A stretch of DNA of 48,978 nucleotides, from assembly GCF_001194135.2 (NCBI RefSeq), contig NC_069002.1, forward strand, positions 27,172,848 through 27,221,825, in the 5' to 3' direction. Of this stretch, positions 1 through 48,978 are shown piece after piece (position 1 is the first letter of the stretch; every line of letters begins with the position of its first letter). The DNA comes from Octopus bimaculoides (Eukaryota). The notes under the pieces are model-generated. The model had not been told where the DNA came from. It worked only from the letters and a program-made list of their open reading frames with translations, and ran no database searches. The position numbers were made by a program, and so were the translations under genes.

Positions 1-1243
1 TGTGTGTGTGTGAACTTTTGCCTTGTGATATATCTGATCCATAAAAAGACCATTTTTCAGGTGATAGCTTCCTTATAGAAAGCCATTTGAGAATATCCAA
101 TGACGGTCCACAAACGGCCGCAAATTTTATAGCAAGCACACGAAGCAATGTTGTGAAATAAGCAAACTTTTCACAAGCAGTCATTTGGTGTTTGCTATTG
201 GTTTTCTGTAACGAGGCTATGATTTCCAAAACCATTTCAAGGTTATCATTATCCTGTTTGGTATCCGGTGCTGACGATTGCTAAGGAGCTAGAAGAGCAT
301 TCAGCCAGAAAAGGTGAGGTGCTGTGAAACAAGTGCTGGTATTTTATGACTTGTTACCCAAAGCCAGGTAAACCGCAGTAAAAATGGCCTTTTTACAGAT
401 CAATTATGTCCCAAACATATTTAAACTGATCTTAAAATTTTGCATGCCTATTACGAGCAACGACTTTTTCCACATGCCCTGAAGAAGGAATCTTCACCCC
501 CGAAATATTGAAATACAGGGTAAAACTGCAACTTTTTTTTTTTTTTTTTGTAGTTCACCTTGTNNNNNNNNNNNNNNNNNNNNNNNNNNNNNNNNNNNNN
601 NNNNNNNNNNNNNNNNNNNNNNNNNNNNNNNNNNNNNNNNNNNNNNNNNNNNNNNNNNNNNNNNNNNNNNNNNNNNNNNNNNNNNNNNNNNNNNNNNNNN
701 NNNNNNNNNNNNNNNNNNNNNNNNNNNNNNNNNNNNNNNNNNNNNNNNNNNNNNNNNNNNNNNNNNNNNNNNNNNNNNNNNNNNNNNNNNNNNNNNNNNN
801 NNNNNNNNNNNNNNNNNNNNNNNNNNNNNNNNNNNNNNNNNNNNNNNNNNNNNNNNNNNNNNNNNNNNNNNNNNNNNNNNNNNNNNNNNNNNNNNNNNNN
901 NNNNNNNNNNNNNNNNNNNNNNNNNNNNNNNNNNNNNNNNNNNNNNNNNNNNNNNNNNNNNNNNNNNNNNNNNNNNNNNNNNNNNNNNNNNNNNNNNNNN
1001 NNNNNNNNNNNNNNNNNNNNNNNNNNNNNNNNNNNNNNNNNNNNNNNNNNNNNNNNNNNNNNNNNNNNNNNNNNNNNNNNNNNNNNNNNNNNNNNNNNNN
1101 NNNNNNNNNNNNNNNNNNNNNNNNNNNNNNNNNNNNNNNNNNNNNNNNNNNNNNNNNNNNNNNNNNNNNNNNNNNNNNNNNNNNNNNNNNNNNNNNNNNN
1201 NNNNNNNNNNNNNNNNNNNNNNNNNNNNNNNNNNNNNNNNNNN

Positions 1244-1290
<47 letters not shown>

Positions 1291-1457
1291 CATGTGGGCT
1301 GTGTCTGATGACTGTGCCGAGATGTCAGACGTATTATAATACATTGTTTAACATGTCCTCACCACAAGAAATTATTAACGGCATATAAAAACATCTATTG
1401 TGTCTATTAAATAATATATACATATAAATGTATATATATGTACACACACACACAGAG

Positions 1458-1499
<42 letters not shown>

Positions 1500-2334
1500 G
1501 TATAACTTCAGCTACACATACTCTCTTGTACAAATGTGCACACCGCAAATATATACATATTTACTTACATATGCGAAATCTGTCTGTCTGTATATAACAT
1601 ACATACATATATACAAACGCATATATGCATACATAGATACTTACGCCCAAGTATTCATTCTACATCTACATAGTTAAAAGCACACACAAACTACTTCCAC
1701 GATAATGCATTAGGTAGCTAAGATACCTAGCTGTGATGGAAATAAAACAATAATAAACTACACAACAAAGAGACATGTCTAATTATATTAGATTGCATTT
1801 TTATATAGAAACTGTTACACAAAGAAGAGATTAACAATTCAATCATTTAGATGAAAACAAAACAAATAAACAAAAAATGAGTATAAGCAAAAAGACGGAG
1901 ATTTCTGTTCAGTTGGCGGACTCCAGCCTTGGGTTGGTGAACTGTTTCCTTTTCCGTATGAAGAGGAAAATTAGGATGGGGAGGAGATGCCTGTCGCACA
2001 GAATATTTCGGAAAAGATGGATGAACGTAGCAAGAGTGTTGAGAGTAAATGAACCTTTTTTCGCGAGAAATTAAAGAGTCTACCAAAGGATTCAGTGTTG
2101 GAATGTGGTTTGTGGGGTCGGCCACGTGCCTCACTTCGTAATTGTTTTTTCATTCATATTTTTGTTTTTCATCCGAATTTTATACTTATCATCGATTATA
2201 TGTTCCATTTGTCCCCCGACCCCTTGTCCGTCCTTGTATCGTCCACTTGTACCGTATTTTTTTACCTTTATGGTTAATAAAGAAAAGAGTTTGTGAGTGA
2301 AACGGTATCATGAATGTTAGTTGCGATGCCCTTT

Positions 2335-2935
2335 CTAGTGTTACAGCTAGAGATATAACTGGTGTTACAATCAGTGTTACAACTGTTGTTACAACCAATG
2401 ACGCAACTGATACTACAATGTGTATCACAACAGGTGTTACGACCAACGATACAACTGGTGTTACAATCTGTGTTACAACTGGTGTTAGGTCCAGTATAGC
2501 AAGTGGTGTTACCACCTGTGTTACAACATATGTTACAAGTAATGTTACAACCAGTGATACAACCGGTGTTACAATCAGGAGGCAACTTGTGTTACAACCA
2601 GTGATGAATTAGTCTTACAACTGGTGTAACAAGCAATGTTACAACTGGTGCTATAATCACTGATACAATTAGTGGTACAGTCATTATTACAACTGGTGTT
2701 ACAAGGGATACAACTGATGTTACAACTTCTGTTACAAACATTGTTACGACCTGGTGTTACAACCAGTGATACAACCGGTGTTACAACTAGTGATACAATT
2801 CTAGGTGCAACAGTCATTGTTACGACCAGTGTTGCAGTCAGTGATATAATTAGTGTTACAACTGGTGATACAACTGATGTTACAACGTGTTGCAATTGGG
2901 GTTACAACCAGTGTGACAATTTGTGTAACCGGTGT
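2335..2935. repeat. 12-bp minisatellite, consensus ACTGGTGTTACA, ~50 degenerate units
   Basis: GTTACA/GATACA recur at 12-bp spacing; the array grades into (TG)n at the right end. Confidence 0.9.
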
Positions 2936-4072
2936 GTGTGTGTGTATACATACATTACACACACACATACACACGAGAAATAAGTATACGCACACATTTA
3001 TATAAAAAGTTCCAACACGCGTTTTACTATTAGGGTTGTGTCAATCCCAGTGATACGTTTTCTGGAATATAATCTGTGGAGTTTGAAACAATCGTACACC
3101 TAATAGTACAAACAATTTCGTGTGTGTGTGTGTGTGTGTGTGTGTGTACACATACTTGTCTTTACACGATAAATGTTAGCACTGGCCTCGAAGTTTCGGC
3201 TTCCTGTTATCAGAAACATTACGGCAAGTAAGTGGTAACTTCGAAGTCACTTTCAATCTTTTCCTTGTGATAAAGGAATATAAACATGGCACTCAACTAA
3301 AAAAATATGGAGAAATCTTTCAATTTTCATGTTCGATTATTTCTATACACATTTGCATAAAAGCAAACGTGTGTATTCGTGTGTGTTCATANNNNNNNNN
3401 NNNNNNNNNNNNNNNNNNNNNNNNNNNNNNNNNNNNNNNNNNNNNNNNNNNNNNNNNNNNNNNNNNNNNNNNNNNNNNNNNNNNNNNNNNNNNNNNNNNN
3501 NNNNNNNNNNNNNNNNNNNNNNNNNNNNNNNNNNNNNNNNNNNNNNNNNNNNNNNNNNNNNNNNNNNNNNNNNNNNNNNNNNNNNNNNNNNNNNNNNNNN
3601 NNNNNNNNNNNNNNNNNNNNNNNNNNNNNNNNNNNNNNNNNNNNNNNNNNNNNNNNNNNNNNNNNNNNNNNNNNNNNNNNNNNNNNNNNNNNNNNNNNNN
3701 NNNNNNNNNNNNNNNNNNNNNNNNNNNNNNNNNNNNNNNNNNNNNNNNNNNNNNNNNNNNNNNNNNNNNNNNNNNNNNNNNNNNNNNNNNNNNNNNNNNN
3801 NNNNNNNNNNNNNNNNNNNNNNNNNNNNNNNNNNNNNNNNNNNNNNNNNNNNNNNNNNNNNNNNNNNNNNNNNNNNNNNNNNNNNNNNNNNNNNNNNNNN
3901 NNNNNNNNNNNNNNNNNNNNNNNNNNNNNNNNNNNNNNNNNNNNNNNNNNNNNNNNNNNNNNNNNNNNNNNNNNNNNNNNNNNNNNNNNNNNNNNNNNNN
4001 NNNNNNNNNNNNNNNNNNNNNNNNNNNNNNNNNNNNNNNNNNNNNNNNNNNNNNNNNNNNNNNNNNNNNNNN

Positions 4073-4436
4073 CTTGGGCAAGTGTCTTCTACTATAGCCT
4101 CGGGCCGACCAAAGCCTTGTGAGTGGATTTGGTAGACGGAAACTGAAAGAAGCTCGTCGTATATATGTATATATATATATATATATGTGTGTATGTATTT
4201 GTGTGTATGTGTTTGTGTGTATGTGTTTGTGTGTCTGTGTTTGTCCCCCCAACATCGCTTGACAACCGATGCTGGTGTGTTTATGTCCCCGTAACTTAGT
4301 GGTTCGGCAAAAGAGACCAATAGAATAAGTACTAGGCTTCCAAAGAATAAGTCCTGGGGTCGATTTGCTCGACTAAAGGCGGTGCTCCAGCATGGCCACA
4401 GTCAAAAGACTGAAACAAGTAAAAGAATAAAAGAGT
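4073..4436 (+). mobile_element. SINE family A (CCTTGGGCAAG CORE-like motif, internal TA/TG microsatellite, tail ..GACTGAAACAAGTAAAAGA); head in gap
   Basis: Highly similar copies in the window at 8398-8698(-), 32585-32833(-), 42517-42796(+), 10044-10170(+) and 34021-34297(+). Confidence 0.85.
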
Positions 4437-4805
4437 AACTAAGGTAGACAAAAATTTATATGAAATGTAAAATTAATATAAGGTCGTTTTTACCATATAT
4501 CGGGTTGTTACAGTGAAGAAGAAAAAAATGGCCCGTTTGAGGGTGGGAGGAGAACCAGACTAGAGGTAAACTATCAGAAAGCCATGAGGTGAATTTTAAT
4601 AAGATTTTACTTTGAAATAAAATGTGTCCTAATAGAGAGAATATTTAATGGATTTTTTGACTGTTAATTAATTAGTGTGTTTACAGCATTCAGGCATTGA
4701 GAAAACAAAACCTTGACATGCTGCGCTGAACTACAATAGACGTTGGGCAGTTCATGTTATGGTTCTTTTGTAATGTTGGTTTTAAATTTTGACACAAAGC
4801 CAGCA

Positions 4806-4985
4806 GGTTCGGGTGAGGGGGTTAAGCCGATTACATCGACTCCAGTGCTCAGCTGGTTCTTATTTAATCGACCCAAAAGGATAAACGGCAAAGTTAACCT
4901 TGGCAGAATTTGAACTTAGAATATGGAGATGAAATACAGCCAAGTATTCTCCCTGGTGGGAGCTAACGATTCTGCCAGCTTGACA
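4806..4985 (-). mobile_element. SINE family B (tRNA-like head, TTTCATCCTTT.GGGGTCGATAAAATAAGTACC core), diverged
   Basis: Reverse-complement match to 13808-13980. Confidence 0.7.
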
Positions 4986-5029
4986 GTTTGCTACTTTTGT
5001 TTCTTTTTGTAACATTACAAACTTAAGCA

Positions 5030-5244
5030 AAGCCGCTGAGCTGGCATAATCGTTAGCACGCTGGGTTAAATTCTTAGCGACATTTCGTCTGTCTTTACGA
5101 TCTGAGTTCAAATTCCACCAAGGTCGACTTTGCTTTTCATCCCTTCAGAGTCAGTAAAATAAGTACCTGTTGAAAATTGGGGTTGATGCGATCGATTTAC
5201 ACCTCTCTTAAAATTTCTGGCCTTGTTCCAAAATTTGAAACTAA
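5030..5244 (+). mobile_element. SINE family B copy
   Basis: GAGCTGGCA.AATCGTTAGCACG head, GAGTTCAAATTCC B box, core and CCAAAATTTGAAAC end. Confidence 0.8.
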
Positions 5245-5389
5245 TTTTAAAAACTTACGTATTTCGTTTTTGTATTTGGTTTGCAAGAATCTTGATGTGA
5301 TTTCTTGTTTTGAAGCAAATTTTGTTGGGCCTTGAGTGAGTCATTATGTCAATAATAAATACACGCATTAGTTCTACTATATTTCTGTA

Positions 5390-5450
<61 letters not shown>

Positions 5451-7094
5451 GTCATTTCTTTAGCATTTAACCAATTAATTTAATCGATTGTTTGATTAAT
5501 CATTCGGTCAATCAATCAATCAATCAATCAGTTAGATAGAGAACAGGAGTAGAGAAGGTTTGTCATTGATGAGATCACCAATGGTAACGAAAACATTTTG
5601 ACAAACTTAACCGATTACAAGCGATTAGTTAATTGCTTAAATGGTTAACTAGTTTATTAATAATAATGAAAGAAGTGAAATAAAACCCATGCGTGTGTTT
5701 ATTATTGGCAAAATTACCCTCCCGAGATACAAGAAAAACTTAAGTATCATTTCTAAATTTTAACGATCTTTTGGAATTAGGCAAAAAAATATTTATGGTG
5801 AAAAATATTTTCTGTTAATTTATTATTCCTCCTTTTTGTCTTCTTTTTGTTTTGTCTTGTAAATATGGGAACCTTCATAATTGATATTTTCAATCACAGA
5901 TAAGAACGGTGGGGCTCTTTAGTGCCTTGTTCAGGATTTAATCGTTTATGGTCCGATATTTTAACCTCACGGCCACTGCCACACCCCTCTAGGTTGTTAT
6001 TATTGTTTAACTAAAATTCTTAATTCACAAACACTTATCAAAGGTATTCTAGTTGTGACCAGCCAGGTTTTTCTTCTGTATATCTAGGATTACTTTGTTA
6101 AATATTTCTTCCCTTTTTTAATGGCATGGCGTAATTAGAGGGAAGATTTGGCTGCTATTTCTACCAGGTCAAATGAACTCACAATTATGTATCCTCAGTT
6201 TCCATGCTAGAGACCGTTATGAATTCGTCAAATTGTCAAGTTTCCATCAGTTTGTATGCTGTAGACAGAAGGGAAATTTGAAGTTTTACTATTCAGAACT
6301 GACCCTTCCTTCATGCGAGAGAATAGAAACTTATCCAAATTCGAGAACTTCACAGTGTTATTTTTACTGATGCCGAACACCGCCAATCTGTTCAGATTCT
6401 GTCTTAAACGTTTATCTCTAGCGGTCAAGCATCCATCATTGATAAGACCAAGGAAGGTCGAAATCATGCGATCTGGTGGTCTCGGTGCTGGAGGTGGCAG
6501 GGATTTATCTCCCCGTTAGTGATATGAACAAGAGTGCATTTTGTGCCAAAAGCCAACATGGGATTTTCTCTCAGGGTAACTATCACAGTATAGTTTTTTT
6601 CTAACAGAAGAACATCTACTTTTAAGAGGAGATAAAGATTACCTCTCGGTATTAAGACTATCTCTGTCGCTAATATATATTTTGTTAACAAGCTCACTGG
6701 CTAATCATGACACCAACGCCTGTTCTGGCACTGCTTTTCTCTATATCGCTGGTAAGGAGATGAATCGCTGCTATCTCTGGCAGTCGAGCATCCGTCATTG
6801 ATAAGACCAAGATAGGTTGAAATCACTTGATCTGGAGGTCTCAGTGCTGGCAATGGTGGGGATTTACCTCTCTCTGCTAGCGATATAAACAAGTTTCTCT
6901 CGTGGTATTTACTGCAGTATCATGTGTTCTAACTGAACATCCATGTTTAGGTGGGGATAGATATTACCTCTTGGTATTAATACTGCCTCTATCACTAATA
7001 TTTTTTAAACATTTCTCTGTATAACCAAGCAATCTCAAAGATCTTGCGAAGATGCATAAGAGACTGTCATCTTTCAATGAACGTTAGAGTTCAT

Positions 7095-7390
7095 CGTTCA
7101 TCTAGCATAAGCAACTGTGTGTTCGATTTCCGGCAGTGGATTGTATCCTTGAGAAAGACATTTTATTTCACATTGCTCCAGTCCTCCCATCCGACAAAAA
7201 TGAGTCGTACCTCTAATTCAAAAGAGCCAGCCTTGTCAGATTCAGTATCACGCTGAATCGCTCTGAGAACTCCATTAAAGGCACATGTATCTGTGGAGTG
7301 CTCAGCCACTTGCACGTTAATTTCACGAGCAGGCTGTTCTGTTGATCGGATCGATTGGAACACTTGTCATTATAACCGACGGAGGACCAG
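7095..7390 (+). mobile_element. SINE family C2 copy
   Basis: B box GTTCGATTTCC, C2 body and shared tail; followed by poly-T at 7404-7452. Confidence 0.8.
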
Positions 7391-7397
7391 TTTCTTT

Positions 7398-7456
<59 letters not shown>

Positions 7457-8397
7457 ATTTATAACAAATTTCTCACCTTGCTTCAGCTCCGAGCAATATT
7501 ATACTAAGAATCCCAACCGCAATATCTCGGTCTTTCCGGATGGAGACATTCTATGACAAACTCAGTGTTGTTTAAGTAGAAATAAACTTTTGGAGCATTA
7601 GAAGGCAATTTTTATATGATTTTTGCTGAAAATGATTGATACACAGTTCGATAACACCAGAATGTCAGAGAGAAATTTAGAAAAAGTGCTTTCAGGTCTT
7701 GATTGAGGAATCCTTCTCAAACTTCAAGAAGTTGTGATGTTTTGGAGAGAGTCCCTAGAAGGATAGTTACGGATCCTGCCTTGACACTTTGTCCCCATTG
7801 ACCATTACACATGCTGAACATCCTCCTTATAGGTCACCATACCATATAAAACACGAATTACTAAAGCTGTTATTCAGTTACCTTTCTGGGGCTGTCTTAT
7901 GTATTGTCACATATGTGACCATAGTTGTGCTTCAGTGGGTGTGTGTGTGAGACAGAGATTGCATTTGTGTGTGTGTGTGTGTGTGTGAGACTGTCAACCT
8001 CATCGTTCTGTCAGTTATCCTCTACATCTGCTAACCTCCCTGAAAACTTCTTTATGTTACCCAATATCTTCAACCTCGGCCCTATTCCCTTTTCAAGGTA
8101 AAAACAAAGGGTCTTGTTTTAATTTACTTTTCATCATAAGCTATCCATAACATTTTATCTTTGTACGGTTTTAACACTTTCGCTAAAGACGTTGGGAAAG
8201 GCATGGCACTCACCACTTCTGTTTCACCTTTTTAATAGATTAATAACGCTCTTTCTAGAGCATCTCCGATGACGATGTTCGATGATAACTACACTAGGTT
8301 TTTGTGTTTTTGTTCTTTTTTTGATATGACATTACCCTATATGACAAAACTAAACATGCGTCACCGAAATCACCAGATATACTCAACATATCACTCT

Positions 8398-8698
8398 TTT
8401 TACTTCTTTCAGTCATTTGACTGCGGCCATGCTGGAGCACCGGCTTTAGTTGAACAAATCGACCTCAGGACTTATTCTTTGTAAGCCTAGTACTTATTCT
8501 ATCAGTCTATTTTGCCAAATCACTAAGTTACGGAGACATAAACACATCAACATCAAAGGTGGGGGGACAAACACAGACACACAAACACACACACACACAC
8601 ATATATATATGTGTGTGTGTATGTATGTATATATATACGATGAGCTTCTTTCAGTTTCCGTCTACCAAATCCACTCACAAGGCTTTGGTTAGCCCAAG
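8398..8698 (-). mobile_element. SINE family A copy
   Basis: Reverse complement of 4090-4425; runs into a gap. Confidence 0.85.
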
Positions 8699-9285
8699 NN
8701 NNNNNNNNNNNNNNNNNNNNNNNNNNNNNNNNNNNNNNNNNNNNNNNNNNNNNNNNNNNNNNNNNNNNNNNNNNNNNNNNNNNNNNNNNNNNNNNNNNNN
8801 NNNNNNNNNNNNNNNNNNNNNNNNNNNNNNNNNNNNNNNNNNNNNNNNNNNNNNNNNNNNNNNNNNNNNNNNNNNNNNNNNNNNNNNNNNNNNNNNNNNN
8901 NNNNNNNNNNNNNNNNNNNNNNNNNNNNNNNNNNNNNNNNNNNNNNNNNNNNNNNNNNNNNNNNNNNNNNNNNNNNNNNNNNNNNNNNNNNNNNNNNNNN
9001 NNNNNNNNNNNNNNNNNNNNNNNNNNNNNNNNNNNNNNNNNNNNNNNNNNNNNNNNNNNNNNNNNNNNNNNNNNNNNNNNNNNNNNNNNNNNNNNNNNNN
9101 NNNNNNNNNNNNNNNNNNNNNNNNNNNNNNNNNNNNNNNNNNNNNNNNNNNNNNNNNNNNNNNNNNNNNNNNNNNNNNNNNNNNNNNNNNNNNNNNNNNN
9201 NNNNNNNNNNNNNNNNNNNNNNNNNNNNNNNNNNNNNNNNNNNNNNNNNNNNNNNNNNNNNNNNNNNNNNNNNNNNNNNNNNNNN

Positions 9286-9343
<58 letters not shown>

Positions 9344-10043
9344 GCTTTTGATGGGATTTGAATTTAAAATACCACTGTCAGCACAAATTTTGCAAAGCAT
9401 TCAAGCATCTTATCGCTTCAATGACTCGGCTAATATGCCAGAACAAACGAGTGCTCACAACAAGGTATAGTTTGACATATGTGAAAAGTATACATATAGG
9501 AAATACTGTATATTAAGAGACTTCAAGTTTTATGATAAAACATGTCTGTCCCAAAATACATTGTCATCCATTCATCAGTTCCGCCATCTTTATTAGACGA
9601 GAACAAAGCTATTAGTAACAGATGATAGAAGTGGGAAGCGATGAATTTGTGTAGCTCATTGTCACCTTTCACGTAAAATAAAATGGGCGAGTATACATAT
9701 ATCAACAGATATATACGTAAATACTCGCTTGCGTACACACATTTATAGATATTTGTATACATAAATGCATACACACATATACACATATTAATAAATTTTG
9801 TAACAGCAGCAGCAGAAAACGATTATATTATAAGTCATGCGTAGAAATTATGCTTTTCTATATCAACATATATCTATTTTATTATATGCTTACATCTCGA
9901 CACGCAGACATAGAGACTATGTTTGCGTGTGTGGAGGTCGTTCACAACCATTTTTTTTTTTTTGCCAATGGACCCCAACAGCCATTCAGTGTTAAAAAAA
10001 AAAACCTATTGTATTTTTTATATATAATTCAGTATCAAGAATT

Positions 10044-10138
10044 GCAGGCACCTTGGGTAAATGTCTTCTACTATAGCCGCGGGCCAACCAAAGCCTTGTG
10101 AGTGGATTTGGATGATGGAAACTGAAAGAAGCCTGTAG

Positions 10139-10170
<32 letters not shown>
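10044..10170 (+). mobile_element. SINE family A, partial
   Basis: CACCTTGGG..GTCTTCTACTATAGCC..CCAAAGCCTTGTGAGTGGATTTGG ending in the internal microsatellite. Confidence 0.8.
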
Positions 10171-10702
10171 TAGGTGCTGCTGAATCCCGTAAATATCATG
10201 AGGTTAGTGTTTTTAATGGATTTCTGAGTTAAATTTTGACTCTCATTTCAAGCAATCACCAATGCTATTTTGTACCCTCATTTATTAATTCTTTTTTTGG
10301 TTTTTAAACGCTAATGAACCACCTATATTATAATGTCATTAATATATCTTAATATATTAATATTTCATTATAATATCTTATTGTAGTGATGTATGTATGT
10401 ATGTATTTATGTGTGTATGTAAAGAGAGAGATATGGGTGGAGAGATCCATGAAATTGGCCGGCAAGGAAATTCCCGTGTATGTATCAATCTCCAGAAGCT
10501 ACCATTAAGAGAGATAACCACACCAGAACAATATAATTGAAAGTTTGGAAAATACACGTTTGTTGGAATTTTTTTTTTTTAATAGAATGTTAATAATTCG
10601 GGAGAATCATTGATTCCTTGAGGTTATCTCCCTTCCTCATTTACAGTCGTTTGCAATAGGTGCTGGATGCTCATTTATCTTCTCTCCAAGCAAATATGTA
10701 TT

Positions 10703-10733
<31 letters not shown>

Positions 10734-11100
10734 NNNNNNNNNNCAAAAAAAACCACAAAGTACGGGTGTTTATGACAAACCATGTCATAAACACCTGTAC
10801 TTTGTGAGGGGGGGGGGTTGTCACTTTAGCTATGAATTAAGTTAATGAATTCAACGGGATACACCGTCTGCAAGTCGCTGGGTTCAGCATATTATCCTCC
10901 ATTTTCTAATTGATATACAAATTTAGGGTAAAAAAAAACCCCTTTTACCTGCTCCCATTTATTGCACTTGGTATAACACTAGTGTAACAATAATCGGGTA
11001 CTCTCCCAGCAGTATATTGGATAGATACACACACACACATATATATACACACACACATATGTATGTATGTATGTATCTGTATGTATATATCTGTATATAT

Positions 11101-11645
11101 CTGTATGTGTCCAAGTGGGACACATGCAGATAAAAAACTTGTCTGAATTCTTTAATATTGTGGTCCTACAAAAGAAGGCATCAACCATCGATTACATCAA
11201 CATTGAGAAGACAGATGTAACAGTGGCCCTGAATGAAATGAGTTCAAGCTCCGCAACTGGTCCCAATGGCTTCCCAGCTATTCTCCTCAAGCCATGTAAG
11301 CAGGCTTTGGCGAAACCACTTGATATACTTTTTCACAGCTCCCTTGCAAGTGGTAAACTTCCTAAAAAGCTAAAAGAAGGTATTATATGCTCTATCCACA
11401 AAGGTGGAAGCAGAGCAGAGGCCAAAAACTACAGGCCAATTTCTCTGACTCCACATATCAGCAGAGTCATGGAACGAACCATCAGAAAGAAGTTGATAAT
11501 ATTCCAAGAAGAAAATGACCAACTGAACAATATACAGCATGGCTTTCATCCAAGAAGAAGCTGCTTCACACAGCTCCTACAGCACTATGACTGGGTTTTG
11601 AAACAGCTGCTTGACCATTCAGATGTCAGTATGATATATCTTGAC
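11101..11645 (+). mobile_element. CR1/L2/Jockey-superfamily LINE reverse-transcriptase fragment
   Basis: SATGPNGFPAILLK..LAKPL..IHKGGSRAEAKNYRPISLT..MER..QHGF...RSCFTQLL..MIYLD, the N-terminal RT domains. Homology stops at YLD; no complete RT. Confidence 0.9.
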
Positions 11646-12940
11646 CCTTTAACAGTTCCACCAATCCAGCATCCTTGACCTGCATTTTCATTATCGATCT
11701 CAAACAAATGAGACATAAATTTGTTGTTGGTAAAATTTGAACACAGTTTGCCGACAGACAGAACGAATATCACAAAGCAGTCTATCCGACTCTCCTACAA
11801 CTCTGAGAATTTGTAGCAGTGTATGTGGGTGCTATAAGTTAAGGAACCAATATTCAGTTGCTGAAGTTGGTCTTATGTTGTCCACTACAAGAATTCCATG
11901 TTTTTTAGAGTGAGAAATTTTAAATGAAAAGAAAACAAATGTAAAGGTTACAAACATATATACTTGTTTCTTTGGATCAGAGGATTGAACAACAGTTCAT
12001 TGGTATATCCCTATTAATATATCCATAAATGACACAAGAATCATTCTTTGCTTCAAATAACAATATAGAGGCAATAAAATAACAACAAAAAGGAAAAACA
12101 AATCGAAAATACCACATTAAATAAGCAACTAGAAGCAATGTGCAACACGCAAAAAAAAAATGTACCAATAAAATTTTTAAAAAATAAAAACATAATAAAA
12201 ATTGTAAAATTCTTTTAAATTTCAAAACTGGAGTCTAACTCACTGAACAGCCTTCTCTGCTGTCAGAGATTTTTGGAATGGTTTACACATTCAACTCTCA
12301 TTTTTTTATTCATTATTTTGTTCTTTTTCTTTATTCTTCTCTATCAAATTTTGTTGGAAAAATATTTCGATGTTAATGTNNNNNNNNNNNNNNNNNNNNN
12401 NNNNNNNNNNNNNNNNNNNNNNNNNNNNNNNNNNNNNNNNNNNNNNNNNNNNNNNNNNNNNNNNNNNNNNNNNNNNNNNNNNNNNNNNNNNNNNNNNNNN
12501 NNNNNNNNNNNNNNNNNNNNNNNNNNNNNNNNNNNNNNNNNNNNNNNNNNNNNNNNNNNNNNNNNNNNNNNNNNNNNNNNNNNNNNNNNNNNNNNNNNNN
12601 NNNNNNNNNNNNNNNNNNNNNNNNNNNNNNNNNNNNNNNNNNNNNNNNNNNNNNNNNNNNNNNNNNNNNNNNNNNNNNNNNNNNNNNNNNNNNNNNNNNN
12701 NNNNNNNNNNNNNNNNNNNNNNNNNNNNNNNNNNNNNNNNNNNNNNNNNNNNNNNNNNNNNNNNNNNNNNNNNNNNNNNNNNNNNNNNNNNNNNNNNNNN
12801 NNNNNNNNNNNNNNNNNNNNNNNNNNNNNNNNNNNNNNNNNNNNNNNNNNNNNNNNNNNNNNNNNNNNNNNNNNNNNNNNNNNNNNNNNNNNNNNNNNNN
12901 NNNNNNNNNNNNNNNNNNNNNNNNNNNNNNNNNNNNNNNN

Positions 12941-13240
12941 TTTATTGAGCGAAAACACCTAAAGCTCCACGAGGCTCCGGCAGGGGATGGTGGCAAACCC
13001 TGCTGTACTCTTTCACCACAACTTTCTCTCACTCTTTCTTCCTATTTCTGTTGTGCCTGTAATTCAAAGGGTCAGCCTTGTCACACTGTGACACGCTGAA
13101 TATCCCCGAGAACTACGTTAAGGGTACACGTGTCTGTGGAGTGCTCAGCCACTTGCATGTTAATTTCACGAGCAGGCTGTTCCGTTGATCGGATCAACTG
13201 GAACCCTCAACGTCATAAGCGACGGAGTGCCAACGACAAT
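12941..13240 (+). mobile_element. SINE family C1 copy (head in gap)
   Basis: Closely matches 17406-17705. Confidence 0.85.
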
Positions 13241-13289
13241 CACACTCATATAATTGTGATAATATTTTATAACTTATCTGGATCTGTGA

Positions 13290-13525
13290 AGTCATGTGAC
13301 CTCATGGTTAGGGTGTTACACCCATGATAGTGAGATTGTGGTTTCAATTCCTGGTCTGGGTGATGTGTTGTGTTCTTGGGCAAAACACCTTATTTCACAT
13401 TTCTCTGATCATCTCAACATCTGTGTGCCGCATTGTGCACCTGAACAGGTAATGTTGATTTGATGGAAGGAGTGAGCTAATGTGTACGCAAACATTTGAT
13501 CGCTGTAAACAAAATAATCTGTGTG
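13290..13525 (+). mobile_element. Old tRNA-headed SINE (C2-like 5' part, different 3' part)
   Basis: CATGGTTAGGG..GGTTTCAATTCCTGG..TTGTGTTCTTGGGCAAAACAC. Confidence 0.6.
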
Positions 13526-13807
13526 GTCGTTCAGTAACAGGAGAGTCCTCCTCCACCACTGCCACCATCATCATAACTGAACTTGGACATCCTTACTGCA
13601 AACTGCAAGCCTTTACATGGCTTTCATCAAGACATTCCATACGCAGTCATGTTTCTGAACACACACAAACACACACACTGCCTCTGCTATGTCAAGTGTG
13701 TGTCCACACAGACATAATGAGAGAAAAATGAGATGATAGACAGAATGAGTTGAGGAAATAAATTCTCAAGAATGCCTTCCTTCATTCTTGTAATATTGGT
13801 GTATATT

Positions 13808-14108
13808 AAGGCGGCGAGCTGGCAGAAATGTTAGCACGCTGGGTGAAATGCTTAGCGGTATTTCGTTTGTCTTTACGTTCTGAGTTCAAATTCCGCCGAG
13901 GTCGACTTTACCTTTCATCCTTTTGGGATTGATTAAATAAGTACCAGTTACGCACTGGGGTCAATATAATCGACTTAATCTGTTTGTCTGTCCTTGTTTG
14001 TCCCCTCTGAGTGTGGCCCCTTGTGAGCAGTAAAGAAATAAGAAACATTAGCACGCTGGGCAAAATGCTTAGCGGTATTTTGTCTCTCTTTACGTTCTGA
14101 GTTCAAAT
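13808..14108 (+). mobile_element. SINE family B copy with a second partial head at 14046-14108
   Basis: Best-preserved family B copy; the head segment TTAGCACGCTGGG..GAGTTCAAAT is repeated. Confidence 0.85.
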
Positions 14109-14111
14109 ATA

Positions 14112-14335
14112 TGATCCTTTAAATGGTCAGAGATTTAGGGACACCCTAATTGAGAAACTTAACAAGGAGGAGGAACTACAGCCTTGTAACATTGAAGGAA
14201 ACTGGGAGTTCCTATGGGACCACCTGCCAAGTGCCACAGATCAAATCTGAGACAGGTGCAAAGTCCCAACTAGACCTAGGATGATATGGTGGTAGAATGA
14301 TGATGCAGGTAAGGCCACAAACAACAATGAAAAAA
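14112..14335 (+). mobile_element. RTE LINE EN-RT linker fragment
   Basis: DPLNGQRFRDTL...IEGNWEFLWDHLPSATDQI*DRCKVPTRPRMIWW*ND resembles the RTE linker ending in WWN. Confidence 0.6.
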
Positions 14336-14410
14336 TTGAAAAATCTCTTTGAAACAATAAAAAATTCTGTCAAATTTCCTTCAAATCAACTCCTCCTACC
14401 TCAAGGAAAG

Positions 14411-14737
14411 TACTGGCGCTCAAAGAGTTACAACAAGTGTTCCAATTGATCTGATTAATGGAATAGCCAGCTTGTGAAATTAACATGCAAGTGGCTGAAT
14501 GCTCCACAGAGACGTGTCCTTTAATGTGGTTCTCAGGGAAGTTCAGTGTGACACATACAATGCAACAAGGCTGGTCCCTTTGAACTTACAGGTGCAGCTC
14601 ATTTTTGCTAGCTGAGTGGACTGGAGAAATGTGAAATAAAGTGTCTTGCTCAAGGACACAATGCATTGCCAGGAATCGAACTCAGGACCTTACAATTGTG
14701 AGCCAAACACCCTAACCACTAAGCCATGTGCCTTCAC
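14411..14737 (-). mobile_element. SINE family C2 (tRNA head, CCTTGAGCAAGACAC..CTCAGC..AAAAATGAG body, C-type tail)
   Basis: Minus strand reads GTGAAGGCACATGGCTTAGTGG..GAGTTCGATTCC; the 3' ~170 bp is shared with C1. Confidence 0.85.
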
Positions 14738-14816
14738 AAGGAAGAACATGAGATGACTTAGTTGTCCATAGATAACTTTTAAAAAATGGGATGGTCATGG
14801 CTGGAGTGCCATTAAG

Positions 14817-14977
14817 CTAGAGCAAAGCATCAACAACAATAATGGTAAACTGAAATAAATGATAATTACCAGAACTAGAACAATAATCTGGATAGAAATC
14901 TCCCAGAGACTTGTCTCGTTGACTTAAAATTTTCTGGAACTTTACCTTCCAACGCAGCGGATTGTATTCTGTATCTC
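14817..14977 (-). CDS. SOD-repeat protein gene, probable terminal coding exon with GPI-anchor-like signal
   Basis: ttacattttcag acceptor, phase 1. Encodes (G)DTEYNPLRWKVKFQKILSQRDKSLGDFYPDYCSSSGNYHLFQFTIIVVDALL* with TAG at 14817-14819: small residues (SSSG) then a hydrophobic tail. Confidence 0.8.
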
Positions 14978-15031
14978 CTGAAAATGTAAATTCAGTTTAA
15001 TGATTAATAAATTATCTTTGATAATTATAAA

Positions 15032-15257
15032 GTGGCAAGCTGGAAGAATCATTGGCAAGCCAAGTGAAATGCATAGCGGTAATTTGTCAGTCTTTGACTT
15101 TGCTTTTTATACTTCCGGTGGGGTTGATAAAATATGTGACATTTAATCTTTGGGGATTGATGTAATTGACTTAATCCCCTCCCTTTGTGCCAAAATTTGA
15201 AACCATTATTATCATTATTATGATTATAATTATAATTATTATTATTATTAATATTAC

Positions 15258-15326
<69 letters not shown>

Positions 15327-15578
15327 TACTATTATTATTATTATCATTATCATCATTATTAAGGTGGCAAGCTGGCAGAATCGTTAGCACGCTGGGCAAA
15401 ATGCTTAGCAGCATTTCATCATCTTTACATTTCGAGTTCAAATTCTGTCTAGCTCAACTTTGCCAGTCATCCTTTCAGGGGCCTATAGAATAAGTAATAT
15501 TTGAACCCTGGGGTTAATATAATCAACTTACTCTCATCTTCCCCAAAGTTGTTGGCCTCACGCAAGAGTTTGAAATCA
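15032..15578 (+). mobile_element. Two tandem SINE family B copies separated by (ATT)n at 15203-15360
   Basis: Heads at ~15032 (degraded) and 15361; the first ends CCAAAATTTGAAACC followed by the microsatellite. Confidence 0.75.
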
Positions 15579-15769
15579 ATCGTTACTGTAAATTCGTTAG
15601 AAGATTCTGCTTTTTCTTGCTTGTTTTTAATATATTTGAAAATACTAATATAATTAGAGTCTTGATTCATCAATAATGACTGGATTTTGATATTCTTCAA
15701 ATTAAGATGAAGAGAATACAAAATGAGCTTAACCTTTTCAAACAGCGAGTACGCTATATATTCCTAGAA

Positions 15770-15991
15770 CAGGGGTTTTCAAACTTTTTGATTTGCGGAC
15801 CCCTTTATATTTCAGGCTTTACCCTTATAAACGCTTATGAAATTTATACATAAATATTTGCTTAAAATAACATATATTTTTACATTTATTTATTTAACAT
15901 TATTTAACAAATAGGTTTATTGTCAATTAAAAGATTTCGATTAAAAAACATATATAAAATCAAATTGCGGACCACAGTTTGAAAACTCCTG
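15770..15991. mobile_element. hAT-superfamily MITE
   Basis: 16-bp TIRs CAGGGGTTTTCAAACT / AGTTTGAAAACTCCTG (15/16) and an 8-bp TSD TCCTAGAA at 15762-15769 and 15992-15999. Confidence 0.92.
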
Positions 15992-16227
15992 TCCTAGAAG
16001 ACACAAAAATGGTAGCCAAATGCTTTTGTGTTTATGAATGAAAATAATTATGCTTCTACTAATTAGTGAACTATAAATAGAAAACCATGTAACTGCCTGC
16101 TTTTGTGTCTCCCAGGAGTATAGTCAAAGAGTGTAAGCTCAACATGTTCTGAGCTGAAGTGAAGCATTGCTGTATTTTTGTCTTTTACCTTCACCGTTTA
16201 TTAGAAGAATTCAAAACTAAAACTTAC

Positions 16228-16340
16228 CCAGGAAGTACAGTTTTAATACTCGGCATTTATGTTGGATAGGCAAATGTTCAATTGATAAATGCCAGGCTTC
16301 CGTTTTTAAAGCTTTTGCTATGTCGTTAATTAAATCCACT
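16228..16340 (-). CDS. SOD-repeat protein gene, 113-bp internal exon (C-terminal domain)
   Basis: ttttctttcccag acceptor and G|GTAAGT donor. Encodes (K)VDLINDIAKALKTEAWHLSIEHLPIQHKCRVLKLYFL(G); phases 2/1 fit both neighbours. Confidence 0.85.
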
Positions 16341-16503
16341 CTGGGAAAGAAAAAGTCATTTGTTAGGAAAGTATATTTGAAATACAAGTTGAAATTTCAT
16401 TGATATTGATTGAGAAGTACAAGTGACATAAACAAAACAAATTTATAGTTATTGGAATACACACACACACACAAGTTATGTAAGTATAGACACACATACA
16501 TGT

Positions 16504-16541
<38 letters not shown>

Positions 16542-17318
16542 NNNNNNNNNNNNNNNNNNNNNNNNNNNNNNNNNNNNNNNNNNNNNNNNNNNNNNNNNNN
16601 NNNNNNNNNNNNNNNNNNNNNNNNNNNNNNNNNNNNNNNNNNNNNNNNNNNNNNNNNNNNNNNNNNNNNNNNNNNNNNNNNNNNNNNNNNNNNNNNNNNN
16701 NNNNNNNNNNNNNNNNNNNNNNNNNNNNATGCATATATGGGTACAGGACATAAAAAAAACGTTGAACACAATGAGAAATGGAAACAAAACAAAAACATAG
16801 AAAACGAACATTTTTTTCGAACAACAAAAGAAACAAACAGACAAACTAGACAGGCAACATAAAGAACATTCCCTTCATCAGTTGTCCCCATTCTCATTTC
16901 TCATTTTGTCTACGTTTTTTTGATGTCCTGTACCCATATATGCATGTATATTTTAAAACATTTATAAATTGCAATGAAAGCATATGCAGTGATTTTGGTC
17001 TCACTAACCTTCCATAGTTTGTTTCCTTTTTCCCCCCTCCCCACAATCTTGTTAAACACTAGCCACACTTATGTTGCCCACAGCAGTGTCTCCCTTAGTC
17101 GTGTGCTTGTTTGCACATACTTTTTTTATATAATTGGCACACAAAGGGAAAAAATGTGCTTACATGAAATTTTCAAAATAGTATCAAATTCTGTTAATTG
17201 AAGAAATTAATCAAATAACTGCTTAATAAATTAATCTACACACTTAGGAATGGTGTGCATTTTGTTAGGGAGCCAATATCAATATGGCATTTGAGCAAAG
17301 ATTAACTGCACGGATTGT

Positions 17319-17707
17319 GTGGAGGCGCAATGACCCAGTGGTTAGGGCAGCGGACTCGCGGTCATAGTATCGTGGTTTCGATTCCCAGACCGGGCGTTGT
17401 GAGTGTTTATTGAGCGAAAACACCTAAAGCTCCACGAGGCTCCGGCAGGGGATGGTGGCGAACCCTGCTGTACTCTTCCACCACAACTTTTTCTCTCACT
17501 CTTACTTCCTGTTTCTGTTGTGCCTGTAATTCAAGGGGTCAGCCTTGTCACACTATGTCACACTGAATATCCCTGAGAACTACGTTAAGGGTACACGTGT
17601 CTGTGGAGTGCTCAGCCACTTGCACGTTAATTTCACGAGCAGGCTGTTCCATTGATTGGATCAACTGGAACCCTCAACGTCGTAAGCAATAGAGTGCCAA
17701 CAACAAC
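17319..17707 (+). mobile_element. SINE family C1, full-length (tRNA-derived head, (CAA)n end)
   Basis: A box TGACCCAGTGG (17331-41) and B box GGTTTCGATTCCC (17374-86). Body matches 12941-13240. Confidence 0.88.
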
Positions 17708-18788
17708 CTGCATGGATGTGCTCACATTTGGCAAATGGAAAATTTGCGCACAAGTAAATTTCTACAAGGACCAACAGAGCAAGAAATTAGAGAGAACATT
17801 GGTCCACAACAATTCTAGTTGTAGTTGGAATCATTTATATTTCATCCGATTGGCCAAATTCTTCTCTTATATGAATTTGCACCAAAGAGACAATCAAACC
17901 AATAATTTCAACTCGATGCTTTGCATTGATTGAAAACTGACCAATCAACATAACTCCACAACAACCATCTTGGTGAGCCTAGTAACACCAATAAAAGACC
18001 CTGTTTAGTGGAATTTTGCCTGGAAAGAACTGCTAGCTCTGTGTGTGTGTGGTTGTTTTAACAACCGGTTTTATCAACATGCACACTCACTTTCATACTT
18101 CCTTGCTTCCATAGACAACCAGTCAAGAGAACATAACAAATCTCTGTCTCTCAACTAATCTACTCTTCAACAAAACTTCTATTTCAGAAACAATTTAGAT
18201 TAGAAATTTTGTTAATTCATTGCTACTTACATATATTGACTTTTGACTTCATTGTTCCATACAACTACACACAGCAATTATACCAAATATGAGCAATTAT
18301 GTATAACAAAGATCTTTTGTGTGAATTAATATAATTCACTGCTTGTACAGACACATGAAACCTTTGATTGCATTTTTATTATATTGCTTACGTACACAAG
18401 AAATGAAGCTCTTTGTTAGAAAAGAACATTTCGTCAACTATTGCCGTAAAACCAATCAGACTGACACATCTCGATATAATGTACTTTTTAATGAATAAAA
18501 ATGTTGTTTTACACATAGTCACCTCTCGTCAATTTCTTATTCAGAAATATCCTCCACTCAACAACTTATTTTATTTCTTTTTGTTTAACAGAGAAGCCAG
18601 CTTCAGGTTATGTCAAACTGATGATTTCTAATAAGAACGAAATGGTGCTACACATGATTGTCTATGACTAGAAATCTTTGTAATGTATATGAAAATATTA
18701 AATGTGTTTATTCTATGGTGTTCTTAAAGAGTATATTGATGATAACACGGACAAAGGGTCTAATGAAAAAATGATGACCTGAGCTGCA

Positions 18789-19554
18789 GTAAATTGGAAA
18801 GTGCTTTATGAGATAAGGGCCAAAGCAACTGAGATTTCTTGGTCATGTGATGAGGAAAGAGGGCCCAAAGAGAGTTTAGTGATGACTGGAAAGAAAAAAA
18901 AGAAATGAAGCAGAGGAAGAAGAAAGATGATCTGGTTGTCAAGCTTGAGGAAATGGTTGGAAGAAAGAGACATTAAACATCAGGAATTGGAAACTGTCAC
19001 AGAAAATAAAGAACAGAGAATTGTTGCAGGACATGACAGAAATTGTTTTGTGAGGTAAGGGCCAAAGCAACTGAGAGAGCCTGGAGAATTTAGTGATGAC
19101 TGGAAAGTGGGCCTGGAGAACTTAGTGATGACCGGAAAGATTGAAAGGAAAGGAAATAGAGGAAGGGGAGGGATGAACTTGAAGGGTCAAGCTTGAATTG
19201 GTTGGGAGAAAGAAGGATTAAATATTAGAAAGTGGAAAGGGTACAGAAGACAAAGAACAGAGAATTGTGGCAGGACCTGATAGAAACTGCTTTGTGAGAT
19301 AAGGGCCAAACAACAGAAATATCTTGGTTATGTGATGAGGAAAGCGGGCCTGGAGAATTTAGTGATGAGCGGAAAGATTGAAAAGAAAAGAAACGGTAGA
19401 AGGAGAAGGGTGATATGGATGTCAAGCCTGATGAACTGGTTAGAAGAAAGAGGCATTAAACATCAGGAATTGGAAACTGTTACAGAAAATTAAGAACAGA
19501 GAATTGTAGCAGGACATGATCGCTAATCTCCTACACTCTGGACATGGCACCTAA
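18789..19554 (+). mobile_element. RTE (BovB-like) LINE 3' ORF end, as three tandem ~245-bp copies
   Basis: Decayed translation IRAKQLRFLGHVMRKEG..LVMTGK...RELWQDMIANLLHSGHGT*. Units restart near 18789, 19037 and 19281. Confidence 0.85.
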
Positions 19555-19821
19555 CATTCTATACATATTATTCCTTTGTCTTTGATTTAATATTCAAGCT
19601 TTTAATCCTGCCAAGATTTACCTCGAAATCATTATCTCCCTTACGATAACTGGCCACCAGGGTGCACCACATAATGGATAGAAAGCATTTCTTTTTCCTT
19701 TGGATTAAGGTTAAACTATATATAAACACTTCACTGCTGACATAATTCTGGTTATTAAGCTAACATTTTCATAACTTATAAAAATAAACAAAGATAAAAG
19801 GTGATATATTTGTATAATTAC

Positions 19822-19948
19822 TTGTCAAATGGTTTAGTTCTCCAGTATGACATTTCAACATAGGGTTGCTTCAGAGGGTTGATATCTGCACATGTCATCA
19901 TTTTTTCTCCTTGATTTTCTGAGAAGAACACGAATGATCGGCCATAAA
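19822..19948 (-). CDS. SOD-repeat protein gene, 127-bp internal exon
   Basis: gtgtttttctag acceptor and AA|GTAATT donor. Encodes (V)YGRSFVFFSENQGEKMMTCADINPLKQPYVEMSYWRTKPFD(K), phase 1 in and phase 2 out. Completes LPLFGEWS-VYGRSFVF. Confidence 0.92.
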
Positions 19949-20357
19949 CTAGAAAAACACAAACAAAACAAAATAGATTACAATTAAAAATGATTCATGA
20001 AACAACATTCTTTTGATGATTAGAATATAAACAGTTTATATAGTACAACATCAAAATCACTGTATGGTGGACACATCAGCCTTTTAAACACACACACACA
20101 CTGTTGTTGTTTTTGTTATTGTTTAGCCCCATGAGGGCCCTGATTGAGCAGACTTATGATCAATGACATTCCAGTTATCGCCATCACATCTATATTTCAA
20201 GTGTTAGAGTACTTTCGATAACATTATCCAATTGTGTTTTTCTTAGGGTTGTAGGGTATGATTTGAGTGAAATTTGGCTCCTATTTCTAACATGTCTATC
20301 AACCACTCATGGATGTGCACCTAGATTCATGTATATTCTTTTGGTCATACACTAATC

Positions 20358-20448
20358 ATGCAGAATTTGAACTCAGAACATAAGGACGGATGAAATGCCG
20401 CCAAGCATTTTGCCCATTATGCTAACAATTCTGCCAGCTTGTTGCCTT
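20358..20448 (-). mobile_element. SINE family B head fragment
   Basis: GAATTTGAACTCAGAAC..CTAACAATTCTGCCAGCT..GCCTT. Confidence 0.7.
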
Positions 20449-20462
20449 AATGACGCCGATGA

Positions 20463-21246
20463 TGATGATCATCATCATCATTTAACGTCCATTTTGTATG
20501 CTGGTATGGGTTGGATGGTTTGACCAGGGCTGGCATGCTGGAAGGCTACACCAGACTCCAGTCTGATTTGACATGGTTTCTATGGCTGGATGCCTTATCT
20601 AACACCAACCACTCCAAGATTGTTATGGGTGCTTTCACCCATTACATCCAAGGGCATAGGTGCCATTTGCATGACACTGGTATCTGCTACAACTGCGATT
20701 TTGCTTGGCTTGATGGGTCATCTTCTCAAGCATGACATAATGCCAAAGGCCTTGGTCATTGCTTCCATGAGGCCTAGCACTTGAAAAGTGCCTCAAAATC
20801 ACAGTCATTGCCTCCACGAGGCCCAATGCTCGAAAGGAGTTGAGCCATATTGCTTCTATTAGGCCCAATGCTTGAAAGGTGCTTTTAACGTGCCACCAGC
20901 ATCTGATACGATTGCAATTTCATGTGGTTTGATGGGTCTTCTCAAGCACAGCATATCACCAAATGTATTGGTCACTAGTCATTGCCTCTATGAGGCCCAA
21001 AGCTCTAAAAACATGCTTCACCACCTTGTCCTATGTCTTCCTGGGTCTATCTCTACCACAAGTTACCTCCACAGTTAGAGACTGGCACTTCTTTACACAG
21101 CTGTCCTCATCCATATGCACCACATGACCATACCAGTGCAGTCGTCTCTCTTGCACACCACATCTGATGCCAAACTTTTATCTCAAGATACTTACACTCT
21201 GTCGAGCATTCACACTGACATTACACATCTAGCGAATCATGCTGGC
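20463..21246 (-). mobile_element. RTE LINE 3' fragment (ORF end, repetitive 3' UTR, (GAT)n tail)
   Basis: Minus strand ASMIR*MCNVSV..RQS..GIRCGVQERRLHWYGHVVHMDEDSCVKKC...GRDRPRKT. The UTR ends in the same GGTTGG..TTAGGAAGGGCATC..CCAACCCATGCCAGCATGGAA..(GAT)n module seen at 23.7 kb and 39.4 kb. Confidence 0.85.
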
Positions 21247-21248
21247 TT

Positions 21249-21288
<40 letters not shown>

Positions 21289-21290
21289 GG

Positions 21291-21328
<38 letters not shown>

Positions 21329-21515
21329 AATGATAATAATAATAATAATAATAGTTTCTAATTTAGGTAGAAGGTCATAAATTTGTGAGAGAAAGTTAGT
21401 TAATGCAATCAGCTCCATTACTTGATACAGAAATCAATACAGCAGGATATCAATTCTATTTTTTTTTTTTTTTAATGAGACAGCTGACTTAAAGGAATTT
21501 GTTTGGGATACTTGC

Positions 21516-21657
21516 CTGACCATTCTCCAAAAAGTGGTAGATTCTTATCAACATAGAAGAAACCATTTTCTCCAAGATTGTAAGTTTCATGTTTAGCTGA
21601 TAAATCACCAACAGCACATCTTTCTTGATTGCTAACATCACATTCACCATAACCATT
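21516..21657 (-). CDS. SOD-repeat protein gene, 142-bp internal exon with GC donor
   Basis: ttctttctctttcag acceptor. Encodes NGYGECDVSNQERCAVGDLSAKHETYNLGENGFFYVDKNLPLFGEWS and ends at CAG|GCAAGT; phase 0 in, phase 1 out. Confidence 0.9.
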
Positions 21658-22408
21658 CTGAAAGAGAAAGAAATCAATAGGTTATTTATACTCTATCAGT
21701 GGAAGGGATCCTTATATATATCTAATATATTTCATTTTAACAGCCAAGGGAAATAACCCATTCATTTTCCTAGATCATTTGGTATGAATCAAATTGAGTA
21801 TGTTATGTTTATTAGTATTTGAACTGTTAGAGTTATTTTCACAATTTATCCAGTACAATCCTTAAACAAGTAAATAGTATTCTCCTAAACAATAGATCCA
21901 CTTATTTCGGTTAGTGAGTTATTCGCGAATATACCAACACAAGGGCTGCTGATGGTAATATTCTCTGGGAATGCATAAAAGCCCTTTTCAGAGTTAATTA
22001 CTTTGAATTGTTATTATCTCATATCTGATTAGCCTGTTATTATGCAACATGCTTCACGATTTTAGTATACATACCTTATTAGTATTTCCTCCTATGTTCT
22101 ATATACTCTGGGGACGCATTAAAGCCCTTTTCAGGGCTACTTTATTTGAATTCTTACTAAAGGGTAATTAATTTCATGTTATTACATAACTGATGTCACA
22201 ATTTAGGTATTCATAATTTATTGGGAATTCCTAAAATCAAAATCCTGTGTAAGACAGTTTGGTATTCTCAATAAATGCACGAAAACCGTTTTAAGGGCTA
22301 CATACTTTGTATTGCTGTTATTGGATTAGCGAAACAATTATGACAATGGAACCAAGGGATAAGCCCCGCTTTCCCGGGAATTACCAGGTACATCAGCTAG
22401 TATATATA

Positions 22409-22638
22409 TTGGGTTGTCCGGAAAGTTCATGCCGATTTTTAAAGGAAAAAAAAAAAGGTCAATAAATACTTGCCATTACATTTTTAATCAACCAAATATG
22501 AACCATTTTGTTGCACAATGCATCTCCATCTTTCCTTTAACTTGAAAATACTCTTTTCCCAGAATTGAGGTGGTTTCATGGCAAATAAGTCGAAAGGTAA
22601 GCTACTATAAATCGGCATGAACTTTGCGGACAACCCAA
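22409..22638 (-). mobile_element. mariner deletion derivative (MITE)
   Basis: 30-bp TIRs TTGGGTTGTCCGGAAAGTTCATGCCGATTT / AAATCGGCATGAACTTTGCGGACAACCCAA with TA on the left. The internal remnant reads FWEKSIFKLKERWRCIVQQNGSYLVD* (mariner transposase C-terminus). Confidence 0.9.
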
Positions 22639-22670
22639 GTAGAAGAGTTCAGGTGTTTTATGTTCTATTT

Positions 22671-22960
22671 TGGTGTTTCTCAACCCTTTTGTTACCTATG
22701 GACCCCTTTGATTCTTATTTTACTCAAACGGACCTTCTTAGCCATTTGATGTTTAAAAGACCCTATTATGTTTATATAATTAAATTTTATTAGGAATTGT
22801 ATAAAAAATTTTTTTTATATTTTGTGTATAGAAGAAGTATAACCAATTCATTGCACATAAATTTTAACAAAATCTTATATAAACCCCCTAAATTCATATG
22901 GAGCCTCAAAAGTTTGTATGGATCTTCAAGGGCAATAAAGACCCTGGTTGAGAACCACCA
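22671..22960. mobile_element. hAT-superfamily MITE
   Basis: TIRs TGGTGTTTCTCAACC / GGTTGAGAACCACCA (14/15) and an 8-bp TSD TTCTATTT at 22663-22670 and 22961-22968. Confidence 0.88.
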
Positions 22961-23040
22961 TTCTATTTATTCAAATGTTTGAATGGAAGGGTACTAAAAT
23001 ATTAAGTTTAGAAGCCCTAAAATTCACTCTATAATTGTCC

Positions 23041-23245
23041 ATGGGCATACAACATAATGGTTAAGAGTGCAGGTTACTAACCCCAAGATTCCAAGTTCAA
23101 TTCCAGGCAGTGCCATGAATAAATAATAATGGGTTGGGTTCAAAATTCCACCAGGACACCTGAAGAAGGCTGGAGAGTAAATCAGCCAAAATCTTGTGGT
23201 AACAACAAACAAGATGAGGACAATGTAAATAATGTAAATAATGTT
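23041..23245 (+). mobile_element. tRNA-headed SINE-like element with a Penelope-type hammerhead-like tail
   Basis: Decayed A box ..CATAATGGTTAAG and B box AGTTCAATTCC, an AAT spacer, then GACAC-CTGAAGA-A-GGCTG..CAGCC-AAAAT and an (AATGTAAAT)2 end. Confidence 0.6.
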
Positions 23246-23609
23246 GAATAGAATTGCTTTCATATTTTCACTCCATGAATTTCCAAAGCTTGGTTCAGCT
23301 AAGACTAATAGAGAGTGGGTCCCATAATTTAGATAGGTAAGCTAACTGACCATTCTATGTTCATATTTCTCCTGACGGACCTTTAACCCAACCACTCACT
23401 TTTCACATTTTCAAATTAAATCAAGGTCTCACAAAACATCATTAAAAATACATCAAAAATTGTGGGACGGCCCTCAACTCTTCTTTAATCTCATCATGGA
23501 AACAAAGGTAACCTAAAGCATTTGCTATGTAAATACAGCAAAATATAAAAGATATGTCCTTGCATATAAGCTTGTCCCTTGCATCCCTTTCCAGTTGAGT
23601 ATTCCTAAT

Positions 23610-23900
23610 CTTGTGGGATCATGGGTGCTAGTGCTATGTAAAAAAGCACCCATACCAGTGCCACGTAAATGCAACCATGCCGGTGCTGCTTAAAAGCACC
23701 CAGTACACTCTATAAAGTGGTTGGCATTAGGAAGGGCACCCAGCCAAAGAAATTACACAAAAACAGACATGAAGCTTGGGCAGCTCTTCAAATAGACCCA
23801 CTACATGTCAAACCATCCAACCCATACCAGCATGGAAAATGGACACTAAATGATGAGGATGATGATGATGATGAGGAGGAGGATGACGATGGTGATGATT
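23610..23900 (+). mobile_element. Non-autonomous element or LINE remnant with the RTE 3' UTR module and (GAT)n tail
   Basis: Same 3' module as 20463-20630 and 39410-39590, preceded by short GCACCCAT/GTGCC..GTAAA repeats. Confidence 0.7.
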
Positions 23901-23918
23901 AACTTAACACTTTCTTAC

Positions 23919-24137
23919 GTTGGTATTGACATCAAATGGGTTATACAGTTTTCCGACGCGACTACACGCCCTCTGTACAGCTTCTTCAGTGTTTGCCCTC
24001 CATTCGTCCTCCATCTGATTCTGCCTGTTGTTGTGGCCCTCACCAGAATCCATTGTGTTATAAGCTTTGGTGTCATTGTCATTGAACTGCTGTTCCCATA
24101 TTGGATTGGAAAAGATCTTCCATTCGTGATTGTTGGT
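23919..24137 (-). CDS. SOD-repeat protein gene, 219-bp internal exon
   Basis: ttctttttag acceptor and AAC|GTAAGA donor, phase 0/0. Encodes TNNHEWKIFSNPIWEQ...QRACSRVGKLYNPFDVNTN (HxWxI and C..xG..YNPF motifs). Confidence 0.9.
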
Positions 24138-24254
24138 CTAAAAAGAATTTTATAAATTCATAAAGAACATTTCAATAGAATCAGTGGAACGCACTTCGTT
24201 TAGGACATTCATTTGGCAATAAATAAAGAAATCATTCAATGAATAAATCAGTAA

Positions 24255-24260
24255 ATAAAT

Positions 24261-24300
<40 letters not shown>

Positions 24301-24530
24301 AAAAGAAAGAAAGAAAGAAAGAAAGAAAAAGAAAGAAAGAAAAAGAAAGAAAGAAAAAGAAAGAAAGAAAAAGAAAGAAAGAAAGAAAGAAAGAAAGGAA
24401 GGAAGGAGGGAAGAAGGGAACAAAGGAAGGAACAAAGGAAGGAACGAAGGAAGGAAAGAAAGGAAGACTAGGAAATAAATAAGAAAAAGAAAGGAAGGAA
24501 GGAAGGAAAGGAAAGGAAGAATAAGAAATA
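24255..24530. repeat. Compound (GAAA)n/(GGAA)n microsatellite
   Basis: Seen directly in the sequence. Confidence 0.95.
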
Positions 24531-25038
24531 AAAACAAAAACATTTGAAATATACTCCCAAATATAATTGATAGAACTGTGTACATATTCTCTCTTGTGAG
24601 GACGTCTTGTGTATAGTTCTGCAAATTATATTTTCCATGTCGGTCACACTGACGATTGGCAGATATTTATGTAATATAAATGATAACAATGAAACCATGG
24701 TATGTGACTAATCATTATATTTTGTAGCTTTTCATTTGTCTTGCTTGCTTTACATTCTGGCGTTTGCCGAATTTTCTTGAGAACAAAGTTTCTTAGTAGT
24801 CAGACCATATGGGGTCTACATTTAGCATATTAGGAGTTCACCTAATGGGCATTCCTCTTATATGTATGTAATATAATTTTCTGAATCTTCAGATTTTTTT
24901 CAATATGCTAGGCTACTGGTTTGAATTGATATTAATCTAATTAGTATCAATTTTTTACTCTTATCATATATATATATATATATATATATATGGGCATCCA
25001 GTTGTAGAAACTCTGCCAAATCAGATTGGAGCCTGGTG

Positions 25039-25165
25039 TAGCACTGTTTGGAACCGCTCGTATACTCCGGAAGGTTTTCGAAAAATAAGAGGTGTTACCT
25101 TAGTTCACTGTTAGTGAACAGCTGACACCATAGTACATCTCCAGCATTAGAAGCTGTGCAAATGC
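25039..25165 (+). mobile_element. R4/Dong-like (restriction-like endonuclease) LINE 3' end, 5'-truncated
   Basis: ALFGTARILRKVFEK* plus short UTR, followed by (AAT)n. Nearly identical to 25878-25975. Confidence 0.75.
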
Positions 25166-25209
<44 letters not shown>

Positions 25210-25218
25210 TAATAATAA

Positions 25219-25732
25219 ATGCCCGGATGCAGTACCAGGCAGTAGCNNNNNNNNNNTGTCTTGGTATAAAAGATGGGCTACAGCAAATATTCTGCTTAAT
25301 ACCACAGATTTGCTTGTCAGTTGTTTGACCGTAACCAGTTGAACATGTCCCTTGGTGGCTGACAATATGTGCATCTCTGATCATGAGCAGAAGTAGTTAG
25401 GGAGCATCATAGCCATATGTTGAGAGGAGTTCTTTGGGGTTTGAATAATTCACCTTTGGAAACATGGGTGTTTTGCTCAACACCCTTAAACAAATCTTAT
25501 TCAGGGACCTTTTGAGCCGGATGGGCTACTTGACCTGAAGAAAATTCTAACTGAGCCCCACATGAGAGGTCATGCACTGTTTATCTTGATATGAGATCAC
25601 CATGTCGCACACATATGGTTGTGATGCATGTGCCTGGTGTACCCTTATCAGACGGGTAGTCATGATGGGTACACTGGGCTTCGTATATTTTACCCCAGTG
25701 TCACTTTGATGGCATGCACTGCTCTCTCACTC
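25219..25732. repeat. Unclassified GC-richer interspersed element bounded by (AAT)n tracts
   Basis: Sharp composition boundaries, an (AAT)n tract at each end, and no long ORF. Confidence 0.45.
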
Positions 25733-25766
25733 AATAATAATAATAGTAATTAATAATAATAATAAT

Positions 25767-25975
25767 GATAGAAGTACGTGGAACAAATAGAGGCTGCAAT
25801 AAGGGTGGAGCACTATCTTGAGAAGTACAAGGAACAAATAGGGGCTACAATAAGGGTGAAGCACTTGCAGAAAATAGCACTGTTTGGAACCGCTCGTATA
25901 CTCCGGAAGGTTTTCGAAAAATAAGAGGTGTTACCTTAGTTCACTGTTAGTGAACAGCTGACACCGTAGTACATC
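25767..25975 (+). mobile_element. R4/Dong-like LINE 3' end within (AAT)n
   Basis: EKYKEQIGATIRVKHLQKIALFGTARILRKVFEK*, the LQK..LLGTA.ILR terminal motif of RLE LINEs. (AAT)n on both sides. Confidence 0.8.
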
Positions 25976-26108
25976 TCACTCAATAATAATAATAATAATA
26001 ATGATAATAACAGTAACAATGATAATGGTGGTGGTAAAAAGATTAATTTGTTTTTCTTACAGGTGTGTATAGTAAATGACAGTTAACAAAGGATTTTTTT
26101 CTTCTTAC

Positions 26109-26186
26109 CATGTGACCTTCTTTGCTGTGAACATCTATATAAACCCAAGTTTCGGTTGTATGGCCATCCCCGTAGACATATTGCCA
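26109..26186 (-). CDS. SOD-repeat protein gene, 78-bp internal exon
   Basis: tttgtttcag acceptor and ATG|GTAAGA donor, phase 0/0. Encodes WQYVYGDGHTTETWVYIDVHSKEGHM, continuing GYVQM in the same way as the G.V.F.Q...T.I.V strands of the other repeats. Confidence 0.85.
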
Positions 26187-26284
26187 CTGAAACAAATTAC
26201 AGCAGTGAGGGTAACAAAAAAGACATTGAGGTGAAAAAACTAATTAACAGAAGAGAGAAAAAGAATTGGGGAGTTGAAGCAAGT

Positions 26285-26479
26285 GTTGTTGTTGTTGTTG
26301 ATAATGATGATGATGATGACAATGAAGATAGTGGTGGTGGTGGTGGTGGTGGCGGTTTGATGTTATTGTTGCTGCTCCTGTTGATGTCATTATCGTCTTT
26401 GTTATTGTTGATGCCACCTCCGCCAGCCCTGACACCGATAACAACAACGATGATGATGATGATGGTGATGATGGTGATG

Positions 26480-26511
<32 letters not shown>

Positions 26512-26550
26512 GGTGATTATCATGGTGATGATGGTGGTAGTGGTGGTGAG
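26285..26550. repeat. Compound (GTT)/(GAT)/(GGT) trinucleotide microsatellite region
   Basis: Seen directly in the sequence. Confidence 0.9.
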
Positions 26551-27040
26551 AATGGTTAGGGTTTTAATGACTATTTTGTCCTACAGGTAGATCAGTCATG
26601 ATTGTATGGCCAGACATACGACAAAATACAAACCAACTGTGGTCATTCCATTCTTACCATTTAAAAACTCACTTTAACCATTTAATAACCCGTTTTAACA
26701 ATTAAAAAACTCATCTTAAAAATTTACTGTTTTGTATGTCTTATTTTGGTTAAAATGGTTCTTTTCTGCAAAGTAATTCTTACAGAAACATTTTAATAAA
26801 ACTTTGGAAGAAATTTGCTATTTGGGTAGGAACTGTTTATCTACATATATGACCATCACTGCTCACCTTTTCAGTGATGTGTGTGGGTGTGTGAGAGAGA
26901 AAGAGACACAAAGGGAGATAGAAAAGAAAAAAGTAAAAGAGTTATAGAGAAAGAAGTGCATATATATATATTATATTATATTATATTATATTATATTATA
27001 TTATATTTTATTATATATATATATTATTATATTATATTTC

Positions 27041-27222
27041 AATTTCATGTTACACATGTTTCGTTACAGAATAGGAGTTACAAAGTATGTATACATGTAG
27101 AAAACATATTTGGGATCTCCTTTGTCTAAAGAATTACAGATAGGAGATCCCTAACACGTTTTCTACATGTATATATACTTTGCAACTCCTATTCTGTAAC
27201 AAAACGTGTGTAACATGGAGTT
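27041..27222. repeat. Long inverted repeat (foldback), arms ~80 bp at ~90% identity
   Basis: CATGTTACACA..GGGATCTCCT (from 27046) pairs with AGGAGATCCC..TGTGTAACATG (to 27217); spacer ~18-20 nt. Confidence 0.92.
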
Positions 27223-28511
27223 AAAAATATACCATATTTCCTGGTCATTGTCTTAGTATATACTTACTCGGCAAATATAATTTACCAGAACTTTCAACTG
27301 GTATGTAAGCTACACTTGAAATAAATCATCTATATACATATATTTGATTGCTGGAACATACTATGTGTTACATCTTTAAGTTATAAGATGTAGCACAGAT
27401 GTGTGTGTGTGTATATGTGTGCGTGTGCATGCTTATGTGCATGCATGCTTGTTTGCATGCATATGCATGTGTTAATTTTCTTTGAGTCATATTCAAGTTC
27501 ATCTTAAGACAGCAGACGAAGTAACAACAAGAATGGTTGCCAATGAAGTAACAACACTTTCTGAGTTAAAAGAGTTCCTGGTGTTTTAATATGTGGCTGA
27601 GTTGTTGTGTTGGTTGAGCTGTTGGCACACACACCAAAGTGTGCGCATCTATTCCCCAAATGAATCTCAGATGGAGATTCTTTGGAATGTCATACAAATC
27701 TGTAAGTCATAAGAATATGTATATATGTACTTGAAGGTACTATATGACAGGAATTATTGGATGATTGTCAAAAGTTTTGTCTTTATGCCACATATCAAAG
27801 CAAGAAGTTCAACATGCCAAACAAATTATCTCTCCACCAAACGAAACAACATCAAGAGAAATTCCATAACTGGGAATCAAACCTTTGTTGAAGATTTTGC
27901 TTGTCAAAAGCAGCACGCCATTGAGAATGTACAAACACACACATGCACACATATACACACACACATGTATGCATGCATATATATGTGCAATTATGCAATT
28001 ATATATATATATGCAATTATATATATATAATTAAAATCAAAATTAAAGCAGAGAGTTTATCTCACGATTCGAGTTTCATGCCAGTGCAATCATCATTAGA
28101 TCTTGCCTGATGATCACACTGGCATGAAGCTCAAGGCACACTACACAAGCTCTCAGTTTTAATTTTAACAACAAAAGCATATCCTCTACAACATGTATTG
28201 AGCACTCCTTTCTCATTTGTTTGACATTAATAACATATGACTATATATATATATACATACACACACAAGAATGAATGAAACTGATTCTAATTTAGGCACA
28301 AAGCCACTAATACTTTGAAAAGTGGGGTTTGGTAAATTTAATCTGCCCCAGTATTTGTCTAGTACTTTACTTTATCAACACCTGAGGGATGAAAATTGAC
28401 CATGGTAGAATTTGAACTCATAACATAAAGATTAATAACAAATACCGCTACCCACTTTTTTCTGCCGACCAACTGCTCTTATATATAATGATATAAATAT
28501 AATAAAATAAA

Positions 28512-28759
28512 TGTGCCCTTTTAAAGCCTAGCCAGGCTCATGGGCCCGGCTTTCCAGTTTCAATGGCGTATGTGTTCCCCAGCTGGACGGGACGCTAGTC
28601 CATCACAGCATTACTCATTTTTGCCAGCTGAGTGGACTGCAGCAATGTGAAATGAAGTGTTTTGCTCAAGAACACAACGCGTTGCCCGGTCCAGGAATTG
28701 AAACCACAATCTTACAATCATGATGCTGACACCCTAACCACTAAGCCATGCACCTCCAC
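28512..28759 (-). mobile_element. SINE family D (C2-type head and body, V-domain-like 3' part)
   Basis: Head GTGGAGGTGCATGGCTTAGTGG..GGTTTCAATTCC, C2 body, then GATGGACTAGCGTCCCGTCCAG (V-domain-like by recollection). Matching fragment at 47180-47290(+). Confidence 0.75.
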
Positions 28760-28806
28760 AATGTAATATAATATATAATATTTTTAAAGATATATTTTCA
28801 ACTCAC

Positions 28807-30740
28807 CATTTGCACATACCCATAAATTGAGCCCCACAAATCAATTCGTGCTTCCCATCGTTCAGCCTTAGAATAATCAAAAGAGAAGTTACCACATCCT
28901 TTCAGGTTCTTATAGTCATAAGACACAGCCATCGCTCTCTCCATTACACTTGCAGGTCCGTAAAGACACAGATTATAATCTCGCATTTTTCTTCTATCCT
29001 TTCCGCGGTCTTCAAAATAACCAAATTTGCCACTCATGTCTCCCATGGGATATTGACTTGGAGATCCTTGTCCAACTGAGGGTAAACTCTCTGGAGGAAT
29101 GCTAAAAGGGTTCCAAATTGATGAAAGTGCTGTCTTGGAGCAGGATTGATGACTATCTTCAACTGCAGGATTAGAATAAATTGCCCAAGAATTTATTCCA
29201 TTATTTAAGCCATCCATATTCATAGAGACCATGGGTGCATCGAACTCAGTTTCTTGTGTAAAGGTTATTTTACCTTGAAGCTGAGTTTTAGAATCAATCA
29301 GGTGTGGCATTGTGGCTTGGTATGGCCAGTGGCGGTAGATTGTTGCACATGCAAGTCTGTTCTGTCTGTTTGTATCAAATATAACAACAGAAGTTCCTTC
29401 TACACTGTAGGGTCCATGGAGTGGCAAAAAAGTTGTTGTCATGAACGTCTTCTTGGCTGGTTGCCGTTTAGCACCAGATCGAATTTGTATTCCTCCCAGT
29501 CGTTTCGTTGTATCACCAACTGCACAATGAAAACCACGTTCTCTGGTACAGGTTTCATTATATTGTCCATCTAGACGAAGATTAAAAGGGTTGAACACAT
29601 TCCCTGTTGAACTGCATCTTCGAGCACTATCCTTGTCATTCCAATCAGTTGACCTCCGTTCTGCAATTTTCCAAACATGATCTGTAGTTGGTCCAGACCC
29701 ATCACTGTAATCAAGTTCAAAATAGATCGATGTATCTGACATAGCATCGGATTTACTTTGTCTCAGCATCATATAACCAAGCACGGGGTACCAAAATTTT
29801 GCCATAAGAATCACTGTGTCTTCTGGATAGTTAACATTGGCACAAAACCAGCGACTACCATCTGTTCTGTGTACAACAAAAGATCGTCCAATGATGCTAT
29901 ATTCTTCAAACAGGGGTAAGTTCCAGTCCCAATATACTTCCGAGAAGCTGTCACGACCATTCAACTTACCAAATTTACCACTCAAATCACCAACTTCATA
30001 TTGGTCATTAGTACCATTTCCAGGTGGTGGTGATTCACTTTTTTTGACTTGAAAAGGATTCCAGTGACCAGAAATTTCATCGTTTGAACATTGGTCATTT
30101 AGTGAAATGCGTTGAGGAACTGGATATACATGTATATGGTAAGCAGAAGCACGATCATTGAGGTCGTTGAAGTTCACTTGAAGAATTGTTGGATCGTATG
30201 GTGAATCTTGTTCAAAACGCACATAACCATAAGCTCCGTCACCATCAAAGTTGACCTGTGCTGTCTTATGTGTGTATGTTTGGATAAAACTACAAGCAAT
30301 CACTTCATCGTTTTCATCAACAATTCCGATCCATTTACCAATAATGTTGTTAGTACCAGTCAACCATATATTTGGTTCCACCCAAGCTTCTCTGGCATCA
30401 TATGGTAAATTACCTACAGGTAACATAGGTAGGTTCTCCACCCTATTTCGGGGTTGGTAACGAGTTTTCAGTGAACGACACATGGTAGCAGATTCTGTTC
30501 TGCTAGTTGGATGAAAGAAATACCATTTATAAGAAGCCCGTTGTTGGCTTCCTGGGGCCATGTAGAACAAATCTGAATAAATAGTTGTATAATTAGATTG
30601 CTCATGCTGCCGGAAAATAACACGACCACCTATGGAATTTTGAAGACGTGCATAAGCTGTTACATGACGTCCTTTAAACATAATAGTGGCACAGGCTGGG
30701 TCTTTTACAGACCGGTTAGGCTTTAGAAGCAGAGTGTAAC
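28807..30740 (-). CDS. SOD-repeat protein gene, 1934-bp main exon (end of repeat 1, repeats 2-5, start of repeat 6); CSRP-like
   Basis: Stop-free frame for 644 codons; ttttttcttctacttcag acceptor and ATG|GTGAGT donor. Repeated SOD motifs: YHIH..GHWNP..EVGDLSGKFG..LPLF..SIIGRSFVVH..GSRWFCA; CAVGDTTKRLG..LPLHGPYSVEG..RLACATI; PMGDMSGKFG..LCLYGPASVM. The ORF track covers 28798-30681 only because it starts at an internal ATG and reads into the donor. Confidence 0.96.
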
Positions 30741-30945
30741 CTGAAGTAGAAGAAAAAAATTTAATTTAGCGTTTGGAGTAAAAGTGACCAATCAAATTAA
30801 ATTAAATCCAAATCCAAAACAACAAAAAAGATAACGAGTTTAAAAGCATGTTATTTACTGAGCTCTTAATTAACAGGGATCTATTTTTTCATGTTTATAC
30901 AACAGTTACATATATACATATGGGTGTGTGTGAGCATGTGTGTGG

Positions 30946-31002
<57 letters not shown>

Positions 31003-31113
31003 AATATATCAATTAAGGTGAAAGACAAAATTCAAAGAATTCACTATTCTTAAAACAAAGGAAAAACAGAAAGGGACAAAAGTAAATAACAAAATAAAGA
31101 ATAGATCACAAAC

Positions 31114-31205
31114 CTAGAATTCCGTTTAAGCCCCAAAGGTTCACTGTACGTGCAGTACTTTGTTCTTCATTGCCAAGAGTAACAGTTCCGGTTTCGGGTG
31201 TAAAC
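31114..31205 (-). CDS. SOD-repeat protein gene, 92-bp internal exon
   Basis: ataattctag acceptor and G|GTTTGT donor. Encodes (R)FTPETGTVTLGNEEQSTARTVNLWGLNGIL(G), phase 2 in and phase 1 out. LWGLNGILG-YTLLL parallels the LPLFxxxSIIGRSxV strand of SOD folds and joins the next exon in frame. Confidence 0.8.
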
Positions 31206-32584
31206 CTAGAATTATTATGCAAAGAAAGCCTTCATATTGTCATTGAATTGAATCATGTCATTAATTAAAATTAATTTGATTACATTAAGTTAAATTAAGT
31301 AATTATATTAATTATAAGCCAAGAATCAGAAAAAAATAAAGATGTGTACAGATACACACACATATTTATATATGTGCACACATGCACACATACACATCCA
31401 CAAATATTGATACGTTTAGATGGATATAGTATAACCATCTCGCATAGACTTAAGTAACTGAAAAGTGTCTATTTACGAACAAGAAAAATAACAATTTATA
31501 AGGGATAAGAGGTTAATAGGTTATTCACATATATGCATATATACACATATACAAATATCAATACGTTTATATGGATATAGTATGACCATCTTGCATAGAC
31601 CTAAGTAGATGAAAAATCTCTGTTTAAGAAAAGTAACAACTTATAAGGGATAAGAGGTTAATAGGTAAGGATATGAAAATAAGAAAACAAAATAAAAATT
31701 TATAGAAAATAATAAGAAATACATATAACCTACATTTAAAGAGAGGCTATTAAAATTTGAGGTAGAGAATAGATAAAGGTAACCTGAAAAGAGGAGGTAG
31801 TAGGTATGGGGGTAGTGAGGGCAGTTAAAGGTATTCAGACCAAAGAGATTCTATAAGTTGTAATGTTACAGGTGCTATTATATATATAGGATTTTATAGT
31901 TTCTAGGGGGTATGTAATTAGGAGACTTGCTTACATAAAAGCCATTACAAATATATATGAAATGATCAGTAGGGTAGAACATCATAGAAAGGAACAAATA
32001 GTTTAATCACCAAAATATAGTGAAGTCAGACAAACTAGGTAGGAGTTATCATGGGATAGTAACTACATATAGCACACCATATACCATAGCATATAGCTTA
32101 TAATATATGCAATGCAATTTAATTCACCATATAACATAATATGCCATGATTTTATTATATTTAATACTCGAGAGTAAGTTTACAATGGATACGACACCAA
32201 AATTAATTTCCGCCATCAAATTTCAAGTATGCCACCTATGATCGTTAATCTCAAAAATACTTAAATGTATGGGTGACGATATGCACACATGATTTCCTTA
32301 GGTCTAATCTATTATTAATCAGGTTGTTCTTGTCCCTGTACTTAAAAATCTCATAAGTTTCCATAGAGCACAGCTCACATCCGTATCGACTATCTCTATA
32401 AGGCTGATGTAATGATTGCATTGTTCAATTAAATGGAGCTGCTTGAAACGGTCGTACTGCATCACTTCTTAATATCCTGTTGCTTATTTTGATTTTATTC
32501 ACCTTACTTTGAGGTGTGCGGATAATACCAGACTGAATTGGTGCTTCAACTTAAGTACCTAATTCAAATAAATCTCAATTATTC

Positions 32585-32833
32585 ATTTATATACTCTTAC
32601 TCTTTACTCTTTTACTTGTTTCAGTCATTTGACTGGACCCATGCTGGAGCACTGTCTTTAGTCGAGCAAATCGACCCCAGGACTTATTCTTTGGAAGCCT
32701 AGTACTTATTCTATTGGTCTCTTTTTGCTGAACCACTAAGTTACGGGGACGTAAACACACCAGCATTGGTTGTCAAGCGATGGGACAAACATAGACACAC
32801 AAACACACTTACACATATATATATATATATATA
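32585..32833 (-). mobile_element. SINE family A copy (3' half)
   Basis: Reverse complement of 4230-4436. Confidence 0.85.
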
Positions 32834-33042
32834 NNNNNNNNNNNNNNNNNNNNNNNNNNNNNNNNNNNNNNNNNNNNNNNNNNNNNNNNNNNNNNNNNNN
32901 NNNNNNNNNNNNNNNNNNNNNNNNNNNNNNNNNNNNNNNNNNNNNNNNNNNNNNNNNNNNNNNNNNNNNNNNNNNNNNNNNNNNNNNNNNNNNNNNNNNN
33001 NNNNNNNNNNNNNNNNNNNNNNNNNNNNNNNNNNNNNNNNNN

Positions 33043-33114
<72 letters not shown>

Positions 33115-34020
33115 GGTATATCTAGAAGACCCAAAGAGTGGCAGGTAACGCTAAGTATGTGCTATGGACAGACAATAGTTAAACTCTTGGTTCAATAGTG
33201 ATACGAGTGAAGAGTCTAACAGGGTATTTTATTAGCATGCATATATATATATTAGACAAAATAAGATAACAAAACCAAGGCTGTGAGGATTTTTCAGGAC
33301 GTTTATAAGGAAAAAGATATAGATATAGTTTTACAGCTGTTTCTGGGATATTATGGATATCCTTCATCAGAGACGATGTGAGATGGTTAAATGGAGGTAA
33401 ATATTTGAGTTCGAAATAAGGGATTATTATGGAAGAGGAGGAGATAGGGAATATAGAGGGAAATAAGAGAATGAAAGTAGAAATAAAAATATAAAATATA
33501 TAAAGATATTGTAGTTGCAGTTCCATTATTCAAGGAAAGTGGTGCTAAAATGTTTCCTGTACATGGTATGTAAGTTCCACTAGTAGTTCATGTTTAGTCC
33601 TTTTAAAGAATGGAACCGTGGATTTTGTGTTGCTCATTCAAATGGGATTCCAGTTTGTTGTGATAGGACACTTTTGAACTCAGAATGCACAGAGCTGGAA
33701 CAGACAGTGCAAAGCATATGTCCTGATCCTTAACAATTCTGCCAATCTACCCACTTTATTGGTTCTAATTTTTATTGATTTCAAAATTGAATAAAAATCA
33801 ATAAAAATTTATTTTTATTGATTTTAAAACAAAGTTTATTGTGTTGGAATTCAACTCAGAGCACATAAAATTGATACAAATATCACTGGGATACTATCTT
33901 GCACTCTAATGATTCTGCTAATAGTTTTTCCTGCAGCAGGATTAATCCTTATGTAATTGCACCAGTCACTGTTTTATGATTTTTTTTCTGCTCATATATG
34001 ACACCTAATGCCATTATATA

Positions 34021-34297
34021 AAGGGCAGTTGTGGCAGTGTGGTAAGAAGTTTACTTCCCAACTATATGGCTGTGGGTCAATCCCACTGCATGCACCTAGG
34101 GCAGGTGTCTTCTACTATAGCCTCAGGCCAGCCAAAGCTTTGAAACCTAGCAGTTCAGCAAAAGAGATTGATAAAATGAATACTTGGCTACAAAAAAAAA
34201 AAAAAAACCATACTGGTCTTGAATCATTCAAATAAAATTCTTCAAGGCAATACTCCAGCATGGTCTGAAGCAAGTAAGCGATAAAGGATAAAAGATA
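34021..34297 (+). mobile_element. SINE family A with tRNA-like head, internally deleted and old
   Basis: A-box-like TGGCAGTGTGG and B-box-like GGGTCAATCCC, then the family A body jumping to the 3' part. Confidence 0.7.
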
Positions 34298-34410
34298 GTT
34301 GTTTGTTAAGTCTATAATTCACATCTAATTCAAATTTAATGTCCTTCAGATAATATACAGGATAAGACAAAAAGCAAAACCAGGAATTATTGGAGAATTA
34401 AATAACTTAC

Positions 34411-34450
34411 CTTTCACCAATATAGCGTTCATTGCATTTATCTACTTCAC
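34411..34450 (-). CDS. SOD-repeat protein gene, most upstream visible exon (partial; 5' part lies in N-gap 34451-34863)
   Basis: Reads (x)EVDKCNERYIGE(R) and ends at AG|GTAAGT. The phase-2 end matches the phase-2 start of the 31205 exon, giving CNERYIGER-FTP, which resembles the C..xG..(F/Y)NP segment of the other repeats. Confidence 0.6.
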
Positions 34451-35645
34451 NNNNNNNNNNNNNNNNNNNNNNNNNNNNNNNNNNNNNNNNNNNNNNNNNN
34501 NNNNNNNNNNNNNNNNNNNNNNNNNNNNNNNNNNNNNNNNNNNNNNNNNNNNNNNNNNNNNNNNNNNNNNNNNNNNNNNNNNNNNNNNNNNNNNNNNNNN
34601 NNNNNNNNNNNNNNNNNNNNNNNNNNNNNNNNNNNNNNNNNNNNNNNNNNNNNNNNNNNNNNNNNNNNNNNNNNNNNNNNNNNNNNNNNNNNNNNNNNNN
34701 NNNNNNNNNNNNNNNNNNNNNNNNNNNNNNNNNNNNNNNNNNNNNNNNNNNNNNNNNNNNNNNNNNNNNNNNNNNNNNNNNNNNNNNNNNNNNNNNNNNN
34801 NNNNNNNNNNNNNNNNNNNNNNNNNNNNNNNNNNNNNNNNNNNNNNNNNNNNNNNNNNNNNNNCATGTTCTCTTACAGCTGTTTATTCTCTCAATCATAT
34901 GATACTATTTTTACTGTAACTCACTATCTAACATTTATTTAACCAATTATTACCATTATACAACCTATTACCCTGTGGCCAAGGTTTATACCAATATTAG
35001 TAATTAAAGGAGATTCAGCCTGTTGAGATGTTTTGGAAGAATATGCCTTTTACTCCTCTGACGAGATTTTGCCCCCAAAAATGTTTTAATTACTGGAATT
35101 TAATACATTTGGGCAATATTGAAACAGCTGTAAGGGAACATTTAAATTTTTTTGCAGTTAACAGATCATATTAATGTAGTATCTCCATTTTCTGGACTTT
35201 AATTTGAATACTTATAAACAAAGTTTTATACTTAAGACTGTTACTTTATGAATATTACTATTGACAACAAAATAATACGTAACAAGCCAGTAATTCATTG
35301 AATATTTTCTATCCCTTAAGGTGGTTATTTTAACCTCTGTTTAAATTTATATGTATGTGCGTGTGTGTGTATAAATTTCAATAAACATCTTATATAGTCA
35401 AAATACATTAAATCTCTACAGTCAAATGAAACTGCTAATTTATTTATTAAACATCTATGTTGGAATTTCATACACACACACACACACACACAAATATATA
35501 TGAAGGATTAAGATCCCCTTTGGTCACAAATGACCATGGAATTGCACCTAGTAAGTTCCCCTGTGAGGCACAACTCTGAGCGAGGTTGTTTGTGGAAGAT
35601 TAGCATACTAGTTTACCAATGGTGTGGAAAGGAAAGGCGTATATG

Positions 35646-35694
<49 letters not shown>

Positions 35695-35974
35695 GCATGA
35701 ATATATGTAAATATATATGTGTACAAGTATATATGTGTGTCTGTGTGTGTGTGTATGTGCATATATAAATATATATATGTGTGTGTGTGTGTATATTATA
35801 TGAATATATATGCATGCAAATGTGTGTGTCTGTGCATGCATGTATAGTTATATATCATCATCATCATCATCATCAGCTGGTTCTTGTATCCAAAAATTTC
35901 AGTTTCTTCTTGATTGAGTGGTTCCTTCATATTGGTGCCATTCATAACTGAGAAAGTCAAGTCATTGTTCACAC

Positions 35975-36072
35975 AAGCATCATTAAGTCTACCTTTCTTT
36001 CTGAGAGAGAAACCTTTTGCTGCCAACAGAGGTAATAGATGTCTGAACTTCATCCATCCTAATCTTATATAT
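35975..36072 (-). mobile_element. RTE LINE post-RT fragment
   Basis: RLGWMKFRHLLPLLAAKGFSLRKKGRLNDACV matches the RTE RI..AW..FR.L..LL.....K.RLY.ACV region. Confidence 0.7.
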
Positions 36073-36590
36073 ATGTATATATATATATATATNNNNNNNN
36101 NNNNNNNNNNNNNNNNNNNNNNNNNNNNNNNNNNNNNNNNNNNNNNNNNNNNNNNNNNNNNNNNNNNNNNNNNNNNNNNNNNNNNNNNNNNNNNNNNNNN
36201 NNNNNNNNNNNNNNNNNNNNNNNNNNNNNNNNNNNNNNNNNNNNNNNNNNNNNNNNNNNNNNNNNNNNNNNNNNNNNNNNNNNNNNNNNNNNNNNNNNNN
36301 NNNNNNNNNNNNNNNNNNNNNNNNNNNNNNNNNNNNNNNNNNNNNNNNNNNNNNNNNNNNNNNNNNNNNNNNNNNNNNNNNNNNNNNNNNNNNNNNNNNN
36401 NNNNNNNNNNNNNNNNNNNNNNNNNNNNNNNNNNNNNNNNNNNNNNNNNNNNNNNNNNNNNNNNNNNNNNNNNNNNNNNNNNNNNNNNNNNNNNNNNNNN
36501 NNNNNNNNNNNNNNNNNNNNNNNNNNNNNNNNNNNNNNNNNNNAGATTGATAGATAGACAGATATATAGATATATACATACATACATACA

Positions 36591-36626
<36 letters not shown>

Positions 36627-38944
36627 CATACATATACATATAAAAAATTTAAAAATAAAAATTACAGAAAAGACAACCAAATATCTATTTATTCATTACT
36701 AGACATAAGTTTCATAAACTACAAAACGTAAATATCTACACTACCGCACTTGAAATGTACCTGTTATAACTCTTTATTTTGATTTGAATATATCTTAAGG
36801 TATTTAGAATGCCCAAACTTATTTCTACAAATGTGCTAAGCACTGAGGCTGGTCATACTTTAATCAATAATGGTAGCAGCAAGGTAAATGCAGTAACAAT
36901 AGGGGGGTCAGTAGGGTTTCATTTAAGCGGCCGTTCAGAAATTGAACCTCCTTACGATACTCCCTGGAAGTTCGTAGTATGAAATTCATTGTCATTGTTC
37001 CGATTTGGTTGCCAATACCAAGTATTTAGTTTTAAATGCAGTAAAAATAGGGGTGGGGGTCAGTGGGGACCCAATTAGATGGCCCTTAAAAAAAGTGACC
37101 CCTTTAGGACATTCCCTGGGATTAAGGGAGTTACTGGTTTGAGTTAATAAACATACAAACATAATGGACAGAGAAACATCATTCAAATTTATAATCTTTT
37201 CTACTCAAGGCACAAGGCCCAAAATTTTTGGGGAGAGTGCCAGTCGATTAGATTGACTTCAGTATGCAACTGGTACTTAATTTATCGACCCCGAAAGAAT
37301 GTGCATAGTTTTAAGTAATTTGAGTTTCTTGACTAACTACATGAACTATGTTGGTGTCCACTTTATCAAACTATAAGGTGCAACATACTTGAATGGTTAA
37401 AAATTTTGCTTTGCAATCATGAGGTCCCAAGTTCATTCTTTCTGCATAGCACCTTGGGCAAATGATGTTTTTCATAGCCTCAAGTTGATTTAAACATTGT
37501 GAATTGATTGAGAAACACTGAGCTAGATCGATATGGTGATTGGTGGGGGTCAGTAGAATGGCGCTTGTGGTCCATGCCTGGCCTTGATTAATCTGGGCCA
37601 GGTTGCCTAGATGAGGGTGTATGTTGTAAGAACTGAAACAACCAGTGATTCCAGGATACCACAATGACGATGGGTCCATGTAGTGCATGTGTTGATATAT
37701 ATTGAACTATTGATCACTATTTATTGAATTGCATGGTTAAATAGTTGACATAAAGAGAGAGGCACTTCGAAACACCAGTAAATATATACATGAATAAACA
37801 CCGGTAAACACCGGTAAACATATACATGGAATTATGGGTACATTCCACTACCAGGTGGAATGTACCCATAATTCAAAAAGTATAGTTTTGTCACACGCTT
37901 CTATCAGGTCATATCACTCTAATTCTGCCCCAGAATTTTGCTGAGAGTATATGTGCTTGTGGAATGAACATGGGTGCATGCATCTTTGGCCCCCTTACAT
38001 ATAAACATCACTCAGAAAAAAATGGTGCTGCTCAAACAAACTGCTTTACATGAACAAAGATTTCAGCATGGAGAATAATAAATGTTCTCTTATCAGTCTC
38101 ACAATCAGAAAATAAGTCTATACGAAGACATGTGCTCAATGGTGTTACAGTTCACTAATTTTGATATGAAAGAATAATGGAAAAATAATTTTAAAAAGTG
38201 TTGTCATTAACTGGGTCAAGATATGAAAGGGATCTAGGAAAAGGTGTTGTTAAACAATTCATTTTGAGTAGGGTACCATGAAGCAAAAATAAACAGGTTA
38301 ATTCATGTGTGAAAAACAGATTACGTAAGCATTCCTTGTTAATAATGAAATGTCTTTCTTAAATCTTGGTTTATTACTTTAATATGTGTCAGTGATTTTA
38401 ATGTTACATAATTAATCTGGAGTGAAAAAGGGTTTATCTCTTTTAATAATTTAGTCAATGTAACCCTATTCTATAAATAAGCCAAGTATGTTGCTGGGTT
38501 TTAGTCACTAGACTGTGTATGTATGTTGAGGTATCATTTTCAAATGAAGTTCAGCACTGGTATTTATTTTATACTAGCATTGAAGCCGCCCTTTGGGCAG
38601 CATTCAGGCTAGCTCCTGCAGAGGGCACATTTGAGGTAATCATATACAGAGTAGTAAACACATACACACATAAACATATACACAAATACACAAACACATA
38701 CTCACACACAAATATAGACATATACACACACCAACACTGAATTGTATGGTTAAATAGTTGACATAAAGAGAGAGGAATTTTGAAACACTGGTACACACAA
38801 ACACACATAAACACACAGACAAATACATACATGTGCGCGCGCACACACACATACATATATACATGCATATATCCTGGCAGTGAACCCTCGGTAAGCCCAA
38901 AATACAAATCTATTTCATCTGTAGGACCTACAGATAAAGCCAGC

Positions 38945-39592
38945 CCACTTATGTGTACCTTTTGTTCATTGGACACTAAACTCCGCTTGCTTGTGAAAAC
39001 CTGTTGAGGCAAGTGAAATCGAAATCGAACTAAATTCGACGACTGGCACCCATGCCAACGTCGTCTCGTTCATTGGACACAAAACTCGGCTTGCAAAGAC
39101 CTGTTGGGGCAAGCGAAAGCGAAATTGTGATGNNNNNNNNNNNNNNNNNNNNNNNNNNNNNNNNNNNNNNNNNNNNNNNNNNNNNNNNNNNNNNNNNNNN
39201 NNNNNNNNNNNNNNNNNNNNNNNNNNNNNNNNNNNNNNNNNAGCGTCGCCTCTCTGGCACTTGTGCCCGTGGCATGTGTAAGGACTTTCGAGCGAAATCG
39301 TTGCCAGTGCCCCTGGACTGGCTCTTGTGCGGGTAGCACGTAAAATACACCATTTTGAGCGTGGCCGTTGCCAGTACCGCCTGACTGGCCTTCGTGCCAG
39401 TGGCACGTAAAAGCACCCACTACACTCTCGGAGTGGTTGGCATTAGGAAGGGCATCTAGCTGTAGAAACTCTGCCAAATCAGATTGGAGCCTGGTGTAGC
39501 CATCTGGTTTCACCAGTCCTCAGTCAAATCGTCCAACCCATGCCAGCATGGAAAGCAGACGTTAAACGACGATGATGAGGATGATGATGATT
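38945..39592 (+). mobile_element. RTE-tailed repeat with internal tandem subrepeats (contains a gap)
   Basis: Tandem units TTCATTGGACAC..CCTGTTG.GGCAAG.GAAA at ~38965 and ~39070, then the RTE 3' module and (GAT)n. Confidence 0.7.
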
Positions 39593-40674
39593 TATGTTCT
39601 CATTAATGGTCCCCACTCTGTTTTTGTTGATGACCTTTAAGCTCTACTTGAGTAATATCCCTGACACCAGGAAGTAGTCAAAAGACGTGATGGCCACATA
39701 TGGGTTGTCTTTGATCTATTCGATCAAGACTGGCTATGAACTAAAACTAGAACACCATATGTCCTTGATCCTAGCCATTTAACAGACTGCCCAAGAAAAT
39801 AATGACAAACGTAAAATATAGGCCAGCACCAAATATGTTCAAGTTGTTATTGTATAAACATCCACGTATGAACTTGCATGTGTGTGTGTGTGTGTGTGTC
39901 AGTTCCTGTGTGTGTGTGCGTGAGTATTGCTGGTGGGTCCCTGTGTTTGTGTGTGCGAATTTTTGTGTGTATGACGGTGGGTATTGATGTAGGTGGATGC
40001 ATGTGTGTACGTAAGAGAGAGAGAGAGAGAGTATGTGTGTGAGAGAGAGACAGACAGAGTGTGTGCGAGTGTGTGTGTGTGTGTTTATGTGTGTGCGTAT
40101 GTGAAAGTCCCAGTGTGTCTGTGCAAATCTTTGTATAGTTGGATGCATGTGTGTGAGTCCGTGTTTGTGTGGGAGAGAAAAAAGAGGGAACGAGAGAGGT
40201 GAAAGAGCGTGTGTCTGTATAAATTTTGCATGTGTGCGTGTGTCTATGAGTCACGGTGTGTGTGTATGATGTATGGACAGATGAATGTGTGAAATCCCAG
40301 CGCGTGTGTATAAACGTGCTTGTGCGAGTGGTTGTTTGGGTGGGTACCTGTGTACACGCATGTCTGAGTCAGTGAGTGAGGGTTTGTATGCCTGTTTGCA
40401 ATTTTTTTTTGTCTGCTTACTACAAACGGCTTTGTGAACCGTCATCATATGATTGTCACATGAAAACAAATCCTGTCATCAATGTTTTCATTAGGAGAAA
40501 AAATAAACTTTCCACTTCGTTTCGAGAAATACCTCTACATTAGACTAACATATGCGTGACAACAATTTCTTTCCGACGACAAACGACTAACTTGACTAAT
40601 GACACACTTGACTAACGACTAATTCGGTCAATGGTTAACTTCATCAATAACTAACAAGACAAATAGAATCCTTT

Positions 40675-40876
40675 CACCAAAAGGCACAAGGTCTGAAATC
40701 TGGGGGTGGGTATAAATCGATTACAGCGGCTCCAGTACTCGATTTTATCGACCCCAAAAGAGTAAAAGACAAAACCGAACCTGGCGGAATTTGAACTCAG
40801 AACGTCAAGACTGACGAAATGCCGCTAAGCGTTTTTCCCCAGGCGTGCTAACGATTCTGCCAGCTAAGTTGCCTTC
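40675..40876 (-). mobile_element. SINE family B copy
   Basis: Reverse complement of head, core and tail. Similar fragments at 28290-28470, 33670-33750 and 37205-37295. Confidence 0.75.
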
Positions 40877-41340
40877 TAAAAGCCAATAGAATAATGAATA
40901 ACTACCTAATGACTAACTCAACTAATGGATATCTAGACTGATGACTAACTAGACAAATGGCCAACTTGACTAATTACTAACTAGACTAATGGATAAAAAG
41001 CATAATGAATAACAACCTAAAGACTTACTCGACTAAAGGATAAATAGAATAATGGATATCTAGACTAATGACTAACTTGACTAATTACTAACTAGACTAA
41101 AGGATAAAATGAATAATGAATAACAACCTAAAGACTAACTCGACTAAAGGATAAATAGAATAATGGATATCTAGACTAATGACTAACTTAACTAATTATT
41201 AACTAGACTAATGAATAAATAGAATAATGAACAACCTACCTACTGACTACAAGATGAATGGATGACTTGACTAATGACTAAATAGATAACTTGACTAATG
41301 ACTAAGTAGATTAATGACTGACTAATGGATAATAGATAAA
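40870..41340. repeat. 111-bp minisatellite built from GACTAA/GAATAA subunits, ~4 units
   Basis: Equivalent CTAGACTAA positions at 40981, 41092 and 41203 (111-bp period). Confidence 0.85.
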
Positions 41341-42516
41341 AGAAATTGATTGCATTAAGATTATGTTAGTCTACAGATGGCATCACATTCCAATGTTTTT
41401 GATTTTTGTTTTAGCATTATTGAAGACATTGAGAATATTTAATTCTGCTCGGCAAACACAAAAGTATCAACGTCACTATATAAGGGGAACAAAGGATGGC
41501 GATGGTTTGTTTGTGTTTTTTAAACTTGAAGTTCACACAACCGCCAGAAGTATGGGAACCAATTCTTGCTGCTGCAAGTAGAGCAGTGGTGAAGAAACTT
41601 TTTAGTGCGGCGGACAAAAAAGGGTCTGCAGCGGGATCACAAGTTCTAACTCTTATATCTGTGTAGAACTTGTATATATCTATGTATAATTCGAGACACA
41701 TTAATAAAGATAAGTTTAACGCATTAAATTAACACGTAACATCTTCATTAATGCCGCCACTGAATGTAAGACGTTTACATTACTTATGAGGTATTCTATA
41801 GTTTTCAGATAGAGTGTAGTTGGGTCTCAAGGGGCTGGTACAAACTTAGCAATATGTGTTTCATAGTGAAAACAAAATTTCCATTCAGATGGCAATTGTC
41901 AGACGATTTTCTGTTCGAGTCTAAACGTTTCAAGTCGTAGTTGAAACGTTTACGAGTATTGCATAAATTTTGTAATCGAAAAATTTACTATACTTTGTAC
42001 ATACGAGTATACAAACCTACGGGCACAATAAAATGGGCCCGCGGGCGGGGAGTTCCCTGCCCCTGAATTAGAGGATACTAAACAAACATCAACGAACTAT
42101 GCGTTTTCACATTCCTCCTCCTCCTCCTCTTCTTCATCATCATTATCCCCTACCCCCACCCCAAATCAGCAAATATTTCTGGTTTATACCTTAACTAGAA
42201 TTAATAAATAATCTTTTATGTTTAAAATTACACCGTAACAAGAATAAAGTTAGCCAAACCGGTTTGGACGGCCAGTCAGTAAGAACTTTTGCCATTTATC
42301 TGTTACCCTTTTATTTGTTTCAGTCACTGAACTTCGGCCATGCTGGGGCACCGGCTCGAAGGGTTTTAGTCGAACAAATCGACACTAGCTGTTCTCTAAA
42401 CATAACTGCGCACTAACGTTGTACATCCAGAGAAGCATGCTAGCTTCACTCTAGTTTTCGCAAATCACCAACAGTCACACATACGCACACACATATACAC
42501 ACTATATATATATATA

Positions 42517-42796
42517 AGCCTTGTGAGTGGATTTGGTAGACGGAAACTGAAAGAAGCCCGTCGTATATATGTATATATATATGTATGTGTGTCTGTGTTT
42601 GTCCTCCCACCATCGCTTGACAACCGATGCTGGTGTGTTTACGTCCCCGTAACTTAGCGGTTCGGCAAAAAGAGACCGATAGAATAAGTACTAGGCTTAC
42701 AAAGAATAAGTCCTGGGGTCGATTTGCTCGACTAAAGGCGGTGCTCCAGCATGGCCGCAGTCAAATGACTGAAACAAGTAAAAGAGAGAGAGCGAG
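42517..42796 (+). mobile_element. SINE family A copy at the 5' end of the Penelope-like ORF
   Basis: Near-identical to 4113-4436. Confidence 0.85.
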
Positions 42797-45468
42797 TATA
42801 CCACCTAAGAATGTTTAAACGAAGAAACTAATATCTAAAATCAATGAATTCATCCACAGACTCAGATGGAGAGCCTTGTATTTTGTCAATAAATAAGATA
42901 CACATAATATAAACACCATTAGAGAAATGGAGAAAATATCTAGAAACTTCAAAACCAAGAAAATCCCGCAACCTAATCACCACCTTGAAGCATTTGAACA
43001 GGAATTATGGACCATTATCAAAAATACTAAATTTATCAAACACTCAGAAGAAATACACACCAGAGAAAACTCAAGTATTTATCACGAAATCTAAAAACCA
43101 AGGACGGAAATATTGTGCATTCGGAGACAACTAGCAAAGCATATAACCTTAACATCGATGTGTATCATGATGTACCAAAAAATGAAATCACAAAAAATAC
43201 AAAATAGTAAACAAAGATGTACTTAGAACAATTCATTTAGATGCAAAAAAGATTATGTCTGAACTTCGTATCGATGATAGAACTGAACCGTTTATATCTA
43301 TTAGACTTCGGATAATATTAAAAGCCCATAAAGACAACTTCTAAACCAACCCTAAAGCTAGATTAATATGCCCTGGAAAGTCAGACTTAGGTAGGTTAAG
43401 CAAAATAATTCCAGATAAATGTATGTCCATACTTGGAAATAAAATATCCCTTGAACTATGGTCTAACACTCAGGAAGCTATTAGTTGGTTCAATAACATA
43501 CAAAATAAGGATAAATATAAATTCTTACAAATAGACATTGACAATTATTATTCCTCCATCAACCCTATTGTACTAAAAAGTACACCTCCTTTTGGAAAAA
43601 ATATACTAACCTTAATATGAATGAAATTAATGTTAGCCCGTAAATCTATAATCAACTCTGACAATAAATTTTGGACATGAAAAGATACATTAATTGCTTT
43701 GATATCACAATGGGTGCCACAGACTCTGCCCAAGTGACATATCTTGTTGGACTTTAACTCTTCTATGACTTGCATGAAGAATTTCTGGAAATTAGGGGTG
43801 GATTATATAGGGATGATGCACTTTTTGTCATCAAAAATACATGTAATAGAAAACTGGAATTATTTTGGAAAAGATTTTATAAATTTTTCAAAAGACACGG
43901 ACTTTCTATCTCTATTGAAGAAGATAATAACTCAGTTAACTTTTTAGATGTTAATTTCAATCTCATAACTGGTATGCATGAACCTTTCCGTAAATTAAAT
44001 TCCAATTTAAGCTACATTAATTTCCAAAGTAATCATCCAAGATCAATTAAAAACACATTAGCTTCCAACATTAGAAAGAGACTAACATATTTATCGTCTG
44101 ATGAGGAAATATTTAATAAACATGCGGATGACTATAACATAATTTTAGCAAACGCTGGATATAGAGACAAAATTAAAAAAAAACATCGACAAAACAGTAT
44201 TAATAAATACGATAGAACTAATTACAAGCCAAAAAATAAAGTTTTGTAATACCACTGTAGCTAGAAATAGAAGTAAAAATAAATGTAGAATTAGTAATTC
44301 ACCTATTAATAAACCAGCAAGTGATAATGATAATAAACCCAAAATTAATAAGAATCAACCTCACAATAGTAAACACAATATAGAAAAAATTAATATTAAA
44401 TTATCTTATAAAGCTATGATTAAAATGAAACAATCAATTAACAATTATAATTATCTCTATAATAATAAAAAGTACAATTAATAAATATGATGATATGAAT
44501 AATCAAATAATCACCTCAAATACCAGCACCACTGTTAATCCACATAATGTTCTGAATAATAATATTAAACCACACACTCCTTTTATTAGCTCTAATAAAT
44601 CTAAAAGGGATTATGAAATACCTATAAATAATAATCGTCTCGATGAATCTAATAAGATTTGGTTAAATATTTCAAATGCAATGCAAATTAAAAATAGCAT
44701 CGTCAAATCCATATTTAGGGCCATTCATAAACATTTTAACATCGACAATAGATACAATTAAATTGTAAACCACAAAAATGTCCACATTGGTTTTAGCCTA
44801 ACTCCTAATTTGTTTACAATTATATCATCAATTAACGACAGAAAAGTAAATAAAAGTAAATAAATTCTACACCAATAGAAACAACCATGACAATTCTACT
44901 AATTCTCCTAAACTTAAACCAAGCCTCCCAAACTGCACCAAATTTAATGATAACGGCCATATAATCCCCTGTGATGGAAGGGAAGTAACCCATACTAATT
45001 CCCTTAATATAAATTCCTCCAATAAATACACGCATAAAAACGTTAATGGATATTGTGACTGCAAAGTTAAATCGAATTGTAAATTTAAGAATTCATGTAA
45101 GAGAAGAAATGTAGTTTATCAATGCCCAGTTGAAGCTCTGGGAAATTTTTTTTTATTTAGGTTCAACCGAAAATAAAGTAAAGACCCGCGTAGCTAACCA
45201 TCTCCTAACTTTTAAAAATAAACAAAAAATTAACTCCACTGGATTAAGTAAGTTTATTTGGGAATAGAAGGATAATAATGAATTTGAAACTAAATGGGAT
45301 AATCTTGCTTCTGCAACGGCTTACAAAATTAATGAGAAGAAATGCAACTTGTGCATAGAAGAAACATTTAAAATACTCACTGCCAATAATATCCTACTTA
45401 ACTTACGAAAAGAGACAATTATTTCTTATATTCACGTGGGAAAATATGTGTTCTCTAAATTTAAGTAA
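42797..45468 (+). mobile_element. Penelope-like retroelement (C-terminal GIY-YIG type, Neptune/Nematis-like), near full-length and decayed
   Basis: Fragmented ORF with stops and frameshifts: EFIHRLRWRALYF, HKDNF..NPKARLICPGKSDLGR, FLQIDIDNYYSSI, FDITMGA, GLYRDD, VNFLDVNFNL, SNHP; then CDC..C..C..NVVYQC...YLGSTEN..R..H and CNLCIEE..LN.RKE. The 5' end abuts a SINE (42517-42796). Confidence 0.92.
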
Positions 45469-46287
45469 TTAATAAATATATAATTAAATCTTAGAATAGC
45501 ATAAATATGCTGTATAATATAATATAATATAAACATTAATAACTGTTTGACATTAAGATGTGCCTCTCACTGAAGAATTTGTATAAACTTTTGAAGCTCG
45601 CTAATATAATTCTCTTCCTCCCAAATATTTACTTAACTAAACTACTAATAATAATGACTATAAACATTACATCTCTAATTATTGTTGCCCCTATTACCTT
45701 ACATTAATAACCACCTGTACATATTGTTAGTAACCATTTAATAACCTTTGAACATACATACACTCTTTGATAATCATTAATATGTATGTGTATGTATGTG
45801 TGCGTATATATGTATGTATATATGTATATATATATATATATATATATNNNNNNNNNNNNNNNNNNNNNNNNNNNNNNNNNNNNNNNNNNNNNNNNNNNNN
45901 NNNNNNNNNNNNNNNNNNNNNNNNNNNNNNNNNNNNNNNNNNNNNNNNNNNNNNNNNNNNNNNNNNNNNNNNNNNNNNNNNNNNNNNNNNNNNNNNNNNN
46001 NNNNNNNNNNNNNNNNNNNNNNNNNNNNNNNNNNNNNNNNNNNNNNNNNNNNNNNNNNNNNNNNNNNNNNNNNNNNNNNNNNNTATATATATATATATAT
46101 ATATATATATGACAGCGAAAGCTGATTAGATCATTTTATCTAAACTGGAACGCAAGATTTCCACGTTTATATTTGAATATTTTGCGTTTCTATAATATTA
46201 TTTGCTTTTATTCATTCCCTAAGTTGATGGTCATATAACAACAAGCCAGCCGACACTAAAATTCTGTAGTGAAACTTCCTAATCAAT

Positions 46288-46332
46288 GTAACTGAAGAGA
46301 CCCTGACTGATGGGTCGAAACATATGTTGTAC
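46288..46332 (+). ncRNA. Minimal type I hammerhead ribozyme motif (Penelope-type)
   Basis: CUGAAGA (46292-98); stem II GACCC/GGGUC; GAAAC-AUAU-GUU with palindromic AACAUAUGUU; stem I gua/uac plus one A.G mismatch; AATAAA at 46335. Confidence 0.7.
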
Positions 46333-47829
46333 CTAATAAAAATCTAATACGAAATCCATCTCCTACAATTAATATTATATATATACAAAAACGTTTAATA
46401 TACTTTGTAGTATATCGTGGTTGCCTAACGAAATACGATAACCCTACACATCATTAATATTTATGCACCAGCTTCCAGGAATGTATTTAACATGTAGAAA
46501 TGGTGTATCCAATTGTGTTACACTGCTTTATTTAGTGGTTATTTAAACAACATGTTCGCAGATAGTTAATAAGTTGGATGGGCACGAATGGAAAGAACAA
46601 AATCTCCTGAAACATGTCATATATACCCGTTACCCATTTTTCAGTTTCATTGTTATTTACATCAGGCGTATTCAAATATGAATTGTTGTTACAAATGGCT
46701 GTAATTTCAATAGAAAATCTATAGAGATAACCTTAACAAGAGATGTAGTAACACTGCTAACGCAGTAGAACATGATATTGGCTTATAAAAACGTTTAATA
46801 TACTTTATAGTATATTATGGTTGCATAACGAAATACGGTGTCCTATAAGTCATTGGTATTCAATTAAACAGTTTGGCTTTCCGTCACAATGGTTCCTCTT
46901 CTTCATCATCCTCGTTATCTCTTCTCTTAATACTTGCCTTGCTAATCCAGAGTCATTCCCTGTTTCTTATAAACAAATTCTAACATCATCTTCAGCGACA
47001 TCTGTTTTACCTGACCTTTGAAGTCTGAGAGAAAATCATTTGGCTTCAATCCGTGAAAATTATATTCCAGCCACATATCGTACATACAAGATCTGTCGTG
47101 TTGTGTATGGCGATTATTGCGAACAGTAAAAGCTACATTATTATTCTGAATCTATTAGCTAAGCATAAGTATCACCGAAAAAATGAGTAATCCTGCAAGA
47201 GACTGGCGTCCCGCCCACAGGGGAAATACATAGGCCACAGAAACCGCGAAACTGGCCCTATGAGTCTATAAGACTTGGAAAGGATCACTATCCTTTCATA
47301 TAAGTGTATATAGTATCACTGAAAATGAAAGTGAAAACATATTGTTGCTCCGACGTAATTTAATAATTGTTTCGGGAAGTGTGTTATGCATAGTTAATTA
47401 TGATTTAATTATGTAATGACATTGCAAAAGTATGATCGTACTAAGAAGTAGCTTCAGTTTGTAAATATTCAATGAATCTGGATTTATGCAAATTTTCAAG
47501 ACAATAATGTTGAGATTATTTGAGGGTAATATATGAACATATATTAAAGACATAAAATACACAATACCTTCTTCCCCTATGTTGGATTGATGCCTTCTTT
47601 AACCGCCTCTTTTTGTAAATATGCTATCAGTTAACGGTTTGTAGCCGTTATCTCAACATGTATTTCTAATCGGTATATCATTACTACCTATGAAGAGATT
47701 CATCTTCTGATTTTAATTTTATAAATTATCTAAAGACTGGTGAATTGAAACAGCTGTCAGAAATGTTGTCATATTTCATAATTAATAAATAATATTCTAT
47801 TAATTACCTCTCCATTTTCTCCTTATTCG

Positions 47830-47899
<70 letters not shown>

Positions 47900-47904
47900 A
47901 TGCA

Positions 47905-48060
47905 GTGTAGCCCCGCTTATTTGCGGCTCAGCATTCTCGGTCCCGGATATTCGCGGAATCGTAAATATCGTCCGCGATTTTTTAGGGCATTTTTCGTGGC
48001 AATATATACTTTTCCACCACACTTTTTAAGGTTAAACTATTAATGATAATATACTGTAGT
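47905..48060 (+). mobile_element. Possible pogo/Tigger-like terminal fragment
   Basis: CAGTGTAGCCCCGCTTATTTGCGG with CGCGG subrepeats next to a TA tract. No matching second TIR seen. Confidence 0.35.
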
Positions 48061-48600
48061 TGTCGGTTTACTCGACGTCCCTTCGCAGTTGAGAATCGCC
48101 AGTTTTGGGGGGTTGCTTCGAATTGTACCGATATAATGTAGAATGAATAAAGTAATAAAAACAATAATCCTTGAATGGAATTTATAAACATAGAATAAAC
48201 AATATCGACCAAACAACATATTTCGTCGCTTTTCATTCTACAAAGCTGCTATTTTTATGTTTGTAATACAATTTTTTATAGGAACGCTGTGACACCGTAT
48301 CAAGGACAAGGTCAGGGTGATGTGCTCAAAATGCAGTTTAATACTTCATAAAAGACTGTATTAATGAAATAAGGGAATAGCAAGTGGGTGTATATGTCCT
48401 TTGATCTTCTATTGCTGCTACGATTACTCCATGCTGTAAATGTTTCAATAAACTGGTAGAACAGGTACTAATACTACTACTACACAACCTACGCACACTT
48501 ACAGGAATGCATACATAAATACATTTCATACATATATACGTACGTATTTATAGACATACATACATACATACATACATACATACATACATACATACATACA

Positions 48601-48945
48601 TAAACACCAAACTCAAGAAAGACTGGTGGAATATTCCCATCAAAACTTCTGTCAAATGTAAACATAACAGGCCGGATATTGTTGCTTGGGACAGAGGGGT
48701 AAAAGTATGTACTGTCGTAATTGGAGCATTAGGTTTTGTTGGTAAATACTGAAAGGAGAATTTGTATAAGCTGATATTTTCAGAAAGAGAAATCAACCGG
48801 CTAATTCGTACATTACAAGTGCAATCTGTGAGTGGAACAGTAAAAATATGCAAGACTTTTCTCAAGTTCCAAATGTTAATTTGTCTGTGTTAACTACATC
48901 TCAAAGATGGAGCCTTGTATCTTTGTTGGAAACCGGCTCCTATAT
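48601..48945 (+). mobile_element. RLE-type LINE 3' fragment (second family) with internal deletion
   Basis: WWNIPIKTSVKCKHNRPDIVAWDR..CTVV joined to IGALG...LQVQSVSGTVKICKTFLKF. NRPDIV carries the PD of the PD-(D/E)xK nuclease. Flanked by (TACA)n and TA-rich repeats. Confidence 0.8.
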
Positions 48946-48978
48946 ACATATATATATGCATATACATATAAACATAGT

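Follow-up and report, generated by a model that had tools for sequence, protein, structure and literature searches.

The locus described here is, judging from its sequence, the octopus ortholog of the Cu-only superoxide dismutase (SOD) repeat protein, CSRP, which goes by cusr in fish and by SOD4 in amphibians. It very probably holds most of that gene, whose product has six barrels of SOD fold, here R1-R6, a C-terminal domain and a putative GPI-type signal, with a copper site in R3 only. It lies in a window (the whole stretch of DNA that was analysed) of 48,978 nt from Octopus bimaculoides, GCF_001194135.2 NC_069002.1:27172848-27221825, and all coordinates are counted from the window's first letter.

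A preliminary description of this DNA had proposed nine exons with intron phases 2,1,0,0,0,1,2,1, encoding about 965 aa, and this model holds: the exons, on the minus strand from 34450 down to 14817, join in a single frame of 2906 nt that translates into 967 aa, with the sole stop at the end. AG is the acceptor of every one of the eight introns, and GT the donor of all but one, which begins with GC (CAG/GCAAGT, after 21516). The same description called the gene mostly invisible among open reading frames, which is overstated (1934 of the 2906 nt lie in one open frame, a 627-aa ORF). The coding exons are:

34411-34450, minus strand: 3' end of coding exon 2 (EVDKCNERYIGE-R), truncated by an N gap at 34451; donor AG/GTAAGT, phase 2; carries the conserved Cys of R1
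31114-31205, minus strand: coding exon 3, R1 strands 5-7; phase 2 in, phase 1 out
28807-30740, minus strand: coding exon 4, 1934 nt; end of R1, R2-R5 and start of R6
26109-26186, minus strand: coding exon 5, R6 strands 2-3; phase 0 in and out
23919-24137, minus strand: coding exon 6, R6, with a 45-aa acidic insertion and the lost HxH position (K..F)
21516-21657, minus strand: coding exon 7, R6; followed by the GC-AG intron, phase 1
19822-19948, minus strand: coding exon 8, end of R6 and start of the C-terminal domain; phase 1 in, 2 out
16228-16340, minus strand: coding exon 9, C-terminal beta-alpha-beta-beta-alpha domain
14870-14977, minus strand: coding exon 10 proper, ending ...DYCSSS-G at the donor G/GTAATT, phase 1 (in the nine-exon model the final exon spans 14817-14977)

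The boundaries of the nine exons all coincide with exon boundaries in O. vulgaris, including the exon 10 donor. The O. vulgaris RefSeq model has 11 coding exons, and nine of these are present in the window, exon 2 being incomplete. An intron-less transcript contig of a related cephalopod (the source of protein P0002) is continuous across every exon junction. Searching with the large-exon protein (a 655-aa query) gave 185 matches, nearly all about 950-1100 aa long and many named cusr; the orthologs match at E=0 to 1e-93 over 90-99% of the query, and these full-length matches bear out the CSRP identity claimed at the outset. The O. vulgaris protein XP_029649477.2, annotated 'uncharacterized protein LOC115223173', is 93% identical over the large exon (E=0; 645 aa ungapped). 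At the nucleotide level exon identity to O. vulgaris is 79-98%, with 97.8% and identical boundaries in coding exon 3 and 95% in the 1934-nt exon that makes up two thirds of the coding sequence, and aligned intron blocks mostly show 80-88%; differences are commoner at third codon positions (8.5%) than at the other two (5.9% and 5.0%). Given the Pfam Sod_Cu match (E=1.8e-25), the ortholog matches and the boundary agreement with O. vulgaris, the exon model is far beyond chance; it is correct in the middle, and at either end the real gene continues beyond it.

The window itself contains five and a half of the six repeats, of which R1 spans the first three exons listed and R6 is split over exons 4-8, while the remaining four lie in the large exon:

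30274-30675, minus strand: R2, SOD-fold barrel without copper; copper histidines absent, two Cys
29824-30273, minus strand: R3, in which alone the Cu-only SOD active site is intact; two Cys
29329-29823, minus strand: R4, SOD fold with copper ligands replaced by K, A, V, F; four Cys
28888-29328, minus strand: R5, SOD fold with copper ligands replaced by A, Y, I, S

The preliminary description saw six SOD folds, the two N-terminal ones among them as Greek-key barrels, and both profile and structural comparisons agree with this. Pfam Sod_Cu was run on the window protein and matches it in four stretches, with three stretches in coding exon 4 (the chiton ortholog has six). With hhalign all 15 pairs among R1-R6 are related at 97.5-100% probability; R1 and R2 align to R3-R6 at 97.5-99.9% over 112-141 columns, E reaching 2e-37 for R2 against R4 and 2e-30 for R2 against R6. 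The conserved non-SOD domain claimed at the C-terminus is present, and hhalign finds it unrelated to the repeats. The full-length AlphaFold prediction, made on the O. vulgaris ortholog (93% identical to the window protein), has pLDDT 90.8 and pTM 0.89 and shows six barrels, with eight strands in each N-terminal repeat and confidently predicted packing between repeats; R1 and R2 modelled alone again give eight strands each (pLDDT 90.9). With the R1+R2 model as query, the best 50 Foldseek matches are all Cu/Zn or Cu-only SODs, the tethered SOD1 dimer 6dtk aligning across 329 columns; the full-length model also matches SODs, and its best single-domain match is Candida SOD5 (TM 0.71-0.78). The two N-terminal folds that the preliminary description counted as extra are not new: according to PMC13017621, six repeats are the norm in animal CSRPs and the N-terminal ones are copper-less. 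Cysteines are invariant or nearly so at P0001 (XP_029649477.2) positions 81/136, 207/269 and 337/419 in R1-R3 and 495/517/525/584, 653/735 and 840/861/869/922 in R4-R6, and the window's cysteine counts equal those of P0001; on this alignment each repeat has a conserved pair of the disulfide type.

The copper site is where the repeats part company, and the claim of four full-length SOD folds stands for the folds only, since copper ligands are kept in R3 alone. Its histidines are His245 (30136-30138), His247 (30130-30132), His269 (30064-30066) and His334 (29869-29871), with the Glu292/Asp295 signature at 29995-29997 and 29986-29988. In the ligand columns, R3 thus reads HHHH plus E/D, R4 KAVF, R5 AYIS and R6 KFLF; R1 and R2 lack the HxH, the bridging-position His and the fourth His in octopus as in the other orthologs compared. 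R3 matches Candida SOD5 (PDB 4n3t) residue for residue (HxH, H, E110/D113, H and both Cys), and copper binding and SOD activity by R3 are predicted from these conserved residues. The four His, Glu/Asp and both Cys are retained in all three cephalopod sequences, whose overall identity is 73-93%, and R3 ligands are intact in most of the 101 orthologs compared; this retention points to selection on the site. In this alignment intact sites number four in bivalves and the chiton (R3-R6) and three in most fishes (R3-R5), and the R4-R6 ligands are lost in all three cephalopod sequences; the R3-only pattern of octopus is shared by Daphnia and one further sequence (P0041).

We also considered whether R3 might belong to a canonical Cu/Zn SOD (SOD1 or SOD3), and rejected this because the R3 alignment lacks both zinc ligands, His71 and His80, as well as the electrostatic loop. 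The octopus repeat shares with those enzymes the eight-stranded Greek-key barrel, the copper histidines and the disulfide, but they have a zinc site and an electrostatic loop and it has neither. In SOD1, His71 and His80 are zinc ligands; aligned to SOD5, R3 (the one repeat that this reading of the zinc site and loop VII covers) has Glu at the His80 position, nothing matching His71 and no His in the zinc-loop segment. Human SOD1 has 25 residues between the last copper His and the C-terminal Cys; R3 has eight. Candida albicans SOD5, the prototype fungal Cu-only SOD and the best PDB sequence match (E=2.7e-8), shares with R3 the short loop VII besides the active-site and disulfide residues, but is a single domain of ~25 kDa, whereas R3 is embedded among five copper-less copies in one polypeptide. 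There is close likeness to the CSRP/cusr/SOD4 family of marine invertebrates and anamniotes (oyster, zebrafish cusr, Xenopus), whose members likewise have ~1000 aa, six Cu-only-SOD-like barrels joined by short linkers, copper-less R1 and R2, a conserved disulfide pair per repeat and a putative hydrophobic C-terminal signal; octopus differs in its number of intact copper sites and in an acidic R6 insertion of 37-45 aa that, within the alignment, only the three cephalopod sequences have. The O. vulgaris ortholog has the same exon boundaries, six repeats with C-terminal domain and sole intact R3 site. Compared with it, the window copy has eight more codons in the acidic insertion and more diverged C-terminal exons (80-83% nucleotide identity); owing to the window edge and the assembly gaps, exon 1, the greater part of exon 2 and the last exon are missing from it. 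The sequence in question at the two ends, and the gaps, are:

34451-34863, no strand: assembly gap over the first ~220 nt of coding exon 2
32834-33042: N gap in intron 1 of the model
25247-25256: N gap in intron 4
16542-16728: N gap in intron 7
14817-14869, minus strand: read-through of the last intron, NYHLFQFTIIVVDALL and a stop, previously taken for a GPI-like tail
12380-12940, no strand: assembly gap, predicted site of the true last coding exon, a hydrophobic GPI-signal tail of ~65 nt

The three inner gaps are all intronic and leave the coding sequence uninterrupted, and since the O. vulgaris ortholog aligns unbroken from residue 77 to 1019, they hide no exon. The outer two are another matter. 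At the 5' end, window 34450-34344 aligns to the O. vulgaris locus (L001) from 50619 onward and 34865-35370 to 49951-49453, and coding exon 2 there spans ~50395-50659, a single exon for residues ~14-89; the gap thus removes the first four strands, the first half of R1 (residues ~14-76), and R1 looks short through missing sequence, not for a biological reason. At the 3' end, L001 71725-72180 aligns to window 13678-13238 and 72841-74000 to 12376-11229, and the O. vulgaris last exon lies between these blocks at 72526-72590; this colinearity places its counterpart in the gap 12380-12940, outside the 14817-34450 first assigned to the gene, and no match to that exon was found anywhere in the window.

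A gene ending at 14817, with the read-through SSSGNYHLFQFTIIVVDALL as GPI signal and the signal-peptide exon in the gap 34451-34863, as first described, is in our view improbable. It is true that the read-through frame is open for 16 codons, hydrophobic, and differs from O. vulgaris by one substitution, and that O. vulgaris has an in-frame ATG and a short hydrophobic stretch just upstream of exon 2 (MFSFLSAVSPTTAYEPY), the window counterpart of which would fall inside that gap and could be an alternative start. However, the hydrophobic stretch has just 13 residues and includes an Asp, and conservation over ~50 nt beside a splice site is expected anyway at this divergence. The final 51 nt of the nine-exon model with the stop codon are intronic in the O. 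vulgaris model, which has the real tail, (G)ILTGSIVLSMVVFLLKGFFL, on a last exon of its own; from the same G/GT donor, P0001 and the transcript-derived P0002 splice into 20-residue tails unlike the read-through and homologous to each other (ILTGSIVL... and FLTSSIVL...). This segment is therefore most likely non-coding on the sequence comparison, and we think that it should not be annotated as coding. By eye, the last 20 residues of the orthologs are mainly hydrophobic and come after small ones (SSG or SAG). As for the signal peptide, exon 1 of the O. vulgaris RefSeq model, on which its position rests, sits ~40 kb upstream, and the corresponding intron runs past the end of the window, so that this exon lies beyond the window and not in the gap; the sequenced part of the window shows no N-terminal secretion signal, and the N-termini of orthologs look hydrophobic by eye (MIKAVFTFLLLLY... 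and MNPRLGLLICLAAIVHSAGA...). Because N gaps and transposon fragments are numerous at the locus and near it, and neither end of the gene lies in sequenced DNA, one could also suspect a pseudogene or an assembly chimera, but we find this hardly credible: 967 codons run without frameshift or internal stop, every intron keeps its AG acceptor and GT or GC donor, colinearity with the O. vulgaris locus extends from window position 48691 down to 11229, and conservation of the main exon exceeds that of most introns, with differences in excess at third positions.

A genuine CSRP gene truncated by the assembly is the reading that we retain, and its product would be an extracellular protein of ~1040 aa with six tandem Greek-key barrels, the beta-alpha-beta-beta-alpha domain and a hydrophobic GPI-type signal, presumably secreted and, judging from the orthologs, GPI-anchored at the cell surface. 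R3 would bind one copper and disproportionate extracellular superoxide like Candida SOD5 and oyster CSRP; SOD activity of the recombinant oyster protein is reported in PMC12217663, as summarised in PMC13017621. The five copper-less barrels would serve as a rigid scaffold or give chaperone-like support. Since only one of the six repeats has copper ligands, the main role could be non-catalytic, as the review PMC13017621 proposes for arthropod CSRPs. We consider it unlikely, though, that the octopus protein essentially serves for extracellular scaffolding or recognition without need of copper, in the manner of oyster dominin or arthropod CSRPs, R3 being a relic: ligands have been lost from R4-R6, which bind copper in bivalves and the chiton, and copper-less CSRPs fold alike and are expressed (PMC13017621), but a relic site is hard to reconcile with the conservation of R3 in cephalopods and in most other orthologs.

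The octopus CSRP is an ordinary member of a known family, from which it departs in minor, cephalopod-specific features. Since CSRPs, their array of six repeats and the lack of copper in the N-terminal ones have all been published, and the ortholog of the sister species O. vulgaris is already in RefSeq as an uncharacterized protein, there is little new biology here; the value lies in annotation, where the locus should be named CSRP/cusr and the gene model completed with the first and last exons. The copper sites of CSRPs are known to vary between lineages, and R3-only copper competence contributes a cephalopod case; octopus arm regeneration is a natural setting for the proposed link between CSRP and regeneration.

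On the evolution of the protein we offer a tentative scenario, which as a whole we hold to be possible at best. In it, a multi-site extracellular SOD may have given rise in cephalopods to a CSRP whose single catalytic barrel, R3, is carried on five copper-less ones, and the partly helical R6 insertion could offer a new surface for interaction or regulation. Odd-numbered repeats (R1/R3/R5) form one sequence class and even-numbered ones (R2/R4/R6) another, which suggests that the six-repeat protein arose by triplication of a two-repeat unit, an origin that the parts of the CSRP literature searched do not state.

The gene on the minus strand of the window is an ordinary ortholog of the animal proteins with Cu-only SOD repeats (CSRP, often named cusr), and its model is incomplete at both ends. 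The family assignment rests on several results: the Pfam profile Sod_Cu, one of the checks proposed in the preliminary description, matches the joined protein four times (E=1.8e-25) and the chiton ortholog six times; the top solved-structure match by sequence is SOD5 of Candida albicans, the prototype Cu-only SOD; and a homolog search retrieved about 180 proteins of ~1000 aa each, whose sources are molluscs, echinoderms, hemichordates, arthropods, sharks, bony fishes and amphibians and whose name is in many cases "cusr". A literature search on copper-only SOD plus octopus found no paper. The observation made in the preliminary description was confirmed, and its interpretation only in part.

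The DNA is AT-rich, of animal type, rich in microsatellites and interrupted by 12 N runs, and the longest minus-strand open frame between 34450 and 14817 (28801-30765, 655 codons) is accompanied by several short ones. We used as a guide the closest full-length relative, Octopus vulgaris XP_029649477.2 (P0001, 1039 aa), whose residues 77-1019 are covered without a break by nine colinear tblastn pieces. With junctions read base by base, these pieces reproduce exactly the nine-exon model proposed earlier, including its intron phases (2,1,0,0,0,1,2,1):

Exons of the joined model
34411-34450, minus strand, first exon (3' end of coding exon 2 of the O. vulgaris RefSeq model)
31114-31205, minus strand, second exon
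28807-30740, minus strand, third exon (1934 nt)
26109-26186, minus strand, fourth exon
23919-24137, minus strand, fifth exon
21516-21657, minus strand, sixth exon
19822-19948, minus strand, seventh exon
16228-16340, minus strand, eighth exon
14817-14977, minus strand, ninth exon, as first read

The acceptors are all AG, and the donor is GT in seven introns and GC in one (CAG/GCAAGT, 21510-21515, minus strand), following exon 21516-21657, a boundary that is the same in O. vulgaris. The joined frame encodes 967 aa and its only stop is terminal. Three N gaps are intronic (32834-33042, 25247-25256 and 16542-16728), and they hide no coding sequence, because the ortholog aligns continuously across them.

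Every exon boundary in the window coincides with one in the O. vulgaris locus (L001) when the two are aligned. Nucleotide identity to this locus is 79-98% in exons (95% in the 1934-nt exon) and mostly 80-88% in aligned intron blocks, and differences from O. vulgaris amount to 8.5% at third codon positions and to 5.9% and 5.0% at the other two. On account of the intact frame and the colinearity of the window with this locus, we rejected the readings as a pseudogene and as an assembly chimera. The ortholog P0002 from a related cephalopod, 73% identical, has as its coding sequence a single ORF of 3147 nt, without interruption, within a contig of 4260 nt (run ERR12374249), so this contig is a transcript; its protein is continuous across all eight junctions and gives transcript-level support, from a related species, for the splicing pattern.

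The proposal of six SOD folds, two of them N-terminal, turned out to be correct. For profile comparison with hhalign, an alignment of 102 sequences was cut into seven segments (O. vulgaris numbering): R1 20-147, R2 148-283, R3 284-425, R4 426-590, R5 591-737, R6 738-926 and a C-terminal segment. R1 and R2 match R3-R6 with 98.6-99.9% probability, and each other with 97.5%, over 112-141 columns. AlphaFold, given the full O. vulgaris protein and 100 homologs, returned a model (pLDDT 90.8, pTM 0.89) with eight strands in R1 and eight in R2, and in a Foldseek search against the PDB this model matched SODs, SOD5 (4n3t) being the top single-domain match (TM 0.71-0.78). Modelled alone, R1+R2 reached pLDDT 90.9 and all 50 of the top 50 Foldseek matches were SODs; both N-terminal barrels are matched, since the alignment to 6dtk, a tethered SOD1 dimer, extends over 329 columns. 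The N-terminal ~190 aa, for which a failure to fold in this way had been envisaged, are Greek-key barrels. They are not, as had been supposed, "extra" degenerate folds, but the norm of the CSRP family. In the profile comparison the odd repeats (R1/R3/R5) separate from the even ones (R2/R4/R6) as two sequence classes (R3-R5 E=2.6e-68 and R4-R6 E=2.5e-54, versus the weaker 1.2e-35 for R3-R4 and 5.1e-33 for R4-R5), which suggests that the six repeats (19878-34448) derive from three copies of a two-repeat unit.

For each repeat of the 102 sequences we read off the residues in the four copper-ligand columns together with the Glu/Asp pair. In the window protein R3 has H,H,H,H with E/D, and it lines up with SOD5 residue by residue, both cysteines and the short loop that follows the last His included. 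The same columns read K,A,V,F in R4, A,Y,I,S in R5 and K,F,L,F in R6, losses common to both other cephalopod sequences. The four full-length SOD folds described previously stand as folds and not as four catalytic centres, only R3 being a plausible one. Within this alignment, four intact sites are kept in the chiton and the bivalves and three in most fishes, and the "R3 only" pattern recurs in Daphnia (P0102) and in one further sequence (P0041). Variation in Cu-site number across the CSRP family is described in PMC13017621, and the octopus is near the lower end of it.

The analysis shows the window protein's fold, residues and orthology. By homology, the protein would most likely be secreted and then held on the outer face of the membrane by a GPI anchor, where R3 would take up one copper extracellularly and disproportionate superoxide like SOD5; the other five barrels, together with the C-terminal domain, would form a compact scaffold. 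SOD activity of recombinant oyster CSRP (PMC12217663) is reported in the summary given in PMC13017621. A mainly non-catalytic role of the octopus protein is possible, if rather unlikely. The C-terminal domain is a beta-alpha-beta-beta-alpha structure (residues ~930-1002, pLDDT >90 over most of it in AlphaFold) that gave no match to any SOD repeat in hhalign (<2% probability) and, in a Pfam scan of five orthologs, no family, only Hemotin and CAMSAP_CH appearing at E 0.07-0.14. R6 carries an acidic insertion of 37-45 aa in the three cephalopod sequences only, all others having at most 13 residues at this site; in the window it is 45 aa long, encoded by exon 23919-24137 (minus strand), 8 codons longer than in O. 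vulgaris, and the structure prediction gives it as a helix of low confidence.

At the 5' end, O. vulgaris residues ~14-89 form a single exon. The first exon piece (34411-34450) directly abuts gap 34451-34863, and repeat 1 looks short because all but the last 40 nt of this exon fall in the gap; it is not biologically short. A tblastn search of the whole window with the first 76 residues of the ortholog found nothing beyond the pieces already known. The signal-peptide exon had been expected in this gap. RefSeq places residues 1-13 in an exon 40 kb upstream (L001 10001-10039), and since 34865-48691 is colinear with L001 49951-23454, inside intron 1 of O. vulgaris, that first exon lies beyond the end of the window. 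An alternative start inside the gap is possible, as an in-frame ATG stands shortly before exon 2 in O. vulgaris.

The GPI-like tail first read in the window, NYHLFQFTIIVVDALL followed by a stop, is most likely not coding. Its O. vulgaris counterpart, gtaattatcatttatttcag, follows an exon ending in CNSS-G and is intronic in that model, which splices at G/GT to a distinct last exon that lies 1.1 kb downstream, encoding (G)ILTGSIVLSMVVFLLKGFFL and a stop; the transcript-derived P0002 has a tail homologous to this one, FLTSSIVLTACLLLFQRLFY. Exon 10 proper ends at 14870. A tiny intron from GTAATT to TTTCAG within 14817-14869 was rejected, its ~19 nt being too short. The 20-residue tail of the ortholog has no tblastn match anywhere in the window, and with the O. 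vulgaris last exon as query blastn-short returned nothing but chance matches of 10-15 nt. Colinear blocks flank the expected site (L001 71725-72180 with 13678-13238, and L001 72841-74000 with 12376-11229), and therefore the true last exon is placed in gap 12380-12940. Beside this gap, 12941-13237 (minus strand) is a SINE-like element ending in GAGCTTTAGGTGTTTTCGCTCAATAAA, in the place of which O. vulgaris shows, just upstream of its last exon, a TG/TATG microsatellite of ~300 bp.

Copies of a SINE-like repeat family of ~280-360 bp are dispersed in and around the gene:

42516-42798, minus strand, SINE-like copy
32585-32833, plus strand, SINE-like copy
10047-10176, minus strand, SINE-like copy
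8377-8698, plus strand, SINE-like copy
4073-4437, minus strand, SINE-like copy

Because several copies abut N gaps, the repeat is likely to be the cause of those gaps; O. vulgaris intron 1 contains at least ten copies. The segment 40606-41429, near gap 39133-39241, is single-copy in the window and present as ~4 tandem copies with ~2.86 kb spacing in O. vulgaris intron 1 (L001 ~33960-42830), so that it was either expanded in O. vulgaris or collapsed in the window assembly.

Downstream of the gene, an open frame of 217 codons contains the start of a reverse transcriptase (11025-11675, plus strand; Pfam RVT_1 E=5e-5, under the curated cut-off) and probably represents a fragment of a non-LTR retrotransposon. 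AT-rich open frames, 91-163 codons long, form a cluster (43345-45173, plus strand) that gave no Pfam family over the curated cut-off; its part 44303-45173 lies within blocks (44303-45847) with 90-94% identity to O. vulgaris intron 1, most other intron blocks being 77-88% identical. Spurious ORFs of 60-170 codons on both strands (poly-Ile, poly-Asn, poly-Ser/Phe/Leu) arise from long intronic trinucleotide and low-complexity tracts:

15171-15441, intronic tract
21221-21418, intronic tract
24153-24666, intronic tract
26197-26590, intronic tract

Follow-up and report, generated by a model that had tools for sequence, protein, structure and literature searches.

A copper-only SOD repeat protein in Octopus bimaculoides with a single predicted copper site, located in the third repeat

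The CSRPs (copper-only SOD repeat proteins, also called cusr or SOD4) were named as a family in 2018, and a review of them appeared in 2026 (PMC13017621). They consist of arrays of 4 to 12 SOD-fold repeats connected by very short linkers, six being the number found in most animals (PMC13017621). The number of intact copper sites varies among animal groups, and the pattern has been published for oyster, fish and frog: in the oyster protein the sites of repeats 3 to 6 (R3-R6) are intact, and the moth and tardigrade proteins have none (PMC13017621). A role as molecular chaperones or structural partners has been proposed for the copper-less repeats (PMC13017621). Recombinant CSRP from Crassostrea sikamea shows SOD activity (PMC12217663), and the frog (Xenopus) protein is required in tail regeneration by a mechanism that is unexplained (PMC13017621). 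The questions stated for the family are the binding of copper by individual repeats and the role of the copper-less ones (PMC13017621). Cephalopods are absent from Table S1 of PMC13017621 and from the taxon table of the oyster CSRP paper, and our literature searches for Cu-only SODs or CSRPs in octopus or other cephalopods returned no relevant paper.

Three other described systems are close to parts of the octopus protein. Candida albicans SOD5 (PDB 4N3T, 5CU9) shares with R3 four histidines, the E110/D113 pair, an arginine, a disulfide, the lack of Zn ligands and a short loop VII; SOD5 is, however, a single domain of ~25 kDa, whereas R3 is one of six in a protein of ~115 kDa, and the identity between them is ~28%. 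Human SOD1 and SOD3 share with R3 the Greek-key beta-barrel, H46/H48/H63/H120, R143 and the C57-C146 disulfide. Unlike them, R3 has no H71 and carries a glutamate in place of H80, hence has no Zn site, and its loop is reduced from 22 to 5 residues. Finally, oyster dominin and the copper-less CSRPs of arthropods and tardigrades have an SOD fold with cysteines and no metal ligands (PMC13017621), as do octopus R1, R2, R4, R5 and R6; the octopus domains differ from such pseudo-enzymes in being fused to one intact domain.

The window, that is, the whole stretch of 48,978 nucleotides of O. bimaculoides DNA that was analysed, is eukaryotic DNA that is rich in A and T, contains microsatellites and is interrupted by twelve runs of N. 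On its minus strand, a 655-codon open frame (28801-30765) contains a large coding exon, which retrieved 185 proteins of ~1000 residues. They come from many animal phyla and match the exon along almost its entire length at 27-37% identity, fish proteins named 'cusr' being among them. Patella caerulea SNE40_017798 matched with E = 1e-150 and 96% query coverage; Table S1 of PMC13017621 names it among the CSRPs. With the proteins of the oyster Crassostrea gigas (A0A8W8N9N3) and of P. caerulea (KAK6174543), orthology extended over the full length (E down to 1e-150), and the features in common were six SOD-fold repeats in tandem, short linkers, a C-terminal domain, the lack of a Zn site, a truncated electrostatic loop (the short loop VII) and the disulfide cysteines. 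Judged by this full-length similarity and these features, the octopus gene is a CSRP; it is a cephalopod one-site member of a described family and not a new kind of protein.

The best database match, O. vulgaris P0001 (1039 residues), was mapped by tblastn to a gene of several exons that lies on the minus strand between ~34450 and 14817, and the exon junctions were resolved by eye at splice sites (Table 1). In the readable coding exons all frames are open and the splice sites are conserved; the GC-AG intron is common to O. vulgaris. Compared by eye, the gene model is the same as RefSeq XP_052831622.1 (P0122) from 'DKCNERYIGERF' through the C-terminus, and this O. bimaculoides entry (LOC106879360) sits in the 90%-identity cluster of P0001. 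The O. vulgaris orthologue is 93% identical to the octopus CSRP. The RefSeq models of the locus have odd N- and C-termini.

Both ends of the gene are incomplete in the window. The searches did not find exon 1, which in O. vulgaris encodes 13 residues and lies 40 kb upstream of exon 2, and which is probably outside the window; most of exon 2 falls into an N gap. O. vulgaris P0001 begins MIKAVFTFLLLLYVSPTTA and ends, in its AF2 model, in a hydrophobic helix (residues 1018-1038). At the 3' end, our model passes a probable donor near 14868 and ends at the stop at 14817. The terminal hydrophobic GPI-type exon of O. vulgaris gave only low-complexity matches by blastn over the window, and sliding its peptide along the minus strand below 14900 gave no match; the N gap 12380-12940 or sequence divergence may explain this absence. 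In the AF2 model the O. vulgaris orthologue has a hydrophobic helix at each terminus, which may be a signal at the N-terminal end and a tail at the C-terminal end. The octopus CSRP would be a protein of ~1040 residues (~115 kDa), probably secreted or GPI-anchored.

Table 1. Coordinates of the CSRP gene, its coding exons, domains and key residues in the window
Feature	Position	Strand	Basis or remark
CSRP gene, O. bimaculoides LOC106879360, partial, 'uncharacterized protein'	14817..34450	minus	tblastn with P0001, splice sites
Coding exon	34450-34411	minus	remainder lost in N gap 34451-34863
Coding exon	31205-31114	minus	tblastn, splice sites
Coding exon (large exon)	30740-28807	minus	tblastn, splice sites
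Coding exon	26186-26109	minus	tblastn, splice sites
Coding exon	24137-23919	minus	tblastn, splice sites; encodes acidic insertion of R6
Coding exon, GC donor	21657-21516	minus	tblastn, splice sites
Coding exon	19948-19822	minus	tblastn, splice sites
Coding exon	16340-16228	minus	tblastn, splice sites
Coding exon (last in model)	14977-14817	minus	stop at 14817
R1, C-terminal half, copper-less SOD-fold	30673..34450	minus	AF2 of orthologue; no Pfam match
R2, copper-less, both Cys present	30277..30672	minus	alignment; beta domain in AF2; no Pfam match
R3, sole domain with a full predicted Cu-only SOD site	29824..30276	minus	PDB, Pfam, AF2, Foldseek
R4, copper-less; Asp, Arg and four Cys present	29329..29823	minus	alignment; Pfam Sod_Cu E = 0.008
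R5, copper-less; Asp and Cys present	28867..29328	minus	alignment; Pfam Sod_Cu 28.1 bits
R6, copper-less, five exons; Asp and four Cys present	19872..28866	minus	alignment; AF2 of orthologue
C-terminal non-SOD alpha/beta domain and tail	14817..19871	minus	AF2 of orthologue; no Pfam match
R3 YHIH	30141-30130	minus	His codons 30138-30136, 30132-30130
R3 GHWNP	30069-30055	minus	His codon 30066-30064
R3 YEVGDL	Glu 29997-29995, Asp 29988-29986	minus	codon positions computed
R3 VVH, His	29871-29869	minus	codon position computed
R3 GSR, Arg	29853-29851	minus	codon position computed
R3 disulfide Cys	30090-30088, 29844-29842	minus	codon positions computed

The earlier note on this DNA, made from the sequence alone, had counted six repeats. 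This number was borne out by the alignment, by which the repeats were delimited, and by the orthologue, but the window itself holds only five and a half of them in readable form, the N-terminal half of R1 being inside the assembly gap 34451-34863. Moreover, R6 is spread over five exons and not one: it runs from the tail of the large exon down to 19872. The AF2 model of the full O. vulgaris orthologue (pLDDT 88.7, pTM 0.87) contains six beta-rich domains followed by a small alpha/beta C-terminal domain. Pfam detected R3-R6 only, with no detection of R1 and R2 at any threshold, and the SOD fold assigned to these two repeats comes from the alignment and the AF2 secondary structure.

The interval 29831-30282, which the note had singled out, is nearly exactly R3, in frame on the minus strand. 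R3 was the only repeat to pass the Pfam Sod_Cu cut-off of 28.9 bits (45.7 bits, E = 1e-11); R5, R4 and R6 stayed under it with 28.1, 17 and 14 bits, respectively. The top PDB sequence match of R3 was C. albicans SOD5 (4n3t, E = 6e-8). In this alignment YHIH faced YHVH, GHWNP faced NHFNP, YEVGDL faced HEVGDL and VVHRTDGSRWFC faced VIHANNGTRLNC, so that R3 aligned with SOD5 H75, H77, H93 and H153, with E110 and D113, with the active-site arginine and with the disulfide cysteines. The AF2 model of R3, calculated from an alignment of 41 sequences (molluscs, echinoderms, hemichordates, arthropods, annelids and vertebrates), reached a pLDDT of 92.6 and a pTM of 0.86. Foldseek against the PDB placed SOD5 (5cu9) first, above many Cu/Zn SODs, with a TM-score of 0.73 and E = 4e-8. 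Furthermore, R3 residues H49, H51, H73, E96, D99, H138 and R144 were invariant in the 41 sequences. Because of the Pfam E-value and these invariant catalytic residues, the similarity is to be read as homology and not as chance.

A bimetallic Cu/Zn SOD was considered for R3 and rejected, since H71 is missing, H80 is replaced by Glu and the electrostatic loop is truncated. Five residues separate the equivalents of H120 and R143, compared with 22 in SOD1, and the Zn loop is devoid of histidine. The Cu-only signature of SOD5 type that had been proposed for R3, with Glu for H80 and no H71, thus held. The motifs YHIH, VVH and GSR that the note had quoted were all present as well; the positions that it gave for GHWNP (30061-30069) cover G-H-W only, the full motif extending to 30055.

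To compare the repeats residue by residue, the six octopus repeats were aligned with the six repeats of the chiton CSRP, the SOD5 core and human SOD1, SOD5 residues being taken from the sequence alignment of R3 with the PDB entry. For human SOD1 we used a sequence which we take to be UniProt P00441. R3 reads HHCHEDHRC at the nine key positions (Table 2) and is the only repeat with a four-histidine site together with the E110/D113 pair. The claim that only one of the six repeats keeps a full copper site was therefore sustained by the alignment: R4-R6 have none of the four histidines, and R1 and R2 are siteless, R1 having (in the O. vulgaris orthologue) a histidine at the H48 position only. In all the CSRPs examined, R1 and R2 are copper-less as in the octopus. 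No repeat has an H71 equivalent or a histidine at H80, and ~17 residues of SOD1 loop VII are missing in every repeat.

Table 2. Octopus residues at the nine key positions (SOD1 numbering, SOD5 numbering in brackets)
Repeat	H46	H48	C57	H63	H80 (E110)	D83 (D113)	H120	R143	C146
R2	Y	F	C	R	P	N	V	V	C
R3	H	H	C	H	E	D	H	R	C
R4	K	A	C	V	A	D	F	R	C
R5	A	Y	C	I	P	D	S	L	C
R6	K	F	C	L	A	D	F	M	C

The stretches equivalent to YHIH are HVWKIA in R4, SWAIY in R5, HEWKIF in R6 and YKWYFF in R2, which are all four of the replaced-histidine motifs that had been listed. Equivalents of C57 and C146 are present in R2-R6 in the window and in R1 in the orthologue. It had also been stated that the other repeats keep their cysteines and the GD motif. 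This is correct for R4, R5 and R6, with AVGD, PMGD and AVGD, respectively, but the GD motif is lacking in R2, which has VGN, and in R1, which has none.

The retention of histidines across mollusc orthologues, a comparison that had been suggested as a check, was extended to other animals; the mollusc origin that this suggestion implied was correct. The window protein and 106 full-length homologues were aligned and the nine key positions were read in R3-R6, the chiton protein with its four intact sites serving as reference; the resulting counts come from an automated alignment in which a few residues may be misplaced. Most of the 107 proteins (60) had three intact four-histidine sites; 11 had four, 19 had two, 16 had one and a single protein had none. 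The site was retained in 94 proteins for R3, 90 for R5, 72 for R4 and 22 for R6. Bivalves and the chiton mostly had four sites, with three in one ark clam; Patella, Lottia and Gigantopelta had three, and Haliotis and Plakobranchus two. R3 was the only site left in the window protein, in O. vulgaris and in P0002; among non-cephalopods, this state was seen in Daphnia pulicaria and in one further sequence. In ten proteins, including those of spiders, it was R5 that remained alone.

Thus, where the oyster protein has intact sites in R3-R6, the cephalopods have R3 only: this state is common to octopus and cuttlefish, and the other molluscs have 2-4 sites. As the P0002 cluster contains the cuttlefish Acanthosepion pharaonis, the one-site state is older than the split between octopus and cuttlefish. 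A second cephalopod CSRP was not seen among the 120 matches listed. The cuttlefish-type orthologue is an intron-less contig of 4.3 kb from a Logan assembly of one sequencing run, which we take as mRNA, so that the gene appears to be transcribed.

Selection was followed by taking the coding exons of O. vulgaris from its genome and calculating Nei-Gojobori dN/dS against the window for each repeat. The value for R3 was 0.044, with 98.7% amino-acid identity. The other repeats gave 0.22 for R1 (66 codons only), 0.40 for R2, 0.31 for R4 and 0.42 for both R5 and R6, and the C-terminal region gave 1.15. There were 2 nonsynonymous and 11 synonymous differences in R3, against 77 and 50 in the other repeats pooled (Fisher p = 0.002), a contrast that represents one species pair and few substitutions. 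Identity to the cuttlefish-type protein was 79% for R2, 79% for R4, 75% for R3, 62% for R5 and 65% for R6. Compared with chiton, scallop and limpet, R3 was the best conserved repeat (46-56%, the others 23-39%). In our reading of these sequence comparisons, R3 would hold the ancestral, tightly constrained catalytic role, and the copper-less repeats, which are not decaying, would experience within cephalopods a purifying selection that is weaker but real, a pattern to be expected for structural or binding domains.

Taken together, we consider it probable (roughly 80%) that the gene is the octopus CSRP orthologue in which R3 is the sole predicted copper domain and acts, by analogy, as a Zn-independent extracellular SOD, the copper-less repeats scaffolding or stabilising R3 or binding partners. 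The earlier note had likewise proposed one catalytic domain on a scaffold of pseudo-enzymatic domains. This proposal fits the selection pattern (dN/dS of 0.04 in R3 against 0.22-0.42) and the conservation of R2 and R4 between octopus and cuttlefish, which equals that of R3; in essence, it is the published view of CSRPs, a family that the note had not recognised.

The mechanism would be as follows. By analogy with SOD5 and the oyster CSRP, the protein would be exported and R3 would acquire one copper ion outside the cell, where it would be coordinated by the four histidines. What remains of the lost Zn site in R3, a glutamate and an aspartate, would take the place of Zn in positioning the copper histidines, the role that E110 and D113 have in SOD5. 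Truncation of the electrostatic loop would leave the active site open, with the arginine predicted to stand beside it and the disulfide bracing the loop. R3 would then cycle between Cu(II) and Cu(I) and so disproportionate extracellular superoxide without Zn. In this respect R3 may work like SOD5, yet outside the single-domain class. R1, R2, R4, R5 and R6 would be folded, disulfide-bonded barrels packing on R3 and most likely holding, presenting or stabilising it, or binding partners. The activity measured for oyster belongs to a protein with four intact sites, so that SOD activity of a one-site CSRP is an extrapolation.

More tentatively, the coleoid CSRP may have come down to a single catalytic centre ahead of the octopus-cuttlefish divergence, with the copper-less repeats, especially R2 and R4, re-used in a new non-catalytic function such as the binding of ligands or microbes at the cell surface; we regard this extension as possible but speculative.

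A further step away from catalysis would be that the main job of the protein is independent of copper (binding of microbes or matrix, or signalling as Xenopus regeneration implies) and that the R3 site is minor or regulatory. CSRPs without any copper site persist in moths and tardigrades (PMC13017621), which implies at least one copper-independent function in the family, and this function could dominate in the octopus too. The dependence of tail regeneration on the frog protein, with its unexplained mechanism (PMC13017621), points in the same direction, and so do the five copper-less domains out of six and the identity of R2 and R4 between octopus and cuttlefish, which is on a par with that of R3. 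However, O. bimaculoides, O. vulgaris and cuttlefish all retain the nine key residues of R3, the three sites next to it having been lost, and R3 has by far the lowest dN/dS. A dispensable copper site is hard to reconcile with this retention and this constraint, and we therefore hold a mainly copper-independent protein to be rather unlikely.

Much less probable still is that R4-R6 bind metal through alternative ligands, which would give the protein more than one active site. R4 (DHVW) and R6 (NHEW) still have a conserved histidine three residues before the H46 position, equivalents of Asp-83 are present in R4-R6 and R4 retains the arginine. Nevertheless, the canonical histidine positions of R4-R6 are now occupied by K, A, V, F, Y, I, S or L, which, with the possible exception of Tyr, are not usual copper ligands, and the extra histidine is also found in the intact repeats of other species, where it lies outside the copper site. 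In addition, AlphaFold3 docking of copper to the oyster CSRP gave no non-canonical sites (PMC13017621).

The least credible reading takes the locus for a pseudogene in decay, or for an artefact of assembly or annotation, with the intact R3 as a leftover. It could draw on the assembly gaps, to which some of exon 2 and perhaps also the final exon are lost, on the odd termini of the RefSeq models and on the dN/dS of ~1.15 in the C-terminal domain, but it was rejected on the open frames and conserved splice sites (the GC-AG intron included), the dN/dS below 0.45, and hence below 1, in all six repeats, the confident AF2 model of the O. vulgaris orthologue, the cuttlefish-type orthologue, which appears as a spliced transcript, and the architecture conserved since the octopus-cuttlefish split.

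With its one predicted copper site, the octopus protein is the simplest natural test case among CSRPs, because activity and copper stoichiometry can be assigned to one domain without mutating three others. If the reading of one enzyme joined to five pseudo-enzymes is true, it would be a natural fusion whose parts are experimentally separable. The strong conservation of the copper-less repeats over a deep divergence argues for a function worth seeking. For the octopus gene, so far annotated as 'uncharacterized', the analysis provides a name and a testable function; what is known of the family is unchanged.

Two further differences set the cephalopod proteins apart from the oyster and Patella CSRPs. 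In the alignment, R2 has a deletion of ~20 residues relative to other molluscs. In R6 there is a cephalopod-specific acidic insertion of ~35 residues, which in the AF2 model of the orthologue appears as a segment of low pLDDT followed by a helix.

The six SOD-fold repeats (R1-R6) of the Cu-only SOD repeat protein (CSRP) occupy positions 19872-34450 of the window, and an alternation of features was observed along this array. In the even-numbered repeats (R2, R4 and R6), an extra cysteine pair is found immediately ahead of the (E/A)VGD motif, and the odd repeats R3 and R5 have loops of the GTxDQYEVGD type in common. This sharing of features among odd and even repeats suggested that the array was enlarged by duplication of a two-repeat unit.

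Two of the repeats differ in cephalopods. An acidic insertion in R6 is present in both octopus and cuttlefish and in none of the other CSRPs aligned. AF2, run on the O. vulgaris orthologue (P0001), modelled it as a loop of low confidence at 808-816 and then a long helix at 821-839. In R2, cephalopods lack a segment around the place where the extra cysteine pair and the GDL motif are found in other molluscs; 'VGN' is all that is left there.

Features of the CSRP gene and its surroundings (window coordinates)
Feature	Position	Strand	Description
Assembly N gap	34451-34863		covers most of CSRP coding exon 2
Remainder of coding exon 2	34450-34411	minus	
Repeat 2 deletion	~30420-30330		~20 residues absent in cephalopods
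Repeat 6 acidic insertion	24137-23919 (exon)		~35 residues, C-terminal to the WKIF motif
Alpha/beta non-SOD domain	19871-14868		P0001 residues ~930-1001
N gap near CSRP 3' end	12380-12940		
217-codon open frame	11025-11675	+	downstream of CSRP; weak reverse-transcriptase match

After R6, an alpha/beta C-terminal domain follows in every CSRP aligned, and this domain had no match in Pfam. When the two Octopus species were compared, it was only 61% identical, with a dN/dS of about 1.15. As the window's domain shares 60 of 91 residues with the cuttlefish-type protein and the O. vulgaris domain only 47 of 91, it is the O. vulgaris domain which has diverged.

Both ends of the gene are affected in the O. 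bimaculoides assembly. Exon 2 spans the last part of the signal peptide and runs into R1, covering its N-terminal half. Since most of this exon is lost in an N gap, the two RefSeq models at the locus have N-termini unrelated to each other, one beginning MTMNFILRTSREYL... and the other carrying a leader of about 125 residues. At the 3' end, our model and RefSeq alike run past a conserved GTAATT donor and terminate in ...NYHLFQFTIIVVDALL* (stretch 14868-14817). The O. vulgaris gene has a separate terminal exon 1.1 kb downstream for a hydrophobic tail of GPI type, ILTGSIVLSMVVFLLKGFFL, and no counterpart of this exon was found in the window; the real C-terminus is probably absent from the assembly. 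The intron after exon 21657-21516 is bounded by a GC-AG pair, and its GCAAGT donor (21515) is likewise present in O. vulgaris (sequence L001, 55427).

Outside the gene, the 217-codon frame matched Pfam RVT_1 under the cut-off (E = 5e-5) and is probably a retrotransposon remnant. For the other long open frames (43345-44246, +), Pfam gave no convincing match.

Among the related CSRPs of other animals, the R3 of P0012, P0013, P0018, P0022, P0037 and P0115 (sea stars, as far as named) shows the pattern HHAHEDHRY at the key SOD positions: the Cu ligands, Glu, Asp and Arg are all retained and both disulfide cysteines are substituted. This would be an intact Cu site devoid of the otherwise universal SOD disulfide. 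In sharks and rays (P0019, P0023, P0048, P0053, P0059 and others), the four histidines of R6 are retained and the active-site Arg is replaced by L, F or I. The R5 site is lost in most cartilaginous fish CSRPs; bony fish present the opposite situation, R6 being lost and R5 intact.
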